NCBI GenBank assembly: GCA_934274515.1
Contig: CAKQTC010000010.1
Span: forward strand, 2,625 to 66,624
Length of the DNA: 64,000 bases
Source of the DNA: an uncultured Clostridia bacterium
GTDB taxonomy: Bacteria; Bacillota; Clostridia; Christensenellales; DTU072
Direction: 5' to 3'
Below the pieces are notes generated by a model. It had not been told where the DNA came from. It worked only from the letters and a program-made list of their open reading frames with translations, and did no database searches. A program made the translations under genes and the position numbers. This document shows positions 1 through 64,000 of the stretch, in pieces. Within the stretch, counting starts at the first letter, position 1. Each line of letters starts with the position of its first letter.

Positions 1-689
1 ACGGTATTTACGAGAGTTACGGCGCGAAAAAAGACGTTTTGCAAGACTTGCTTTTGTTCTATTCGATTAAGGAAGATAAACTCGTTACTCTCAAAGAATA
101 CGTCGGCAAAATGCTCGAATCGCAAAAAGGAATTTATTATGCGACGGGCAATACCGTGGACGCGATTAAAGCATTGCCGCTGTGCGAAAAAATACTCGAC
201 GACGGTTACGATATACTGTGCCTGACCGAAGATATCGACGAATTCGTCATCAAAGTAATGCAAAATTACGACGGAAAAGAATTCAAGGCAATATCGGCGT
301 ACGATGAAAGTTCGGCAGAAGTTTCCGTAGAAAATAAAGATCTTACCGATTTTATCAAGGAGTCACTAGGAGACAAGGTGAGCGAAGTCAAACTCACGAA
401 CCGCTTGAAATCTCACCCCGTATGTATTACGACGAAAGGCGAACTTTCCACCGAAATGGAAAAAGTGCTTAACCGTGCGCCCGACGCGCAAGCCGGAATT
501 AAATCGGAAAAAGTGCTTGAAATTAACGCAAATCACCCGATTTACGAAAAACTCGTCAAGTATTTTGCCGAAGACAAGGACAAAGTAAAGAAACTCGCCG
601 AAGTTTTGTTCGACCAAGCGATGCTTATCGAGGGCGTGACTCCGGAAAATCCGACGCATCTCGTTGCTCTTATTTGCGAACTTGTCTAA
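1..689 (+). CDS. htpG: Molecular chaperone HtpG (Hsp90 family), C-terminal portion; the 5' end lies outside the window
   Basis: The frame is open from position 3 (GIYESYGAKKDVLQDLLLFYS...). The translation has the typical HtpG middle/C-terminal dimerisation region (YYATG..., CLTEDIDEF..., ANHPIYEKL..., LFDQAMLIEG). Stop is TAA at 687-689, followed by a terminator. Confidence 0.85.
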   Translation, partial: GIYESYGAKKDVLQDLLLFYSIKEDKLVTLKEYVGKMLESQKGIYYATGNTVDAIKALPLCEKILDDGYDILCLTEDIDEFVIKVMQNYDGKEFKAISAYDESSAEVSVENKDLTDFIKESLGDKVSEVKLTNRLKSHPVCITTKGELSTEMEKVLNRAPDAQAGIKSEKVLEINANHPIYEKLVKYFAEDKDKVKKLAEVLFDQAMLIEGVTPENPTHLVALICELV

Positions 690-727
690 AATCGACGGGT
701 TTGTCTAAAACTCGCGAAATCGAAAAA

Positions 728-758
728 ACAGGTTGCTTTCAAGCAACCTGTTTTTATT
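728..758 (+). terminator. Rho-independent terminator downstream of htpG
   Basis: 9-bp perfect stem acaggttgc / gcaacctgt with a 6-nt loop, followed by tttttattt. Confidence 0.7.
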
Positions 759-805
759 TGTGAAAGGCGAGCGTTTGTTGTATAATTGTAAAAAGGAGCG
801 CAGAA

Positions 806-1324
806 ATGTTGTATATGATTGTGGCGGACTTGCACGGGAATGAGTCCGCGTATGAAGAAATAAGGGACGCGGCGATTGCGATTAAACCCGATAAATTGCT
901 TTTTCTCGGCGACTTCGGCGGAGATTCGAAATGGATAAATAATGTCGTCCTAGACAGAATTTACTGTACCTTGCTAGGTGTTCGCGGAAATAACGACACG
1001 GCTTCTTTTATGGAAAGCCTTAATCTCGGCGAGCAGGGGCGGTTTTACACGGAAGAAACCGATGGGCGAACCTTATTCTTTACGCACGGTCATTTGTACG
1101 GCAGGACGGGCATACCGCCTGTTTTGGGTGACGGTGACGTCATATTTTACGGGCATTACCATTTTCCCGAAATTTACCGCGAACACGGAGTTTGGCACGT
1201 GTGCGTGGGCAGCGCGGGGCTGCCGACGATGGGGACGGAGCCGACTTATTGTTTGTTTGACGGCGCGTCGATACGATTAATATCGCTAAAAACGGGCGAA
1301 ACGATATCCGAACAGTCGATATAG
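806..1324 (+). CDS. Small metallophosphoesterase (YfcE/MJ0936-like calcineurin-fold phosphoesterase)
   Basis: Ordered motifs DLHG, GDFGGD, GNND, THGH, GHYH. RBS aaggag lies upstream. Confidence 0.75.
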   Translation: MLYMIVADLHGNESAYEEIRDAAIAIKPDKLLFLGDFGGDSKWINNVVLDRIYCTLLGVRGNNDTASFMESLNLGEQGRFYTEETDGRTLFFTHGHLYGRTGIPPVLGDGDVIFYGHYHFPEIYREHGVWHVCVGSAGLPTMGTEPTYCLFDGASIRLISLKTGETISEQSI

Positions 1325-1333
1325 GAGAGCATA

Positions 1334-1795
1334 ATGAAAAAAATAATGTTTGTTTGTCACGGAAACATATGTCGCTCGCCGACAGCCGAATTCGTAATGA
1401 AAGATATAGTGAAAAAGGCAGGGAAAGAAAACGAGTACCTTATTCGCTCCGCCGCAACGAGTACGGAGGCGTTAAACTGTCACGTCTATTATCCTGCGAA
1501 ACGCGAACTCGAAAAACGCGGAATAAAAACCGACGACCGTCGCGCGGTGCAGGTTCAACCCGACGACTACGACAAATACGATCTATTCGTTATAATGGAC
1601 GAACGAAACGAGTTTAACCTGCTTAAACGTTTCGGCGGACGTGACGATAAAGGAAAAATCAAAAAACTTCTCGATTTCACACCCGACGGCGGCGACGTAG
1701 CCGACCCTTGGTATACCGACCGATTCGATATAGCCTTTGACCAAATCTATTGCGGTTGCGACGCGTTATTTGCATATTTGGAAAGAAAAAGTTAA
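1334..1795 (+). CDS. Low-molecular-weight protein-tyrosine phosphatase
   Basis: N-terminal CX5R(S) P-loop (VCHGNICRSP) and a downstream DPW(Y) acid motif. Size is 153 aa. RBS is aggaga. Confidence 0.85.
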   Translation: MKKIMFVCHGNICRSPTAEFVMKDIVKKAGKENEYLIRSAATSTEALNCHVYYPAKRELEKRGIKTDDRRAVQVQPDDYDKYDLFVIMDERNEFNLLKRFGGRDDKGKIKKLLDFTPDGGDVADPWYTDRFDIAFDQIYCGCDALFAYLERKS

Positions 1796-2122
1796 AAAAC
1801 CGACAAAATGTTCCACGTGAAACAATGAAATTTTTTTTGTACGTAAATTTTGCTCCGACCGAAAGCGATAAAACGGCGGCAAAAAAGTGTTAAAAACAGC
1901 GACAAAACAACGATTTTGCTAAAAAACGAACAATTTTAGAAAAAGGGGAAAGGTAGAAAAAGCGTTGCCGAATTTATTGCGGCGAAGGCGAATTTCGTTA
2001 AAAGGCAGTAAAAAAAAGAGCGGAAAGAATTTTTCGCTCTTTTTACGTTGCATAAAAGTTCGACGGGTTTATTTTATCCGTCCGCAAACGAGATAGAATG
2101 GAATTTTTTTCACGATAAAAAA

Positions 2123-2157
2123 ATGCCGCGTTCTTTTTGCGGAACGCGGCATTTTTA
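2123..2157. terminator. Bidirectional intrinsic terminator at the 3' end of nifJ
   Basis: Stem atgccgcgttc / gaacgcggcat, flanked by an A-run on one side and a T-run on the other. It lies 13 nt beyond the nifJ stop. Confidence 0.65.
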
Positions 2158-2169
2158 TTCGAGTGTCGA

Positions 2170-5100
2170 TTAGTCTTTTTTAGGCGTTTCGGAAGCCAGT
2201 TCTTTGTATCTTTCACGGCGTTCCGCAGCGTCTCTTTCGTTGATTTCAAAGAGTTTTTCCGCCTGTTCGGGGAACATCTTTTTGAGCGACGTGTATCTCG
2301 TTTCTCCGAGAAGGAAGGACTTGTAGTCTGCCGTCGGGTCTTTGCTGTCGAGCGTGAACGGGTTTTCGCCTTTGTCCGCTTTTTCCGGGTTAAACCTGTA
2401 CAGTGACCAGTATCCGCAATCTACCGCTTTTTTCATTTCGGCAATCGAGTTGCTCATATTGATACCGTGGTTGATACACGGAGCGTAGCAGATTACGAGG
2501 GACGGACCGTGGTACGCTTCCGCTTCTTTCAAAGCGTTTACCACTTGCGCCATGTTCGCGCCCATGCTTACTTGCGCTACGTATACGTAACCGTAACTCA
2601 TTGCCATCATACCGAGGTCTTTCTTTTTGGTTCTCTTACCGCTTGCCGCAAATTTCGCGATACTGCCGGTAGGCGTCGCCTTGCTTGCCTGTCCGCCGGT
2701 GTTGGAATATACTTCGGTGTCGAGTACGAGAATGTTTACGTCTTCGCCCATAGCGAGTACGTGGTCTACGCCGCCGTAACCGATATCGTACGCCCAGCCG
2801 TCGCCGCCGAAAATCCATACGGATTTCTTAATAAGGCAGTCGGCGTTTGTTTTGATTTCTTCGATAAGTTCGGGACAAGCGGTTTCTTCCGCGATAGCCG
2901 CCAAAACTTTTTCCGCCGCGACTTTGCTCTTTTCCGCGTCGTTTTTGTTTTCTATCCATTCGAGGAACGCCGCGCTTGTTTTTTCGTTTACGCTGTCGAG
3001 AGAAGCGCGCATGTCTTCTTCGAGTTTGTTTCTTCTCTGCGTGATGGCGAGATTCATTCCGTAACCGAATTCGGCGTTGTCTTCAAACAGCGAATTTGCC
3101 CATGCGGGACCGTGTCCTTTGTCGTTTACCGTGTACGGGCAGGTAGGAGCCGAACCGCCGTAAATGGACGAGCAACCCGTCGCGTTTGCGACTATCATTC
3201 TGTCGCCGAACAGTTGCGTAACGAGTTTTACGTAAGGAGTTTCTCCGCAACCTGCGCACGCTCCGCTGAACTCGAACAAAGGTTTGTTAAACTGACTGTT
3301 TTTCGCGTTGACGTTTGCGTAAACTCTGTCGTTTTCGGGGAGAGCCTCGGCGAATTCCCAGTTCGTCGCTTGTTCTTCGATTGCTTCGGCTACGGGGATC
3401 ATCGTGAGAGCCTTGGTCTTAGCGGGGCAAACGTTTGCGCAAGAACCGCAACCCGTACAATCGTAGGGGCTTACTTGAATTCTGTATTTATAACCCTTAA
3501 ATCCGATTGCGTCTTTGACTTCGAACGTTTCGGGCGCGCCGGCAAGTTGTTCGGGAGTTTTGAGGACGGGACGGATTGCCGCGTGCGGGCAAACCATAGA
3601 ACACTGGTTGCACTGTATGCAGTTTGCGATGTTCCAGGAAGGAACTTTAACCGCCGTGCCTCTCTTTTCGTATTTGGTCGTGCCTACGGGTACTACGCCG
3701 TCCGCGCTGAACGCGCTTACGGGGAGTTTGTCGCCTTGTTGGCAAAGAACGGGGTTAATCGTGTTTTTGAAATAGTCCGTGCCTTTGATTTCTACCATAG
3801 GCGCGCCGTCGGTCGCCGTTGCCCAACTTTCGGGGTATTTGACTTCTTTAAGGTTGGCGATTGCGCCGTCTACCGCCGCGTAGTTCATATTGACTACCGC
3901 GTCGCCTTTCTTTCCGTAGGTCTTTTTGATTGCCTGTTTCATGTAGGTTTCCGCGTCGGAGTAGGGGATAATGTCGGCAAGTTTGAAGAAAGCCGCCTGC
4001 ATAACGGTGTTTACGCCTTTCGTTGCGCCGATGGAAGAAATAACTTTGTTTCCGTCGAGCGTGTAGAACTTAACGTGTTTTTTGGCGATGGCGTTCTTTA
4101 CGCAAGCAGGGAGCATTTTGTCCATTTCTTCGGGTTCCCAAATGCTGTTAAGCAAGAACGTGCCGTTTTCTTTGATGTCGGAGAGCATATCGTAACGATA
4201 GATATAACTCGGGCAGTGGCAGGCTACGAAGTCCGCGTGGTCGATAAGGTACGAACTCTTGATGGGTTTATCGCCGAAACGCAAGTGAGAAATGGTGATA
4301 CCGCCGCTCTTCTTACTGTCGTAGTGGAAATAGCCCTGCGCGTATTTTTCGGTATGGTCGCCGATTATTTTAATGGAGTTCTTGTTCGCGCCGACGGTAC
4401 CGTCGCTGCCTAATCCGTAGAACTTGCAGCAAATGCTTCCTTCGGGAGCCGCGTTGATGAATTTGTCCATAGGGAGAGAAGTGAACGTAACGTCGTCCAC
4501 GATACCTACCGTGAAATGGTCTTTGTTCGCTCCGCCCATGTTTTCGTACACGCCGTAAATCATGGTCGGGTTGAACTCTTTGCTACCCATGCCGTAACGA
4601 CCGCCGAGAATGGTGTAACCTTTTCCTGCGAGAGCGGTGCAAACGTCGAGATAAAGGGGTTCGCCGAGCGCGCCGGGTTCTTTGGTACGGTCGAGTACGC
4701 TGATGTATTTAACGGTAGACGGGATAGCCGCCGCGAGTTTGTCCGCGCGGAAAGGACGATACAGTCTTACTTTGAGAAGACCGACTTTGCCGCCGCGAGC
4801 GTTGATGTAATCGACGGTTTCTTCCGCCGCTTCGCAACCCGAACCCATCATAATGATGATTTTTTCCGCGTCTGCCGCGCCGTAATAATCGAATAGGTTA
4901 TATTTTCTGCCGGTAATGCTTTCGACTTGCGCCATACATTGTTCTACGATTTCGGGAACCGCATCGTAGTACTTGTTGCAAGCCTCTCTGTTTTGGAAAT
5001 AGATGTCGCCGTTTTGCGCGGTACCTTTTTGAACGGGGTGTTCGGGGTTAAGCGCGCGGTTTTTGAAATCCACCACGTCTTTCATATCGACGAGTTTTTT

Positions 5101-5670
5101 CATATCTTCGTAGTCGATAGCGTCGATTTTGCTTACTTCGTGACTGGTACGGAACCCGTCGAAGAAGTGAAGGAAAGGAACTTTGGATTTAAGAGTGGCG
5201 AGATGGCTTACGAGCGCAAGGTCCATAACTTCTTGAACGGAGTTACTGCAAACCATAGCGAAACCGGTTTGGCGGCAAGCCATAACGTCGGCGTGGTCGC
5301 CGAAAATGTTAAGCGCGTGAGCGGCGAGAGCACGAGCGGAAACGTGGAAAACGCAGGGCATAAGTTCGCCGGCTATTTTATACATGTTAGGTATCATCAG
5401 GAGCAAACCTTGCGACGCGGTAAAGGTCGTGGTGAGCGCGCCCGCGCAAAGCGATCCGTGAACAGCGCCTGCGGCGCCTGCCTCCGATTGCATTTCGGCG
5501 ATACGGAGTTGTTGACCGAACATATTTTTTCTTCCTTGGCTAGCCCACTCGTCGGAGTTTTCCGCCATCGGGGAAGAAGGCGTGATAGGGTAAATAGCCG
5601 CTACTTCGCTAAACGCATAAGCAACGTGCGCCGCAGCGGTATTACCGTCGATAGTCATTTTTTTACTCAT
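2170..5670 (-). CDS. nifJ: Pyruvate:ferredoxin (flavodoxin) oxidoreductase, single-polypeptide PFOR
   Basis: About 1170 aa. N-terminus is MTIDGNTAAAHVAYA. Two 4Fe-4S ferredoxin motifs (CIQCNQCSMVCPH, CTGCGSCANVCP) and a TPP-binding GDGWAYDIG motif are present. I prefer the ATG at 5670 (MSKKMTIDG) over the track start at 5682, because GGAGG (5676-5680, minus strand) sits 5 nt upstream of it. Confidence 0.95.
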   Translation of the reverse strand: MSKKMTIDGNTAAAHVAYAFSEVAAIYPITPSSPMAENSDEWASQGRKNMFGQQLRIAEMQSEAGAAGAVHGSLCAGALTTTFTASQGLLLMIPNMYKIAGELMPCVFHVSARALAAHALNIFGDHADVMACRQTGFAMVCSNSVQEVMDLALVSHLATLKSKVPFLHFFDGFRTSHEVSKIDAIDYEDMKKLVDMKDVVDFKNRALNPEHPVQKGTAQNGDIYFQNREACNKYYDAVPEIVEQCMAQVESITGRKYNLFDYYGAADAEKIIIMMGSGCEAAEETVDYINARGGKVGLLKVRLYRPFRADKLAAAIPSTVKYISVLDRTKEPGALGEPLYLDVCTALAGKGYTILGGRYGMGSKEFNPTMIYGVYENMGGANKDHFTVGIVDDVTFTSLPMDKFINAAPEGSICCKFYGLGSDGTVGANKNSIKIIGDHTEKYAQGYFHYDSKKSGGITISHLRFGDKPIKSSYLIDHADFVACHCPSYIYRYDMLSDIKENGTFLLNSIWEPEEMDKMLPACVKNAIAKKHVKFYTLDGNKVISSIGATKGVNTVMQAAFFKLADIIPYSDAETYMKQAIKKTYGKKGDAVVNMNYAAVDGAIANLKEVKYPESWATATDGAPMVEIKGTDYFKNTINPVLCQQGDKLPVSAFSADGVVPVGTTKYEKRGTAVKVPSWNIANCIQCNQCSMVCPHAAIRPVLKTPEQLAGAPETFEVKDAIGFKGYKYRIQVSPYDCTGCGSCANVCPAKTKALTMIPVAEAIEEQATNWEFAEALPENDRVYANVNAKNSQFNKPLFEFSGACAGCGETPYVKLVTQLFGDRMIVANATGCSSIYGGSAPTCPYTVNDKGHGPAWANSLFEDNAEFGYGMNLAITQRRNKLEEDMRASLDSVNEKTSAAFLEWIENKNDAEKSKVAAEKVLAAIAEETACPELIEEIKTNADCLIKKSVWIFGGDGWAYDIGYGGVDHVLAMGEDVNILVLDTEVYSNTGGQASKATPTGSIAKFAASGKRTKKKDLGMMAMSYGYVYVAQVSMGANMAQVVNALKEAEAYHGPSLVICYAPCINHGINMSNSIAEMKKAVDCGYWSLYRFNPEKADKGENPFTLDSKDPTADYKSFLLGETRYTSLKKMFPEQAEKLFEINERDAAERRERYKELASETPKKD

Positions 5671-5793
5671 TAGAACCTCCATTTAATTTTATGAGTTATA
5701 TATTTCCCGACCGAATAGTCGGACGACGTATATTTATCTCGATAATTATACATATAATTTTTATATAAGTCAACCTTTCCTTTTTCCATAAGG

Positions 5794-5826
5794 GCGAAAA
5801 GCGAGAAGTTTTTTCTCGCTTTTCGC
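5794..5826. other. Perfect 14-bp-stem hairpin in the nifJ upstream intergenic region
   Basis: gcgaaaagcgagaa gtttt ttctcgcttttcgc. There is no adjoining U-tract on either strand. Confidence 0.6.
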
Positions 5827-5854
5827 GTATAACGCCGAAAGCCTTGCCGCGTCT

Positions 5855-5870
5855 GCCCGCCCGCCCGCCC
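5855..5870. repeat. (GCCC)4 tetranucleotide microsatellite
   Basis: gcccgcccgcccgccc read directly from the sequence. It is intergenic. Confidence 0.9.
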
Positions 5871-5921
5871 GATTAAGAGATAAACCGTCGCGTCGCGACC
5901 GACGCCAAACTGCCGCGCGAC

Positions 5922-5958
5922 ACACGGGAAAGCCGCTTTCCCGTGTGTTTCGTATTTT
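5922..5958 (+). terminator. Orphan terminator-like hairpin (+ strand) with no upstream + strand gene
   Basis: Stem acacgggaaag / ctttcccgtgt with a 3-nt loop, followed by gtttcgtatttttatt. Confidence 0.4.
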
Positions 5959-6175
5959 TATTCGTCAAGGGTAAAACGCTTTGCCGCCGACCGACGGTTC
6001 TTGACAAACTCCGCGTCGGGGACAACGCAAAAAATGCGGAGTTTATACACCCGAAACGGCACTTTTGGGAATACAAGCACGCGTATTTACTTTCTTTTAC
6101 GAACGGAAGAACGGAAGTTTGACGAACATAGAAACGACGAGTTTTTTCGGAAAAAATTCCGTATAAAAAGCGGTG

Positions 6176-6204
6176 TTGACTTTTAATAGAATTTATAATA
6201 TAAT
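6176..6204 (+). promoter_or_regulatory. SigmaA-type promoter for the 1416-aa surface phosphoesterase gene
   Basis: TTGACT (6176-6181), a 17-bp spacer, then TATAAT (6199-6204). It lies about 40 nt upstream of the start codon. Confidence 0.5.
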
Positions 6205-6245
6205 TTTTTATTATAAAATAACCTTAAAAACCAAGGAGATGCACA

Positions 6246-9200
6246 ATGAATAAGACGTTGATAAAGAATTCCGTGATTATCGCGATTATTCTCGTTTTTG
6301 TCGCGTTGCTTTGCGGGATTGCGTTTGCCGGAGCGGACGCTTACGCCGCGGATAATTACGAGAAGACGACTAAGATCGCGCATTTTTCGGACGTTCACGT
6401 TTTACCCCAAGAATACTGCAACGAGTATTCCGCCGATTTTATAAAGAAGTCGGGTTCGACTAAGATGCTCGCGCAAACAGAAGCGACGCTTACAACGGCT
6501 TTGGCGGAGATTTACGATATGGGCGCCGACGCGCCGCAAATCATCGTTATTTCCGGCGATATTACGTCCAACGGCGAATATGCGGCAAACGCTCGCGTGG
6601 CACAGATACTCAAAGAAGCCACCAAAAAAATTCGTACGCTTCCCGGGCATGAAAAGTTCCAAATTTTCGTTATGCCGGGCAACCACGATACCTACAATGA
6701 CGAATCGACGAGTTATATGCCTACGAAGGAAGAACTCGACGCGTGTGCGGATGACGCGGCAAGGCTCGAACTTATGAAAAACTACAAGGCGCGTTCGGTA
6801 AGAACCACCACCAGCAAGGACATATTCGACATCTATGCAGATTTCGGGTATTGCAACTGCGACGGCAGGAAAGAAGGTCGTCACGACGCGACTTGCGGAA
6901 TGGCGGACGGGGTTAAACTTAACTTCTTCTACGAAAGCGAATTTTGGTACGACGGCGATACGGTAAGGACGAACAAGGTCGATAAAGACGGCAACGCTTA
7001 CGTCGAATACAAAGGTTTCGACACGAGAGAGGCGACCGACGAGGAAACCAAAGCGTTCAAAGAGAACAATCTCGATTTCGAATATCTTGCCGAAGCGGGC
7101 AGGATAGGCGCGTGTTCGTACGTTGCTACCATAGACGGAGTTACCGTAGTCGGCGTTGACGGCAACGCGAGAAAATACACGGGCAAAACGTCCACCGAGG
7201 CGACGAAAACCGCGATGGGCTGGGACGAAACCACGGGCGGAATGGCGACGAGAGCGCAAATTCGTTGGATAATCGACGAAACCAAAGACGAAGTCAAAGC
7301 GGATAATCTCGTTATGACGAACTGCCATTATAACAACATTCCGCACTTTGTATCGCAAGAAGAAGTAATTAGTTTGTTCGTTTTGGACAACCTTGACGTA
7401 TACACCGCCGCGTTGGCAAACGCAGGCATACGGTATCAGTTTAGCGGACACCAACACGCGGCGGATATCGTAGACGCGGTTACGCAGGAAGGTAACGTTA
7501 TGTACGATATCGAAACGGGCTCGCTCGTTTCTTACGGGTCGGGATACAGAGTAGTCGAGTTTACGCAGAAGAAACAAAACGGTAACTACTCCGAAGAAGT
7601 TAAAAGCACGATGCATTCGCTTAAAAAGAACGGCGCGAAAGACGGGTTCTACTACGAAGCGTACAGGCTTAACGAAAATTATCTCAAAGACGGAGAAGAA
7701 ACGGTCACGGGGAACAATTCCACGAGCGATATTTACGGCACGGCGTTAGAAGACAAAAAGGACCTTTACGGCGACGGCAGAGTAATGCTCGTTAAGACGT
7801 ACCTTGCCGACGAAAACGGCGCGAAAATAGGCGTTGACAAATTCCTTTCCGTCGGATTAGCCAACCTTATCAGTTTCAACAAAGGAAGCCTGATAGGAAG
7901 TTTGGTAAACGAGGGACTGTACGACACGTTGCTCGGAGCGACGAAAAATCTTAAATGGCGGTTTGCGAAAGGAGCGATAAACAGCCTTATCGGCGGTTTG
8001 CGAGATTTCGATATGCTCAAATTCAACGCGAGCAAAGACGGAAAGAGTTTTACTCTTTCGGCAAAACCCGAAAAAGACAACGATTTGATAGCGTTTGCGA
8101 CAGACCTTATTAACTGGTTAATAAAATACGATTTTTCGTACGGGCAAAACAAAGGCGGCACGACTATATCCGAAATACTCGTGGAAGTATACGGCGGACA
8201 CCTTAACGGCGCGCACGGAAAAGAACTCACGCAAATCGTTAAACCCCTCATAGAAAAACTCAAAGACGGGACGTTTGTGGATTTTCTCATCAACACGTTG
8301 AAAGATTCGCTTGTTCCGCAACTGGAACTTATACTTAACGCGCCTATTCGTTACGACGTGAAAACGAAAACGCTTGCGGAAGGCAAGGGTTTTGATATAA
8401 CGGACGCGATGGCGACGAGTGCGGACAAAGGCGTGGACAGTATGATAAAAACGCTTTTGACGAAATATTCTTTCAAGGAAGACGTAGCAAAGAAGAACGG
8501 CGGATATTATTCGCTTAAACTTATCGTAAAAGACATTAGAGAAATAGCAAAAGACCTTCTGGTTACGCCGACGGACGAAATAAAAGACAACTTTTTGAAA
8601 TTTTTGGCGACAACGATCAGGGGCGCGCTCGAGGGCGACGGCGCATTCGGCAGCATAGGCAAATACGTAGACAAAGCACTTGCTTATATCGATGAATATT
8701 TTGAAAAAGACAGCCTTATGGAAACGCTGCAAATCGAACTTATCGATAAATACGTTACGCCCGCGTTCTGCCGCAATCTAGGAGAATACGCGGCGTATAT
8801 CGTTACGGGAATGGCTACGGACAGTATGCCGGACGGTTCGAGTTGGATTCAAGGCGGCGACAAACTTGGAGATTACCCCGTTTTCAACGAAAAGAACTTT
8901 AACGTAGCGACGACCAAACTCGACGCAAAGACGAAATACAACGGCAAAGCGTTTTACAGGGCGAAAGGAACGACGGGAGCGCTTACCGTTACTCCCACGA
9001 TAGACAACGGGCTTTTGCCGTCGATGGTAAGCGTTTCGTTTGACAAAACGATAGGAACGAGCAGAAAAATCCGCTGGTTTACTTCGATTGAACAAAACGT
9101 GTTCGACAAAGGGAAAGACGGGAAATATCTTGCCGCGGCAGATTACGTCGCAGGCTCGACCAGACCCGAAAGTTACGTCGAATATTCGACGAGCAAGGAT

Positions 9201-10496
9201 ATGAAAAACGCGACCAAAGTTAAAGCGACGACGGTAAACGTAGACAGAGAACTTCCGACAATCGACTTAGGGATCGCATATTTCAATATTAGTCACCGTT
9301 ATAAATTCTACAACAAACACGAAGTAGCGATTAACGACCTTGCTCCGGCAACGACTTATTATTACAGATTAGGCAGCGACAAATACGGTTGGTCGGACGT
9401 TTATACGTTCAAGACGGCAGAAGACGGAGGGTTCCGTTTTATGGCGATTACCGACATACAAGGCTCCGTAGAGAAGAACTATATCGACAGCGAAGAGGCG
9501 ATGCGCGTCGCGCTTAAACACTTCGACGGCTCGGACGTGGCGTTTATCGCAACGATGGGCGACAACGTAGACAACGGCAAAAACATAAAACAATACACCT
9601 GGTGGTTGGACCATCAACGCGACGTATGGGCGAACTATATGATGATGCCGCTTAGCGGAAACCACGAAAAGAAAGACTACTCGTTAAGCGAAATAGTGGC
9701 ATTGCCGACGAACGCGAACGTGCAGTACACGGGAACGTATTATTCGTACGACTATAACTACGCGCATTTTATCGTACTCGACACAAACGACCTTAAAAAC
9801 GACGAATTGAGCGAAAAACAAACGGCGTGGCTTATCGAAGACCTTAAAAAGAACGCGGAAAACAAAACCACGAAATGGACGATAGTTATGTTGCATAAAG
9901 GACCGTACACCGCAGGAAGTCACGCTTTCGACGCAGACGTAATCGGACTGAGAAAACAACTCACGCCTATTTTTGCGGAAAACGGCGTTGACCTTGTTTT
10001 GCAAGGACACGACCATACTTACAGCGTAAGCGAGTATATCGGCGCGGACGGTAAACCGGTAGAAACGAAGAAAGCGTCGGACGGTAGCGTAACAAATCCG
10101 AAAGGCGTGCTTTACGTCAATCTCGGAACGATGGGAGATAAGTTCTACAACTATCTATATAGCGACGAAGTAAGCATCGTAAAGAGAGAAAAAGCGAGTC
10201 TTAACGAAAAAATACAAAAATACGTTACCGACGAAGGGTATCTCGAACTTAAAGAAACGCCGTGCTTTGCGGATATAAGAGTAGATAAAAACGAATTGAC
10301 GATAGCGACGTACACGATAGTAGACGGCGAAAACGTACTCGTAGACGACATCCGAATCAAGAGCGGCGGAGTAGACTGGAGCGCGTTGTCGCTCGACCAA
10401 ATCATCACGATGGCGACGGTGGCGGCGGCGATAGTGATTATCGTAATACTCGGCGCGGTCGGCATATCGGCAAGAAAGAGAAGAAACAGATTTTAA
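6246..10496 (+). CDS. Large membrane-anchored extracellular protein with two metallophosphoesterase domains; the second is purple-acid-phosphatase-like
   Basis: N-terminal signal/TM segment (VIIAIILVFVALLCGIAFAGADAYA). MPE domain 1 motifs: HFSDVHV, SGDITSNG, PGNHD, SGHQH. A roughly 470-aa central region is of unknown type. A PAP-N-like beta domain (APATTYYYRLGSDKYGWSDVYTFKT) follows. MPE domain 2 motifs: MAITDIQG, MGDNVDNG, SGNHE, LHKGPY, QGHDHTY. C-terminal TM helix plus basic tail (AAAIVIIVILGAVGISARKRRNRF). Confidence 0.8.
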   Translation: MNKTLIKNSVIIAIILVFVALLCGIAFAGADAYAADNYEKTTKIAHFSDVHVLPQEYCNEYSADFIKKSGSTKMLAQTEATLTTALAEIYDMGADAPQIIVISGDITSNGEYAANARVAQILKEATKKIRTLPGHEKFQIFVMPGNHDTYNDESTSYMPTKEELDACADDAARLELMKNYKARSVRTTTSKDIFDIYADFGYCNCDGRKEGRHDATCGMADGVKLNFFYESEFWYDGDTVRTNKVDKDGNAYVEYKGFDTREATDEETKAFKENNLDFEYLAEAGRIGACSYVATIDGVTVVGVDGNARKYTGKTSTEATKTAMGWDETTGGMATRAQIRWIIDETKDEVKADNLVMTNCHYNNIPHFVSQEEVISLFVLDNLDVYTAALANAGIRYQFSGHQHAADIVDAVTQEGNVMYDIETGSLVSYGSGYRVVEFTQKKQNGNYSEEVKSTMHSLKKNGAKDGFYYEAYRLNENYLKDGEETVTGNNSTSDIYGTALEDKKDLYGDGRVMLVKTYLADENGAKIGVDKFLSVGLANLISFNKGSLIGSLVNEGLYDTLLGATKNLKWRFAKGAINSLIGGLRDFDMLKFNASKDGKSFTLSAKPEKDNDLIAFATDLINWLIKYDFSYGQNKGGTTISEILVEVYGGHLNGAHGKELTQIVKPLIEKLKDGTFVDFLINTLKDSLVPQLELILNAPIRYDVKTKTLAEGKGFDITDAMATSADKGVDSMIKTLLTKYSFKEDVAKKNGGYYSLKLIVKDIREIAKDLLVTPTDEIKDNFLKFLATTIRGALEGDGAFGSIGKYVDKALAYIDEYFEKDSLMETLQIELIDKYVTPAFCRNLGEYAAYIVTGMATDSMPDGSSWIQGGDKLGDYPVFNEKNFNVATTKLDAKTKYNGKAFYRAKGTTGALTVTPTIDNGLLPSMVSVSFDKTIGTSRKIRWFTSIEQNVFDKGKDGKYLAAADYVAGSTRPESYVEYSTSKDMKNATKVKATTVNVDRELPTIDLGIAYFNISHRYKFYNKHEVAINDLAPATTYYYRLGSDKYGWSDVYTFKTAEDGGFRFMAITDIQGSVEKNYIDSEEAMRVALKHFDGSDVAFIATMGDNVDNGKNIKQYTWWLDHQRDVWANYMMMPLSGNHEKKDYSLSEIVALPTNANVQYTGTYYSYDYNYAHFIVLDTNDLKNDELSEKQTAWLIEDLKKNAENKTTKWTIVMLHKGPYTAGSHAFDADVIGLRKQLTPIFAENGVDLVLQGHDHTYSVSEYIGADGKPVETKKASDGSVTNPKGVLYVNLGTMGDKFYNYLYSDEVSIVKREKASLNEKIQKYVTDEGYLELKETPCFADIRVDKNELTIATYTIVDGENVLVDDIRIKSGGVDWSALSLDQIITMATVAAAIVIIVILGAVGISARKRRNRF

Positions 10497-10546
10497 TTTG
10501 TCTTAGCGCGGTCGGGACAACCGACCGCGCGAAACAAGAGGTTGAT

Positions 10547-10732
10547 ATGGAATACAAAGTAACGTGCGTAATTCATACGCCGAAAAAGAAACAAATCACC
10601 AAAGTAATCACCGTAAACGCGGATACCGACGCGGAGGCGATTTTGCGAGCCGAAGAAAGGTTTAACAAGTATCTCACGAGAGTAGGCTATCGCGTAGAAG
10701 TGCTGTTTTACGAACAGCCCGTTTTGGTATAA
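10547..10732 (+). CDS. Small hypothetical protein (61 aa)
   Basis: An AGAGG RBS lies 6-7 nt upstream of the ATG. I recognise no motif. It is separated from the upstream gene by a GC-rich hairpin. Confidence 0.4.
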   Translation: MEYKVTCVIHTPKKKQITKVITVNADTDAEAILRAEERFNKYLTRVGYRVEVLFYEQPVLV

Positions 10733-10828
10733 CGTAAGTTACGCGCCGCACGTTTATCGAAATATCGGTATGTTTTTATATAATCGCGTGTTTTTACGAA
10801 GAAAAACGTAAGAAAAAACCGTGTTTTT

Positions 10829-12913
10829 ATGCAACTTACCGATAATGAAATCGGCGGATATGGTAAAAATGAACGTATGAATAAAATAAGGTCGGGAAAA
10901 AAGAAGAGAATTTTCGCTATTGCGGTGTTTGCGCTGTATTTATTGTGCGTTTCGGCAATAGTTCCCGCAGTGACGATAATTAATAAATATTACAACGATA
11001 TGTATAATAACGACGTCGAGTTTTCCGACGGAGTTATGGATTTACGCAATTACAACGGAATAGAAAAGAACGGAGAGTATACCATAAGGCAACAGATTGC
11101 GTTGCAGGGGAAACTCGAATTATACTATAACGTTTGGCTCGTAGCGGACGGAGAAGAGGACAGAAAGCCGGACGGATACGTTACCGTTTTCGATTTTTGG
11201 ACGAGCGTAAAAAAAGACGGGAAGCGACTTCCGTCGTCGGGGTACGCAACGTACAGATATACGATTATAAACAACGCTCACGACGGGTATTTTTCCCTTC
11301 GTCCGACGGATTCGCTTACGCCGTGGAAAATGTACGTTAATCGCAAACTCGTTGCGGAATACGGCGAGATGGGGAAAACGAGAGAAACGAGCAAAGCGAT
11401 AGGAAAAGTAAAAAACTACACGTACGCTTATCCGACGGAAAAAGGACAATCGTACGAAATTACGATAGAAATCGGATTTACAGATTTTGCGTTCGGCGCG
11501 CCGAACAGATTAGCGGTTACGCCGAATTACGGAAAAATCAGCGAAGCAATCGACTTTTTCATTAAAAAATCGAATATCGTGTCGTACATAACTATCGGAA
11601 TGTTGGCAGCGTGTACGATTATACTGTTATTGTTTGCCGTTGCAACGAACAAATATAAAAACATCGTTACGTTTGCGACGATAATAATAATGCTTATTCT
11701 TTCGCTGATGTCGTCGCTTGATTTTATGCACGCGTTTGCCGCGCTGTTTCCGACAACGAGCCGCGCGGTTATGCCTTACACGGCATATGTGGTCGGGTGG
11801 GCAACTTTCGTAGCGTTTGCCGTGCATTTAGGAGTAAACAAACAAATAAAATTTCGGCAGGACGAACTGCTGATTTGGTGTTTCGGGAATTTCGTGTTTG
11901 CCGTTATGACGTGCTGTTTCCGCGGATATAAAGAGCAATTTTATTTTATTTTAATCAATATTTGTTGGTTTAATTACCTTATTTATAAAATTTACAGGAA
12001 TACCGAAATAGGCAGGATTGAAAAAAGTTCTTATGCGGTGATACTTATAGTTTTAAGTTGGTTCTATTTGATGGAAGCGTTCGATTACCTCGGAATGGCG
12101 TCTTTTAGCGGAGGAATGGCGTATTCGTACGGCATAATACTAATGTCGCTCGGCATAGTAGGGATATATTTTATAAGGTTTAACGAACTTAACGTCAAAG
12201 CGCTTGCGGCGGAAAAAGGACAAAGAGAAAAAGCGGTGTTTAAGGCGCAGGTTCTTAAAAGTCAAATAAAACCGCATTTCATTTTCAATACGCTCACGCT
12301 TATAATGGATTGTTATCGTCAAAGTTTCGAAAAAGGCGAAAAAATGCTAAAAATGTTCGCTAAATATATGCGAGTAAACGTAGACGCCGACGTCAAAGTC
12401 CTTGTCCCGTTCGAAGAAGAACTGCATTCCGTGGATATGTACTTCGAAATTTGTAACGAAAGAACGGGCGGTCGGCTTAATCTGTACCACGACGTGGCGG
12501 AATACGATTTTCTCGTGCCGTTGCTTTCGCTGCAACCGATAGTGGAAAACGCGATTAAATATTCGGGGATAGAGGAAATCGACGAAGGATATATCTTAAT
12601 CAAAAGTTATCGCGACGAAAAAACCGCCGACTGCGTCGTGGAAGTCAGCGACAACGGCAAAGGCTTCGACGTGACGCAAATAAGACAAGACTCCGTCGGG
12701 ATAAGAAACGTCAAAGAAAGAATGAGTATTCTCCTTAACGCAAAAACAGAAATAAAGAGCGTAATAGGGGAAGGAACCACGGTTAAAATAACCATACCGA
12801 ATTTACCCCCCCCCCCCCCCCCCGAAAATAAGACGGAATTTGCTCAAAACGGCGAAAAAACGAACACATATAAACAAAAAAACGAAATAAGAGGAGAAAA
12901 CAGCCGTGCTTAA
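10829..12913 (+). CDS. Sensor histidine kinase: 7TMR-DISM-type extracellular and 7-TM input, LytS/YehU-type His_kinase plus HATPase output
   Basis: Extracellular beta-rich domain (YATYRYTIINNAHDGYFSLRP...WKMYVNRKLV), followed by about 7 hydrophobic helices. H-box IKPHFIFNTLTLI, N-box ENAIKYS, G1 DNGKGF, G2 GIRNVKERM. The C-terminal tail contains PPPPPP, encoded by the C18 tract. An alternative start at 10877 (MNKIRSGKKK) is possible. Confidence 0.8.
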   Translation: MQLTDNEIGGYGKNERMNKIRSGKKKRIFAIAVFALYLLCVSAIVPAVTIINKYYNDMYNNDVEFSDGVMDLRNYNGIEKNGEYTIRQQIALQGKLELYYNVWLVADGEEDRKPDGYVTVFDFWTSVKKDGKRLPSSGYATYRYTIINNAHDGYFSLRPTDSLTPWKMYVNRKLVAEYGEMGKTRETSKAIGKVKNYTYAYPTEKGQSYEITIEIGFTDFAFGAPNRLAVTPNYGKISEAIDFFIKKSNIVSYITIGMLAACTIILLLFAVATNKYKNIVTFATIIIMLILSLMSSLDFMHAFAALFPTTSRAVMPYTAYVVGWATFVAFAVHLGVNKQIKFRQDELLIWCFGNFVFAVMTCCFRGYKEQFYFILINICWFNYLIYKIYRNTEIGRIEKSSYAVILIVLSWFYLMEAFDYLGMASFSGGMAYSYGIILMSLGIVGIYFIRFNELNVKALAAEKGQREKAVFKAQVLKSQIKPHFIFNTLTLIMDCYRQSFEKGEKMLKMFAKYMRVNVDADVKVLVPFEEELHSVDMYFEICNERTGGRLNLYHDVAEYDFLVPLLSLQPIVENAIKYSGIEEIDEGYILIKSYRDEKTADCVVEVSDNGKGFDVTQIRQDSVGIRNVKERMSILLNAKTEIKSVIGEGTTVKITIPNLPPPPPPENKTEFAQNGEKTNTYKQKNEIRGENSRA
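12806..12823 (+). repeat. C18 homopolymer inside the 3' end of the kinase gene
   Basis: Counted directly: 18 consecutive C residues at 12806-12823, translated as six prolines. Confidence 0.95.
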
Positions 12914-13664
12914 AATAATAATCGTTGACGACGAGAAAGCGTCGATAAACGTGTTTATGGACGACTTTTTGTTTGACAATTCGGAAGTGGACGCAAAGTG
13001 TTTCAAAGACGACCCGTTTCAGGCAATCGCGTATGCGGAAAGGACGAAGATAGACATTGCGTTTTTGGACGTCAATATGCCGAAAATAAACGGAATAGAC
13101 CTTGCGAAAAAGTTGCTCGAAATAAACCCGAGAATAAAATTCGTTTTTATAAGCGGCTACGAGCGGAACGCGGAAAAACTCGCGGAAATTTTCGGGGACA
13201 ACTTCATCGGTTTGTTTAGTAAACCTTACCAAGAAGACGAACTGCGAGATATAATGAATAAGATTTTTAACGAAAGACAACGCGTTGTCAGCATAAGATG
13301 TTTGGACGCGTTTAACTTGTTCGTAAACGGCGACGCCGTGCGGTTCGATACGAAAAAAAGCAAAGAACTTCTCGCCCTTCTCGTGGACGCCGACGGCGGC
13401 TACGTCGATACCGATTACCTCGTGGCAATGCTTTTCCCCGAAAAAACCGCGGAAAAAGGGAAACTGCTGTTTAAGGATAACTTGTATAGACTGAGAAAAA
13501 CGCTTAATCGCTACGAAATCGGCGAAATTATCGAATGTAACAAATCTCAGTACGCGTTCGTCGGAAAAGACGTAAAACTCGACGTCAAAGAACTGTCGGA
13601 CGTAAACGCGATACTGCCGGAAAATTACCTCGTAGAATACTCGTGGAGTAGTTATAAAAAATAA
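12906..13664 (+). CDS. Response regulator: receiver domain plus a SARP/OmpR-like winged-helix DNA-binding domain
   Basis: GTG start overlaps the kinase stop by 8 nt, and RBS GAGGAG is at 12891-12896. REC motifs: IIIVDDE, IAFLDVNMP, FISGY, SKPY. The C-terminal half (FNLFVNGDAVRFDTKKSKELLALLVDADGGYVDTDYLVAMLFPE...LYRLRKTL) matches the SARP-type wHTH pattern. Confidence 0.8.
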   Translation: MLKIIIVDDEKASINVFMDDFLFDNSEVDAKCFKDDPFQAIAYAERTKIDIAFLDVNMPKINGIDLAKKLLEINPRIKFVFISGYERNAEKLAEIFGDNFIGLFSKPYQEDELRDIMNKIFNERQRVVSIRCLDAFNLFVNGDAVRFDTKKSKELLALLVDADGGYVDTDYLVAMLFPEKTAEKGKLLFKDNLYRLRKTLNRYEIGEIIECNKSQYAFVGKDVKLDVKELSDVNAILPENYLVEYSWSSYKK

Positions 13665-13685
13665 ATGTTTTCTCATATTTTCTCG

Positions 13686-13715
13686 CGCAACCGTATTTCG
13701 GTTGCGTTTATTTTT
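13686..13715 (+). terminator. Rho-independent terminator after the response regulator gene
   Basis: Stem cgcaaccg / cggttgcg with a 5-nt loop, followed by tttattttt. Confidence 0.7.
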
Positions 13716-13788
13716 GTAAAACGATTAGCGTGTTTATGTGTAATGCGAAAAAATTTTCATATTTTCGATGAAAAAACACGGCAAGCGT

Positions 13789-13817
13789 TTTACAAAGGGG
13801 GATTAAGCGGATATAAT
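13789..13817 (+). promoter_or_regulatory. SigmaA-type promoter upstream of copA
   Basis: TTTACA (13789-13794), a 17-bp spacer, then TATAAT (13812-13817). Confidence 0.5.
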
Positions 13818-13851
13818 TAAGATACGAACGAAAAAAAAGGAGAGCCGAGCG

Positions 13852-16179
13852 ATGAAAGTCGGGTTTGACGTAACGGGAATGAGTTGTGCCGCTTGTTCGG
13901 CAAGGGTGGAAAAGACCGTATCCGCGCTTGACGGAGTGAGCGACGTAGCCGTTAATTTGCTTACGAACGGTATGACGTGCGAAGTTGACGGAGCGGACAG
14001 GATAAAGACGATAATTGCGGCGATGAAGAAAGCGGGGTACGGGGCGAAAGCGCGCGAAGACAAGGCGGAAGAAACCGCGGAAGGGAATAAAGACAACCTC
14101 GCTTCGGCGGAGCAAAAATCGATGAAAACGCGGCTGATAGTGTCGATAAGTTTTTGGATACCGCTTATGATAGTGAGTATGGGGAAGATGTTTTTCAATA
14201 TGATAAAAGTCCCCGTGCCCGAATTTTTGGACAAGGCGTTGTACTCGCACGAGGCGGCGGTTACTCTTGCAGTGGTGCAGATTATGCTTACCGCGCCGAT
14301 ACTTGTAGCGAATCAAAAATATTTCAGGCGCGGATACGTGTCGTTATTCAAGCGCAGTCCGAATATGGATACGCTCGTCGCGCTGGGCGCGACGGCGGCG
14401 GTGTTGTACGGACTGTTCGCGTTGTGTCGGATAGGCAGAGGACTCGGTACGGGCAATCACGAATTAGTAACGAAATACAGTCACGACCTATATTTCGAGT
14501 CCGCGGGGACGATACTTACGCTTATCACTCTTGGCAAGTATTTGGAGGCGCGCTCAAAAGGTAAAACAAGCGAAGCGATAACCAAACTTATGAGTTTAGC
14601 CCCCGAAACAGTAACCATCGAGCGCGACGGAAAGGAAGTCGAGATAGCGGCGAAAGACGTCGCGGTAGGGGATATTTTCCTTGTGAAACCGGGAGAGAGA
14701 GTGGGGGTGGACGGAGTGATAACCGAGGGCGGTTCATCGTTTGACGAATCGGCGGTTACCGGCGAAAGCATACCCGTGGAAAAGAAAGAAGGGGATAGAA
14801 TTATATCCGCATCGGTAAACGGGTCGGGATTTGTCAAAGCGAAAGCGACCGAAGTAGGAAAAGACACGACGATAGCGAAGATAATAAAACTCGTAGAAGA
14901 AGCGTCCGCGGCAAAAGCGCCGATAGCAAAACTTGCGGATAAAATATCCGGGGTATTCGTACCTGCGGTGATGGGGGTCGCGCTTATCGCGTTTATCGTA
15001 TGGTTAAGCGTAGGGTACGGGCTTGAATTCGCGTTGGCAAGGGGAATAAGCGTACTCGTTATTTCCTGTCCGTGCGCGCTCGGGCTTGCCACGCCCGTAG
15101 CGATAATGGTAGGCACGGGCAAGGGAGCGGAAAACGGGATATTGATTAAATCCGGAGACGCGCTCGAAACGCTTAAATCGGTGGATACGGTCGTGCTTGA
15201 CAAAACGGGAACGATAACCGAAGGGAAACCGTCCGTAACAGACGTAATCGCAATCGATACGAGCGAAACCGAGGTGCTTAGAATAGCGGGCGCGCTCGAA
15301 AAGCGCAGCGAACATCCGCTTGCCGTCGCGGTGTTAAACGAGTGCAAGGCGCGCGGAATAGAACCGGAAGAAACGGAAAACTTTAACGCGGCGTTCGGAC
15401 TGGGAATAACGGGCGACGTCGGCGGCAGAAAGTTTTTCGTCGGCAACGCCGATTATGCCGAAAAATTCGGCGCGAAAAACGACGCCGTCGACGTGAGAAC
15501 GAAACAACTTGCTTTAGACGGAAAAACTCCGTTACTCGTAGGAAAAAAGGGTGCTGTAATAGGAATAATAGCGGTTGCGGACAAAGTAAAGGAAACGAGT
15601 TCCGGAGCGATAGAAAGTATGAAAAAAGAAGGGCTTAAAGTCGTTATGCTGACTGGGGATAACGAACTTACCGCCCGAGCCGTAGCAAACACCATAGGAG
15701 TAGACGAAGTCGTAGCGGGAGTGTTACCCGACGAAAAAGAAAAAAAGATACGGGAAATAAAACGGGCAGGCGGCACGACCGCAATGGTGGGAGACGGAAT
15801 AAACGACGCGCCCGCGCTTGCCGGAGCGGACGTAGGGATAGCAATCGGCGCAGGAACAGACGTTGCGGTGGAGAGTGCGGACGTAGTGCTTGTGAGAAAC
15901 GATTTAAGGTGCGTTCCCGACGCGGTTAAACTGAGTAAAGCGGTCGTAAAAAACATAAAACAAAATTTATTTTGGGCGTTTATTTACAATGCAATCGGAA
16001 TACCCGTCGCGGCAGGCGTGCTTTACCCGTTTTTCAAAGTCGCGCTTAACCCGATGATAGGCGCAGCGGCGATGAGTTTGAGCAGCGTTTGCGTGGTAAC
16101 CAACGCGTTGCGACTAAGGACGGTTAAACTCGGAGAAAGAGCGAATAAAACAAAAAAAGAAAAAGAAGGTAAAAAATGA
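13852..16179 (+). CDS. copA: Copper-translocating P1B-type ATPase
   Basis: N-terminal HMA domain with GMSCAACSARVEK. Transmembrane CPC motif (SCPCALGLATP). DKTGTIT phosphorylation site and GDGINDAP hinge. Confidence 0.93.
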   Translation: MKVGFDVTGMSCAACSARVEKTVSALDGVSDVAVNLLTNGMTCEVDGADRIKTIIAAMKKAGYGAKAREDKAEETAEGNKDNLASAEQKSMKTRLIVSISFWIPLMIVSMGKMFFNMIKVPVPEFLDKALYSHEAAVTLAVVQIMLTAPILVANQKYFRRGYVSLFKRSPNMDTLVALGATAAVLYGLFALCRIGRGLGTGNHELVTKYSHDLYFESAGTILTLITLGKYLEARSKGKTSEAITKLMSLAPETVTIERDGKEVEIAAKDVAVGDIFLVKPGERVGVDGVITEGGSSFDESAVTGESIPVEKKEGDRIISASVNGSGFVKAKATEVGKDTTIAKIIKLVEEASAAKAPIAKLADKISGVFVPAVMGVALIAFIVWLSVGYGLEFALARGISVLVISCPCALGLATPVAIMVGTGKGAENGILIKSGDALETLKSVDTVVLDKTGTITEGKPSVTDVIAIDTSETEVLRIAGALEKRSEHPLAVAVLNECKARGIEPEETENFNAAFGLGITGDVGGRKFFVGNADYAEKFGAKNDAVDVRTKQLALDGKTPLLVGKKGAVIGIIAVADKVKETSSGAIESMKKEGLKVVMLTGDNELTARAVANTIGVDEVVAGVLPDEKEKKIREIKRAGGTTAMVGDGINDAPALAGADVGIAIGAGTDVAVESADVVLVRNDLRCVPDAVKLSKAVVKNIKQNLFWAFIYNAIGIPVAAGVLYPFFKVALNPMIGAAAMSLSSVCVVTNALRLRTVKLGERANKTKKEKEGKK

Positions 16180-16925
16180 GCGTAAACGAAAGAATGATGA
16201 AAGACGCCGAAACTTGGATAAAGCAAGGGTTAGACGCGGAAAATATGTTAAAAACGCTTGATTTAATCGGCGCGGGCAATTTCGATAAAGAACGTATAGA
16301 AGGGTTCCGTCTATGGGGCGATTACCTGCCGATGGGCGTGGAAGACCCGTATACGAACGAAGAAAGAAATTTGCATATATTGTGGGAAGTCATCGACAGA
16401 ACACCGCAAGGAATAAACTGTGCGTTTGCGATACCGTTTCGCAGTTTGATTGCGAAAAATCTTTTCAAATCGTGCGGCGAAGGGTTTATTGCCAACGAAG
16501 GGTGCAGGTTTAACTACGGAAAACATATCGAAGTGGGCGATTTCGTTACGTGGAACCATTGCTGTTATATAGACTCTAAGGGCGGAGTAAAATTCGGCAA
16601 CTATTCGATGCTTACCGAATATTCCAAAATATTTACGCACGGACACTCGGAAAGCGACCATACGGAAAGAACGTACACTCCCGTGGAAATAGGCGAATAC
16701 GCAAAAATATACACCGCAAGCACGATACTTCCGGGCGTAAAAATAGGTAAAGGCGCGGTTGTCGCAACGGGCGCGATAGTGACTAAAAACGTAGACGACT
16801 TTACGCTCGTGGCGGGAATCCCCGCAAAACCGATAAGGAAAAGAAAAGCCGACGAAAACGAAAAAAACGGGTATAATCACTTCACTTTTTACGACCGCGC
16901 GTTCCAACCCGACGGCAATTATTGA
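16176..16925 (+). CDS. Hexapeptide-repeat (left-handed beta-helix) acyl/acetyltransferase
   Basis: C-terminal hexapeptide region (ILPGVKIGKGAVVATGAIVTKNVDDFTLVAGIPAKPIRKR). The start ATG overlaps the copA stop (ATGA). Confidence 0.75.
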   Translation: MSVNERMMKDAETWIKQGLDAENMLKTLDLIGAGNFDKERIEGFRLWGDYLPMGVEDPYTNEERNLHILWEVIDRTPQGINCAFAIPFRSLIAKNLFKSCGEGFIANEGCRFNYGKHIEVGDFVTWNHCCYIDSKGGVKFGNYSMLTEYSKIFTHGHSESDHTERTYTPVEIGEYAKIYTASTILPGVKIGKGAVVATGAIVTKNVDDFTLVAGIPAKPIRKRKADENEKNGYNHFTFYDRAFQPDGNY

Positions 16926-16951
16926 TTTAATCTTAAAAATCGACTTTATAG

Positions 16952-16980
16952 TTGACAAAACGACATTATTCGATTATAAT
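16952..16980 (+). promoter_or_regulatory. Consensus sigmaA-type promoter with no downstream CDS
   Basis: TTGACA (16952-16957), a 17-bp spacer, then TATAAT (16975-16980). Confidence 0.4.
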
Positions 16981-16984
16981 GACA

Positions 16985-17062
16985 ATAAGTAACGAGCCGT
17001 TACTTATTTGTTGTTTTGTTGGAATCCGCGTAGCAATAGTTGCGCGGATTTCTTTTTTTTAT
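16985..17062 (+). ncRNA. Candidate small RNA (about 75 nt): 5' hairpin plus intrinsic terminator
   Basis: 10-bp perfect hairpin ataagtaacg agc cgttacttat (16985-17007). A terminator stem aatccgcg / cgcggatt (17023-17050) is followed by tcttttttttatt. The unit starts immediately downstream of the consensus promoter and contains no ORF. Confidence 0.25.
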
Positions 17063-17084
17063 TCGATTATTCGTTTTGGATAAT

Positions 17085-17111
17085 AAAACGCACCGAAACA
17101 CGGTGCGTTTT
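17085..17111 (-). terminator. Intrinsic terminator for the M60-like gene (usable on both strands)
   Basis: Stem aaaacgcaccg / cggtgcgtttt with a 5-nt loop, located 33 nt beyond the stop of the minus-strand gene. Confidence 0.6.
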
Positions 17112-17143
17112 CCGATAAAAAGAATTAAAGTCCATCCGATTTT

Positions 17144-20100
17144 TTATGGCTTTTTACGCGATTTTTTCTTTAACAAAACTATCGCGAGTACCCCGAAAAC
17201 AAGGGCAATCGCCACGCTGACGACAATTCCGATAATCGCGCCTTTTTGTAGTTTTTTATCGTTTGGCGGTACGTTCGGTTCTCCGTTGTTCTCGCCGTTT
17301 CCGTCTCCCGAAACGTCGGGATTTTGAGGCTTGTTCGTTTCTCCGCTATCGGTAGACGGCGGCGCGGCGGATGCTTTGACTTCCACTTCTATGCTTACGC
17401 TCGACGTGTTTCCGTCCGCGTCCCGCACGGTATACTCTACCGGATAAATTCCTGCTTTGTGGGTATCCAAACTCGTTTTTACGGTCACCGCAGAACCGTT
17501 TACATCTATGAATAAATCTTCCGCGTCGGATACGGAGATAAGGGATAGTAAGTTTATTTCGTCGCCGATATTGATTTCCGCGCGCGCGACGGAGGCGATA
17601 ATTCTAGGCGGATTTCCTTTGGCGATTGTTTCGCAAAACGAGTCGAATTTGTCGCGGTCTTCGGGTTTGAGATTTTGATATATACGCAATATTTCGCGTT
17701 TGTTTTTCGGGTCGAAGCGTAAATTTTTCGCTTCGTCGGGCGTTATGTTTTTTGAGTATTCGTCTATTTTATTAATCCACTCGGTTTTTATCGTTTCGTA
17801 CAAAATTTCGTCTTCGTTAAACTCCGCGGCACCGAGTTTTTTAAGTCCGTTTTCGGTGATCAGATATTCGGTGGTTTGTTGCGTCGTTTTGTATTCGGGA
17901 ATTTCTTGCATAGGCATTGTTAATAGCGACCAAACGCCGACTTTTTCGGGTTTATGGGTAAAAACTCGTATTTTGTAGCCGTATTCGAGAGCGACGTCTT
18001 TATTTTCTAGCGACAACGACGAAAAATAACCGTTACCCTTTATCGCGTATTCGACGACGGACTCGCCGTTTTGTTTAAGTACGGCTACCGACGCGAAAAC
18101 GTCGTCGGGCTTCGCCGCCCATACGGCGTTTTGATTGCCCATATTCGCACCGCCGAGTGAGACGGAACCCGTTTTGTTGTCGTTCGACAGCGCAAGAGAA
18201 AATCCGTCCGTGTTGTAAATACCGAGTAGCCTAAGTTTCGTCGGGTGATAAATTTTGGTGTTTGACGCAATTTTTTCGTATTTTACAACTAACTCGTTGG
18301 TCGCGGTTTCGTTTGAGGAAAGGACAAAAGACGGATTTTTTACGTCGTAATCGAGTATCGGCGGAACGAGTATCCGATACGCGCCGAGGGTAAGGTTTTT
18401 TAACGTGAAAACAGCCGTTTCGAGAGTAATTAGGCGGACGAGTTCGGAGCCTTTGTATAGTCCTACGTTTCGACCTTTAATCACGTAAAAGTCGTCAACG
18501 TCAATCGTTACCGTCAGTTCGGTTTCTTCCGTAAGAGGCAGTTCGGTTTCGGGGACGGGAGCATAAAGAAGGTCGAGTTTTCCGCTTTGTAACAACGATT
18601 TTGTTTTTTCGTCGTCGAGAACGTCGCTCGGAATGACGAACGGGACTAGATTTTTTGAGGATAGTTCCATATCGACCGCGTCGGAAATCGTAAGTTTCCA
18701 GGCTTTAAGATATGGAATGACGTTCGCGCCGTACTCTTTTGCGAAAAACTTTGCGTACAAATCGGGCGTAGTAAACGCGTGTACGCCTTTTTCGGCGGCT
18801 AGCGCGCGATAGAAAGAAAACAGTTTGCCGTACGTTTTCGAACCTTCGAAGGAATTGAAAAGGTTAATTAACGCATAGAGTTTTTCCGAGGCGTTGACGT
18901 AAGTCGAAGTGGCGACGAATACGTCGCCGCCGTTTAAGCGCAGGGCGTTTTTGTCTTTTTCGACGGCGGAAAGAGAACCGCCCAACCAGTTATCCTTTCC
19001 TTTATAGATAGTTCTGTCGTTTTGTATGTAATAGGCGAGTACGTTGTTGCCCGTTTCGTTAAGCCCGATATTCATATTCGCGGTGTTGCCCCTGCCGAGA
19101 TAACCTTGGTAGCCGTGCGCTATCTCGTGAAGAGTTCCCCATCCGTATTGAAAAAACGGCGCGGCGGTGGAACTTCCGACAGCGATAAAACCGCCCCCGT
19201 AGTACGCGCCTACGCCTGCCTGCCCCGCGTCCGCCGCACAGGTGTATTTTATGCGGTAGTTGCGGTCGAGCGCATTTGTCGGAGTAAACGACAAACCTAT
19301 CATAGCGTCCATACGGTCCATAACTTCTTTATAATACTCGAAGAACGCGTCAAGAGAAGGGAACGGCGCGTTGTAACCGCTTGCTTGGTAATTGCTGAGT
19401 TTGTCCACGTCGGCAAACGGTACGATAACGAGCATCGCTTCGCCGTCAACCACGCCAAATTCGGTTTTCGTTTGTTTCCACGTCGAAACGAACGCCTGTT
19501 CGTCGTCTTTATAATGATAATAGTCGAGCGGTTTCGCCGATTTGTCGAAACATATTTCGATGTTGTACCCGACGTCCGTCCGTTCTTCGCTTAGTCTAGG
19601 GGAAGTAATAAGGGGAACGGCAGCGTAAGAAACGTTGCCTTTCTTGTTGGAAAACGTTTGGTGGTCGGTTGACGATTTATGTATATACGAGAACGAGTTT
19701 TGTAATCGAGTGTTGGTGAAAAACGTGATTTCAAAGTCTTTTTCCGCGTCCGAAGAAAGAGAACGCGCGCTAAAAGTCGCTCCTTCGGGCAGGAAAATGC
19801 CGAGAATTTGTCGGTCTCCCGTGTTGCAACGTTCGGTGCCGACAAAAGACAGGTTTTTCATAGCGGGAACCGCGTAAACCGTCCGCTGCACGACGAAGCG
19901 TTTGCCCGTTTCGTCAAGCACGGTTACGGGAACGGTAATTCGCGCCGTGTTACCGTGTTTGTCCGTTACCGCATAGCGTACGGAATATTCCCCGACAACC
20001 TTAGGGTCAACGTCGTTACGCTCGCATACGATATTCGGCGTCACGTCGCCGTCCTCGTAATCTTTTGCGAATATACGAAAACGACTGTCATTAACGGAAA

Positions 20101-20296
20101 AAGAAGAAACGGCGTCTTTCGTTAGCGTAATTTTTGTCGCGCCGTAAAACGTCGGGGCGGCGGTTTCGTCGTAAAACGAAACGCTTTCCGCGTTTGCGTA
20201 ACCATCGCGCGAAACCGCCGCACTGACTCCCGCGGAAAAAATTATCGCCGCAATAAACACGATTACCATTAATATAAAACTGCTCTTCTTTGTCAT
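17144..20296 (-). CDS. Membrane-anchored surface protein with an M60-like (enhancin-like) gluzincin metallopeptidase domain and Ig-like domains
   Basis: Signal peptide (FILMVIVFIAAIIFSAGVSAA). DUF5011/Big-like segments sit near both ends (GDVTPNIVCERNDVDPKVVGEYSVRYAVTDKHGNTARITVPVTV; HKAGIYPVEYTVRDADGNTSSVSIEVEV). Zinc motif HEIAHGYQG...(19 aa)...E fits HExxH-x(8-24)-E. C-terminal TM helix and KKKSRKKP tail. Confidence 0.6.
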   Translation of the reverse strand: MTKKSSFILMVIVFIAAIIFSAGVSAAVSRDGYANAESVSFYDETAAPTFYGATKITLTKDAVSSFSVNDSRFRIFAKDYEDGDVTPNIVCERNDVDPKVVGEYSVRYAVTDKHGNTARITVPVTVLDETGKRFVVQRTVYAVPAMKNLSFVGTERCNTGDRQILGIFLPEGATFSARSLSSDAEKDFEITFFTNTRLQNSFSYIHKSSTDHQTFSNKKGNVSYAAVPLITSPRLSEERTDVGYNIEICFDKSAKPLDYYHYKDDEQAFVSTWKQTKTEFGVVDGEAMLVIVPFADVDKLSNYQASGYNAPFPSLDAFFEYYKEVMDRMDAMIGLSFTPTNALDRNYRIKYTCAADAGQAGVGAYYGGGFIAVGSSTAAPFFQYGWGTLHEIAHGYQGYLGRGNTANMNIGLNETGNNVLAYYIQNDRTIYKGKDNWLGGSLSAVEKDKNALRLNGGDVFVATSTYVNASEKLYALINLFNSFEGSKTYGKLFSFYRALAAEKGVHAFTTPDLYAKFFAKEYGANVIPYLKAWKLTISDAVDMELSSKNLVPFVIPSDVLDDEKTKSLLQSGKLDLLYAPVPETELPLTEETELTVTIDVDDFYVIKGRNVGLYKGSELVRLITLETAVFTLKNLTLGAYRILVPPILDYDVKNPSFVLSSNETATNELVVKYEKIASNTKIYHPTKLRLLGIYNTDGFSLALSNDNKTGSVSLGGANMGNQNAVWAAKPDDVFASVAVLKQNGESVVEYAIKGNGYFSSLSLENKDVALEYGYKIRVFTHKPEKVGVWSLLTMPMQEIPEYKTTQQTTEYLITENGLKKLGAAEFNEDEILYETIKTEWINKIDEYSKNITPDEAKNLRFDPKNKREILRIYQNLKPEDRDKFDSFCETIAKGNPPRIIASVARAEINIGDEINLLSLISVSDAEDLFIDVNGSAVTVKTSLDTHKAGIYPVEYTVRDADGNTSSVSIEVEVKASAAPPSTDSGETNKPQNPDVSGDGNGENNGEPNVPPNDKKLQKGAIIGIVVSVAIALVFGVLAIVLLKKKSRKKP

Positions 20297-20413
20297 TAAT
20301 TAATCCTTATAACTTACCCTTTTTATTTAACTATATCATATTTTCCGCTTGCGAACAACGCCGCAACCCTCTGCCCGAAGAAAAATTTTCGTCAAAAATT
20401 TTTGATAAAGTTA

Positions 20414-20442
20414 TTGACAAATTTACCGAATGGGAATAATAT
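20414..20442 (+). promoter_or_regulatory. SigmaA-type promoter of the arsR-HMA-ATPase operon
   Basis: TTGACA (20414-20419), a 17-bp spacer, then TAATAT (20437-20442). Confidence 0.5.
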
Positions 20443-20481
20443 ATGAATGACAATAAATATGAATGGTGATAAATATGAATG
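20441..20481 (+). promoter_or_regulatory. Three direct repeats ATATGAATG phased at exactly 16 bp; candidate operator
   Basis: Copies at 20441-20449, 20457-20465 and 20473-20481. They begin at the -10 box and run into the first codons of the ArsR-family gene. Confidence 0.45.
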
Positions 20482-20840
20482 TGCACGCAAATGAGAACTT
20501 AAAGAAAGCGCATGACCACGGGAAGGTGCTTGAACTTGTGACGCGGGGGATGCCGGGGGATAACAAACTTACGGAGTTAGCCGATTTGTTCAAGTTATTC
20601 GGGGATAAGACGCGAATAAAGATATTGTATTCGTTGTTTGAGTCGGAGATGTGCGTATGTGCGATAAGCGAGATGCTCGATATGAGTCAATCGGCTATAT
20701 CGCATCAACTAAAAGTGTTGCGAGAAGGTAATTTGATTACGAACAGGCGCGACGGGAAAACGATTTATTATCGGCTTGCGGACGAACACGTTCGCACGAT
20801 AATAGGGCAAGGATACGAACATATAACGGAAGGAGAATAG
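20463..20840 (+). CDS. ArsR/SmtB-family metal-responsive transcriptional repressor (CadC/CzrA-like)
   Basis: LFGDKTRIKILYSL, the metal-site-like EMCVCAISEML, and the recognition helix QSAISHQLKVLRE. The true start may be the ATG at 20475 (MNVHANE). Confidence 0.85.
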   Translation: MVINMNVHANENLKKAHDHGKVLELVTRGMPGDNKLTELADLFKLFGDKTRIKILYSLFESEMCVCAISEMLDMSQSAISHQLKVLREGNLITNRRDGKTIYYRLADEHVRTIIGQGYEHITEGE

Positions 20841-20845
20841 GAAGA

Positions 20846-21067
20846 ATGAAAAAAGTGTTTATGCTTGAAGATTTGGACTGCGCCAACTGTGCGGCGAAGA
20901 TGGAAGAAGCGATTAAGAAAATCGACGGCGTAGAAAACGCGTCGGTTAATTTTATTATGCAAAAAATGACCGTCGAGGCGATCGACGATGAGTTTGACGC
21001 GATTATGAAGAAAGTAATAAAGGTATGCAGAAAGATCGAACCCGACTGCACGATAATAATCAAGTAA
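20846..21067 (+). CDS. Stand-alone heavy-metal-associated (HMA) domain protein
   Basis: 73 aa with the motif LEDLDCANCAAKMEEAIKKIDGVENASVNF (CxxC in a ferredoxin-like fold). RBS is GGAAGGAG. Confidence 0.8.
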   Translation: MKKVFMLEDLDCANCAAKMEEAIKKIDGVENASVNFIMQKMTVEAIDDEFDAIMKKVIKVCRKIEPDCTIIIK

Positions 21068-21083
21068 AGAAACGAACTGTTTT

Positions 21084-22970
21084 ATGACGAGAAAGCAAAA
21101 AAAGAATTTGATACGAATTTGCGTTGCGGCGGCGTTACTTCTTGTCGCTTACCTTATAGACAGGTTTGTCGAAAGCGTACCGTGGTGGGGAATGTTGCTT
21201 ATTTACGCCGTCCCTTATCTTACGGTTGGTTACGACGTGATAATCGGCGCGGGGAAAAACATTGCGCACGGGCGAATTTTTGACGAGCGATTTCTTATGA
21301 TAGTGGCTACGTTCGGCGCGTTTGGGGTTCTTGAATTCCCGGAAGCGGTACTTGTAATGCTACTTTATCAGATAGGAGAACTTTTCCAGGGGATAGCGGT
21401 AGGGAAGAGCAGAAAGAGTATATCCGCGCTTATGGATATACGTCCGGACATAGCGGCGGTAATACGCGACGGGGAAGAAGTAAGAGTTTCTCCCGAGGAA
21501 GTGGAAAAAGGCGAGCGGATAGTCGTTCGACCCGGAGAGAAAATTCCGCTTGACGGAATTATAGTAAAGGGCGAAACCGCCGTCAACGCCGCTGCATTGA
21601 CGGGAGAGAGTTTGCCTATAGATAAAACCGTAGGAGAGCAGGTTTTAAGCGGCAGCGTCAACGTGAGCGGGGTTATCGAAGTGGAAACGACGGGAGTTTT
21701 TGCCGAAAGCACGGTATCGAAAATCCTTGCGCTGGTAGAGAATTCGTCTGAAAAGAAATCGAAAAGCGAGAATTTTATAACGAAATTTGCCAAGTATTAC
21801 ACGCCGTGCGTGGTTATAGCGGCGGTGCTTTTGGCGGTTATTCCGTCGTTAATCGACCACAACTGGACGCAGTGGATAAAAAGAGCGCTTACGTTTTTGG
21901 TCGTGTCGTGTCCTTGTGCGCTTGTAATCAGCGTTCCGTTGTCGTTTTTTGCAGGTATCGGCGGCGCGTCGAGCAAAGGTATCCTTATAAAGGGGTCGAA
22001 TTACCTCGAACTGCTTTCCAAGCCCGCGTCGGTTATATTCGATAAAACGGGAACGCTCACGAAAGGCGTGTTCGAAGTAACGGCGATACATCCCGAAAAG
22101 GCGAGCGAAGACGAACTTTTGGATATTGCCGCGCTTGCCGAAAGTTATTCGTCACACCCGATAGCGGAGTCCATAATAAAAGCGCACGGCGGAGATATTG
22201 ATAAAAACAGGATAACGGACGTTAAAGAAAGGGCGGGATACGGTGTGACGGGCGTACTTGACGGAAAGCGAGTTGCCATAGGCAACGCGTTGCTTATGAA
22301 AGAGGTAGGCGCGGCAAGCCACGAATGTCATCTTACGGGGACGATAATTCACGTTGCCGTAGACGGGGAATATCTCGGACATATAGTCGTGTCCGACGTG
22401 GTAAAACCCGACGCCAAACAAGCGATTATCGAACTAAAAACGCTCGGCGCGACAAAAACCGTTATGCTTACCGGCGACGGGAAACGCGTAGCGGAAGAAA
22501 TAGCAAGCGAAATCGGAATAGACGAAGTTAAAAGCGGACTTTTACCGGAAAACAAAGTTGAAGAAGCGGAAAAAATCATAAACGAAAAAGGTACGACGGT
22601 ATACGTCGGCGACGGAATAAACGACGCGCCCGTGCTAATGAGAGCGGACGTGGGAATAGCGATGGGCGCAATCGGCAGCGACGCGGCTATCGAAGCGGCG
22701 GACGTGGTAATTATGGACGACAAACCGTCCAAAGTAGCAGAATCGGTAAAAATCGCAAGAAGAACCATGCGTATCGTTTACGAAAATATTGTGTTCGCAC
22801 TCGCGGTTAAACTTACGGTGCTAATCCTAAGCGCAGTCGGCGTAACGGGTATGGGAATAGCGGTTTTCGCAGACGTAGGAGTGTGCGTGATAGCGGTGCT
22901 AAACGCAATGAGAGCATTAAAAACAAAACGCGACAACGTGACGTTGCATCCTGTAATCGAGCAAAGTTAG
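21084..22970 (+). CDS. cadA: Heavy-metal (Cd/Zn/Co-type) P1B ATPase lacking a fused HMA domain
   Basis: CPC motif (SCPCALVISVP), DKTGTLT, GDGINDAP. The operon context is an ArsR/CadC-like repressor plus a separate HMA protein. Metal specificity is inferred, not shown by the sequence. Confidence 0.88.
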   Translation: MTRKQKKNLIRICVAAALLLVAYLIDRFVESVPWWGMLLIYAVPYLTVGYDVIIGAGKNIAHGRIFDERFLMIVATFGAFGVLEFPEAVLVMLLYQIGELFQGIAVGKSRKSISALMDIRPDIAAVIRDGEEVRVSPEEVEKGERIVVRPGEKIPLDGIIVKGETAVNAAALTGESLPIDKTVGEQVLSGSVNVSGVIEVETTGVFAESTVSKILALVENSSEKKSKSENFITKFAKYYTPCVVIAAVLLAVIPSLIDHNWTQWIKRALTFLVVSCPCALVISVPLSFFAGIGGASSKGILIKGSNYLELLSKPASVIFDKTGTLTKGVFEVTAIHPEKASEDELLDIAALAESYSSHPIAESIIKAHGGDIDKNRITDVKERAGYGVTGVLDGKRVAIGNALLMKEVGAASHECHLTGTIIHVAVDGEYLGHIVVSDVVKPDAKQAIIELKTLGATKTVMLTGDGKRVAEEIASEIGIDEVKSGLLPENKVEEAEKIINEKGTTVYVGDGINDAPVLMRADVGIAMGAIGSDAAIEAADVVIMDDKPSKVAESVKIARRTMRIVYENIVFALAVKLTVLILSAVGVTGMGIAVFADVGVCVIAVLNAMRALKTKRDNVTLHPVIEQS

Positions 22971-23185
22971 TCGCGGAAGAAACGCTCTGTCCGTCGGTAT
23001 CGTCACCCTGAGCAACGTCGAAGGGGCTAGCGCAAGCGGCAACGCTTTGCGTTGCGTCGGACATTCTCGGCTCGACCGAGCATTTGACAATTTTTAGAAA
23101 ATTCTCAAAAAAATTTAGTTAAAAATTAGGTTTTTATTTTAGAATGTGGATATAAAATTAAATCGGGTCGGGTTAAGGAGTTATT

Positions 23186-23854
23186 ATGAAACTGTTGCTT
23201 GCCGAAGACGAACGTGATTTGTCAAACGCGATTGTTAGAGTTTTGAAATACAACAAATATGACGTGGATGCGGTTTATGACGGCGAAGAGGCGTTGTCAT
23301 ATCTGTCTTACAACGATTACGACGGCGTTATTCTCGACGTTATGATGCCGAAAAAAGACGGTTTTACCGTGGTTAAAGAGTTGCGCGAAAAAGGGAAAAA
23401 CGTTCCCGTGCTTATCTTGACCGCGCGAGCGGAAACCGACGATAAAGTCAAAGGGCTTGACTTCGGCGCGGACGATTACTTGACAAAACCGTTCGTATTG
23501 AGCGAATTTTTGGCGCGTGTTCGCGCGCTTTGCCGAAGAAAGGGCGATTATACCGAGAGTTACTCGTTCGGAAACGTTACGCTTAAACACGATACGTTTG
23601 AACTGTGCGCGGAGAAAACCGTGCGCCTCACGAACAAGGAATATCGGCTTATGGAATATCTCATCCGAAACAAAGATCTGATGTTGTCCACAGAAAAAAT
23701 AATGGAAAACGTGTGGGAATTCGACTCGGCGGCGGAAATAAGCGTAGTCTGGGTTTATATATCCGCGCTTAGAAAAAAACTCGAAGAAATCGGCGCGAAC
23801 TGCACGATTAAAGCGGTGCGCGGAGTAGGTTATCGGCTGCAAAAACGCGACTGA
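23186..23854 (+). CDS. OmpR/PhoB-family response regulator
   Basis: REC motifs (LLAEDE, ILDVMMPKKDG, LTARAE, TKPF). Trans_reg_C wHTH (VRLTNKEYRLMEYLIRN ... VRGVGYRL). Confidence 0.9.
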   Translation: MKLLLAEDERDLSNAIVRVLKYNKYDVDAVYDGEEALSYLSYNDYDGVILDVMMPKKDGFTVVKELREKGKNVPVLILTARAETDDKVKGLDFGADDYLTKPFVLSEFLARVRALCRRKGDYTESYSFGNVTLKHDTFELCAEKTVRLTNKEYRLMEYLIRNKDLMLSTEKIMENVWEFDSAAEISVVWVYISALRKKLEEIGANCTIKAVRGVGYRLQKRD

Positions 23855-23884
23855 TTTTCGGCGGCAAGGCAAAGAAATAAAACT

Positions 23885-25132
23885 ATGCTTAAAAAATTAC
23901 AAACAAAATTTATATCCATCACAATGGCATCCGTTATTCTGATTCTGCTCACGATTATGCTTAGCGTAAACTTGGCAAACTTTATTACGGTGACCAAAGC
24001 CGCGGACAAACTCATAGATATGATAGCCTCAGGCGGCGGAAAATTCCCTTCGACAAACGAAGAAATCGCTCCGCCCGACAAGCCCGACGACCGTCCAAAC
24101 AATCCGAACGTCCGCCCGAACACGCCGAAAAACGACGCAGAAGCGCCGTTTGATACAAGGTTTTTTACCGTGACCTTTACCGAGAACGGAAACGTCTACG
24201 CGTCCGACATAGATAAAATTGCCGCAATAAACAACGAGAAAGCGGCAGAAATGGCTACCAAAGCATTGAGAAAGGGAAACGAAAGAGGATATTCGAGTGT
24301 TTATCGGTATCTTATCACCAAAGATATGAACGGGCGCGATATGGTTATATTCGTTGACTTTTCAAGACAACTTACGCCTACTAAAAACTTTTTGGAAATA
24401 AGTTTAATCGTTGCGGCTGTCGGGGTTGCGATAGTGTTCGTGTTCGTTTTACTCGTTTCAAAAAAACTCGTCAAGCCGATAGCGGACAGTTACGAAAGAC
24501 AAAAGCGGTTCGTTACCGACGCCGGACACGAATTGAAAACGCCGCTTACCGTTATATCCGCAAACAACGATTTGTCGGAAATGGAAACGGGAAAAACCGA
24601 AAGCACCGAAGCGATAAGAAAACAAGTAAAGAAACTTACTTCGATGGTCAACAATTTAACGATGCTTGCCAAACTCGACGAAAATTCCGCGTCGAAATTT
24701 GAAAAATTCAACGTTTCCGACCTCGTATGCGACGCGTTCGACAACTTCAAAGCGTCGTATGAAAACGGCGGAAAAATTCTCACGGTTTCGGCAGAAGACG
24801 CGACGATAAACGCAGACAAAACGTTAGTGGAAAAACTCGTCGGCATCTTAGCGGAAAACGCAAACAAATATTCGTTGACTTTTACCGACGTCAAACTCGT
24901 CAAATCGGGAGCAAACGTAATTTTGACAGTCGCCAACGATGCTGTCGGTATAAAAGAAGGCAGTCAAAACAAATGTTTCGAGCGTTTTTACCGTTCGGAC
25001 GAGGCGCGCGCCGGCGGCGTGGAAGGGAGCGGAATAGGCTTGTCGGTCGCAAAAGAAATAGTCGCAAAACATAAAGGCAAAATCACTGCGGAAGGCAAAA
25101 ACGGAATTTTTGAAATAAAAGTCGTTTTGTAA
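23885..25132 (+). CDS. Sensor histidine kinase (HisKA/HATPase_c), partner of the OmpR-type regulator
   Basis: Two TM segments flank a Pro/Asn-rich extracellular loop. H-box is DAGHELKTPLTVI, and the G-box is GSGIGLSVAKEIV. Confidence 0.85.
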   Translation: MLKKLQTKFISITMASVILILLTIMLSVNLANFITVTKAADKLIDMIASGGGKFPSTNEEIAPPDKPDDRPNNPNVRPNTPKNDAEAPFDTRFFTVTFTENGNVYASDIDKIAAINNEKAAEMATKALRKGNERGYSSVYRYLITKDMNGRDMVIFVDFSRQLTPTKNFLEISLIVAAVGVAIVFVFVLLVSKKLVKPIADSYERQKRFVTDAGHELKTPLTVISANNDLSEMETGKTESTEAIRKQVKKLTSMVNNLTMLAKLDENSASKFEKFNVSDLVCDAFDNFKASYENGGKILTVSAEDATINADKTLVEKLVGILAENANKYSLTFTDVKLVKSGANVILTVANDAVGIKEGSQNKCFERFYRSDEARAGGVEGSGIGLSVAKEIVAKHKGKITAEGKNGIFEIKVVL

Positions 25133-25246
25133 ACCGCTCGTAAAACCCTCGTTACTTAAACCGAATCGCCGCTTTTCGCCCGTCACGAAACGCCGAAAGC
25201 AAAACTATATATTGATATTATATATACAACTGTTTATATACTAATA

Positions 25247-25272
25247 ACCGTCGTATTCTACGGCGGTTTTTT
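25247..25272 (+). terminator. Rho-independent terminator after the kinase gene
   Basis: Stem accgtcgta / tacggcggt (one mismatch) with a 3-nt loop, followed by tttttt. Confidence 0.55.
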
Positions 25273-25518
25273 CACGAAAAGAGTTATGGCTGTCGGACGA
25301 AACGGCAGTTTAAGCGACAGGAAAAACGAAGAGCATAAAGTCTTGAAAGGCGTTAGCGTTATCGGATAAAGCGGCAAAAAAGAAAATCGACAGGCAGAAC
25401 GAAGAGCATTAAGCCTTGAAAATCGCTATAAAAAAACGTAGAGCGTGAAGCAAAAATTTAAGTCCGCGTAAGCAGACGTAAAAAATTCAAAAAAATTTAT
25501 TTTTTTTGTAAAAATCGC

Positions 25519-25547
25519 TTTACAAACTTTTTTCCATGCTATATAAT
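25519..25547 (+). promoter_or_regulatory. SigmaA-type promoter of the amino-acid ABC operon
   Basis: TTTACA (25519-25524), a 17-bp spacer, then TATAAT (25542-25547). Confidence 0.5.
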
Positions 25548-25611
25548 GAGGGCATAAACGCTTTAACGAAGTAAAGTGCTAAAACAGTAAAGCAGAAGGA
25601 GAGAAAAAATA

Positions 25612-26421
25612 ATGAAAAAGAGAATTACGAAGGTATTGATTTGCGTAATGGCTGCGGTTGCGGTAATCGGGGCGTGTATCGGGTTTGTCGGATGCAAAGA
25701 AACCAAGACGTTGACCGTAGGGTATACGATGTATCCGCCGATGAACTATGAGGATTCCGACGGTAAACTTATCGGGTTTGACACGGAACTTGCCACCAAA
25801 GTTTTTGAAGAACTCGGCTACAAAGTGATTTTCAAAGAAATCGAATGGAACAAGAAATACACCGAACTCAACGCAGGGTCTGTCGATTGTCTTTGGAACG
25901 GGTTTACTTCAAACGGTAGTGACAACGGCACGCCGAGAGCGGAACTTGTAGATTTTAGTTACAACTATATGAAGAACTATCAAGCGGTTGTTGTAAAAGC
26001 GAGCGAGATTGATAAATACACCGACAAGAACACGTCTTTTGCCGGGAAGAAAGGATACGTTGAAAAGAACAGTGCGGGGCAGGAATATGCGGCGGCGTTT
26101 GTCGGAGCGATTGTGGGCGAAGCGACCACGCAAATGAATGCGGTAATGCAGGTCAAATCGAAAGCGGCGGATTTTGCGGTTGTCGATTATCTGCTCGCAA
26201 ACAGCATAGTCGGGAAAGGCGATTACAGCGACCTTGCGTTCGTTGAAAATCTCAATTCGGACATCGAATACTACGCTATCGGGTTCAAGAAAGGCAGCGA
26301 ACTTACCGGGAAAGTAAACGCGTTGCTCGAAAAGTATGCGAAAGACGGTTCTCTTGCCGAACTTGCCGCAAAATATAAACTTTCAAATGCGATAATCCTT
26401 GATTATTCTTCGCAAAAATAA
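25612..26421 (+). CDS. Polar amino-acid ABC transporter substrate-binding lipoprotein (SBP family 3)
   Basis: Lipoprotein signal with lipobox FVGC. Typical SBP_bac_3 pattern (LTVGYTMYPPMNYEDSDGKLIGFDTELA ... DCLWNGFT ... DFAVVDYLLA). Confidence 0.85.
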   Translation: MKKRITKVLICVMAAVAVIGACIGFVGCKETKTLTVGYTMYPPMNYEDSDGKLIGFDTELATKVFEELGYKVIFKEIEWNKKYTELNAGSVDCLWNGFTSNGSDNGTPRAELVDFSYNYMKNYQAVVVKASEIDKYTDKNTSFAGKKGYVEKNSAGQEYAAAFVGAIVGEATTQMNAVMQVKSKAADFAVVDYLLANSIVGKGDYSDLAFVENLNSDIEYYAIGFKKGSELTGKVNALLEKYAKDGSLAELAAKYKLSNAIILDYSSQK

Positions 26422-26493
26422 TTCGAAAGACGAACAAACTTAGAAAGGAAACGGTCTGCGGAGCAATCGCTCCGCAGACAAAAGTATTTTAAT

Positions 26494-27186
26494 ATGAATT
26501 TTTTACAAGTAACTTTATATCTTCTCGACGGGTTCAAACTAACGTGTTTGTTGTTTGCCTGTACCTTAGTAATAAGTCTGCCGCTCGGTTTGCTTATCTC
26601 GTTTTGTACGATGAGTAAAATAAAACCCGTAAGTTATATTTTCCGTGTAATAGTCTGGATTGTTCGCGGTATACCTCTAATGTTGCAAATTTTCATCATC
26701 TATCTCGTTCCCGGATTTTTGTTGAATTTCAATCCTTTCGCAAAGGTCGATACGTTCTTCTTTTTGAACACGGGGATGAAAGACGCGGGGCGTTTTATTG
26801 CGGTCGTAATAGCGTTTTCGTTTAACTATGCGTGTTATTTTTCGGAAATATTCCGCGGCGGAATACAAAGTATCCCGAACGGGCAGTACGAGGCGTGCGC
26901 GGTGCTGGGGATGACGAAAAGAGAAACTTTTTTTCATATCGTTTTGCCGCAAGTAATCAAGCGCATAGTGCCGCCGATGAGTAACGAAGTAATAACGTTG
27001 GTCAAAGATACCGCGCTTTCTCGCGTGATTCTCGTTAGCGAACTAATTATGCAGGCGGAAAGACTTTTGTCGTACGCGCTTATATGGCCGCTGTTCTATT
27101 CTGGCGCGTTCTACCTTATTTTCGTAGGGGTACTTACGTTGCTTTTCAACTATATCGAGAAAAAACTCAGTTATTATAAGGTGTGA
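26494..27186 (+). CDS. Amino-acid ABC transporter permease (His/Glu/Gln/Arg family)
   Basis: Multi-pass hydrophobic protein with an EAA-like loop ([27 protein letters not shown]). Confidence 0.85.
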
Positions 27187-27187
27187 T

Positions 27188-28036
27188 ATGTCGCTGCTTG
27201 AAATTAAAAATTTAACGAAAAAATTCGGAGAAACCGAAGTCCTTAAAGGAATAAGTCTTGAACTAAATCGCGGAGAAGTGATGTCGATAATCGGTTCGTC
27301 CGGGAGCGGAAAAACCACACTTCTGAGATGTCTAAACTATCTCGAAAACGCCGACGGCGGTAAAATATTCATAGACGGAGAATTATTTTTCGACGGCGAC
27401 GAAGAAACAAAAAAACGTTCCGCCGAAGAAATAAGACAAAAAAGATTAAAACTCGGACTGGTCTTTCAGTCGTTTAACCTGTTTCCGCATTACAACGTTT
27501 TGAAAAACGTAACAATCGCGCCTATGTTGTTTTCAAAAGACAAACTTAAACGAGAAAAAGCAAAAATTAAAAAATGCGCGGACAAAAAACAAGCGAAAGC
27601 GGAGTACAAAAAACTTAAAGAGAGCGTCGCCGAGGAAATAGAGAAAGAGGCTATTGCGGTGCTTGAAAGAGTAGGTTTGGGTGACAAATTGAAGGCGTAC
27701 CCGTGCGAATTGTCCGGTGGACAGCAGCAGAGAGTAGCGATTGCGAGAGCGCTTGTGATGAAACCCGCGATACTGTGTTTCGACGAGCCTACGAGCGCGC
27801 TCGACCCGGAACTTACGGGGGAAGTGTTGAAAGTAATAAAAGAACTTAAAGACGACGACAGAACGATGATAATCGTCACGCACGAAATGGGATTTGCAAA
27901 AACGGTATCGGACAAAGTGGTTTTTATGTCTGACGGAGTAATCGAAGAAATCGGTACGCCCGAAGAAATTTTCGACAATCCGTTAAGTCCCGTCACGAGA
28001 GCGTTTTTGGCTAATTCGCTTGAATCGAAATTCTAA
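27188..28036 (+). CDS. Amino-acid ABC transporter ATP-binding protein
   Basis: Walker [11 protein letters not shown]-loop VFQSFNLF, signature [15 protein letters not shown], Walker [14 protein letters not shown]-loop IVTHEM. It carries an extra Lys-rich segment between the Q-loop region and the signature motif. Confidence 0.9.
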
Positions 28037-28062
28037 AAAAATACGAAATATTCTTCCAATTA

Positions 28063-28098
28063 AAAAACCGCGTTTTTATATATAATCGCGGTTTTTTA
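28063..28098. terminator. Bidirectional terminator between convergent genes
   Basis: Stem aaaaaccgcg / cgcggttttt, with an A-run and a T-run on the flanks. Confidence 0.65.
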
Positions 28099-28172
28099 AT
28101 TGCCGAAGAAATATCAAGTAAAGGTAAAATGCGTCAAACTATTATCGTTCGACAACGAAATAAATATCCGTA

Positions 28173-28781
28173 TTATTTTTGCGGCAGCGTTTCGTCGAGG
28201 TAGGACGCTTCGGTGTCGGAAAGGTGGAAAAGAAGCGCGTGCGGATATTTATAAAACGCGTCGCTCATCGCATAATCGCCGCCGATTACGCGTTTATCGA
28301 AACCGCCCATATGCCAATTTATCGCAATCGCTTCTTCGCGAGTAAGGCGTATAAAACCGCTTATCATATAAACCGATTTTTCACCGTGTCCGTACGGGAG
28401 AGCGTCGTCGATGGTAAAATACGGACGTTTTTCCCATTCTCCGTTTTCGTTTTTAACGTTGCGGTAGTCGATTTTATAGTAGTTTACCTTACAAATATCG
28501 TGTAAAAGTGCGATAATAGCCGCGCTTTCAGGGCTGATTTTATCTTCCCATTCGCCGTCGTATTCGACGTTTAGATGTTGTAAAAATCGATAATACGTTT
28601 TCACCGAATGTTCGCAAAGACCGCCTTCGAACGCCGAGTGGAAACGCGTGGACGCGGGAGCGGTAAAAAAATCCGACTTGTTTATCAGCCAATCGAGAAG
28701 TTTGTCCGCGCCGTCGCGAAAAATGTTTTCTTTGTAAATATTGATAAATTCCGATTTGTAATCCGTTATTCCGTAGTCCAT
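28173..28781 (-). CDS. HD-domain phosphohydrolase
   Basis: RFHSAFEGGLCEHS and ALLHDICK (H...HD metal ligands). It overlaps the upstream cca gene by 16 nt, so they are probably co-transcribed. Confidence 0.7.
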   Translation of the reverse strand: MDYGITDYKSEFINIYKENIFRDGADKLLDWLINKSDFFTAPASTRFHSAFEGGLCEHSVKTYYRFLQHLNVEYDGEWEDKISPESAAIIALLHDICKVNYYKIDYRNVKNENGEWEKRPYFTIDDALPYGHGEKSVYMISGFIRLTREEAIAINWHMGGFDKRVIGGDYAMSDAFYKYPHALLFHLSDTEASYLDETLPQK

Positions 28782-30130
28782 TTTTGCCTCCGTGCGTAAT
28801 TTTTTATGAAATCCAGTTGTTTTTCTTTCGTTGTGAGCGGAGAAGATGGCAAAACCCGTTCTTCTAGCAACGCGTTCAACGCTTCGCCACGCTTGTTTTC
28901 GGGCAAAGTCGGTATCATTATAAGGTCGTTGCCGTTTACAAGCAGTCCGCTTACCGAAAACGGTACGTTCTCTTCTTTCATTTTTTTAAGTTCCGCCGTA
29001 ATCGCGTCCGCGCTTTTAAGAGTATCGTGTTCCGCAAGTCCGCTTCCTTTGTAATCTGCGTATTTGAGTTTTACGAGTTTGTCCGCTATGTCCGCGTTAT
29101 GCAAGAGAAAACGCCTCATCGTGCTTTGTTTGACGTCCGATTTTAAGTTGAACATATGGTTTTCCACAAGTCGCGCCGTTTCTTCCACAACCGCTGCGGG
29201 ATACCGTAGTTCTGTCAATATCCGACGCGTCATCACGCCCCCTTGCTTGTCGTGACCGCGATAAAACCCCGTATGTATCATCATATAAGGTTTTGCTACG
29301 TCGTGCATAAGAGCGGCAAGTCGAACGTCCGCATCCGCGTATTTTACCGTGTGCAGTATATGTTCGAACACGTCGTATTTATGGAAGTCCGAACGTTGGT
29401 TCATGCCTATGCCTCGACAAAGATCCGGCAAAATTCTTTCAAGTACGCCTATATCGTTAAGAAGTTCCAGACCGCGATAATGGGCGTCCTTAACACCGTA
29501 AAAGGTATCCGCAACAAGGATTTTGTCTAGTTCGTCGCGTATGCGTTCTTTGCTTATCTCGTCTATTAAGAACCGATTTTCCTTTGCCGCCGATAAAACT
29601 TCCGATAACGGGGTAAAGCCTAAACTCGCGGCAAAGCGCGCGAGCCGCATAAGGCGAAGACCGTCTTCGGAAAAAACCTGTTGCGGCGAGCGCGTAGAAC
29701 GTAACGTTTTGTTTTTTAGGTCGGTCAGTCCGTTAAGCGGATCCACGACTTCGTCGCGTTTAATATCGTAATAGATTGCGTTTATCGTAAAGTCGCGACG
29801 AGACGCGTCTACGGCGATATCGGTACAGTGCGTGACTTCGTGCGGACGGTGTCCGCCGACGTAACTGTCGAAACGAAACGACGTGTATTCATAACCGACG
29901 CCGTCGCGTTTTATGACAAGCGTAAGCAGTTTTTTGCTGCCGTCTTTGACTTCATAAGGGGAGGAAGATAAAATTCGTTTGACTTCTTCGGGTGGAAGCG
30001 CGCTCGTAATGTCGAGGTCGCACGGGCTAAACCCGAGCAAAGAATCGCGGACGTAACCGCCGACCGCATAAAGGGGGACGGGGAAAAGTTCTGCAAGTTC
30101 TTTTACCTTGGTATCGAACTTAATCTTCAT
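28766..30130 (-). CDS. cca: CCA-adding tRNA nucleotidyltransferase / poly(A) polymerase family protein
   Basis: N-terminal GGYVRDSLLG...DLDI nucleotidyltransferase motif, RRDFTINA, and a C-terminal HD-like region (LMHDVAKP). Confidence 0.85.
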   Translation of the reverse strand: MKIKFDTKVKELAELFPVPLYAVGGYVRDSLLGFSPCDLDITSALPPEEVKRILSSSPYEVKDGSKKLLTLVIKRDGVGYEYTSFRFDSYVGGHRPHEVTHCTDIAVDASRRDFTINAIYYDIKRDEVVDPLNGLTDLKNKTLRSTRSPQQVFSEDGLRLMRLARFAASLGFTPLSEVLSAAKENRFLIDEISKERIRDELDKILVADTFYGVKDAHYRGLELLNDIGVLERILPDLCRGIGMNQRSDFHKYDVFEHILHTVKYADADVRLAALMHDVAKPYMMIHTGFYRGHDKQGGVMTRRILTELRYPAAVVEETARLVENHMFNLKSDVKQSTMRRFLLHNADIADKLVKLKYADYKGSGLAEHDTLKSADAITAELKKMKEENVPFSVSGLLVNGNDLIMIPTLPENKRGEALNALLEERVLPSSPLTTKEKQLDFIKNYARRQKWTTE

Positions 30131-30656
30131 AAATTTCCGGTTTTAACACTCCTATATTAGGATAGTTGCGATATTTTTGGTTGTAATCCAACCCGTAACC
30201 GACAACGAATTCGTCGGGAACGGTAAACCCGACGTAGTCGCCTTCCATTTCGACTTTTCTTCTGGACGGTTTGTCGAGAAGAGTGCATATCTTGAATGAT
30301 TTCGGACGACGTTCGAGCATAATGCGTTTCAGGTAGGCGAGAGTGGAACCCGTGTCCACAATGTCTTCGACGATAATTACGTTTTTTCCTTCGATAGGCA
30401 TCGAGATATCGGTGTTGATACGAACCTCTCCGCTCGACTTCGTGCCTTTGTAACTGGAAACGGACATAAACTCTATATACGCCGATTGTTCGACGTGACG
30501 GGTCAAATCGCAAAGGAAGTAGCAACTTCCGCGAAGAATACCGACGAAAATAATTTCTTCTCCGGCATAATCGCGATTTATTTCCGCGGCGAGTTCTTTT
30601 ACTCTTTTTTCGATTTCTTCTTTGGTGAACAGTACTTTTGCAATGTCGTTTTTCAT
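30120..30656 (-). CDS. hpt: Hypoxanthine-guanine phosphoribosyltransferase
   Basis: 178 aa. PRPP-binding motif VIIVEDIVDTGSTL. Typical N-terminus (LFTKEEIEKRVKELA). Sits immediately downstream of tilS, which is the conserved arrangement. Confidence 0.92.
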   Translation of the reverse strand: MKNDIAKVLFTKEEIEKRVKELAAEINRDYAGEEIIFVGILRGSCYFLCDLTRHVEQSAYIEFMSVSSYKGTKSSGEVRINTDISMPIEGKNVIIVEDIVDTGSTLAYLKRIMLERRPKSFKICTLLDKPSRRKVEMEGDYVGFTVPDEFVVGYGLDYNQKYRNYPNIGVLKPEIYED

Positions 30657-31924
30657 TTGGTTCGCTCCCTGATGATGTGAAGTATATTAACGGTATTTTC
30701 CGTAATTTTTACCGAATCGGCGGTTTCCACGCCGAAAATCGCATATATTTCGCTGTCTTTTGCCAAAACCAACAGCGCGTCTTTTTCGAGTTTTGACAAT
30801 TTCAAATCGTTTAGATAATCGCTTAAAAGTTTTCTTTTTCCGTTTACGCGTTTGAAGACGTCGCCGTCTCTGCGCGTGCGTACGACGCACGCGTTCGGCA
30901 GCCTGTCGCCGTCAATCGACGCGCCTTTAAGAATACCGTTTCCCTTGCGAACGTAATAGCGGCTGCCGCCAAACGCGTAAACACCGTCCGCGCCGAAGGC
31001 TGCGGGCGGAAACGGTTCGGGGTTTCTCTCCGCTATTATTATCCCGTCGCCGTACTTGACGCAAATAAGGTTAAAGGGAAGATTAATGGACGTGTTGTTC
31101 GGTTTTTCCGCTAACGAACAAATAGATTCGACGTGTCGCGACTCAAAATCTTGAAGAAATCCGAGTTGTTTTATCGTGAGCATTAAAGAATACTTTTGTA
31201 TGATTTTAGGCAGCCCGAAAAAAGACTTTAAGTACGTTCCGTTTGATATTTTTTCCGCCTTCGGGCAAACGGACGACAGGTATTCGTCGGTTTCGAGAGC
31301 ATATTCGGACAGTCGCGCTATTGCCGCAGCCGCGTCGGGGAACCGAGCGTTTATTAAGGGCATAAGTTCGTTTCTTATATAGTTACGGGTATAGTCGGAA
31401 GAAAGATTTGTTTCGTCGGTGACGAAAGGCACGGAATGCGCCGCGGCGTATTCCTCGATTTGTTTACGAGTGTAACGAATAAAAGGGCGAATAAAATCGT
31501 CGCGATCGGTTATTCCGCATAAACCGCGAATACCCGTGCCGCGAAAAATGCGCATAAGGACGGTTTCCGCATTGTCGTCGGCGTGATGAGCGAGCGCGAT
31601 TTTGGCGACCGTGCCGGAAGAGAGCAGTTCGTCGAAAAACGCGTATCTTAGACGACGCGCGCACGTTTCTATGCTTTCGCCCGATAGACAGGAATTTATC
31701 GCGTCTACCGAACGCGTGACGAAAGGGATGTTGTTAAGTTTGCAGTAAGCGCGGACAAAATCCGTGTCGCGGAGAGAAGTTTCGCCGCGAATACCGTGTT
31801 CGACGTTAATCGCAAGCACGTCTTGTTCGGCAAGACAGAACGCGTGTAGCAGGCACATACTGTCAATGCCGCCGCTCACGGCGACGCCTATTTTGCCTGC
31901 GTATTTGTCAACGACTAATTCCAT
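30653..31924 (-). CDS. tilS: tRNA(Ile)-lysidine synthase
   Basis: PP-loop SGGIDS (VAVSGGIDSMCLLH), then LAHHADDNAETVLMR. Conserved tilS-hpt order. Confidence 0.9.
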   Translation of the reverse strand: MELVVDKYAGKIGVAVSGGIDSMCLLHAFCLAEQDVLAINVEHGIRGETSLRDTDFVRAYCKLNNIPFVTRSVDAINSCLSGESIETCARRLRYAFFDELLSSGTVAKIALAHHADDNAETVLMRIFRGTGIRGLCGITDRDDFIRPFIRYTRKQIEEYAAAHSVPFVTDETNLSSDYTRNYIRNELMPLINARFPDAAAAIARLSEYALETDEYLSSVCPKAEKISNGTYLKSFFGLPKIIQKYSLMLTIKQLGFLQDFESRHVESICSLAEKPNNTSINLPFNLICVKYGDGIIIAERNPEPFPPAAFGADGVYAFGGSRYYVRKGNGILKGASIDGDRLPNACVVRTRRDGDVFKRVNGKRKLLSDYLNDLKLSKLEKDALLVLAKDSEIYAIFGVETADSVKITENTVNILHIIRERTK

Positions 31925-31994
31925 ACGACTATTTTACACTCAATCGGCGAAAATATCAATTATAATTAACGTATAATAACGGCGATAAAAAAAT

Positions 31995-32019
31995 AAAACG
32001 GTTCTTGTCGAACCGTTTT
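31995..32019. terminator. Bidirectional intrinsic terminator downstream of the alcohol dehydrogenase gene
   Basis: Stem aaaacggttc / gaaccgtttt with a 5-nt loop, and an A/T-run on both sides. Confidence 0.65.
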
Positions 32020-32041
32020 ACTCGTTTGTCAAACGAAAAAA

Positions 32042-33259
32042 TTATTTTGTTTCTTCTTCTTGCGGAGCCATAATTTCGTGGTACATCGCGGTCATCTCTT
32101 CTTTGCCCATAAATTTCGGTACGGGGTAGAGAGGATTCGCTTCTTTAAGAGAACGCGCGACCATCGTCGGGATGTCTTCTTCTTTGATACCCTTGATTTG
32201 AGTCGGGATTTGCATATACTCGTTCATCTCTTTTACGGCGCGGATAAACGCTTTTGCTTTCGCTTCGTCGCTTGCACCCTTAATGCCCACCGCGTTGGCG
32301 AGTTCGGAAAGGGGACGATAGACGGTTTCGCCGTAGTAGTCGAGCAGATGAGGAAGAATAACCGCGTTTGCCAAACCGTGCGGCACGCCGTACATTCCGC
32401 CCAGCGTGTGAGCGATGGAGTGGACGTAACCGACGTAAGAGCGAGTAAACGCTTCGCCGGCAAAGAACGACGCCCATTGCATGTTTTTGCGCTTTTTAAG
32501 GTCGGAACCGTCGTCGTAAACGTCTTTTAGGTTCTCGAAAATAAGTTTCGTCGCTTTTACGCACCAAGCGCGAGTTTGGTCGGTCGTGCTTTTGCCGATA
32601 TAGGCTTCGACGGCGTGAGTGAGCGCGTCCATACCCGTGGTAGACGTGATGTGTTTAGGCAAACCGAGGGTAAGCGACGGGTCGAGAACGGCGTATTTAG
32701 GAATAAGCACGGGGTCGTTGATAGGATATTTTTCGTGAGTTTCGGGGTTGGAAACAACAGCCGCTACCGTCGCTTCGCTGCCCGTTCCGCTCGTGGTGGG
32801 TATAGCGAAAATCGTAGGAAGTTTTTTGCGAACTTTGAGGGTACCTTTCATTTGCGGAATGGTTTTGTTGGGTCTGGCGACTCTGCAACCGACGCCTTTT
32901 GCGCAATCCATAGGCGAACCGCCGCCGAAAGCGATGATGCCCTCGCACGCGTTTTCATTATACATAGCGTACGCGTCTTCGATGTTTGTAATAGTCGGGT
33001 TCGGAACGGTTTTGTCGAAAACGCAATACTTAACGTTTTTATCTTCCAAACCTTGTTTAAGTCCGTCGATTAAATGGAGTTTGTTGTGAAGAACGTCATC
33101 GGTTACGATAAGGACGGAACCTAATCCTTCTTTAACGACGGCGTCGGGGAGTTTGTCAAGACCGTTTATAATGGTCGGTTCGCGGAAGTTGAGAATTTTC
33201 ATTCCGATACGCATTCCCGCTTGGTAAACTCTGCAATAGCCTTTTTCAAAAATATTCAT
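32042..33259 (-). CDS. Iron-containing (group III) alcohol dehydrogenase
   Basis: GGGSPMDCAKG nucleotide-binding motif. Metal-ligand histidines in ALTHAVEAY and HSIAHTLGGMYGVPHG. Confidence 0.9.
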   Translation of the reverse strand: MNIFEKGYCRVYQAGMRIGMKILNFREPTIINGLDKLPDAVVKEGLGSVLIVTDDVLHNKLHLIDGLKQGLEDKNVKYCVFDKTVPNPTITNIEDAYAMYNENACEGIIAFGGGSPMDCAKGVGCRVARPNKTIPQMKGTLKVRKKLPTIFAIPTTSGTGSEATVAAVVSNPETHEKYPINDPVLIPKYAVLDPSLTLGLPKHITSTTGMDALTHAVEAYIGKSTTDQTRAWCVKATKLIFENLKDVYDDGSDLKKRKNMQWASFFAGEAFTRSYVGYVHSIAHTLGGMYGVPHGLANAVILPHLLDYYGETVYRPLSELANAVGIKGASDEAKAKAFIRAVKEMNEYMQIPTQIKGIKEEDIPTMVARSLKEANPLYPVPKFMGKEEMTAMYHEIMAPQEEETK

Positions 33260-33365
33260 TAAGACCTCCGAATTTTATAAAAAATTTCTATTTTTATTAA
33301 TAAATGGTAGCACTATTTGCCGACTTTTGCAATTATTTTTTAACAAGTAAAATCAAAAACGTCGG

Positions 33366-34856
33366 TTACATCCCTTTTTTTCTCAAAAAGCGAATTCGTC
33401 GGTTGACGACGCAGATGGCAACCGCAAAAACAACGCAAGCAATTCCGAGCGGAATCGATAAAAAAGCAAAGAAGTAAACGCTGCCCCGAAAAGCAAAATT
33501 TATACCGAAAATCGGCAAAACCGAATAAGCGGAAAATTTAAGTAAACGCAGTTTTTTATATTGTCGAATAAATATCAAAACAAGAACTATAAGCAAAAAA
33601 GCAAGTAGTAAGCAAACAATCGCATACGGCGTTTCGTCCTTGTCTTTCCATAAAATGAAAACAGTGTTTTCCGTCCCGACGACGAACGAAGCGTAGCCGT
33701 CTTTTACCGTGCACGGAAGATAGGTAAGATGTCCGTTTTCATCGGCTAATGCAACCGTATAGTAACTCTTATAGTCAATTACGGGTACCCGAACTTCCAT
33801 TTTAACGCTATCGGAGTTTGCAATTTCCACGGCGAAAGCGTCGTAAACGTATTGAAGGTCGAGCGGTTTTTCGTATCGGCGCGCGTAGTCGTATTTATCG
33901 AGAGAAGAAACGACGCTTTTTACACCCGGAATAAAGCCTTTTTCAAGAAAAATCTCGATACCGTTTTGTTGCGATTCTCGCGGATAAACTGTTATTTCGC
34001 GTGACGCGGAATCGAGAGAAAGTTCGTAATTATTTTGTGGTTTCGTAAAAGACGCGGTAAGCACGTATTTGCCCGAATTCGTGATATTTTCGCTCCCGTC
34101 GCCCGGCACGCCGCGGTCGTTTAACTTATGGTAAAGAACGGTTATTTGCGCGTCGGACGACGGGAGAAGTCCGTGCGCGGTAAAGGTAAATTTAAGCGTT
34201 TCTCCGCGGGTTAGGAGCGCGACGGACGGGAAGTCGGCACTTACCGTGACCGCGCGTTTAAGTACGTTTACCGTTCCTGTCGCGTCGGTGTAATAGTTTT
34301 CGTTGCGGCAAAAAGCGCGTAGAGAGTAAGTTCCTGCGTCGGACGAAACGAAGGGTTCGACGTAGAACCCGATGTCGCTTTCGACGTCGCCGAAAGCGGG
34401 GGAGGAAATCAGTTTGTATTCGGGTTCGGTCGGCGCGTCGCCGTAGAAACACACGAAAGAGCGAATTTTCGCCTTTATGAGTTTCGGGCGAATTTTAATC
34501 GTGACGGCGGCAGTTGCTTCCGCACCGTTTTCTTTTACGGTAACGACGTATTTTCCGCTGTCTGAAACCGTTTTAACTTTTATAAAAGGGGTTTTTACAG
34601 GGATGAGTTTGTCGTTTTTAGTCCAAACGTATTCGGCTGTTTGGGAAAAGCCGACGATTGTCGGGGCGACGGTCCGCTCCCGTCCGTCGTAGGTAAAAAT
34701 ATTTTCGGTAGGAAGAGAAATCGAGTATTCGGAAGGGGTTTCGGCATAAGCCGTCGGCGAGAGAAACGGCGAAAAGAAAACGGCGAGAAAGAAAACGCAC
34801 GCGAACGCGGCGAGCGCGAATATCGATATTGCGATGCGACTGCGTGCAAAAGGCAT
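33366..34856 (-). CDS. Membrane-anchored extracellular protein with MBG-like (YGDA...AGTY...NY) beta repeats
   Basis: N-terminal signal/TM segment. Repeats include FYGDAPTEPEYKL...DAGTYSLRAF...NENYYTDATGTVNVLKRAVTV. There are three C-terminal hydrophobic helices. It is the last gene of a minus-strand LOG-HAD-MBG string. Confidence 0.6.
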   Translation of the reverse strand: MPFARSRIAISIFALAAFACVFFLAVFFSPFLSPTAYAETPSEYSISLPTENIFTYDGRERTVAPTIVGFSQTAEYVWTKNDKLIPVKTPFIKVKTVSDSGKYVVTVKENGAEATAAVTIKIRPKLIKAKIRSFVCFYGDAPTEPEYKLISSPAFGDVESDIGFYVEPFVSSDAGTYSLRAFCRNENYYTDATGTVNVLKRAVTVSADFPSVALLTRGETLKFTFTAHGLLPSSDAQITVLYHKLNDRGVPGDGSENITNSGKYVLTASFTKPQNNYELSLDSASREITVYPRESQQNGIEIFLEKGFIPGVKSVVSSLDKYDYARRYEKPLDLQYVYDAFAVEIANSDSVKMEVRVPVIDYKSYYTVALADENGHLTYLPCTVKDGYASFVVGTENTVFILWKDKDETPYAIVCLLLAFLLIVLVLIFIRQYKKLRLLKFSAYSVLPIFGINFAFRGSVYFFAFLSIPLGIACVVFAVAICVVNRRIRFLRKKGM

Positions 34857-34860
34857 AGGC

Positions 34861-35655
34861 TTACCAGTCTTCCGTTTTGTTTGTGTTCTTTAAGTCGTCG
34901 TAGAAATCTTTGTATTTGGTGCGAAAGTTTTTCGGTTCCGCCTCGTTTATGTCGAACGAGCGTTTTTCCGCCTCGGCGGCGGTCATCGGTCGTGCGAATT
35001 TTACGGGGGAAGACGGTTCGTCCAAAACAAGCGAGTACAGTTCGTGCAGGTCGTCGATGACTTTTACGCCGAGACGGGCGAGTTTTTCGTCCGAAGTGTG
35101 GCCGCCTTTAACCAGAACCACGTCCGCGCCGATTGCGGCGGCGGTTTCCACGTCGTGTTCGGTGTCGCCGACGAGAAGAATTTTGCGGTTTTTCGGCAAA
35201 GCGTCAACGAATTGTTTGCCGTATGAGATTTTTCCTTCGGCAAGAACGTTGTCGGTGCATAAAACTTTTTCGAAATAGCCGTCTATGCCGTAACGGACGA
35301 GCGCGGTTTCGAGAACGACGCGTTCGCTCGCGCTGAGTATGTATTGCGGAATATGTTTTCCGCGAAAAACGGCGAGAACTTCTTTGGCGTGTTTTCGCAA
35401 AGAAAGTTTGTCGTTGTAGGCGGCGTAGTTGCGGTTAAACTCCGTCGCAAGGTCGTCGTAACTTTCCTTGTCGAAGTCGAACCCTAAATCCGAGTAATAG
35501 TCTTTAATCGGAAAACGGAAGTATTTATGATATTTTTCTTTCGTCATAATATCCATTCCGCGCGAAGACAAAGATACGTTTACCACATCTATGCAGTAGT
35601 CCATATCGTCAACCAGCGTGCCGTTCCAATCCCAAAAAACGTGAGAGTATTTCAT
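34861..35655 (-). CDS. HAD-superfamily hydrolase (phosphoglycolate-phosphatase-like)
   Basis: Motif I variant FWDWNGTLVDD, motif II ILSAS, motif IV LVGDTEHDVETAAAIGADVV. Confidence 0.8.
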   Translation of the reverse strand: MKYSHVFWDWNGTLVDDMDYCIDVVNVSLSSRGMDIMTKEKYHKYFRFPIKDYYSDLGFDFDKESYDDLATEFNRNYAAYNDKLSLRKHAKEVLAVFRGKHIPQYILSASERVVLETALVRYGIDGYFEKVLCTDNVLAEGKISYGKQFVDALPKNRKILLVGDTEHDVETAAAIGADVVLVKGGHTSDEKLARLGVKVIDDLHELYSLVLDEPSSPVKFARPMTAAEAEKRSFDINEAEPKNFRTKYKDFYDDLKNTNKTEDW

Positions 35656-35672
35656 AATAGATGTATCCGTCC

Positions 35673-36233
35673 TTAGTCTTTTATTCCTTGATAAGCCGTA
35701 GTGTAAAGCGGCAGTTTTTCGTTTATCAACGTAACGGCCTCTTCCGCGGAAGAAACCGCGTAAACCCTGTCGTCGGGTATTGACGGGTATCTCTTACGCC
35801 CGTCTATTTTCGTTCCCGCAAGTTTTGCGGACCAACCGTCTACGTCGGTATAGGCGACGATAAGGCGTTTTAACGCCCAAGCGGAAGCCATTTCGCTAAG
35901 CGTTCCCGCGCCGCCGCCTATCGCGACGACCGCGTCTGCGTTTGCGACGATAACGTTGCGGTAAAGGTCCAATCCCGTAGCGATAACGACGTCCGCGTGC
36001 GCGCTCGCCGCCGTTCTGTCGAACGACGGTACGATGGCGACCGTGTCGCCGTCGGCGTAATTGTCCGCGTCGCGCGCTCCCCGAAACGCCGCGTTCATCA
36101 CACCGTTAAGTCCGCCGCTTTGGACGCGATACCCGTTTTGGACGAGCAGTTTTCCCGTTTCGTACGCAATTTTTTCTTTGATACCGCCGTCTTCGATTGC
36201 GGCGTCGCCTATTACCGCGATGATTTTTTTCAT
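35673..36233 (-). CDS. LOG/TIGR00725-like Rossmann-fold nucleotide-binding protein
   Basis: SGGLNGVMNAAFRGA and IGGGAGTLSEMA (the PGGxGTxxE-type motif). Confidence 0.7.
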   Translation of the reverse strand: MKKIIAVIGDAAIEDGGIKEKIAYETGKLLVQNGYRVQSGGLNGVMNAAFRGARDADNYADGDTVAIVPSFDRTAASAHADVVIATGLDLYRNVIVANADAVVAIGGGAGTLSEMASAWALKRLIVAYTDVDGWSAKLAGTKIDGRKRYPSIPDDRVYAVSSAEEAVTLINEKLPLYTTAYQGIKD

Positions 36234-36814
36234 TCTTCTTTCTCCCTTGTCGCCTGCCGAACCGCCCGTTCGTCGCGACGCGTATATTATGCCCGAAAGG
36301 ACTTATTTTTATAATTTACGATTTTTCATTCGCTTTTTCCTATTCAAACCCGTACAATAAAACCAACAGCCTAATCGCGTTTCAAGGATACCCAAATGCA
36401 TATTAAAGCAACCTTAAACCACGGTTAAAAGCAAAACACGCCGCCTTAAAACAAAAGAGAAAATCAAAAGAAAGAACGAAGATGCGAACGAGAAACGAAA
36501 AAAATACGCAAAAAAACGCAAACGACTCCGTCGAAAAAAAAGACGGCTCGAATGCCAAAATCATTCGAAAATCATGCAGGCAAAGTTAAAACAAACGGAC
36601 AAACGCCGAAAAAAACGACAAAGAAAACAAGCAACGAAAGGAATGAAGAAAACAACGAAGAAAGCGGAGAAAACGGCGGAGAAAGCGACGGGTAAAACGG
36701 TCGAAAAAAAGGCGAAAAACAAGCGGGAAGAGCGGCGCAAAAACTTACGAAAAGCCAGAGAGGGAAGGAAATCTTAACCGCGCCTTAAATAATATTTATA
36801 TATAACAAAGCGCG

Positions 36815-36843
36815 TTGACTTTTGCGTACGCGTGATGTATAAT
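36815..36843 (+). promoter_or_regulatory. Consensus sigmaA-type promoter of the giant gene
   Basis: TTGACT (36815-36820), exactly a 17-bp spacer, then TATAAT (36838-36843). GGAGA (36918-36922) lies 6 nt upstream of ATG 36929. Confidence 0.6.
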
Positions 36844-36928
36844 GGGTGTGCGAATAAAAAGGGGATATTCTACGCTTTTTTACTCGCAAACCGCGGTTGA
36901 ACCGCAAAGAAAACGACGGAGATATGCT

Positions 36929-37009
36929 ATGAGTTCGAAAACGTCTAAACTTCTAAAAATTTTTATGATACTTGTGTGCGTCGTGTTGGCGCTGAGTATC
37001 GTCGCCTGT
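36929..37009 (+). other. Lipoprotein (SPase II) signal peptide of the giant protein
   Basis: MSSKTSKLLKIFMILVCVVLALSIVAC|SKRDPQPDG. It has a basic n-region, a hydrophobic core and lipobox I-V-A-C, with Cys27 at 37007-37009, followed by a Pro/Asp/Gly-rich linker. Confidence 0.7.
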
Positions 37010-40000
37010 TCCAAGAGGGATCCGCAGCCCGACGGGCCGGTTGATCCGGGGAACCAGGAAGACCCGAGCCTTACGCCGAGCGAAACGATGAGCAAGGCGG
37101 ACGCTTTTGCGAGGATAAAGAAGTCGATGACTTTTCTCGACCAATCGCTGTACGACGACCCCGAATGGTTGTGTATAGACACGTTTATCGAATTCGATTT
37201 CCATGCCTACGAAAAGGAAGGCGCGGTTTATACCAAGAAAGCGAAAAAGATAGCCGAATACTCGTTGAGAATTAAAGCGAACATCTCGCTTAAAGACAAT
37301 TCGCAGAGCGTTGTACTTCTCGAACTCAGCAACGTTTTCTCGAACCAACTTTACGTGGGTGTTTACTATTACGGCTCCACGACGTATCTCGTTTTCGGAC
37401 AAAACTCTAAATATTATGCGGAAGAAATAAACATTACCACCGTCGGACAAAAACTCGTATCCCTTCTTAAAATGGGGACGAAAGACGAAACGGACATAGT
37501 CGAGTTTATCGGTAACGCGTTACAAAGCAACATAGACATCGAGGCGGTTAAAAAGTTTACGAGTCTTATTTGGATGTTGCTTTTCGAAGAAGATTACATA
37601 GCGGACTATTCGACGGAGTCGTATACTTACAAGGCTCTCGACGAAAACGGAAGAGAGCAGACCTATACCGTCCCCAAATATCAATACATACACGAATATA
37701 TCAAAGCCGACTGGATTCTCGGAATGTTGAAGTCCGGGAAAATTCAAATCGGTAACTTCCTCGACCTTACCATTTCGTGGGAAGGGTTCGGACTGCCCAA
37801 CCTCGACCACGTTTTGCAAGACACGATAGGGTTCGGGCTGGAAGACATTATAAAAAAGAACTGGCCGTCGCTCAGGTTTAGTTTGGACGCCATCACCGAG
37901 ATGAAAGAAGTTATACTTCCCGGCGACAAGAGCAAAGGGTACGAATACGTGTTCAACGGTTTCGGAATCACCATCGATGCGCTTGACGGGGAATTCGACG
38001 TTTCTTTGAAAACGACGCCGTTTTTGATGGAAGTTTGCAACGAGAAACGCTCGGCAATATCCCTTGCCGGTAAAAACTTCGGCGACGCGGGTAAAGGAAC
38101 GACTTACACGAAGGGTAGTTTCACTAACTTGGAAGCGAACCTGCAACTTGCCGTCAACAATTCGTCCGAAGTAGACGAAGTGCTTACCGTCAAAGGGCTT
38201 GCCGGTAATATTATCAAACTCGGCGGAATAGGCGACATACCTATCGTGGTCGGCGGCGGAGCGAGTTACGTGTTCGATTTAGGCGTTGCGGCGAGCATTA
38301 ACCTGTTCGACAACTCGCAAAACTACGCGAAAGCAAGGCTTGGGTACAACGGCAGAGAAGTGTTTGCCGTATATCTCGTTCCCGACTTAGGCAACACAAT
38401 AGTCGGCAAAGAAGCCAAAGTATTGAATACTTTGTTTTTTGATTTCCACAATCTGAAAAGCGGCGGAACGGAGTTCTTGCCTAATACCAAACTGTCTAAA
38501 ATCGACTTGACGAAGAGTTTGTCGGGACTTATCGGCGAAGAGATAATGAAGTATATCGACCCGTACCGAGGGGATACTTCCGCGTCGCGAAACCCGACCG
38601 CGAGCAACGCGTCCAGCGTCGTCATTACCGAGCCGACGGGTATGGACGTAATGAAACTTATCGAACTTCTCATATCGGAGAAGAAAGAACCCGACGCAGA
38701 CGGGCGATATAAATATTTGAGACTGCCTAAGAAAGGGAAATCGACAAAACTCGAAATTTCTCTCGACAACTACGCGATAAACACGATAGCGGCGATGTTC
38801 GTCGGCGGAATGACGCTCGTCGAAGAAGACGACGGCTCGTTGCATTACGAAAACGGTATCGGAATAAAACGCGTTTCCGTAGGGCTGGATTTTGCAAATC
38901 CGCTCAGTTCCATAAGAGTGGCGGCGGACGTAACCGACGACGTTACGCTTAAAGTAGGTATCGGATCCGACAAAGAAGGCGGCGGATACAACACGGGTAT
39001 AAGTTACTTCAAAATGCCCGAATTTGACTTTTCCGCGGTTGGACTTAACAAATATTTGAAAGCGGAAAGCAAAGAAGAGGCGGAGAAACTCAGAAACGAG
39101 TATAAAGAACTTAGTACGACGTTGTCGTATGCCGCAACCGTCGCCGGTAATTTTGCTATCGGTTCGGAAGAAAACACGAGTCTTAATCTCGACTCGATAA
39201 TGAAATATCTTACAGAGAATTATCTCTCGAAGATGGGGATAAACTTGGGGCAACTGCTTGCGTCGGCGAAAGTTCAAAGCGCGAGCGAACTCAGAATAGG
39301 ATACGAAATACAGGTCGCGGCGTCTCTCGTTGACCTAAGTTCCGTCAAAGCGGTAATCGACCTGTACTTCCTGGATAAGAACGGCAATAAGTTCGAGCAG
39401 TTCGGCGGATACCCGTTCTTAGAACTTTACTACGTCGGAGGAACGACCGACACGTTGTATATAAACACGGAAGTAAGTCCGGACGCGGATAAGAACCTTA
39501 CCCAACAACTACACACCGTACTCGGGTTTACCGAAATAATTTTCGGCAACGTGCCGAGATTAAGCGTTACCGACACGGGCATAGCGAAGATGCTTAACGG
39601 CAAGGGGTTGGACATCACGAAAATTCTTGCGTTACTCGGCGTGGTCGGGTACGAAAAAGAAAATCCGTCAAGCGCGGCGAAAGCGATTTATATCACGAAA
39701 GACCTTTTGCGCAACGCGGACGACGACAGCGGAGTGGAAGTTAAACCTAAAGACAACTCGATGCTCGACTTGATTGGCGGAATGATTAATTCCGTCACCG
39801 TAAAAGACGGTGCGCTCGGCGTAATCGTCAACAGAAACGTGTTCGGCGTGGTGATGGGTCTTGCCGGGCTAGCCATCAAAGACGGACTTCCCGAAGTAAA
39901 CGGGTCGTTGTACGTTCATATCGGAACGGAATTCGACAAAGACGGCAACGGAAACAAGATATTCACCGACGAGGGCGGCAAGATTTACACCGCTACCGCG

Positions 40001-43000
40001 ACGGGCGACAAAGTTAAAGACAAAGACGGCAACGAATACGAAATTTCGTCGCTTAAACTAAAAGAAAAACTCAAAGACAGAGCGTTTGCGAGAGCGCACG
40101 TCGGAATAGTGGATTACGCCGACGTAGAAAAAGAATTTTTCTATCTCGACCTTACGCTTATCGATACGGTCAACATCGCGAAAACCGACGTACCTTCGTT
40201 TAAGGGTCCGTTGACGACGGCGGCGACGGAATATACGAGCATAGCGGACTGGTCGAAAAATCTGGAAGTATCGGTAAACGTAGAACTTATGTTTGAGGTT
40301 TCCGCGTCCGAACCCACGACGGAATGGGATAAGGTAAACGACGTTTTGGCGCAACTTTTGCCGTCGGAAACGCTCGCGAATTACAGCGCGTTGTTAAAAA
40401 CCGTTGTCGTAAGGTTTTATAACGACTATTTCTCAAACATATCGAGTAACAACAAAAAAGGACTTAACATCGGTATTGCGATTAAAGGAACCATCGACAT
40501 ATCGGATATATTCGCAAGCGAACTCAGCGTGGTTATGTTCGACGCAGCCGAACCCGACGGTTCGGGTTATACGGCGTCCGACGGGTTGCAGTATAAAGTT
40601 ATCGTAGGTATTTATCTTAAAGACAACAAGGCGTACGTTGACCTAGGATATTTCGGAATGGATTTGCTCGCTCTTAACGACGTGCGCAACACCTATAAAG
40701 GCATAAGAGCGGCGCAGTTTGACGCGTTGTGGACGGAAACGTACATCGAGGACAAGACGAGCGGAAAAACGCTGTTCGTGTACGCGGAAGAAGGCGCGTT
40801 CATGGACGAAGCGTATCGGCAGACGATGCTTACGCATTTCCTTAACAATCAATATTCGCAGTATAAAGGCAACGTGGTATCGACATCGGGTAAAGGTTAT
40901 TACGAAACCGAATTCCCGATAAGCGACTACAAGTATTTCGTTTGGAACGAAAGAATTTTGCAAGCGCAGGAAGAGGATAAGGACGACTATTCCAAACTTT
41001 ATTACGGCGACTTAAAACAGCATTACAACGTATACGTTTACGTTAAGAACGACATAGAAAAGGTGTTCCGTACGGACAGCGGCGACAACACGCCGAAACT
41101 CAACCCCGGGTTCGTCAGATACGAGGTTAAACCGAACGGAGAGATACACGTTTACGACGGCAGAACGGAAACGTCGTTTGTGACGATTTCCCCCGTAATA
41201 AGAGACGGTAAATCTGTTACGCTCAACATCGTCGAAGTGGAAAACAGACTGCGTACGAACAGTTACGGCGAAAGCGATTTCGATTATAAACTGTTCCTGT
41301 CGCAAATGAAGTCCGAGGCGTATAGCGGGTACACGGATTATATCAATCGGTACGTGACGTACTGGAACGCCACGAGAAAAGCCACGCCGAGCGTCGAAGC
41401 GACGATGAACGCCGCGTATATAAGCATCGTCGCGAAGAAGAAACAGTATTACAGCGTAGCGTACGTCAATTCCACCGACTTTACTACGGCGAAGAGTAAT
41501 CTGTCGGCGACCATCGTAAGCGATATGCGTAAACTCGGCGGTTACGAATCCATGACCGCGGCGCAGATAAGAGCGACCGAAGAGTATCAGGCAAGATACG
41601 AGAAAGCGGAAGCGCAACTCGTGCAAAAATACGTTGATTCGAAAGCGGAAGCGGCAGGCATCAACAAAGCGGACAACGGGAACATGATAGCGTACACGAT
41701 GCTGTCTTTGCTTAACGGCAAAGATATGGCGAATTTCGGCGTGTACTCCGAAACGAAAGCGCTTAACGCCGCATTGAAAGCGGAAAGCGAAAAACTTGCC
41801 CCGTCGAACGCGGCGAGCATCGTCGGGCCGGAATCGGGCAATCAAAAATCCTATCTTACCGACGCGGGCGCGATAGCGTTGCAATTCGTGTGGAACAAAG
41901 GCAAACTCACGTTTGAACTCACGCAGGAAGTAATTAACGCGGTTATCACCGGGTTGGGATACCCCGAACTCGGCGAAATAATAAACATCAACTATCTCGG
42001 ACTCGGGATTGACCTTAACCACGGGGTAATGCTCGAAGTAATGGTTAAACTCGGCGACGTATATTCGATATTGCTGAAAATAAACAAACTCGAAGCGAGC
42101 GTCGATCCGAGCGAAAGGGATCGCTATGCGGTCAACGTGGATAAATTCGGCGACGTCGGTATGCCGACGGGTATTCCCGACTCGGTTTACGTGGAAGCGT
42201 CCGTAGGCATTACGTTGCAAAACGTGGTAAACAATCTTGCCGCGGCGGAGAACAAGGACGTTACGGATTACGACCTTACCGACTTACTCAACAGATTTTT
42301 GAGCAATTCGGCGTTTAAGTCGAGCGAACTCGACGCGTTCTACAACGAAATCGCGGAGAGAAACCCGGACAAGAAAGACACCCCCGAAGGAATCGTCGAC
42401 ATAAAGAGAATAGCGTGGCAGCAACTTTACGACAACTATCGTTTGGGCGAAACCGAAGACCAAAAGGCGCGCAGAGCGGAAATGGACAAGGTTTACGAGG
42501 CGACTTGGTCGGATATCGAGAAAAAGCAAAAGAAAGACGATCAAGAATATCTGGGAATAACGAAAGGTAGCGCAAGGCACTATGCTTTGTCGTGGGATAA
42601 ACTCGTATCCGGGTCGGTTAAGATTAACCTTAACGAACTCGGCGTAAAAGTTATCGCGCAGTTGTTTGAAAACATCAACGCGACGTTGTTTGTCGACGCG
42701 GAAGCGCTCGTCAACTTCAACAATATTTATTCGAGTACGCTTAAAGTCACGATTAAGAGATGGCTCGGAGAAAAAGGAAAAGACTACGAAGTAGACGACG
42801 AAAACAAAATCGTAAAAGAACTCACGAACAACGAAAAGAGAAGAAAAGCGGAAACCGTGTTGACGTTCTACTACGACGGTTCGGTAAATACGAGTTATTC
42901 CGAATTCCGCGGCGCGATTTACATCGATACGGATATATTCGGTATCGGGCAGGTAAAACTCGAAGACATAACGGTTATTTGGACGGAAGTATTCAAATAT

Positions 43001-46000
43001 TTCGGCACCGACCAGTTCGGCTCGGAAACGATAAAATCCGTTTATAAATTCTTCGGACTTGACGAAAACGGACAAAACCCGCAAAACGCGCCTTACAGAG
43101 CGAGCAATGCGTCGTACGGAGCGAGTAACGCGGCGTACGGCGAAGAAACGGGCAAAGTGTTTAATGCCGTACAAAACGCGGCAGGGGATACGGTAGTATA
43201 CCTTACCGGCGAAGGCGTTACGGCGAAGACCTATCTCGACGTGATGTTCTACAAGGGAGAACTCGGCATAGGCGTAGCCAAATCCGCGGTGCTTAACGTA
43301 CTTAAACAACTCGCCGGCATCGACCTTACCGATCAACTCGAAGACAAAATCGACTTCAACGCGGCGATAATGCTCAATTTCAGCGACAACTTAGGCGTAG
43401 ACGTCACGGTAAACTTCGCCAACGACAAGGGCGGCAAGAGCGCGATTAAGATAGGTGCGGGAGAAATAAGCCTTAACCTTAACAAAGTGCCCGAAAGGCC
43501 CGACGAAAGCAGGTTCGTAGATATAGAAAAACTTGCAAACATCGGTGCGGCGATAGGCGGATACGCGTCGTTCGAACTCGGGAAAATGGGTGAAACGCTC
43601 AACTACGACTACTTGTTCAAACTGCTTTACGGCGCGATATTCGACGACCGTGACCCCGGCATCGGACTTAGGGTAGGAATCGAAGAAAGCGATATTTTTG
43701 CTCAGACCAACTATCTCGAAATCCGCGCGAACGCGAATATGATGACTATGTCGAAATTCGACGGCATAGAACTTTATCTTACGCTCACGTCCAAGAAAAA
43801 CCACGATATATACGAAGAACTCGGCAAAGAAGGCGGTTGGCGCGCGATTATGGACGAGTATCTCGACAAGGCGACCACTTACGAAAGACGTTGGACGTTG
43901 CTTAAAAACTATGCGTTGAGCAAAAACGACAATGCGGGCGATTCTTCCAAAACCGAAGCGGAAAATCTTCTTGCGGGCGGCGGAAAGTTCTTCTTTAACC
44001 TTATGGAAAAAATAGAAGACGAGATGGAAAACCTGTACGGCGCGATTCTTCCCGAAGAAAAGTATACGAAGTTCTGGAACGAACTGTACGGCAGATGCGG
44101 CGACTATTATATGGGCAACGTGCTCAGCCTGTTCGTTACGCTTAACCAAGGCGACGAGAGTTTAGGACAAAGCCCGATTTACGGCAAGATTTATCTTAAC
44201 CTTGCTTTTCTCGGAGTAGAACCTATCGTACTCGACGACGTAAGCGCGTTCGTTGTGGCGATAGGAAAGAGTTTCGGTATCGATTACTCGAAATTATTTA
44301 ACAAAAACAACAAGAACGACGAAACCGACAAACCGTCCAACGCACCCGTTGCTCTCGCAAACGGCGCGACAAGCGCGATGAACGTGCTCGGTAGTTTCGT
44401 TATCGGCATAGACACGCGTGAAAACAAAGACTTTATCGCGGCGGAAATCACGAGTGCGGCAATATATTCCATACTTGCCGCGTTCGGAGTTAAGGACATC
44501 GAACAGTACTTCGGAGAAGACCCGAGCGGAGGCACGGACAATCCGTACTATCCCGCTTATTCGCCGAACCTTAAAGTAAGCCTGTTCGGGTACAACGAAG
44601 TAGACAAGAAGTACGACTTGCTCGGAGTACAACTTGACCTTAAAAATATGCTTAACCTTAAAATAGCGGTGGAAACGCCGACTATCGACATAGCGCGCGG
44701 AAACAAGCGTTTCGTCATCAGGGAATACGCAAAGAACGAAGAAACGAACAAATACGAAGAATATTACACGACGATTGACCAACAGTGGGATACCACGCTC
44801 AAACTGTCGGTAGACGGAGGACTTTCGCTCGGAGCGAAAGACAGGGAAGACAACGAAGGCAAAGACCCGAAAATCAATCTCGGGGATTTACTGCGTGTAT
44901 TCTTAGGAGATAAGTTCAACGTAGACGTCGTTATCGACACCACGCAATCGATATGGGCGGATTTGCACTTCTATATCGACGCGAAAGTCAACGTGATGAG
45001 CATATGGTCGCTTATAAGCAAAGACGAAGAAACGGGCAAAGCGCCTTACGAATTGCTTACCATACCCGAAATAATCGGCGCGGCAGGAGCGGAAGCGTAT
45101 ATCGAAATAGTTTCGAGAGAAAAACAACTCGACGCGAACGGCAACCCCGTTAAAGACGCCGACGGCAACGAAATCATCAAAGGCGAAAAAGTCCTTATCG
45201 GTATCTACCTTATAAAAGAAAGAAACGACAACGGCGACGAGTACCTGTCGTTGTACGTCGATTTAGGCAGTCTTAATATCAGCCCGATAAGCATAACCAA
45301 CCTTACCGCGACGGGTTCGGATATTTGGAAGAGCCTGAGCAAACTGTTCGGAAAGACCGAAGAAGAAACCGCGCAAATGAAAGCGAAAAACGTTCACGAC
45401 GCGCAACTCGACATATTCGCTATGTACACCGCGATGAAAGCGAGCGAAGTCGCGAACGGAGCGAACGGCGCGAACAACAGATATTCGTCGATTTCCGAAA
45501 TGAGCGACAAGAGCAAAAAGTTACAATCGACGATTTACGGCGAAAACGGCGATTTTGAAACGCTTGCGAAGAGAATAAATGCAGGCGAAAAACCGATAGA
45601 GAACGCGGCTACGAAAGCGAGCAACGCGGACGGGCAGATTATGGACGACTTCATATCCGTAGTCGTAGGCAACGAATACGGCGTGACCGTAACGGCGGTT
45701 GCGGCAGTTCTCATCAAGATGCTCGACGAGGCGTTCAACGACGAAAAGAGTATATCTCGTCGTGCGTTTACCGCGCTTATAGAAAAACGTATAGCGGACG
45801 AAATCGAAGCGGAAAAGAAAGTTTTGAGCAATATATCCAAAAATATGGACAACTTGCTCGCAAGTTTAGGCAGGGAAGACGTAATAGTAAGCAAGAGCGA
45901 ATCGTGGGCTGCGCTTACCGCGGAAAACGGTAACATTCTGCCCGCCGCGCAAAAAGCGACGACCAAGACGCTTTACGACGGCATTGTGGCGAAAGCGACA

Positions 46001-49000
46001 AAAGACGGGTTCAGCACAGCGACTACAAGGGACGAACAAGTCTTGCAGTCCATAGCGTGGGACGCTTATTACTGGACGATTAACGGCGTTTCTTACGACG
46101 ACGCGGTAAAGGTTTATCCGAACAGAGCCCAGAATTCGGGAGACGGAAAGAAATACGATATAACTCTCGATAAGTTCAACGAATACACTTCTCTCGGCAT
46201 TAAATCCGGCGACACGACGTTAGGCGGACTTATCGGCGGACTTACCGACAGACTTAAAGACGCGTTGACCGAAAACGAAAGAGTGGTGCTTACCGCGGTA
46301 GAGTATACCGAATATTACTATGAGGCGGCGGCGTTCGACAACTACGTACGATATCTCGAAGATATGTTGTACGTGCTTAACAGAGTTTACGACGAGGCGA
46401 AAGCGAAAAACACGCATCCCGGAACGAATAAAGAACTTTATAACAAGCAGATAGCGTACGATATTCTTACTTCGGACAACGGAAGCCGCAACTACACGTT
46501 GCCGGCGATAAACGGCGGCTCGCAAACGAGAGATTTCCATCTCGATGCCGAAGATTACACGCTGTTTATCGGCTGGTACGACGCGTACCTTAAAGGATAC
46601 GAAACGGCAGGGGAAACCGACGCGAAAGCAAAGACGTGGCAAGACGTCGTCAACAGGTATCAAGCCGCCTATGCGTCCGTTGTCAACACGATAAACACGG
46701 TAAACGCGAGCGCGTACAATTTGTTCTACGGCGCGGGCGTTACCCTCGACGAAGGAGTACTTCCGTTCTCTACGGCGAGAGCGGCGGGTATTACGTGGTA
46801 TGCCAACCTTAAAGTACCGGTTAAGTACAGCGGTTTCGACGCAAGGTTCAGTCTTACGTTCAAGACGTACGCGTGGGAGTATCTCGTAGAATCGGGTTGG
46901 GTGGAAAAAGTCCACGAAACGCGGTTTATCTCGGCGGAAATGGCGAAAATCACGTCCGCCAACAAAGGCAAAGACCAAGAAGCGTATAAGAACTACGCAT
47001 GGCCGAAATATTATTCGGACGTAAAGACCCTTACCGAAAAAGGCGAAGGGTTCGGATATGTGCTTGCGCGCAACTGCACTTACGTACTCGAAGAGGCGAA
47101 GCAGGGTGCGGAAGTTAAATATCGCAAAGACTTCTCGGACGCGGATAAAGACGCGGCGGGAAGAACGACGTGGAGACTCGTTAAACTCGAAGACGATTTG
47201 CTCAACACGATGGACGAACTGTTTGTGTCGTCACGTTCCGACGTACCGAGCGTAATAGTCGATACGGCAGGCGGCGTAGGTACCGTGCAGGTAGGGTTGC
47301 TCCACGCGAACAATCTTGTATCCGTTCACGTATGGCTCGGGAACTTGGAAATGGGCTTGGCGTTTGTGGGCGCGGGACTGTACCTAGACGAATACGACCT
47401 TAATAAGAGCGTGTTTATCGCGAAGAAAAATGAAGGATACTGGCAACAGGAAGAACGTCAACAACTCGTTGCCGATTATATTCACGAACTTCCCGACGGA
47501 CATTTCGCGCCGTTCGATAAAGACTTCAAATACGTTTACGCGAAACTCTCGCTCGACTTCGATTTAGACGCAGATCAAACGAGTTTCAACCTGCAAAAAC
47601 TTATCGACGTCGTTATGGCGGATCTCGGTATAAATATCGAAATCGCCGGGAACGCAATCGGGCTTAATCTTATACTCGAAACGTTGCAAGTCATATCGAA
47701 GAAATTTAGGCTCGAAGTGGAAGCGAGAGTAAACCTGTTCGACCTGTTCAAAGGCGAACTCGGTACGACCGACCTTGCGCTTACGTTGTACGCGCTCGAA
47801 GGCGGCGGCGACAGAAAGATACTTCAAATCGCGCTCGGTTCTTATATCGATTCGGAAGATGGCAAAGCGAAAAACTTTGTCTACGTCGATTTTAGTCGGT
47901 TTAACATTCAAAGATTGATAATCCGCGACGCAATCGAGTACGTAAGAGACTTGTTCGGCGGAAAAGCGGCAAACGCGTTTGCTCCGTACGATTTCGACTA
48001 CGTCGGTTCGGTACCCGAACTTTTAGGCGCGGCGATGATGTACGGCGTCATGAAGAGTGCCGACGAAGACGGAGTCGTCGCGTCCAACGCGTCGGCGTCC
48101 GGAGAAAACGAAAAAATCGATATAAAACTCAGCAAAGCAGGATTGTCAACCACGGTAGCGTCGGGAGCGATTTACGCGTTGCTTAACTTCTTCGGACTTC
48201 CGCAGATTGAAAAATACGTAAGTAAAGCGGTTGACCTTACGCTCGGCGTGGACATTTTCGCGGTAGACGACGATTTGATAGGGAAAGATTTCACCGACGC
48301 GGACAGGGATCTTATAAGATTGTCGATTGCGCTCAACTCGCTCGGTAAAGACGGCACGACCGCGGATTCCACGGGCGTACGCTTAGACTTCGGTATACAT
48401 AAAGCCGAAGTATCTCTCGACCAAAGAAAATTCGTACTCGGAGCGGACAGCGCGGCGAACCTCGAAAGCAAACTCGATTTGCCTAAAAACGACAAAGGCG
48501 AAAAACTTTACGCGGAAATAGCGGAAGAATTGCCGAACTTGGTATTGACCACCACTATCGAAGTGCAGGTTAAGGCGGAAGAAGTAAGCAGACAGGACTT
48601 TAACAAAGCCCCGATAAAGAATATTCTCGACACGCTCACCAAAGAAGGTAATTTGTCGAGCATAATCGGACAGATATTCTTTGAAATTTACGACGACCAC
48701 GATATGACGCTCGCAATCGACGTTGCGGCGGACGTGGATCTCGGCGACGGCTCGGATAAGAACTATCTCGACCATATAATAAAAGGTTCGATAGTGCGTA
48801 TTCAAGTAAGAGCATGGCACACGAATACGTCCACGAGCGAAGGCGACGTAGAAGAACTCAAAAAGAAAGTTTGGGCAACCCTAACCTACTATGAAGGGGC
48901 GCTATACGTTGACCTTAGCGCGCTTAATATACAGAAAATCAAACTCGACGATGCCGCAGGACTGGTGTTCGGCAAAGGCGAAAAAGCAAAGAACGCATGG

Positions 49001-52000
49001 ACGGAAGTAGGCGAGATGTGGAAAGCGGCGTCTACGCTTACTACGAGAACGAATCTGGAAGCGACGATATACGGCGACAGCGACGGTATTTATCTTATGA
49101 TAGAAAAAGCGGCGATAAGTTCGCTTATAGGAGTACTGGGCTTCGGTTCTCTCGAAGTGGTGACCGACGCGCTTGCGGAACTTTACGTCGAAGCGATTAA
49201 AGTCGGCGGCGACGCCATAAGTTTAGGACTCGGCGTAAACATAGCGATAGATTCCAAGGGTACGATATTCATAGACGGCGGCGAGAGCGGCATAAAAGAC
49301 CCGAACAGGGGCAATAGCGACATAGACGCGACGTTTGTCGTACACGCAGGCGTACGCGGAATTTACATAGGATTCCACAATCTCGAAGACTGGTCGCCCG
49401 TTAACTCGACGGAGTACAACGAAGTAAGAGAAATCAACGTAATCAAACTCGGTACGCAAGCGTATCTCGAACTCGGTAACGAGAAGGGAACGTACGAACT
49501 CAAAGCGCTTATCGAAACGTTGCTTAAAAAACTCGACGTTAACCTCAATCTCAACAAAGAACTCCAAGGGATAATCGAACTTCTCGACGCAAACGACGTT
49601 AAGTTCGAAATAGCGGTTGACCTGGATCTCGGAATAGGCACGATAATCAACGACATTCTTTCCGGAACCAAGAGTTTCGGGGACGTGTTACCCGACGATA
49701 TAATGACGCTTATCAAAGCGTTGCAGGCGAAAATCACGCTTAACATCGTAAGAGAAGGCAAAGCGAATTCCAAAATAGTACTCGCGCTTATTCGCGGCGA
49801 CGCGTATCTCGACCTGTCCGGACTTAACAAGACGCTCGGCAAAGGAAAGATAGAAAACGCGATAGAACTCATCGGTTCGCTTATCGGCGGAGAAGCAAAG
49901 AAAGGTTCTTACGTAGCGGAACAGGCGAGCAACGCGACGCAGGCTTTGGCAGGACTGGTAAACGCGCTTGCGAAAGCGAAAAACGGTTCTCCTGCGGTTA
50001 GCGACGCGGAACTCAACGCGCAATACCTGCATTTTGCGTTAAGCGGAGTGGAAGGGCTTACGGTTACGGTTATTTACGGCGCGGTTAAGAGCGTCGTGCG
50101 GTATTTGCTCGGCAGCGAATCCCTTGCGGAAGTCATAGATATGATTTCTCTCGTAAGCAACCCGTCCGCGTCGGCGAATCTCGGTTACGACGTGGAACTC
50201 GGACTCAGACTGATCGTACCGAGCACGGTATTCAACGATAACGATTTCAACAAGATGAACGCGCTCATGGAAGACGGTAAAAACTTCTTCGGATACGGCA
50301 AAGAAAGAGTAGAAGCGTTCACCGACGAAAAACCGTTCCTCGACCCGAACAAAGACGGACAGGGATACAACTACGTTATCAACGCGAACGGGCTTACGGT
50401 AAACAAGTTCGCGCGGGCGATAGCGGAAAAGACTTTACTTTATAAGAAATACACGATAAGCGACACGGAAAAGGCGAACAAAGTCAACGAACTTATACGT
50501 ACTACGTTCCTTGCGAACGGCACGTCCGTGGAAAAACTGTTGGCAAACTACGCGGCAAGATACGAATTCTACGACGAAAACGCCTGCAAAGTCGCGCTTT
50601 ACGACTACTTGCTCATAGAAGCGTACGAAAACGGCAAAGACTTCGAAACGTATTTCGGCGGTTCGACGAGTGAAGACAAGACCGTTGCGGGGAAAGTGTT
50701 AAAAGATTACCTGTACGGTAATGAAGAATCGGGAATACCGAAAGCGTACGGCGAGTTCGAAGCGTTTATGAAGAACGTGTACGACGTCGAAAAAGACGTT
50801 GACCAAGCGGCGTACGATTTTGTGACGGCGTATTTGAAAGGGCTTATCGTATCGAGAGACGCGTGGCTCGTGCTTATCGGCGCGGAGATAGAAACCGTCG
50901 GCGACGGACTTATTATCCATAGCAAGAAATACGACGACTTGTACGATGAATTGTTGGTCGAAGCGTGGGAAGAAAAATTAACTCGCGTAGACAACGCGAT
51001 TAAAGCGAACGAAAGTTTTGAAACCGAACAAAACAAGACGGCGTTTGCCGAAGCGTGGAGAGAAAAGGCGTATATGATTTATTCGGAGAGTTACGCTAAG
51101 ACGACCGCAGGCGAAAGAGATTACCGCGCGGTTGCGTACGAAGAACTCACCGAATTGTTGGAAACGAGCGCGACAATTGAACTCAGCGGTATGCGCAACG
51201 ACGACAAGAACACGTACAAGAGCAAACTGTGGGACAACGCGATGATTTATACTTATTGCGATCCTTCCGCGGTAGCCATACTCAAAGGCGTGGACGAAAT
51301 AAATACGGAAGGTTCGGATAAGGAAACGGCGTTTAGAAAAGCGAGAGAACTGATGCACTCGATTACGAGCGGTATCGAGGCGTACGCTTTGGAAGCGTTG
51401 ACGGGTTCGAACGCGAACGGCAAGGATATGCTTACCGGAGAAGAAGAGATTTCGCTTGCTTACGACCTTATTTACGACTTCAAGAGCGCGGTGGCGGGCG
51501 TTAAGGAATACTTCGGCGGAAACGTGGGAGACTCCACGCGTAAACTGCTTGCGGCGATAGGCAAGAGTCTGTACGAAAAGGGATACAAACTTGCAGGCGC
51601 GGGAAGCGGCGGCGCGATGTCGAACGAAGATTACGCGAAGTTGTACGAAGAAGCGTACGCGTTGAACAAAGAGTTGTTCGCGCAGTTTATCGCCGGCGAA
51701 ACGGCATATACGAACTATATGCATAAATCGTTTAGCGAGAAAGCGTGGGACGCGCTCATCGGCGGACTTAACTTCGAGATAGAAAATACCGACGATTTCC
51801 TTAAAGCGGCGGAAGCGTATATTAGTGGCGATTCCGTAAGCGGAACGCTTTACGAGTCACTTGTAAGGGCAAACAAAAAGACGCTTATGTATATTCTCGA
51901 AAATATACATTACGATTATTGGAAAGCGAAACAATCGATAGCGGCGCAGGGCGGTAGCGGAATAGACGAAACGTTGTTCGACGCGTTCGGAAAAACCACG

Positions 52001-55000
52001 GTGGCGATGTATGCTACCGATGGTATGATAAGCGCGCTGACGAATATGATAAGCGATTCGTTCTCGAAAGAATACGTTTACGCTATGGCACTCGCGTTTC
52101 TTGCGGCGAGAAAAGCCGCTCCGACGCTTGCACCCGCGTTTGAAACGGACGGACTCGGAGTAGTAGAACCTATACTTGCAGGCAGCGACGACAAAACGTT
52201 TATCTATGCCGCGGCGTACGGCGCGCTCGCGAAAGTGGCGACGGGTAACGCAAGCGACGAAACCAAAGCGGCGGCTGCGCTCGCAAAGAAATATTACGAC
52301 GCGTTTACGTCGTCAAAAGAATTCTATTCCGACGAAACGGCAAGACTGCGCGTTGACGAGTTTGCGGAAATAGCGGCAAGACTTTACGTCGGCGCGACCG
52401 CGACCGTTAAAGGAGAACTCGAACTCGCGGCGTACTACTACGGACAGCGTTCGGACAGAATAACGATTGCCGGCACGGATATGAACGCCGAAGAAATGAA
52501 GGCTTTGGAAACGTTGAAAAAAGCGAACGGCGAAGGTTCGCCCGAACGCGACCTTAAAGACGCGGCGTACAGACGCGTACTGCGCAGTTCTTCCACGGCG
52601 GAAATGTACGAAGAGTACTTGGCGGTAAGAAGTAACTTCATTTTTGAAGTCATCTATAAGAATTCCAAGGAAAACCGCGAAGCGTTGAAGAGCATTATAC
52701 TCGTATCCGCCGACGCGGACGTCAACAATATGGCAAGCGCGGTTATCGGAGAAGGCACGGCGTTTACCGCGGAAAACATAGATATTTACTATGAAATTTA
52801 CAACGAAGAATACAGTAAAGAACTCGGCAAATTCATAGAAGAAGTCTATAAAGAAAGTATAGAAAAATCCAAGGATACGAACGAATCGAAAAAATCCGTA
52901 AGTCCGATACTCGAAAAAGCACTCGAAACGCTTGTTTACAAAGTATTGTATAACAAACTTACCGTTAAAGAACAGGCGGCGACGCTTATCGCGCTTTATC
53001 GCGAAGCGGAAACGCTCAGCGCGGATATTAACGACGCGCAATACGCGTTGATTAAAGAGTTCTATAAAGAATTCGGAGAAGCGGTGTCTGCGTTCGCGAC
53101 CGAAAGCGGCAACCTGAAAGACGTCGCGGAAGAACTGCTCAAAGGCGAAGGGTATTCGAACAACGCTCTGCTCGGCGAATTGACAAGCAAGGAAATTATC
53201 GATTACTACAACAAACTCATAGCGGGGCTCGGCGCAAATCTCGACGCGAAAGTCGTGGAAAAAGACAAACCCCTCGTTGCGGGAACGGCAAACGACAAAG
53301 TTGCCGGCAAAATGTACGAAACAATCAAAACGTTCCTTGACGACGATAAGGCGTTCCGTAACAACAAGAACGAAACTACCTACAAAGCGGAAACCGTGGA
53401 TAATCAACCCAAACAAGACGATTTAGGGTACGATAAAATTAATAAGATACAAAAAGTAAGAGATTACTTTATTGTTACGCATACGCTTTCTATAGACAAC
53501 AGCATAAGTTTCCCGATGTACAGCGGCACGTCTTCTATATGGAGAATGCTCGGTATCGGCGAAATGCCGTTCAGAAACCCCATAGAGAACAAGAACCGTG
53601 CGACGAAGATGGTTCTTAGCGACGGAACGGTAGTTCCTGCGGCGTGGACGACGAGCGGCGGCGACGCGCAATGCTGGATAGAAACGGCGTATTCTCAAGA
53701 AGACGAATTCTCCATCGAATACGAATACAAATCCGAAGGACCCGATTCGCCCGACGAAGACGAGGCGGAAGCAATGGAAGCGGCTCGCGACGAAGCGCTT
53801 AACGCTTACATTAAGAGCGAGGCGTATAAGGCAAAAGTCGCGGCGCTCGTAGCGGCAACGAAAGCCGCGTTCCGCAAAGACGTAAACGATCTTATCAAGT
53901 TTACGGGAATGATGCTCGGCACGGAACCGATGACCACCGACCCGTCCGTAAGCATACCGAAGTTCGACGTTGTCGGCGGAGCGAGCGACAGAACGTTTAT
54001 TAACCTTGTCAACGCGGCGAATACTGCGGAAAAGTTGTACGCATACGCAAACAGCGCGATAAACGCAATGAATTTGTGGATGGAAGAAGTTGAAGAAATC
54101 GGCGAGAGCACGGTTGACTTCGCGACGTTCAAAATAAGCGCGCTCAAACACTTCTATTCGTATCTTAAACCGGTAGACAACAGAGAATACTACAAACATT
54201 ACGCGCAGACCGGCGCGCTCGGAAAAGTGCTTGACGCACTCAAGGCGGAAAATAATTTCGTACCGGCAAACGGCAGCGAACTCGAACGTCTTGCGACCGT
54301 TCGCGACAAGATACACGGATATTTAGGCGAACTTAAACTAAACGAAACCACGGAAGCGGTCAGCGGAGAAAAATCGCGTGAACTCGTATACAAATATTAC
54401 GTCGAGTTAAAAACCAAAGCGTCCGCCTGGATAAGTTACGAAGACGTTAAGACCACGGCGGGAAGAACGCTTGCCGCGATACTTACCGATATGGCGGAAC
54501 AGGTAAGACTGCTCTCGTTCGAGTATTACGCGTATACCGTATACCGTTTGTTCGACAGAATGACGGACGAAGGCAAGACGTATTCGGGCGGGAAAAAGTT
54601 AAAGAAGACTGAAGAATGGTACGAAGGCATATCGAAGATGAAAGAGACCGACCAGGCGGCGGTTAAAGCGATTTTCGATAAAGTATTGTACAACGTAACG
54701 CTTTACACCTGTATGGACGAAAGCACGACTGCGGAAAAGGATAAAGAAACCGTAATCGAAATGCCGTTCTCGTCGTCTACGATGTATATGACCAAAGAAG
54801 AGATGGCGATTTTCGCGGAAATTCTCTTCAATATGACCAAAGAAAAGGCAAAACAGTATTATCCGTTCGATTACACTCTCGAAGCGTACAAGTCCTTCTA
54901 CGGCGCGACTGCGACGGAAAGAGAAACGTATTTGGCGAGAAACGCGGAAAAGACGATTAAATACGTCGCCAAAATAATCGAGGAGTACGGAGCGGACACG

Positions 55001-58000
55001 ATAGGGTCGATGGCGGCTTTGCGTTCCGCAACGATATCGGCGTACAACAAGATAGCAAGTGAGATAAACAAACTCACGGACGGAGAGAAATATTCGTTCG
55101 TCAAGATGTTCGTTGACGCGCAAAGCAAAGCGACCAAGGCAGGACTTACCGGTGCCGAAATGCAAATTTCCGTTATGTGCGATATTATAAGCACCGTTTA
55201 CGGAGGAAGGAACGTAAGCGTGGTTTATCCGCCGAACAACCCCGGTAGCGAGATGAGAATTGCCGTAGGCACCGCCTGGACGAACCTCAAAGGGTTTATG
55301 CTTAACGGCGAAAGCGGAGCGACGATAGGCGGGAAAATTCGCACTTGGTACGAAATTCTCTTCGGAAGAGAAAACGACGCAGGATACCTCAGAGATAAGG
55401 ATATCGCGTTTGCAAACGCTTATGCGTTCAACGTAGACGTCGCCGACTTCAAAGGCAACAACAGTCCTTACGACGTACTCAAAAACAGAATATTCGTCGA
55501 TTTCAAGGCGATGTATCTCGAAGTTATGTTCCCCGACGCGTCCGCGGAAGGTATCGAATCGATACAAGATCTGCTCGCGCGCATTGACGGAAAGAGTTAC
55601 AACGCGACTTATACCGATTTTGTCAAACTTGCCAAGACGTTTGTCGAAACGTACGACGGAGCGGTAGTTGCGCTGGAAACGACGGGCAAATACCAAGCGG
55701 AAGACATCGACGCGTACGCGAAAATCATCGCGCTTAGAGAAACGCTTTGTTTGGTTTACTCCGCGACGTCGTTCGACTTCACGGTTTACGGCGCATGCAC
55801 GCGTTACGCGTTGGAAAAACTGTTCATCGAGTACGCCGCCAACCTTACCGAGAAGACCCTCGACGCGACGGACGGATACAAGACGAAGTACAACTACGGC
55901 GGAGCGAAAGACACGACGTTCTTCGACGATTACCTCATCGACGTAGCGGGAAGAACGGGCAACGTGACCACCGTGTTCGACGGATTGAAAGCGATGAGCG
56001 GAGCGACGAAAGCGTACGGAGATAAACTCGCTTCGTATGTAAAAGCGTTATTTACGCAAACGGACGCGTTGAAAATGCTGTATCGCGACCTTGTCGAAGT
56101 TCTTGCGCCCGGCGAAACGTCTTTCGATATAGTCGGTTACGCTCAAAACAACGGTTACAAAGCGGCGTCCGCGATGGTTGCGCTTATCACGGCGAAAGAC
56201 TACGGCGTAAGCGGACTTACCGAAAAACTTAAATCCGTATTCAGAACCTACACGGCTAAGACGGATATTTCGACGTACCTTATTTACAAATACGACAGAC
56301 TCGCGTCCTACCTTGCCGCAGACTACGATAACCTATACGATCTGCTTAGCGCTTCTTCGGAAGTTAGCGATAACAAAATAATCAAACCCGACGCGGACCC
56401 CGAATCCGAACTGAATAAGAAGTTTGAAAACGCAAGGAAAGATAGCGCGAGTGCCGTCGAGAAAGCGATTATGCTTACCAAGATAGTAGCCACGATAGGC
56501 ATGAGTTTCGACGACATTAAGGACGACGAAGCGAGAGAACTGTACATAAAAGCCTATAAAGTGCTTAGAATGACGGAAAACGCGTCCGAATATCTAAGAC
56601 AGGAAGAATGGACGAGTTACTTCGGCGGCGTAAGCAGAGCGACGCTTGCGGACGAATTCGACGTGCTGTACGACGCTATTATGAAGAATTCGACCGACGC
56701 GACTTTCTACGAATCGATAACGGACGACAAGAAAGCGCTTATAAACGCGGCGCGCGAGAAACTCGCGGTGAGCGCAAACGACAAAGAGAAGAGCAAAGCG
56801 ATGTTCGTTCTCGTAAACGCTATACCCGAAGGACATGAACTTAACGGCGCGACGGCGAACGCGATGGTGAAGACCGCTCGCGAAAAATTCGTCAGACTTA
56901 ACATAAACGACGCTAATTTGTTCGATTCGCTTTCGGATAACGCGTGGAGAAAGCAATACGGCGGACTCGAAGCGACTTACGCTACGGTAACGCCCGCGCT
57001 CGAACTCAAAACGTTGCTTGACAGCATAAACGAGAATCCGGACGACGAAAGTTCGATAAAGAAACTTCTCGACAATCTTAAATTCACCGAAACGGCGAAG
57101 TATCTCGATTCGTACATTTATCAACTCGACTACGACGTTAAAGCGGAAGCGAGCGAGTTTGCGCAACAACGCGAACTCGTGGAGAGAGCGTTTGTAAAAG
57201 CGTATAACGCGGCGGCGAATACGAGATACGACGTGGTGGAAATCGACCTCGGACTCGGCGTGGAGATAGGAAAGACGTACGTAGGCGCGGAAATCGACCC
57301 GGACAACTACCGCGAAGACGTTTTGCCGTTTGAAGAACAGACGAAGTTTATCAACTACGACGAAATGCAACTGTATTTCGAATTCGGCGGATTCTTCTCG
57401 TTCGGGTTCGGCGCAGGCAACGCGGACATAGCGCAGATAGTCAACCTTATTCTCGGCGGATTCAACATTTCGGAAATCTATATAGAATTCTTAAAAACGC
57501 ACATAATGCTCGGCACGTTAAACGCGAAAATCGCGCTTGACGTAGCGAAAGCGTTAAGCAAAGACGAAGCGCAGATTAAACAGGCGCTTGCGGCGGAAAT
57601 AACGTTGAAATACGCCCTTATCGACAACGACGAAAGGGGCGAAACCACTCGTTTCGAGCAACAAATCATATCGATTACGGTATACGACGGTTCTATATAT
57701 CTATCGGCGGAAATCTTCGATATGAAACTTAAACTCAGGCTCGACTTCGACGCGATGAGTTATCTGCTCAAACTGCTCGGCATTATCAAAGAAACCGCCG
57801 ACGAAACTCCGTCTACGGCTACGCCGCATCTAAGCGATATAAACGCAGCCATCTCTTCCGCGCTTAACGGTTGGAGCAAACAAACGGCGAAAGAAAAGAA
57901 CACTCCGATAGGACAACTCGCCAATGCTGCTGCGTCGTCAAGCGGAAAAGACGTGCTGGAAGCGCTCGTAAGAATAGGCAGCGACGAAGCGAGTCTTATC

Positions 58001-61000
58001 CTTACCGTAGATATTCTTCTCGAAGCGTTCAACCTGTTGCTTAACGACAACGAAGCGACGGATATGCTAAACGACATTATATTGATGATATTTACGTCGG
58101 GTAGCGCGAAAGTCGAATACGGCAAAGACTTCGGTATCAATCTTAATCTTAGCAAGAACAGGACGATAAGCGGCGACAAGAACACAAGCGACAACCTTAG
58201 TTACGACATCAACTTAGGATTGTTCAACGATACCGTATTCTATATGAATTCGGTGGATAAACACGAAGATAAGAAAGACTATTTCAGCGACTTTACTACG
58301 GAAATACGCACAAGAAGCGAGAACGGCGAGTTCGACACGTATTTCGTAATGGGGCTCGACCTAATCGGTATGCTTAACGGTATCGGTGCCGGAACGGGCA
58401 AAATCGACGTAGGCTCGCTCGTTACGGACATCATCGGCGACAGACTGCAAATGGGCGTAACGCTCGAAATGGATTCGGAAATCCTGCGTACCGCGATAGA
58501 CTGGAGTAAATTGTTCAGCGCGATGGGTACGCTCAGCGTAGAGCCGATATTCCTTTTGAGAGTGCTTAACTCGACAAGAGGCGCGATAAGATTCGACATA
58601 AACATCGACCTTGACATATCCAAAGTCAACTTCGACGTAAGTTTGAGAGCGTACAACAACGGCGTCAACATCTTTAACGTGTACGAACTCAGCGGAACGC
58701 TCAATACCGACGATACGCCCGCGTTCGCGCCTAAGTTCTATTGCGATATGGGCGAACCTAGACCCGACTGGTCGGCGGAAGACAACAACAAACTCGCAAA
58801 CGAGAAATACGTCATCACCGCGCAATCCTTGTACGACTTCCTTAAAATTAACCTTATGGAAGTTATTCTCGACTTGACCGGCGCCGACCACGACGAAATC
58901 ATCGTAGACAGAGCGGACAACGCGCCCGCGTTCGGCAACGACTCGGCGGTTGAATTCAAAGACATCGACTTCGGTAAAGTATTGCAGAGCGTTACGTTCG
59001 GACAAGGTACGCTCGGTATACGTTTGAGCGAAGCGATACTCAACACGCTTATCAAGTTAATCAACGCCAACTGGGAATTCGACGATATGGGTAACGTTCG
59101 TCTCGATATCGACTTCATGCGGAATACCGTAGGAATAACCGTACCCCTCGACGCCGCTGTCAGAGACGCGGACGGCAATATCCTTTCGGACAGTAAACTT
59201 AAATATGGAATAGAACTCAGCAACATATCCCTCCACATAGGCGAGGCGGTTGACTTCATTTCCGTAACCGGAAAAGAAACCTATTCGGCGTTCAAAGATT
59301 ATAAAGAAATCACGAAATTCGTATGGGTAAGCGAAGTAAACAGTTCGCTCGGATTGCATAACGACGACGAGAATACGATGGTTGACCTCACCGACCTTAC
59401 GATGCGGTTCATCGACGGACTCGGAATAAAACTGCAAAACGGCGAGTCGTTGCTCGACGTAAGTCTTGATTTCGTACTGCGTACCTACATCGACTTCTCG
59501 GACGTAACCAACTTAGGGTTCGAGTTATTGATAAACCGCAGAGGCAGAACGCTTATCGGAATAACGTTTATCGGAGCGGAAAGAGAGGGCGACGTATACA
59601 TCAATCTCGAAGGGTTAGGCTTGCCGAAATTCTATATGACAGGCGTCGATTTAGGCGGCAAGATAGTCGAAATACTTAAAAAACTCGAAGATTCCACGTC
59701 GAAAGACGAGCAGGAAAAACCGTCCAACGCCGACGGCTCCATATCCGGCGGAATATCTTCGGGCGACAAGACGGCGATAGAATACCCCGACATAACCCAA
59801 GCGGGCATAAGCGCCAACCTATTGCTCGCGCTTATAGACGAAAACAAGTTCAACGTGGCGATGACCGGCGCGTTGCTACTCAATCTACTCGGAACGTTGC
59901 CGAAAATTAAAGATATAAGCGCGATGATACCGACGTTTGCCAACCTGCAACTCGGCTACGAAAAGGACAAACTCAGCGGTATAAAATTTGTTTACGACGA
60001 AGGGCAACACTTCTTCATCGATTATAACTTTGAAAAGAGTTATTCCTATCTCGTACCCAAACGCGACCTACTCGACAAGGCGAACAAGGACTACGACGAC
60101 GCAAGAAGCCATATGGTAAGCGACGCGGATAAGAAGGATTTTGTCAATATCGACAATCTTAAAAACGTTAACTTGGGTCTTACCGTCGATATGACGCTCG
60201 TAACAGTCAATCCCGACGGACAAAAGAGCGACGTGGTAAAACAACTCGAAGCCTTGCTCGAAAAACTGTTCGGAATGAAGACGGGCAGTATCGACCTGCA
60301 ATTCCAAGACGCATACGCGTCCATAACGATTGCCGCGGAAATCATAGCCGACCTTACGGATATAAACAATTCCAAACTGAAACTGGAAGTCCTCTACAAC
60401 GGCGAAACGCTTATAGGAATTTACTATCTCAACAAGAAAGTATACCTCGATATGAGCGAACTCGGACTGTTCCAAGCGGCGGTAAACGGCATAGACCTTG
60501 CGGGTGCGTTAAACTACTTCCTCGGCGGCAAACTTCCCATCGATCTCGACGAAGATAAAGGACTTGACGTCAAAGGGCTTGTCACCTCCCTTATCGGAAT
60601 AAGAGCGGGAGAAGAAACGGGTACCACCGACAAGACGGCGACGAGCATTACCGAAAAGAAGATAGAAACCGCCATAGCGGAACTCAAAAAGAACTACGAA
60701 ACGCGTTATAAAGCAGGCGAGTTCAAAGATATAACCGCCACCGAAAAAGAGGCGATTAAAAACGAAATCAAAGACGCGCTCAAACAAATTAACGCCGACA
60801 ACAAGAATTTGCTCAGCCAAAGCGAGTACAACAAAGTTTACGACGAGATTATTAAGAGTATAGGATTCCGTCAAACGGGTTCCAAAATCAACGTCGAACA
60901 AGACAGGAAACAGACTGCGATAATCGCGGTGTCGCTGTTCAACGACAGAATAGAAATCGCGCCTACGACGAAAGCGCTCGGAAACCTTCTCGGCGTGGAT

Positions 61001-64000
61001 ATGCCCGCGTTTAGCGGAATAAGCGTTTCTATGAACCTCGACGCAGGAATAACCAACATTGCGTTAAACGTCAATATGGACGGGAACAACCGGTTCTCGT
61101 TGTCGTTGCCCGAAGAAGGCGGTATCCGCTTAGGGTTCAACCTGACCGACGTGGAAATCAACTCCAAGATAGGCACGATAGACACTGCCGGGTTCGGCGG
61201 ACTTAACGGACTGTTCGTGGGAGCGAGCGGCATCAATGTCGACGTGGAAACGCTTATCGGAAGTTTGCTCGATACGCTCGACGTCAACAACTTGCAACTT
61301 AACCTTGAAAAGAGAACGGACTACTGGGACAGAAGAGACCTGTATTCCTTCTATCCGTACGTCAACGCAAGCGGTCCGACTTACTATGCCGACGACATAA
61401 GCGGTTACGACGGACAAGACGCGCACGCGTTTACCGTCCTATTCAAGGTTATTAAGATAGCGAGAATGATTTACGAACTCGGCAAAGCGATAAAGGCTTT
61501 GGTCGAAATGCTTACGAACTGGGTCAGCAGTTTGTGGAACATTATAAAACTCGTTAAATCGCTTTACAATCTGTATCAACAGTTGAAAGATTTGGTCGGA
61601 GAAGTAACGTTACCGCACGAGCATTTCCCGAAACTGTACCGAAATACGTTCTCGCGAGGGCGACTTGCGATTAATCGAACGGCAAACAACGTGCTGGGAT
61701 TGGCGTTGACCGTACCTTCGGGTAAGAGTACGGCGGTTAAGGCGTATATAGAAGACGCTACGCTGCTTCTAGACATATCGCTCGACTTTACGATAGACTT
61801 GCTTGGCATAATCAAACTCGATATGAGTACGATTATCGACAAAGCGCTCGGGTTCATTAGCGGACCTATGGGCAACGACGGCGGATTCGAAACCACCGAC
61901 GCCGTTCCGCTCAAAATGCTTGCGATTTGCCCCGAATGGATAATGACGCTTATCGACGACAAGAGCGTGGAAAATACTTCCGGTTATTACGGACGTATTT
62001 ACGGCAGACTTACCGATCAATACGACCAACCCGTTAAAGACGCAACCGTTACTTACGTCACCGACAGCGCGGAATACGTCGTTAAGTCCGACAAAGACGG
62101 ATACTACTACTTCGTAGAAATTCCGATGACGAAGCACATCAACCCGATGAACAATCCGTATCTCCTCAGCAAAGTAAAAGAAGAGATGAGGAAAGCGCAC
62201 GGCACGGAAGCGCCCGAGATGGGCAAAGCGTGGTACGAAGGCGTCGAATACATTTATCACGACGGATACTACTACGTCAACAGCGACAGAGGAACGCTTA
62301 GTTTCTACGCCGAAGGCTACGCTTCGCCGGCAAACGAAACCGGATTGTTTATTCAACCCGCTCAAACGAGAAGGGCGCTCGTGTTCAACCAAGAACGCAC
62401 GATGTACCGTACGTCGGGTATCAACAGTTCGCTCATTAAGATGAGGGGTTTCGCTTCGCGCTCCACGCTTACCAACGGTACGAGCGCGGGAACGTTTGGC
62501 GGCGCGGATAACAGCGACGCGTACTTGGCGGCAATAAACAAGAACGACGATTTAATCGGCGGCGTAACCGTCAAATACAACGGCGGACTTAAATCCGGCA
62601 CGACGAACATGATAATCGAGGACGAAACTTACGGTATGTTCAACATGTCGTACGAAGTCTATCCCGATTTGCGCGCGTTAGGCGGAGGAAGACAGTTCTT
62701 CGACGTTACGCTCGGCGGATACAAGTGGACGGGCGCGGCAGTTGCGAGAAGAATAAACGTGAACGCGGACGGCTCGACCAACGGGTATTCGCAAGTTAAG
62801 TACTTGCAAGACGCCGACGCCATCGACGAATGGATAGCGAACGTTGCGGCGCTTGCGGCGGATCCCGGCACGGAATCGAAGAAGACCTACAACGTGGAAA
62901 TCTACTTCTTGATGGAATACGAAGCGAGAAATACCGTTACGTTCGTCGGTTCTCTATGCGAATACGTCGAAGCGACGGGATTCTACGTCGGCAATCCGAT
63001 AATCGGCGAATTCTACGAATTCGACTCTTCGACGAACGGTTACAACCGTACCGCGGACGAAATCTTCCAAGCAAACAAGAAGTACTTTACGAAAGTCATA
63101 CCGCTTGCCGACGATTACACGATATGGGTAGCGGTGGCGGACCGTGGCGGCAGCAACTGGAAGACCGTGGGCGTACACAACTATTACGAACTCGAACCCG
63201 ACAATTTCAGCACGTCGGTAGACAAAGAGAACGGAACGTTCAGTATTACGACGAACGCGCTCGCGAAGAACAAAGACTACAAACTCAAAATACGTTCCAA
63301 AAAGTATCAAAACATCGATTTGCGTATGGCAGGAACGGAAAAATACGTATCTTACACCGACGGAAAGAGCAGAACCAAGGCTACGACGTTTGAATACCTC
63401 GAAGGCAGCAACGAGTATATCAACGCGCAGTTCTTCCTCGAACGCAGAGCGGCTCACTGGTCGGATACCTACGTTTCCGAAGACGCGTCCCTTCTCGAAG
63501 GAATGAGAATAAGAATAGGTACGGACGTACTCGACAAGGATTACGTAAGCACGCATAGCGACAGCGATACCTATACTTATCCCGAACTCGAATATCAAAC
63601 GGGCGGAGAGATTATCTATAACAGTTATTCTTACGTTGAAGTATGGCTTAACAGCGGTAAGTTCAACAAGATAATAATGATGGTCAACAACCTGCTGTGG
63701 GGCTTGGACGGAACGATGGAAGTCAATCCCGACGCGTCGCTCACGCCTAAGGATATAAGTATTGCCAACCGTACCGGCAAAGGCGACTTCGACGCGTCGC
63801 AGTACAAAGAACAAGACCTCGCGAAGAACGGCGAAGATTACTACATCGACAGATTCATAAACCTTTACAGAGGGCAATACAACGAAGACGACTTCAAAGT
63901 AGGCGACAAGATTTATCAAAGCGAAGGAGCGTACTTGCAAGCGATAATCAGCGCGAACCAAAAGACGGGTTCCGGACTTATCCACTATCTGATGATGATG
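36929..64000 (+). CDS. Giant lipoprotein gene, at least 9,024 codons; the 3' end lies outside the window; no recognisable family over most of its length
   Basis: I translated frame 2 (position mod 3 = 2) by hand from ATG 36929 to 64000 and met no TAA, TAG or TGA. The supplied track lists no frame-2 + strand ORF anywhere in 36.9-64 kb, as expected if one ORF runs off the window without a stop. All other ORFs here are short off-frame or antisense ORFs with R/F/V-rich low-complexity translations. The promoter, RBS and lipoprotein signal peptide sit at the 5' end. Confidence 0.9.
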   Translation, partial: MSSKTSKLLKIFMILVCVVLALSIVACSKRDPQPDGPVDPGNQEDPSLTPSETMSKADAFARIKKSMTFLDQSLYDDPEWLCIDTFIEFDFHAYEKEGAVYTKKAKKIAEYSLRIKANISLKDNSQSVVLLELSNVFSNQLYVGVYYYGSTTYLVFGQNSKYYAEEINITTVGQKLVSLLKMGTKDETDIVEFIGNALQSNIDIEAVKKFTSLIWMLLFEEDYIADYSTESYTYKALDENGREQTYTVPKYQYIHEYIKADWILGMLKSGKIQIGNFLDLTISWEGFGLPNLDHVLQDTIGFGLEDIIKKNWPSLRFSLDAITEMKEVILPGDKSKGYEYVFNGFGITIDALDGEFDVSLKTTPFLMEVCNEKRSAISLAGKNFGDAGKGTTYTKGSFTNLEANLQLAVNNSSEVDEVLTVKGLAGNIIKLGGIGDIPIVVGGGASYVFDLGVAASINLFDNSQNYAKARLGYNGREVFAVYLVPDLGNTIVGKEAKVLNTLFFDFHNLKSGGTEFLPNTKLSKIDLTKSLSGLIGEEIMKYIDPYRGDTSASRNPTASNASSVVITEPTGMDVMKLIELLISEKKEPDADGRYKYLRLPKKGKSTKLEISLDNYAINTIAAMFVGGMTLVEEDDGSLHYENGIGIKRVSVGLDFANPLSSIRVAADVTDDVTLKVGIGSDKEGGGYNTGISYFKMPEFDFSAVGLNKYLKAESKEEAEKLRNEYKELSTTLSYAATVAGNFAIGSEENTSLNLDSIMKYLTENYLSKMGINLGQLLASAKVQSASELRIGYEIQVAASLVDLSSVKAVIDLYFLDKNGNKFEQFGGYPFLELYYVGGTTDTLYINTEVSPDADKNLTQQLHTVLGFTEIIFGNVPRLSVTDTGIAKMLNGKGLDITKILALLGVVGYEKENPSSAAKAIYITKDLLRNADDDSGVEVKPKDNSMLDLIGGMINSVTVKDGALGVIVNRNVFGVVMGLAGLAIKDGLPEVNGSLYVHIGTEFDKDGNGNKIFTDEGGKIYTATATGDKVKDKDGNEYEISSLKLKEKLKDRAFARAHVGIVDYADVEKEFFYLDLTLIDTVNIAKTDVPSFKGPLTTAATEYTSIADWSKNLEVSVNVELMFEVSASEPTTEWDKVNDVLAQLLPSETLANYSALLKTVVVRFYNDYFSNISSNNKKGLNIGIAIKGTIDISDIFASELSVVMFDAAEPDGSGYTASDGLQYKVIVGIYLKDNKAYVDLGYFGMDLLALNDVRNTYKGIRAAQFDALWTETYIEDKTSGKTLFVYAEEGAFMDEAYRQTMLTHFLNNQYSQYKGNVVSTSGKGYYETEFPISDYKYFVWNERILQAQEEDKDDYSKLYYGDLKQHYNVYVYVKNDIEKVFRTDSGDNTPKLNPGFVRYEVKPNGEIHVYDGRTETSFVTISPVIRDGKSVTLNIVEVENRLRTNSYGESDFDYKLFLSQMKSEAYSGYTDYINRYVTYWNATRKATPSVEATMNAAYISIVAKKKQYYSVAYVNSTDFTTAKSNLSATIVSDMRKLGGYESMTAAQIRATEEYQARYEKAEAQLVQKYVDSKAEAAGINKADNGNMIAYTMLSLLNGKDMANFGVYSETKALNAALKAESEKLAPSNAASIVGPESGNQKSYLTDAGAIALQFVWNKGKLTFELTQEVINAVITGLGYPELGEIININYLGLGIDLNHGVMLEVMVKLGDVYSILLKINKLEASVDPSERDRYAVNVDKFGDVGMPTGIPDSVYVEASVGITLQNVVNNLAAAENKDVTDYDLTDLLNRFLSNSAFKSSELDAFYNEIAERNPDKKDTPEGIVDIKRIAWQQLYDNYRLGETEDQKARRAEMDKVYEATWSDIEKKQKKDDQEYLGITKGSARHYALSWDKLVSGSVKINLNELGVKVIAQLFENINATLFVDAEALVNFNNIYSSTLKVTIKRWLGEKGKDYEVDDENKIVKELTNNEKRRKAETVLTFYYDGSVNTSYSEFRGAIYIDTDIFGIGQVKLEDITVIWTEVFKYFGTDQFGSETIKSVYKFFGLDENGQNPQNAPYRASNASYGASNAAYGEETGKVFNAVQNAAGDTVVYLTGEGVTAKTYLDVMFYKGELGIGVAKSAVLNVLKQLAGIDLTDQLEDKIDFNAAIMLNFSDNLGVDVTVNFANDKGGKSAIKIGAGEISLNLNKVPERPDESRFVDIEKLANIGAAIGGYASFELGKMGETLNYDYLFKLLYGAIFDDRDPGIGLRVGIEESDIFAQTNYLEIRANANMMTMSKFDGIELYLTLTSKKNHDIYEELGKEGGWRAIMDEYLDKATTYERRWTLLKNYALSKNDNAGDSSKTEAENLLAGGGKFFFNLMEKIEDEMENLYGAILPEEKYTKFWNELYGRCGDYYMGNVLSLFVTLNQGDESLGQSPIYGKIYLNLAFLGVEPIVLDDVSAFVVAIGKSFGIDYSKLFNKNNKNDETDKPSNAPVALANGATSAMNVLGSFVIGIDTRENKDFIAAEITSAAIYSILAAFGVKDIEQYFGEDPSGGTDNPYYPAYSPNLKVSLFGYNEVDKKYDLLGVQLDLKNMLNLKIAVETPTIDIARGNKRFVIREYAKNEETNKYEEYYTTIDQQWDTTLKLSVDGGLSLGAKDREDNEGKDPKINLGDLLRVFLGDKFNVDVVIDTTQSIWADLHFYIDAKVNVMSIWSLISKDEETGKAPYELLTIPEIIGAAGAEAYIEIVSREKQLDANGNPVKDADGNEIIKGEKVLIGIYLIKERNDNGDEYLSLYVDLGSLNISPISITNLTATGSDIWKSLSKLFGKTEEETAQMKAKNVHDAQLDIFAMYTAMKASEVANGANGANNRYSSISEMSDKSKKLQSTIYGENGDFETLAKRINAGEKPIENAATKASNADGQIMDDFISVVVGNEYGVTVTAVAAVLIKMLDEAFNDEKSISRRAFTALIEKRIADEIEAEKKVLSNISKNMDNLLASLGREDVIVSKSESWAALTAENGNILPAAQKATTKTLYDGIVAKATKDGFSTATTRDEQVLQSIAWDAYYWTINGVSYDDAVKVYPNRAQNSGDGKKYDITLDKFNEYTSLGIKSGDTTLGGLIGGLTDRLKDALTENERVVLTAVEYTEYYYEAAAFDNYVRYLEDMLYVLNRVYDEAKAKNTHPGTNKELYNKQIAYDILTSDNGSRNYTLPAINGGSQTRDFHLDAEDYTLFIGWYDAYLKGYETAGETDAKAKTWQDVVNRYQAAYASVVNTINTVNASAYNLFYGAGVTLDEGVLPFSTARAAGITWYANLKVPVKYSGFDARFSLTFKTYAWEYLVESGWVEKVHETRFISAEMAKITSANKGKDQEAYKNYAWPKYYSDVKTLTEKGEGFGYVLARNCTYVLEEAKQGAEVKYRKDFSDADKDAAGRTTWRLVKLEDDLLNTMDELFVSSRSDVPSVIVDTAGGVGTVQVGLLHANNLVSVHVWLGNLEMGLAFVGAGLYLDEYDLNKSVFIAKKNEGYWQQEERQQLVADYIHELPDGHFAPFDKDFKYVYAKLSLDFDLDADQTSFNLQKLIDVVMADLGINIEIAGNAIGLNLILETLQVISKKFRLEVEARVNLFDLFKGELGTTDLALTLYALEGGGDRKILQIALGSYIDSEDGKAKNFVYVDFSRFNIQRLIIRDAIEYVRDLFGGKAANAFAPYDFDYVGSVPELLGAAMMYGVMKSADEDGVVASNASASGENEKIDIKLSKAGLSTTVASGAIYALLNFFGLPQIEKYVSKAVDLTLGVDIFAVDDDLIGKDFTDADRDLIRLSIALNSLGKDGTTADSTGVRLDFGIHKAEVSLDQRKFVLGADSAANLESKLDLPKNDKGEKLYAEIAEELPNLVLTTTIEVQVKAEEVSRQDFNKAPIKNILDTLTKEGNLSSIIGQIFFEIYDDHDMTLAIDVAADVDLGDGSDKNYLDHIIKGSIVRIQVRAWHTNTSTSEGDVEELKKKVWATLTYYEGALYVDLSALNIQKIKLDDAAGLVFGKGEKAKNAWTEVGEMWKAASTLTTRTNLEATIYGDSDGIYLMIEKAAISSLIGVLGFGSLEVVTDALAELYVEAIKVGGDAISLGLGVNIAIDSKGTIFIDGGESGIKDPNRGNSDIDATFVVHAGVRGIYIGFHNLEDWSPVNSTEYNEVREINVIKLGTQAYLELGNEKGTYELKALIETLLKKLDVNLNLNKELQGIIELLDANDVKFEIAVDLDLGIGTIINDILSGTKSFGDVLPDDIMTLIKALQAKITLNIVREGKANSKIVLALIRGDAYLDLSGLNKTLGKGKIENAIELIGSLIGGEAKKGSYVAEQASNATQALAGLVNALAKAKNGSPAVSDAELNAQYLHFALSGVEGLTVTVIYGAVKSVVRYLLGSESLAEVIDMISLVSNPSASANLGYDVELGLRLIVPSTVFNDNDFNKMNALMEDGKNFFGYGKERVEAFTDEKPFLDPNKDGQGYNYVINANGLTVNKFARAIAEKTLLYKKYTISDTEKANKVNELIRTTFLANGTSVEKLLANYAARYEFYDENACKVALYDYLLIEAYENGKDFETYFGGSTSEDKTVAGKVLKDYLYGNEESGIPKAYGEFEAFMKNVYDVEKDVDQAAYDFVTAYLKGLIVSRDAWLVLIGAEIETVGDGLIIHSKKYDDLYDELLVEAWEEKLTRVDNAIKANESFETEQNKTAFAEAWREKAYMIYSESYAKTTAGERDYRAVAYEELTELLETSATIELSGMRNDDKNTYKSKLWDNAMIYTYCDPSAVAILKGVDEINTEGSDKETAFRKARELMHSITSGIEAYALEALTGSNANGKDMLTGEEEISLAYDLIYDFKSAVAGVKEYFGGNVGDSTRKLLAAIGKSLYEKGYKLAGAGSGGAMSNEDYAKLYEEAYALNKELFAQFIAGETAYTNYMHKSFSEKAWDALIGGLNFEIENTDDFLKAAEAYISGDSVSGTLYESLVRANKKTLMYILENIHYDYWKAKQSIAAQGGSGIDETLFDAFGKTTVAMYATDGMISALTNMISDSFSKEYVYAMALAFLAARKAAPTLAPAFETDGLGVVEPILAGSDDKTFIYAAAYGALAKVATGNASDETKAAAALAKKYYDAFTSSKEFYSDETARLRVDEFAEIAARLYVGATATVKGELELAAYYYGQRSDRITIAGTDMNAEEMKALETLKKANGEGSPERDLKDAAYRRVLRSSSTAEMYEEYLAVRSNFIFEVIYKNSKENREALKSIILVSADADVNNMASAVIGEGTAFTAENIDIYYEIYNEEYSKELGKFIEEVYKESIEKSKDTNESKKSVSPILEKALETLVYKVLYNKLTVKEQAATLIALYREAETLSADINDAQYALIKEFYKEFGEAVSAFATESGNLKDVAEELLKGEGYSNNALLGELTSKEIIDYYNKLIAGLGANLDAKVVEKDKPLVAGTANDKVAGKMYETIKTFLDDDKAFRNNKNETTYKAETVDNQPKQDDLGYDKINKIQKVRDYFIVTHTLSIDNSISFPMYSGTSSIWRMLGIGEMPFRNPIENKNRATKMVLSDGTVVPAAWTTSGGDAQCWIETAYSQEDEFSIEYEYKSEGPDSPDEDEAEAMEAARDEALNAYIKSEAYKAKVAALVAATKAAFRKDVNDLIKFTGMMLGTEPMTTDPSVSIPKFDVVGGASDRTFINLVNAANTAEKLYAYANSAINAMNLWMEEVEEIGESTVDFATFKISALKHFYSYLKPVDNREYYKHYAQTGALGKVLDALKAENNFVPANGSELERLATVRDKIHGYLGELKLNETTEAVSGEKSRELVYKYYVELKTKASAWISYEDVKTTAGRTLAAILTDMAEQVRLLSFEYYAYTVYRLFDRMTDEGKTYSGGKKLKKTEEWYEGISKMKETDQAAVKAIFDKVLYNVTLYTCMDESTTAEKDKETVIEMPFSSSTMYMTKEEMAIFAEILFNMTKEKAKQYYPFDYTLEAYKSFYGATATERETYLARNAEKTIKYVAKIIEEYGADTIGSMAALRSATISAYNKIASEINKLTDGEKYSFVKMFVDAQSKATKAGLTGAEMQISVMCDIISTVYGGRNVSVVYPPNNPGSEMRIAVGTAWTNLKGFMLNGESGATIGGKIRTWYEILFGRENDAGYLRDKDIAFANAYAFNVDVADFKGNNSPYDVLKNRIFVDFKAMYLEVMFPDASAEGIESIQDLLARIDGKSYNATYTDFVKLAKTFVETYDGAVVALETTGKYQAEDIDAYAKIIALRETLCLVYSATSFDFTVYGACTRYALEKLFIEYAANLTEKTLDATDGYKTKYNYGGAKDTTFFDDYLIDVAGRTGNVTTVFDGLKAMSGATKAYGDKLASYVKALFTQTDALKMLYRDLVEVLAPGETSFDIVGYAQNNGYKAASAMVALITAKDYGVSGLTEKLKSVFRTYTAKTDISTYLIYKYDRLASYLAADYDNLYDLLSASSEVSDNKIIKPDADPESELNKKFENARKDSASAVEKAIMLTKIVATIGMSFDDIKDDEARELYIKAYKVLRMTENASEYLRQEEWTSYFGGVSRATLADEFDVLYDAIMKNSTDATFYESITDDKKALINAAREKLAVSANDKEKSKAMFVLVNAIPEGHELNGATANAMVKTAREKFVRLNINDANLFDSLSDNAWRKQYGGLEATYATVTPALELKTLLDSINENPDDESSIKKLLDNLKFTETAKYLDSYIYQLDYDVKAEASEFAQQRELVERAFVKAYNAAANTRYDVVEIDLGLGVEIGKTYVGAEIDPDNYREDVLPFEEQTKFINYDEMQLYFEFGGFFSFGFGAGNADIAQIVNLILGGFNISEIYIEFLKTHIMLGTLNAKIALDVAKALSKDEAQIKQALAAEITLKYALIDNDERGETTRFEQQIISITVYDGSIYLSAEIFDMKLKLRLDFDAMSYLLKLLGIIKETADETPSTATPHLSDINAAISSALNGWSKQTAKEKNTPIGQLANAAASSSGKDVLEALVRIGSDEASLILTVDILLEAFNLLLNDNEATDMLNDIILMIFTSGSAKVEYGKDFGINLNLSKNRTISGDKNTSDNLSYDINLGLFNDTVFYMNSVDKHEDKKDYFSDFTTEIRTRSENGEFDTYFVMGLDLIGMLNGIGAGTGKIDVGSLVTDIIGDRLQMGVTLEMDSEILRTAIDWSKLFSAMGTLSVEPIFLLRVLNSTRGAIRFDINIDLDISKVNFDVSLRAYNNGVNIFNVYELSGTLNTDDTPAFAPKFYCDMGEPRPDWSAEDNNKLANEKYVITAQSLYDFLKINLMEVILDLTGADHDEIIVDRADNAPAFGNDSAVEFKDIDFGKVLQSVTFGQGTLGIRLSEAILNTLIKLINANWEFDDMGNVRLDIDFMRNTVGITVPLDAAVRDADGNILSDSKLKYGIELSNISLHIGEAVDFISVTGKETYSAFKDYKEITKFVWVSEVNSSLGLHNDDENTMVDLTDLTMRFIDGLGIKLQNGESLLDVSLDFVLRTYIDFSDVTNLGFELLINRRGRTLIGITFIGAEREGDVYINLEGLGLPKFYMTGVDLGGKIVEILKKLEDSTSKDEQEKPSNADGSISGGISSGDKTAIEYPDITQAGISANLLLALIDENKFNVAMTGALLLNLLGTLPKIKDISAMIPTFANLQLGYEKDKLSGIKFVYDEGQHFFIDYNFEKSYSYLVPKRDLLDKANKDYDDARSHMVSDADKKDFVNIDNLKNVNLGLTVDMTLVTVNPDGQKSDVVKQLEALLEKLFGMKTGSIDLQFQDAYASITIAAEIIADLTDINNSKLKLEVLYNGETLIGIYYLNKKVYLDMSELGLFQAAVNGIDLAGALNYFLGGKLPIDLDEDKGLDVKGLVTSLIGIRAGEETGTTDKTATSITEKKIETAIAELKKNYETRYKAGEFKDITATEKEAIKNEIKDALKQINADNKNLLSQSEYNKVYDEIIKSIGFRQTGSKINVEQDRKQTAIIAVSLFNDRIEIAPTTKALGNLLGVDMPAFSGISVSMNLDAGITNIALNVNMDGNNRFSLSLPEEGGIRLGFNLTDVEINSKIGTIDTAGFGGLNGLFVGASGINVDVETLIGSLLDTLDVNNLQLNLEKRTDYWDRRDLYSFYPYVNASGPTYYADDISGYDGQDAHAFTVLFKVIKIARMIYELGKAIKALVEMLTNWVSSLWNIIKLVKSLYNLYQQLKDLVGEVTLPHEHFPKLYRNTFSRGRLAINRTANNVLGLALTVPSGKSTAVKAYIEDATLLLDISLDFTIDLLGIIKLDMSTIIDKALGFISGPMGNDGGFETTDAVPLKMLAICPEWIMTLIDDKSVENTSGYYGRIYGRLTDQYDQPVKDATVTYVTDSAEYVVKSDKDGYYYFVEIPMTKHINPMNNPYLLSKVKEEMRKAHGTEAPEMGKAWYEGVEYIYHDGYYYVNSDRGTLSFYAEGYASPANETGLFIQPAQTRRALVFNQERTMYRTSGINSSLIKMRGFASRSTLTNGTSAGTFGGADNSDAYLAAINKNDDLIGGVTVKYNGGLKSGTTNMIIEDETYGMFNMSYEVYPDLRALGGGRQFFDVTLGGYKWTGAAVARRINVNADGSTNGYSQVKYLQDADAIDEWIANVAALAADPGTESKKTYNVEIYFLMEYEARNTVTFVGSLCEYVEATGFYVGNPIIGEFYEFDSSTNGYNRTADEIFQANKKYFTKVIPLADDYTIWVAVADRGGSNWKTVGVHNYYELEPDNFSTSVDKENGTFSITTNALAKNKDYKLKIRSKKYQNIDLRMAGTEKYVSYTDGKSRTKATTFEYLEGSNEYINAQFFLERRAAHWSDTYVSEDASLLEGMRIRIGTDVLDKDYVSTHSDSDTYTYPELEYQTGGEIIYNSYSYVEVWLNSGKFNKIIMMVNNLLWGLDGTMEVNPDASLTPKDISIANRTGKGDFDASQYKEQDLAKNGEDYYIDRFINLYRGQYNEDDFKVGDKIYQSEGAYLQAIISANQKTGSGLIHYLMMM
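61994..62131 (+). other. CarboxypepD_reg-like beta-sandwich domain within the giant protein
   Basis: RIYGRLTDQYDQPVKDATVTYVTDSAEYVVKSDKDGYYYFVEIP matches the G-x-V-x-D-x-x-G-x-P-h-x-x-A-x-V ... T-D-x-x-G-x-Y-x-h signature of carboxypeptidase-regulatory-like domains. Confidence 0.5.

Follow-up and report, generated by a model that had tools for sequence, protein, structure and literature searches.

Ebh of Staphylococcus aureus and the stalk proteins of the Cna-B, Big and SpaA types are surface-tethered, acidic, Cys-poor proteins of megadalton size with a modular stalk. Among Gram-negative RTX/BIg proteins, LapA, SiiE and MpIBP are very long acidic extenders that hold distal ligand-binding domains off the cell. 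TamB, YhdP and VPS13 are giant, N-terminally anchored proteins built of structural repeats that share next to no sequence identity. A survey of metagenome-derived bacterial proteins longer than 10,000 aa covered some from mammalian-gut Clostridia, with recognisable RCC1, Listeria-Bacteroides, YG, dockerin and LRR repeats, and the Omnitrophota giants of West-Roberts et al., with many TM regions and divergent SecA DEAD-like domains (bioRxiv 10.1101/2023.11.21.568195).

In the 64,000-nt stretch of DNA analysed here (the window), frame 2 of the + strand is open from ATG 36929 to the last base. Machine translation gave 9,024 codons with zero stops, in agreement with the preliminary description, while the other five frames contained 77 to 592 stops apiece over the same interval. 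The nearest in-frame stop 5' of the ATG is located at 36833. The gene is missing from the ORF track because the program that lists ORFs skips any that continue past the end of the source, as had been supposed. The true end of the gene, sought beyond the window, was obtained from the source contig, whose reverse complement is 100% identical to window positions 25673-46233 and for which a product of 12,552 aa is recorded. Counted from ATG 36929 the product has 12,564 aa, with zero stops in 12,564 codons, and the window therefore carries about 72% of the gene. The gene is 37.7 kb long and its product has a mass of ~1.4 MDa and a pI of 4.7. In the Catabacter orthologue (80% identical) the frame stays open for 3,518 codons further and ends at TAA, which in composite numbering amounts to about 12,542 aa. 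The results show that window 36929-64000 covers codons 1 to 9,024 of one intact chromosomal gene that has 12,564 codons. An alternative genetic code is not needed, as both the neighbouring genes and the orthologues terminate at ordinary stops.

Comparison with the Catabacter orthologue gave a dN/dS of 0.175 overall and of 0.08-0.24 in each 500-codon block, and the gene is under strong purifying selection along its whole length. Its codon usage resembles that of the neighbouring genes (RSCU correlation r = 0.905). The organism is contained in samples ERZ27286923 and ERR321646. The locus was assembled independently in several samples, with a LOG-like neighbour on seven contigs and the neighbourhood common to six, and collinear orthologues from independent assemblies were found at 80%, 55%, 42% and about 25% identity. 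An artefact, whether from chimeric or collapsed assembly, from an open but non-coding frame or from pseudogene decay, could be suspected from one relative (L004, scaffold_9240 of ERZ16268178), in which two frameshifts split the gene into three frames, and from the lack of an entry for the giant gene in a word-indexed protein database. The frameshifts in L004 may be an assembly error or pseudogenisation. Repeated assembly, collinear orthologues, low dN/dS in all blocks, and zero stops where the remaining frames within the window have 77-592 effectively refute such an artefact, and the giant lipoprotein gene proposed in the preliminary description is real.

The window neighbours of the giant gene are housekeeping genes, with no mobile or variable island, and a prophage or mobile element was ruled out on these grounds. 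An M60-like mucinase gene is also present within the window. In the Catabacter locus a GH3 gene lies downstream of the giant gene, and in locus L002 a 2,046-aa RCC1/Big_2/Big_3 surface protein is encoded directly downstream of it. A P-type cation ATPase was seen two genes downstream in two distant loci. No conserved flanking partner genes were found among the three or four loci compared, and the neighbouring enzyme genes vary between them. Rfam scans detected no riboswitch in the window or the 5' region; the sole match, ArcZ, was at chance level (E = 0.23).

The features of the gene are listed in Table 1. The promoter had been called perfect. The site is present, but it matches at 11 of 12 positions, and shuffled sequence averages 0.9 such sites, about the count observed; it is consistent with a promoter and does not prove one. 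The GGAGA ribosome-binding site was confirmed, and its placement supports a start at 36929 rather than at the internal ATG 36965 chosen by the gene caller on the source contig. The N-terminus reads MSSKTSKLLKIFMILVCVVLALSIVAC, followed by SKR; in it a charged n-region and a hydrophobic core precede the lipobox IVAC. In terms of the lipoprotein signal pattern ([LVI][ASTVI][GAS]C lipobox, charged n-region, hydrophobic h-region) it is MSSKTSKLLKIFMILVCVVLALS-IVAC27-SKR, so that all elements of the SPase II signal peptide described earlier are in place. This segment is the sole strongly hydrophobic one in the protein (Kyte-Doolittle >1.8), and nearly all full-length relatives share the arrangement of signal plus lipobox. 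The giant protein is thus a predicted lipoprotein and a putative substrate of Lgt and SPase II; the window itself contains neither lgt nor lspA.

Table 1. Location of the features of the giant gene in the window, with corresponding residues and supporting evidence.
Feature	Residues (aa)	Window position	Strand	Evidence
Sigma-70-type promoter-like site, TTGACT-17 nt-TATAAT		36815..36843	+	11/12 matches; sole such site in 36200-37000
GGAGA ribosome-binding site		36918..36922	+	Read from sequence; 6 nt upstream of ATG 36929
Predicted lipoprotein signal peptide, lipobox I-V-A-C with Cys27	1-27	36929..37009	+	Kyte-Doolittle, sequence, relatives
Module array 1, modules 1-4	16-1260	36974..40708	+	Anchors at aa 16, 348, 689, 1061
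Insertion 1	1261-1819	40709..42385	+	Tiles at aa 1351-1700 common to only 3 proteins
Module array 2, modules 5-7	1820-2930	42386..45718	+	Profile matches, P0002 orthology
Insertion 2	2931-3488	45719..47392	+	aa 2974-3120 match a ~120-aa unit amplified in P0001
Module array 3, modules 8-10	3489-4440	47393..50248	+	Profile matches
Insertion 3 (2,325 aa)	4441-6765	50249..57223	+	Non-repetitive; between modules 10 and 11
Module array 4, modules 11-13	6766-8050	57224..61078	+	Orthologous to P0002 modules 11, 13, 14
Start of non-repetitive C-terminal region	8051-9024	61079..64000	+	Conserved blocks aa 8051-8404, 8757-9024
Probable CarboxypepD_reg / transthyretin-like beta-sandwich	8357-8399	61997..62125	+	Pfam 21.6 bits

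The protein has a very acidic, hydrophilic, globular composition. As noted in the preliminary description, Cys is very rare (16 in 9,024 aa), the protein contains neither an LPXTG motif nor low-complexity linkers, and the gene has no significant DNA tandem repeats. No known wall-binding domain was found in it. Searches of Pfam, NCBIfam, PDB sequences and Foldseek bore out the earlier statement that no known family is recognisable over nearly the whole length; the sole match among them is one transthyretin-like beta-sandwich. NCBIfam gave no match in the giant protein, and PDB sequences gave none for either half, for module A or for the C-terminal 1,000 aa. Domain and motif searches recognised no adhesive, lectin, cohesin/dockerin, SLH, CWB or sortase element. 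NRPS/PKS was rejected for want of matching domains.

By self-BLAST and single-sequence phmmer the window protein seemed essentially free of repeats. The repeats surfaced after a profile was seeded from the more regular array of P0002, a relative of 7,826 aa which, like P0001 (6,789 aa), is a collinear homologue encoded by a complete gene. Profile searches found 13 copies of a ~300-aa module, mutually 11-22% identical, with domain E-values of 1e-11 to 1e-37; the best match in shuffled controls had 0.075. The earlier claim that the architecture is not repeat-based is not supported, given these cryptic modules, which only profiles detect. The module is defined by a ~190-aa core and a ~312-aa period; the median period across the family was 312 aa (579 spacings). 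Modules make up about half of the window part of the protein. Their order corresponds one-to-one to that in P0002 and in a further relative, P0005, although family members are only 21-30% identical, and array 1 is positionally orthologous to P0002 modules 1-4. The dN/dS of array 4 was 0.09-0.14. The array is ancient and positionally fixed and consists of about 14 very diverged modules.

An AF2 model of module 9 (aa 3824-4041) had a pLDDT of 72.8 overall and of about 90 in the core. It shows a mixed alpha/beta structure of five long beta-strands with alternating hydrophobic residues and with helices between nearly every strand pair. Foldseek returned no significant fold neighbour for this model in PDB or BFVD; the best PDB match had E = 1 and TM <= 0.2.

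Lineage-specific insertions interrupt the module array, the largest being insertion 3. It is clade-specific, being common to only 1-3 proteins, and is richer in Ala and helix-prone residues. HHalign revealed one weak internal duplication in it and no relation to module A. With a dN/dS of 0.19-0.24 (aa 4887-6886, the part covered by the orthologue), insertion 3 is the fastest-evolving part of the protein, and the lineage-specific insertions outpace the core. The distal part of insertion 1 (from about aa 1610) already matches the stretches of the repeat period before and after the core. Several insertions have enlarged a ground plan of about 7,500 aa to 12,564 aa in the window lineage.

Conservation across lineages is highest in the C-terminal ~1,000 aa, where invariant Y, W, F and G are abundant. 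A lineage-specific insert occupies aa 8404-8757, and collinearity with P0002 reaches within about 200 aa of the P0002 end. The family motif RIRLGAD.LD ... SYVE.WLN is present in the window protein, and the motifs LEKRN.YW, RIRLGAD.LD and SYVE.WLN hold invariant columns in two alignments, A2 and A3. Invariant residues are K/R/S at aa 8787-8790, H8843, R-x-R-x-G-x-D at 8860-8866 and Y-x-E-x-W at 8902-8906. AF2 of aa 8051-9024 from a 7-sequence alignment reached a pLDDT of 37.8. A polymorphic toxin was considered and rejected, as conservation between lineages peaks at the C-terminus, which is not variable and has no toxin domain. The single CarboxypepD_reg-like domain of the preliminary description (PF13620) was sub-threshold in the window copy (21.6 bits, gathering threshold 32.3), but the orthologous site of P0002 scored 69.3 bits; the domain is probably present, taking up <1% of the protein length. 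In a search of PDB sequences, profile A3 matched NOMO2 (2.6e-5), carboxypeptidase M (7.7e-5) and sandwiches of cellulosomal scaffoldins. Relatives carry CarboxypepD_reg-type sandwiches in tandem, and one of them (P0087) carries Big_4.

An exhaustive HMMER search of 1.84 billion proteins found the module in at least 191 cluster representatives at E <= 1e-3, and in 44 at E <= 1e-30. The protein is therefore not unique, contrary to what the preliminary description had implied; several of the clusters are in NCBI as hypothetical proteins. The homologues and clades that it had asked for are Clostridia MAG proteins, none of them studied, and the named ones are labelled "hypothetical" or "carboxypeptidase-like regulatory domain-containing". 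Many module-bearing relatives are lipoproteins of 5,000-7,900 aa with 13-15 modules in fixed order. Clusters P0007 (7,879 aa) and P0036/P0174 are represented in NCBI genomes, on contigs of up to 1 Mb. The family ground plan consists of a lipobox, 13-14 modules of ~300 aa, and a non-repetitive C-terminal region. The latter spans about 3,500-4,500 aa and holds one or more transthyretin-like beta-sandwiches and strongly conserved aromatic- and Gly-rich motifs. The window protein has both features that define this module-A family, namely ordered module copies and the C-terminal sandwich with its motifs. No description of the family was found in the literature searched. The closest orthologue, 80-88% identical, comes from an 'uncultured Catabacter sp.' MAG; judging from it, the host is a Christensenella/Catabacter-like gut Clostridium (a Christensenellales-type Firmicute).

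What the protein does can be approached from its architecture. The explanation that we find best, and to which as a whole we would give about an even chance, is that of a module-family giant lipoprotein in which the array serves as a stalk and the distal region binds an external ligand. After Sec export, lipidation at Cys27 would tether the protein on the outer face of the cytoplasmic membrane. Folded into a long acidic stalk, the module array would carry the remainder of the protein through the cell wall and beyond it, keeping the conserved distal region off the cell. This C-terminal region would bind an external ligand (a glycan, the host surface or a partner cell), perhaps together with the variable insertions, and the whole would work in the manner of a giant fibrillar adhesin or an organiser of the surface. 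Pointers to a role at the surface or in binding are the CarboxypepD_reg sandwiches, Big_4 in P0087, the RCC1/Big_2/Big_3 neighbour in L002, the acidic globular composition, the conserved aromatic/Gly-rich C-terminus and the faster-evolving insertions. The role of adhesin or stalk is inferred from architecture only, and the extended, rod-like shape is assumed. Spacer repeats in adhesins usually homogenise; the strictly fixed positions of 14 differing modules are unusual for a passive spacer and hint at module-specific functions.

In another reading, the ~300-aa module would have a new fold and the family would be a new class of envelope machine, not simply one more adhesin: a membrane-anchored chain of 14 non-interchangeable domains in uncultured gut Clostridia, each domain with its own partner or activity. 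We regard this reading as tentative and rather unlikely; a new architecture class is possible in that the module has no detectable structural relative, as judged from one moderate-confidence model. The protein could also stay within the envelope and serve the assembly of the wall or S-layer as a scaffold or ruler on which each of the 14 modules docks a different partner. Non-interchangeable modules whose order is kept across the family agree with this, as do strong purifying selection over the whole length, a place amid housekeeping genes rather than in a mobile or variable island, and the fact that no adhesive domain was recognised. Huge lineage-specific insertions and a length range of 5.6 to 12.6 k aa are nevertheless hard to reconcile with a ruler or a scaffold of fixed size, flanking partner genes are not conserved in the three or four loci, and the family is patchy (191 clusters) rather than universal in Clostridia, which makes a scaffold unlikely in our judgement.

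The conserved C-terminus could be read as part of a non-catalytic scaffold or multi-enzyme protein that degrades glycan or mucin at the cell surface with novel catalytic or carbohydrate-binding domains. Its aromatic richness, the invariant charged and aromatic blocks (K/R/S 8787-8790, H8843, RxRxGxD, YxExW), the resemblance of the sandwich to cellulosomal scaffoldin and carboxypeptidase modules, and the GH3 and M60-like genes mentioned above would fit. However, about 12.5 k aa contain no glycoside hydrolase, peptidase, CBM, cohesin or dockerin signature and the neighbouring enzyme genes differ between loci, so we regard polymer degradation as quite improbable. Still less probable, and drawn by analogy with VPS13/ATG2 and the TamB/YhdP/AsmA-like repeating-beta-groove (RBG) proteins, is a bridge-like protein that would conduct lipids or other hydrophobic cargo. 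An N-terminal membrane anchor, a long array with almost no sequence identity, and five long strands with alternating hydrophobic residues in the module model recall such proteins. On the other hand, Pfam gave no match to AsmA, TamB (DUF490) or Chorein-type families, and Foldseek with the module model (pLDDT 72.8) gave none to a solved RBG, TamB or VPS13 structure. The model has helices between nearly all strands where RBG units have a beta-meander, the overall character of the protein is very acidic and hydrophilic, and the host, presumed from taxonomy to be a monoderm Firmicute, would have no second membrane to bridge.

The giant gene is thus real and very large; its product belongs to an uncharacterised family, is more modular than first thought, and has relatives. 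Few gut taxa are tied to host genetics and leanness as often as Christensenellaceae, and to our knowledge hardly anything has been learnt of their surface biology. For these bacteria a single 37.7-kb gene under purifying selection for a ~1.4 MDa lipoprotein is a large investment. More than 99% of the protein is unseen by Pfam, NCBIfam and PDB comparisons, a well-delimited piece of protein 'dark matter'. The order of 14 modules has been kept despite 11-22% identity, unlike the homogenised repeats of classical adhesins, and 'non-repetitive' giants can evidently conceal ancient repeat arrays. The module profile gives a handle on about 190 protein clusters now labelled hypothetical. If the new-fold, envelope-machine reading were true, the 12,564-aa Christensenellaceae version would be the largest member of the family, having gained >4,000 aa of clade-specific unmatched sequence.

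Compared with the giants described so far, the window protein is without the repeats of the surveyed Clostridia giants, and its one hydrophobic segment and lack of a SecA match set it apart from those of Omnitrophota. With TamB, YhdP and VPS13 it shares giant size, N-terminal anchoring and repeats of negligible identity; it differs in having no family match (AsmA, DUF490, Chorein_N) or fold match (TamB/VPS13/ATG2, one model of pLDDT 72.8), helices between strands, and a presumed monoderm host. LapA, SiiE and MpIBP are likewise very long acidic extenders. The window protein has no BIg, cadherin repeats, RTX nonapeptides or T1SS context, with no Pfam or NCBIfam matches and housekeeping neighbours, and its predicted Sec/SPase II signal differs from their T1SS export. 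Calcium dependence is a possibility by analogy, given the downstream P-type cation ATPase in two distant loci.

Gram-positive fibrillar adhesins share its size, modular stalk, acidity and low Cys content, and possibly the logic of a stalk plus a distal binding region. Against Ebh-type proteins, it has no FIVAR, GA, Big or Cna-B domain above threshold in Pfam, no LPXTG, no second hydrophobic segment and no matches of the C-terminal 1,000 aa. Its anchor is a predicted N-terminal lipid instead of a C-terminal TM segment or LPXTG, its modules are modelled as ~300 aa mixed alpha/beta instead of ~100-aa Ig-like, and its repeats are ancient, fixed and 11-22% identical instead of homogenised. True homologues are the Clostridia MAG proteins MFA5448907.1 and MCL2629995.1 ('carboxypeptidase-like regulatory domain-containing protein') and MDY5440424.1 and MBQ9145409.1 ('hypothetical protein'). 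Membership of their family gives no function, because none of them has been studied. They share the lipobox, 13-15 modules in order, the CarboxypepD_reg sandwiches and the RIRLGAD/SYVE.WLN motifs. They have 5.6-7.9 k aa against 12,564 aa in the window protein, which is longer because of its clade-specific insertions at aa 1261-1819, 2931-3488, 4441-6765 and 8404-8757 and further C-terminal ones.

The open frame from ATG 36929 was translated by machine to the window end at 64000 and contained 9,024 codons and zero stops, as the preliminary description had claimed, and the remaining five frames of this span contained 77-592 stops each. Its absence from the ORF track had been explained correctly there, because the ORF lister omits ORFs running off the source. 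The closest in-frame stop 5' of the ATG lies at 36833, a TTGACT-17-TATAAT site (11 of 12 matches) at 36815-36843, and GGAGA 6 nt 5' of the ATG. The N-terminus, MSSKTSKLLKIFMILVCVVLALSIVAC followed by SKR, is a textbook lipoprotein signal of the SPase II type already reported and is the sole strongly hydrophobic segment of the whole protein. The window protein has 16 cysteines, and LPXTG motifs, low-entropy linkers and meaningful tandem repeats in the DNA were looked for and not found, all in line with the first reading. On the minus strand of 36929-64000, one antisense frame has 77 stops in 9,024 codons; the numerous 100-480-aa ORFs that it yields, starting with TTG or GTG, seem to be a side effect of the giant gene's codon bias (GC3 0.60) rather than true genes.

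The source contig was located through the neighbouring LOG-like protein (ENA ERZ27286923 k141_220404, 90 kb), and its reverse complement was 100% identical to window positions 25673-46233. The predicted gene end falls at window coordinate 74,623, the window containing 71.8% of the gene. Seven contigs carried the LOG-like neighbour, six of them with a common neighbourhood. On this contig, gene calling had placed the start at an internal ATG, 36965 (Met13, MILVCVV...), giving a product of 12,552 aa. The GGAGA ribosome-binding site, a positively charged n-region as in relatives and agreement with the N-terminus of the homologue P0001 favour 36929 as the start, which makes 12,564 aa the probable length of the true product. 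A stop beyond the window, of the kind the preliminary description had asked for, was seen independently in an orthologue on a MAG contig labelled 'uncultured Catabacter sp.', a genus since assigned to Christensenella (Christensenellaceae, Christensenellales). Over aa 4887-9024 the orthologue shares 80% identity with the window protein; it is open past the position of the window end and terminates with a TAA near residue 12,542 (composite numbering). The dN/dS between the two genes was 0.175, and 0.08-0.24 in each 500-codon block, and codon usage of the giant gene correlated with that of neighbouring genes (r = 0.905). Given the recorded full-length product, the independent orthologue, the dN/dS and the codon usage, chimeric assembly was set aside; a non-coding open frame was set aside on the same evidence, and an alternative genetic code because neighbouring genes and the orthologues terminate at ordinary stops. 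An artefact is hardly credible. The results show that this lipoprotein gene of 12,564 codons is real, complete and under purifying selection.

Self-BLAST and self-phmmer of the window protein revealed almost no repeats. In the distant homologue P0002 a period of about 262 aa could be seen, and a module profile was seeded on this protein and iterated over three proteins. With this profile the window protein showed 13 module copies (domain E-values of 1e-11 to 1e-37); the best match in locally shuffled controls had E = 0.075. The full repeated period is about 312 aa (median of 579 spacings, 152-protein family database), and pairwise identity among copies is 11-22%. Window modules 1-11 best matched P0002 modules 1-11, modules 12-13 best matched P0002 modules 13-14, and P0002 and the homologue P0005 corresponded one-to-one over all 14 modules. 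This positional orthology indicates that the array is ancient and its order fixed.

A word-indexed search found only three homologues: P0001 (6,789 aa, 42% identity, complete), P0002 (7,826 aa, about 25% identity, complete) and P0033 (67% identity), part of an orthologue broken by two frameshifts on its scaffold. The module profile, run in an exhaustive HMMER search, matched 191 cluster representatives at E <= 1e-3, 44 of them at E <= 1e-30; many were 5,000-7,900 aa long with 13-15 module copies. Nearly all full-length relatives start with a lipobox signal. They come from Clostridia, Eubacteriales or Firmicutes MAGs and are labelled 'hypothetical protein' or 'carboxypeptidase-like regulatory domain-containing protein'. 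An orthologue at L004:1-12744 (ENA ERZ16268178 scaffold_9240), 42-55% identical over aa 4914-9207, was annotated as three overlapping genes, each in a different frame, and so carries two frameshifts (near L004 1875 and 9850-9875), which may reflect assembly error or pseudogenisation. Neither the 12.5-k-aa window protein nor its Catabacter orthologue was present in two protein collections, unlike the gene-position index, which records the 12,552-aa product. Such collections may contain too few of the homologues above about 8,000 aa, and the family could then span a wider length range than the matches suggest. Among members found, the window protein is the longest. Its layout is that of the family (a lipobox, 13-14 modules and a C-terminal region of about 3.5 k aa) with clade-specific insertions added; the family itself is uncharacterised, and its array of 14 modules is ancient. 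The interpretation in the preliminary description is borne out in part: the picture of a giant lipoprotein nearly devoid of known domains stands, the absence of a repeat architecture and the implied uniqueness do not.

Features of the window protein, other genes of the window and genes near giant genes at related loci
Feature	Coordinates	Remarks
Module arrays	aa 1-1260, ~1610/1820-2930, 3450-4440, 6766-8050	Profile search, 152-protein database
Insertion 1	aa 1261-1819	Common to few relatives
Insertion 2	aa 2931-3488	Contains ~120-aa unit amplified in P0001
~120-aa unit, about one copy	aa 2974-3120 (nt 45848-46288)	In insertion 2
Insertion 3	aa 4441-6765	2,325 aa
Weak internal duplication	aa 6459-6602 and 6570-6718 (nt 56303-57082)	End of insertion 3; period ~110 aa
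Insertion 4	aa 8404-8757	Inside C-terminal region
1,416-aa protein	window 6246-10496 (+)	C-terminal third a purple-acid-phosphatase-type metallophosphoesterase; first ~960 aa without Pfam match
1,050-aa protein	window 17144-20296 (-)	Peptidase_M60 (enhancin-like), mucin-/carbohydrate-binding module, Ig-like surface domains
202-aa ORF	window 28173-28781 (-)	No Pfam family
496-aa ORF	window 33366-34856 (-)	No Pfam family; also on Logan contig
P-type cation ATPase	L005:17586-20447 (Catabacter contig); L002:39053-41719 (P0002 contig)	SERCA/PMCA type (Cation_ATPase_N, E1-E2, Cation_ATPase_C); two genes 3' of giant gene
2,046-aa protein	L002:32004-38144	RCC1/WD40_RLD repeats and Big_2/Big_3; directly 3' of P0002

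Insertion 3 was found only in the closest relatives, is unrelated to the module by HHalign and is more Ala-rich and helix-prone than the remainder of the protein. It is also the fastest-evolving part (dN/dS 0.19-0.24 vs 0.08-0.14 in the last modules and C-terminal region). The duplication at its end had an HHalign probability of 88-89% (E ~2e-6). The ~120-aa unit is tandemly amplified in P0001 (aa 2421-2748 and 3136-3302; E down to 1e-30 between copies) yet occurs about once in the window protein, indicating that repeat expansion still occurs locally in some lineages.

The near-absence of known domains was borne out. The sole Pfam match in the whole window part was a sub-threshold CarboxypepD_reg at aa 8357-8399 (21.6 vs 32.3 bits); the orthologous P0002 site scored 69.3 bits, and the family profile of aa 8051-9024 matched only transthyretin-like sandwiches among PDB sequences (NOMO2, carboxypeptidase M/D, scaffoldin). 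The window protein probably contains one beta-sandwich domain. NCBIfam gave no match, nor did Pfam for the C-terminal 1,000 aa or the 3,333-aa Catabacter extension, nor PDB sequences for both halves, the module profile and the C-terminal 1,000 aa. An AF2 model of module 9 (aa 3824-4041; alignment of 31 diverged copies; pLDDT 72.8, core ~90, pTM 0.61) predicted five long beta-strands with helices in between. Foldseek found no significant neighbour of it in PDB (best E ~1, TM <= 0.2) or BFVD, and from this one moderate model the fold may be new. For aa 8051-9024 (7 sequences), pLDDT was 37.8, only the sandwich reaching 60-73.

The window is ordinary chromosome, with an htpG fragment, PFOR, phosphatases, two-component systems, heavy-metal P-type ATPases, an M60-like peptidase with a mucin-binding module, an amino-acid ABC transporter, cca, hpt-tilS, Fe-ADH, HAD and a LOG/SLOG gene. 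The M60 protein is likely a mucin-targeting surface protease, which fits a gut habitat. The 496-aa and 202-aa ORFs were both gene-called and kept on the identical ENA contig. Rfam detected no riboswitch or other element 5' of the giant gene. Across the compared loci no conserved partner gene lies beside it, with one possible exception: the cation ATPase may represent conserved synteny at two loci only (absent at L006), of interest given the strong acidity of the giant protein. The 2,046-aa protein next to P0002 is putatively another very large surface protein.

The window part has a net charge of -401 (pI 4.7), and the distal C-terminal region is conserved and aromatic-rich. The lipidated protein would stay membrane-tethered, its acidic array of folded modules would reach through and past the wall, and the conserved distal region, perhaps with the fast-evolving insertions, would be presented to an external ligand. 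We hold this stalk with distal binding to be an evenly balanced proposal. A scaffold internal to the envelope, favoured by the non-interchangeable modules, appears unlikely. A role in polymer degradation, as a scaffold or enzyme at the surface, is more doubtful still, and an RBG-like conduit is very improbable. The protein would gain in significance if the fold of its module proved to be new and its array to work as a machine whose parts are distinct.

The literature search found no description of this giant lipoprotein family, so far on record in databases solely as hypothetical proteins, and the window protein adds to the giant surface proteins. Giant Clostridia proteins in a giant-gene preprint carry RCC1, Listeria-Bacteroides, YG or dockerin repeats (bioRxiv 10.1101/2023.11.21.568195), whereas the window protein is built otherwise. 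Classical adhesins have homogenised repeats, in contrast to the ancient array of fixed order in this family.

Follow-up and report, generated by a model that had tools for sequence, protein, structure and literature searches.

A recurring hairpin motif marks a previously undescribed alpha/beta repeat unit in a predicted giant lipoprotein of gut Clostridia

The stretch of DNA analysed here (the window, 64,000 nt) ends inside one very long open frame, and we asked whether a beta-hairpin motif that an earlier note had seen recurring in its translation is real and, if so, what kind of protein is built from it. Frame 2 has no stop codon for 27 kb, from 36836 to where the window ends at 64000, and the gene starts at an ATG at 36929 with GGAG just 5' of it. 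An orthologue with 82% identity is colinear and almost gap-free, and its ORF stops ~3,500 codons beyond the position matching the window end; judged from this orthologue, the full gene would encode about 12,500 aa. The gene is under purifying selection, with dN/dS = 0.16 (0.10-0.13 in the repeat units and 0.21 in insertion 3; Table 1). The 9,000 residues within the window carry no annotation and no known domain above cut-off, and family members are named by any source only as 'carboxypeptidase-like regulatory domain-containing protein' or 'hypothetical protein'. Such a blank could mean that the frame is open by chance, arose in assembly or belongs to a decaying pseudogene, but this reading was ruled out by the length of the stop-free frame, the colinear orthologue with its dN/dS, and 56 relatives in the database that share the architecture, which leave it next to no chance.

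The motif itself proved to be real. All 13 peptides that had been listed, 11 clear and two weaker N-terminal ones, were found in frame 2 at their positions, and the spacing of 0.85-7.9 kb between motifs was correct. The pattern h-Y-[VIL]-[DN]-[LFTM]-x-x-[LFI]-[GN]-h is present 8 times, where 1,000 shuffles of the sequence gave 0.01 +/- 0.10, and looser forms occur 10-11 times against 0.2-0.7. Leave-one-out HMMs retrieved 9 of the 11 copies as best new match, missing the copy at aa 875 and finding the one at aa 6955 marginally, and a family-iterated profile retrieved every copy, including both weak ones (aa 125-221 and aa 430-572). This profile also revealed a degenerate 14th copy absent from the earlier list ('KFYCDMGE', ~aa 7240-7325). 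As had been noted, there is no repetition at the DNA level (self-blastn, 0 matches at E<=1e-3). With 14 copies at 15-25% identity and a count conserved across the protein family, the proposed ancient internal duplication of a beta-rich module is borne out.

The motif, a hairpin with its closing helix, is the best-conserved segment of a ~250-residue alpha/beta repeat unit that had not been described before. In the window, a unit HMM of 248 positions detects 14 units, most of them over their full length (Table 1), each consisting of a low-complexity linker, a part A and a part B. Part A has two strands, an amphipathic helix (LLxxLLGxLG) and then about four strands; part B has a long strand, a helix and a four-strand antiparallel meander that leads into the LIGIYY / turn / LYVDLSxLG hairpin and the closing helix. 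This gives about 11 strands and 3-4 helices, the helices lying inside each unit. No match to the repeat unit was found in Pfam, NCBIfam or the PDB.

Table 1. Features of the giant gene within the window
Feature	Position	Strand	Basis
Giant gene (first 9,024 codons)	36929..64000	+	3' part beyond window end
Predicted lipoprotein signal peptide and lipobox, MSSKTSKLLKIFMILVCVVLALSIVA then C	36929..37009	+	Read directly from sequence
Unit 1 (aa 125-221), part B only; weak copy 37343-37399	37208..37498	+	Iterated module HMM E=6.5e-9; unit HMM match
Unit 2 (aa 384-571); weak copy 38354-38395	37985..38548	+	Module HMM E=1.2e-11; unit HMM match
Unit 3 (aa 589-927), hairpin TLYINTE	38600..39616	+	Unit HMM E=9e-16, model positions 9-235
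Unit 4 (aa 959-1294), hairpin VIVGIYL..AYVDLGYFG	39710..40717	+	Unit HMM E=4.6e-15; leave-one-out 16.2 bits
Insertion 1 (aa 1300-1657), linker between units 4 and 5	40733..41806	+	Gap between unit-HMM matches
Unit 5 (aa 1658-2060), hairpin IYIDTDIFG	41807..43015	+	Unit HMM, two pieces: part A 1658-1826, part B 1914-2052
Unit 6 (aa 2106-2488), hairpin KIYLNLAFLG	43151..44299	+	Unit HMM 2106-2336, E=8e-25; hairpin 2442-2483 by leave-one-out
Unit 7 (aa 2501-2846), hairpin VLIGIYL..LYVDLGSLN	44336..45373	+	Unit HMM E=1.6e-22
Insertion 2 (aa 2975-3475), within early part A of unit 8	45758..47260	+	Unit HMM resumes at 3476, model position 59
Unit 8, main part (aa 3476-3715), hairpin FVYVDFSRFN	47261..47980	+	Unit HMM E=2e-17
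Unit 9 (aa 3748-4056), hairpin LYVDLSALN	48077..49003	+	Unit HMM E=4.6e-21
Unit 10 (aa 4065-4359), hairpin AYLDLSGLN	49028..49912	+	Unit HMM E=3.6e-22
Insertion 3 (aa 4360-6802), lineage-specific	49913..57241	+	Stretch without unit-HMM match
Unit 11 (aa 6803-6990), hairpin SIYLSAEIFD	57242..57805	+	Unit HMM E=9e-15
Unit 12 (aa 7023-7325), degenerate hairpin KFYCDMGE	57902..58810	+	Module HMM, relaxed threshold; unit HMM E=0.0015
Unit 13 (aa 7361-7623), hairpin TLIGITF..VYINLEGLG	58916..59704	+	Unit HMM E=8e-31
Unit 14 (aa 7644-7901), hairpin TLIGIYY..VYLDMSELG; modelled unit	59765..60538	+	Unit HMM E=2.8e-32; AlphaFold
Extra part-A-like segment after last unit (aa 8029-8156)	60920..61303	+	Unit HMM E=0.0012, model positions 22-161; weak
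Carboxypeptidase-regulatory-like beta-sandwich	61997..62125	+	PF13620 E=2.7e-4, below Pfam cut-off

The family to which this protein belongs was defined with a profile built from 10 copies. An exhaustive HMMER search retrieved the 56 relatives as representatives at E<=1e-3, many of them 6,500-7,900 aa long with 8-11 matched stretches, and the iterated profile found 352 copies in total. The full-length relatives are lipoproteins of 6,500-7,900 aa, and together they form a family of predicted giant lipoproteins with tandem units in the N-terminal half. Fourteen units are present in the window protein and in 10 of the 16 other full-length proteins; of the rest, four have 13, one has 12 and one has 7. 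Further relatives have 14-15, and copies in compact proteins are spaced 235-330 aa apart. Genome matches were Christensenella/Catabacter, Christensenellaceae or unclassified Clostridia MAGs; one Fibrobacter-labelled MAG aside, the family was found only in uncultured Christensenellales-like Clostridia of the gut.

The fold was approached by AlphaFold, with a 70-row paralogue alignment as input, and by mean-field couplings from an alignment (Neff 304) independent of the model. In unit 14, part B was predicted at pLDDT 76-95 with the topology E-H-E-E-E-E-E-H; part A was of low confidence (pLDDT 30-70; overall pTM 0.52). The couplings gave antiparallel ladders E6-E7, E7-E8, E8-E9 and E10-E11, reproduced in two block copies. 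Model and couplings thus agree in supporting the antiparallel beta-meander that had been proposed, here of 4-5 strands ending in the hairpin, and the alternating hydrophobic strands described ahead of the motif are likewise seen in the family consensus, the AlphaFold secondary structure and the coupling ladders. The YVDL strand is coupled to E2, E5, E6, H2 and H3, that is, to strands of both parts and to two helices, and is therefore read as the buried strand at the centre of the unit that links its parts A and B, a position that accounts for its being the only strand still recognisable.

The earlier note had further speculated that the modules form one continuous sheet or groove, of the AsmA/TamB/VPS13 repeating-beta-groove type, or a beta-solenoid. 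The solenoid does not hold, as the strand pairing is antiparallel. A groove would make this a bridge-like lipid-transfer protein, its units stacked as a long hydrophobic path along which lipids would leave the membrane for an outer layer. Like the AsmA-like and repeating-beta-groove proteins (TamB, YhdP, YdbH, VPS13 and ATG2; reviewed in PMC10345924), the window protein is very long, N-terminally anchored in the cytoplasmic membrane by prediction, and has repeated runs of long, strictly amphipathic antiparallel strands; one of 70 units gave a YdbH-like match (E=0.13). Consecutive units, however, showed no inter-unit strand ladder, and inter-unit couplings were under-represented among the top ranks; a few reached z up to 6.9 against a permuted-control maximum of 1.4, which fits stacking to that extent and makes some contact between units possible. 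Further, no AsmA-family Pfam match recurred in the 70 units or the whole protein, and no AsmA, TamB, VPS13 or other bridge-like transfer protein was among the best 50 Foldseek PDB matches listed. The groove proteins repeat 5 strands plus a loop, whereas the discrete unit here contains helices and about 11 strands, and its low-complexity linkers tolerate as many as 2,400 inserted aa. A lipobox takes the place of a transmembrane helix as anchor, and outer-membrane and LPS genes are reportedly missing from Christensenella, C. minuta being listed among the Bacillota without lpxABCD, lptA, OmpH and BamA (PMC11448272). A continuous sheet or groove is not supported, and we consider lipid transfer very improbable.

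The large insertions all lie in a linker or early part A. In unit 8, insertion 2 comes after the initial strand and helix of part A (about aa 2938-2970); in unit 6, about 120 aa are inserted ahead of the hairpin. Insertion 3 has a single homologue (42% identity). The claim that a variable, helical part always follows the motif stood in part: large insertions do occur between copies, but the motif is followed first by a short low-complexity linker and then by the conserved part A, and only the largest insertion is clearly enriched in helix-forming residues (fraction 0.445 in insertion 3 vs 0.37-0.41 in units), insertion 1 having no helix bias.

The linkers often carry x-S/P-N-A-x, with 11 of 12 occurrences of this NA motif in linker zones (p=3.5e-8). 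Because the motif stands just ahead of part A in most linkers, a second subfamily has an equally regular S-E-A-x-T-A-D at the same place (by eye), and nearly every full-length member keeps to 13-15 units, it could be a processing site that splits a polyprotein into about 14 domain-sized proteins, for example surface-layer subunits. Yet several window linkers lack the motif, neither the protein nor the DNA adjoining its gene revealed a protease domain, and low-complexity Ala/Ser/Asn linkers are frequent in unprocessed surface proteins; this seems to us quite unlikely.

The modelled unit had no significant Foldseek match (all E>=0.046, TM<0.3). The weak best matches (MHC class I, FabZ, LmcA) have sheet-plus-helix platforms and hot-dog-like folds; this likeness to sheet-over-helix ligand-binding folds would suit a role in binding, not one that is purely structural. 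Each unit might then wrap its sheet around a helix as a pocket for a hydrophobic or glycan ligand, the array capturing host or dietary molecules at the surface. The coupling of H2 to the central strand agrees with such a pocket, as do genes for GlcNAc handling (PIG-L, ROK and GH20) that several relatives have immediately upstream of the giant gene; this synteny is absent from the 64,000 nt of the window and may only mirror genome relatedness. Given this and the level of the structural matches, we regard the array as unlikely.

We favour, with about even confidence, a giant surface protein whose membrane-proximal stalk is a string of independent domains. The NA-motif linkers, the position of the insertions and the missing inter-unit ladder speak for separate domains. 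All relatives examined with an intact N-terminus begin with a hydrophobic stretch followed by L-x-x-C, and the N-terminal cysteine would lipid-anchor the protein in the cytoplasmic membrane. The 14 units, separately folded and joined by flexible linkers, would together make a long stalk or spacer that crosses the thin wall and continues past it, bringing the C-terminal ~4,500 residues to the cell surface, where the protein may act as a surface fibril, adhesin or outer-layer component. The C-terminal region includes the carboxypeptidase-regulatory-like sandwich, which reaches E=9.5e-6 in the orthologue and is also in the precomputed annotation of one relative (P0081); the rest is without annotation, with almost no detectable internal repeats, and the orthologue ends in ...NLKVHINIV. 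Neither an adhesin-type Pfam domain nor a wall-anchor motif was found in the giant protein, which, like the near absence of C-terminal repeats, counts against this reading.

Ebh, SasG/Aap and Bap-type adhesins are giant repetitive cell-surface proteins of Gram-positive bacteria. The window protein resembles them in being very large, in having a tandem array of structural domains that diverge and are joined by linkers, in its secretion signal and probable exposure at the surface, and in coming from host-associated bacteria. It differs in that its repeat matches no Pfam, NCBIfam or PDB family, in its N-terminal lipobox where they have a C-terminal LPXTG, and in a repeat number that is fixed in nearly all full-length relatives where theirs varies. 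A metagenome survey by West-Roberts et al. (bioRxiv 10.1101/2023.11.21.568195) described giants of >10,000 aa in uncultured bacteria including gut Clostridia; the paper mentions neither Christensenellales nor lipoproteins, and its Clostridia giants carry RCC1, beta-propeller, dockerin, LRR or fibronectin repeats, unlike the unit described here. Like the window protein, those giants are mostly unannotated and are thought to act at the cell surface.

The recurring motif that the earlier note had read from the translation of the giant gene, a hairpin (LIGIYL..turn..YVDL) with a closing helix, is real and occurs far above chance. All 13 of the listed peptides lie in frame where they had been placed, and the strict pattern drawn from them was counted 8 times where shuffling predicts 0.01, with looser forms occurring 10-11 times against 0.2-0.7. 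When 300-residue windows of the giant protein were compared by self-BLAST, the matches were weak and fell between motif-bearing regions. Leave-one-out HMMs, each built from ten copies, returned the eleventh as the best new match in 9 of 11 cases. An iterated family profile found each of the eleven listed copies again, along with the two weak N-terminal ones and a degenerate copy that had been overlooked (Table). There was no repetition at the DNA level, as the note had said.

The motif forms the last 45 residues of a longer repeat. Alignment of 164 compact inter-motif segments gave a unit model of 248 positions, conserved over its whole length and beyond the motif. The unit starts with a low-complexity Ala/Ser/Asn/Glu linker, continues with part A (...GINLAITLGDEGLSVALTKALLNALLGLLGLDL..., then about four strands) and a short connector, and ends with part B (IYLSLEGELELELKEG..IDLGDLLGSLLGDL...LELELEANLNLKDLSNSELALELYDKDGEVVLGIYYDDGDLYVDLSGLGLGKVKI..DLASLIGGLLGG). 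This model matched 14 units in the window protein, mostly near end-to-end, with a repeat period of about 250 aa and about 11 strands and 3-4 helices per unit. An extra part-A-like segment after the 14th unit (unit HMM E=0.0012, weak) may represent a 15th unit in truncated form; 15 module matches were seen in some relatives. That parts A and B arose by internal duplication was rejected, as hhalign detected no relation between them (probability 0.4%). A strand and helix ending in LG, seen by eye as a second motif, failed leave-one-out on the window copies alone; the later family-wide unit HMM identified it as part A.

The fold was modelled with AlphaFold2 on unit 14, with an alignment of 70 rows that combined paralogous units of the window and of relatives. 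A single unit was modelled because MAFFT misaligned tandem units, shifting their register or breaking up single-unit rows (127 of 149 non-target rows). Mean pLDDT was 66.8, with part B confident (76-95) and part A at 30-70. For part B, the model predicts a 13-residue strand, a 13-residue helix, strands of 13, 8, 9, 5 and 5 residues, and a final helix. A three-unit model from a 2-sequence alignment reached a pLDDT of 32; its 3D structure was unusable, and its secondary structure alone was kept. Independently, mean-field couplings were calculated from 397 consecutive-unit rows (Neff 304) with gap filtering and zero-sum gauge; those obtained before gap filtering were dominated by gap artefacts and discarded. 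The filtered couplings form antiparallel ladders between strands E6-E7 (columns 130-174, 132-172 and 127-177; z up to 10.7), E7-E8, E8-E9 and E10-E11, each present twice, in both part B copies of each row. Thus, the beta-meander suggested earlier is borne out by the predicted elements of part B as well as by the ladders. For the YVDL strand (E10), couplings extended further to E2 and E5 in part A as well as to E6, H2 and H3; this central strand joins both halves of the unit, which accounts for the conservation of the motif. The beta-solenoid offered as another possibility does not fit, because the ladders run at constant i+j, as antiparallel hairpins do, and the ~250-aa period is too long for short parallel coils.

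The earlier note had further proposed that the modules form one continuous sheet or groove. Couplings between consecutive units argue against this, since they showed no ladder and accounted for 26-35% of top-ranked pairs versus 48% of all pairs; in addition, the units are joined by low-complexity linkers that can take up inserts of 360-2,400 residues. A few scattered pairs between units did exceed the permuted control (z up to 6.9 against a maximum of 1.4), which would allow for some contact or a shared lineage signal and is one of the points in favour of a lipid-transfer groove. Given the linkers and the missing strand ladder, however, such a groove is very unlikely. Against it also stands that Christensenella minuta, which stains Gram-negative, is listed among Bacillota without the lipid A, Lpt, OmpH and BamA genes (lpxABCD, lptA, OmpH and BamA; PMC11448272), which makes a membrane-to-outer-membrane lipid bridge unlikely in the Christensenella lineage. 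Models of AsmA, AsmA_2, DUF748, TamB and YdbH-like proteins had no match in the whole protein, and scanning 70 units gave one YdbH-like match (E=0.13).

Pfam and NCBIfam matched nothing in the whole giant protein except a sub-threshold carboxypeptidase-regulatory-like domain (Table), and no Pfam family was matched by more than one of 70 units scanned singly. PDB sequence searches with both protein halves, the module profile, the unit profile and the orthologue C-terminus found nothing. Foldseek with the unit 14 model gave no PDB match at E<=0.001; the best were MHC class I platforms, FabZ hot-dog domains, OspA and LmcA (E=0.046-0.3, TM<0.3). TamB, VPS13, ATG2 and any other bridge-like lipid-transfer protein were absent from the best 50 PDB matches of this query, a single-unit model of medium confidence, and nothing significant was found among viral structures.

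Three large stretches of the giant protein (insertions 1-3, Table) have no unit match and lie in the linker or early part A. Because compact relatives are without them, these insertions are lineage-specific. The variable parts had been described as looking alpha-helical; by composition this fits insertion 3, which is clearly enriched in helix-forming residues, and not clearly insertions 1 and 2. Insertion 1 is not helix-biased in composition and by eye contains beta-like, aromatic-rich stretches, unlike that description. Self-BLAST aligned aa 3179-3272 of insertion 2 weakly with aa 6086-6175 of insertion 3 (E=8.6e-4), and from this similarity the two insertions may share an origin. Insertion 3 has a single database homologue, at 42% identity. 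This 3,731-aa predicted protein (P0102) has ClpX/AAA domains as its precomputed Pfam matches and probably results from gene calls fused on a short contig.

The linkers carry a motif of their own, x-[SPQTA]-N-A-x, which occurs 12 times in the window: in 11 cases it lies no more than 110 residues downstream of a module end (p=3.5e-8), and in the remaining case it immediately precedes part A of unit 5. In the form x-[SP]-N-A-[SDEPT] (ASNAS, PSNAD, PSNAP, ASNAT), it stands just before part A of most units (Table). Visual inspection of a second subfamily showed S-E-A-x-T-A-[AD]-[DE] at the equivalent place. The motif could be a processing, glycosylation or recognition site; that the giant protein is a polyprotein cut at these sites we consider quite improbable.

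Features of the giant gene, its surroundings and two relatives (window positions unless a relative is named; aa numbered from 36836, nt = 36833 + 3 x aa)
Feature	Position (nt)	Position (aa)	Strand
Stop-free frame 2	36836 to window end		+
Likely start, ATG	36929		+
Lipobox		20-27, counted from the ATG	+
Insertion 1	40733-41806	1300-1657	+
Insertion 2	45758-47260	2975-3475	+
Insertion 3	49913-57241	4360-6802	+
Degenerate extra motif copy		about 7240-7325	+
Unit 14 as modelled		7624-7910	+
Part-A-like segment	60920-61303	8029-8156	+
Carboxypeptidase-regulatory-like match, sub-threshold		near 8388	+
Linker motif, examples	38600-38615, 43079-43130, 44333-44345, 45617-45630, 48080-48095, 49925-49940, 59720-59735		+
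Antisense TTG-start ORFs	36953-59259		-
Peptidase_M60 protein	17144-20296	1,050 aa long	-
Second large ORF, relative L005	27478-34290	2,270 aa long	
Second large ORF, relative L008	22124-25179	>1,611 aa long	

The likely start codon has GGAG just upstream, and the frame stays open from there to the window end, so the window covers a single lipoprotein gene up to residue 9,024. The N-terminus, MSSKTSKLLKIFMILVCVVLALSIVAC, is a signal peptide ending in a lipobox of the form [LVI][ASTVI][GAS]C (...LALSIVA-C), which predicts lipidation, and a lipoprotein signal was found at the start of every relative examined that has an intact N-terminus. An orthologue in a MAG that bears the label 'uncultured Catabacter sp.' is colinear and almost gap-free, with 82% identity across aa 201-7741. 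Its frame (loci L003 and L011; 82-88% identity) continues for ~3,500 codons past the window end to a stop, so the full protein would have ~12,500 aa (37.7 kb). Comparison of the two genes gave an overall dN/dS of 0.16; values were 0.10-0.13 for the repeat units and 0.12-0.21 for the insertions. The giant gene is thus under purifying selection along its whole length, and the chance that the protein is an artefact is negligible. As it would occupy more than 1% of a typical genome, such selection indicates that it is likely important to the cell.

The neighbouring genes (pyruvate:ferredoxin oxidoreductase, tilS, hpt, CCA-adding enzyme, P-type ATPases, two-component systems) belong to the usual chromosomal complement of an anaerobic bacterium of the Clostridia type. 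Those directly upstream (SLOG/LOG-like, HAD) differ from the relatives', where four loci (L004, L005, L008, L010) have a PIG-L family deacetylase directly upstream, often with ROK and GH20 genes. Downstream, Mem_trans, Band_7/zinc-ribbon, DUF1858 and cupin genes were seen in L004, L006 and L007, and DUF2804, a GH3 glycosidase and a P-type ATPase follow the orthologue. In L005 and L008, the giant gene is directly followed, or overlapped at its end, by another very large ORF without annotation, which could continue it after a frameshift or be a second giant gene. On the strand opposite to the giant gene there are many long ORFs with TTG starts (150-400 aa); these are probably not genes and result from the strong purine bias of its coding strand (AT skew about +0.2). 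Elsewhere in the window, a mucin-associated life in the host gut is suggested by a protein that combines Peptidase_M60 (enhancin-like) with a mucin/carbohydrate-binding module and Ig-like surface domains.

A profile from ten window copies, scored against 1.84 billion representative proteins, identified 56 proteins at E<=0.001 (27 at E<=1e-10), many of them 6,500-7,900 aa long with 8-11 separately matched stretches each. Iteration over these relatives yielded 352 motif copies, spaced at 235-330 aa in compact proteins. Copy number was 14 in the window protein and in 10 of 16 other full-length proteins, 13 in four, 12 in one and 7 in one; a further set of relatives had 14-15. If the family is defined by a lipoprotein signal followed by 12 or more of the 248-position units in tandem, the window protein belongs with its 14 units, and full-length relatives have 12-15 in all but one. 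The few orthologous segments found by single-unit phmmer are explained by the window protein representing a divergent subfamily. Genome matches were MAGs of uncultured Catabacter/Christensenella (NCBI counts Catabacter as Christensenella), Christensenellaceae, Christensenellales, 'Candidatus Stercoripulliclostridium' and unclassified Clostridia, with one Fibrobacter-labelled MAG as the sole exception; none was a cultured isolate. Any source naming family members calls them 'hypothetical protein' or 'carboxypeptidase-like regulatory domain-containing protein'. The unit defines a domain family without an entry in Pfam, NCBIfam or PDB, and its profile turns roughly 3,500 'hypothetical' residues per protein into a defined architecture.

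Among human gut taxa, the Christensenellaceae rank with the most heritable and the most strongly associated with health, and to our knowledge their surface biology is almost unknown. The giant protein would be lipid-anchored, as its signal predicts, on the outer face of the cytoplasmic membrane, where the 14 separately folded units would form a long stalk that presents the last ~4,500 residues at the cell surface. This C-terminal part has a carboxypeptidase-regulatory-like sandwich and otherwise matches nothing. That the protein is thereby a giant fibril, an adhesin or an outer-layer component has about an even chance of being right; that its units are an array of ligand-binding domains is unlikely. 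More speculatively, and with only a small chance, the unit would be a new fold and these lipoproteins of ~7,000-12,500 aa a new class of envelope component that builds or tethers a non-lipopolysaccharide outer layer, possibly with processing at the linker motif. If so, such a layer could give Christensenella-like bacteria their Gram-negative look without outer-membrane genes. The giant lipoprotein is a concrete candidate for envelope organisation or host/partner attachment in 'atypical Gram-negative' Firmicutes. In the library searched, no literature linking giant proteins with Christensenellales was found; a metagenomic giant-gene survey describes other Clostridia giants and does not mention the 14-unit family (bioRxiv 10.1101/2023.11.21.568195).

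Ig-like-repeat adhesins (Big_x, SasG, Bap) combine tandem Pfam domains with a wall anchor, whereas the window protein and its orthologue have sub-threshold CarboxypepD_reg only; the orthologue's C-terminal end lacks LPXTG, and one relative carries Big_4. Beta-solenoid and beta-helix proteins are made of parallel coils of about 18-30 aa, in contrast to the antiparallel repeat of about 250 aa described here. AsmA-like/RBG proteins repeat five strands and a crossing loop in a continuous groove, unlike the present unit with its about 11 strands, 3-4 helices and insertion-tolerant linkers. Giant repetitive surface proteins are known as a kind, and what is new is the repeat domain, the fixed 14-fold array and the lipoprotein anchoring.
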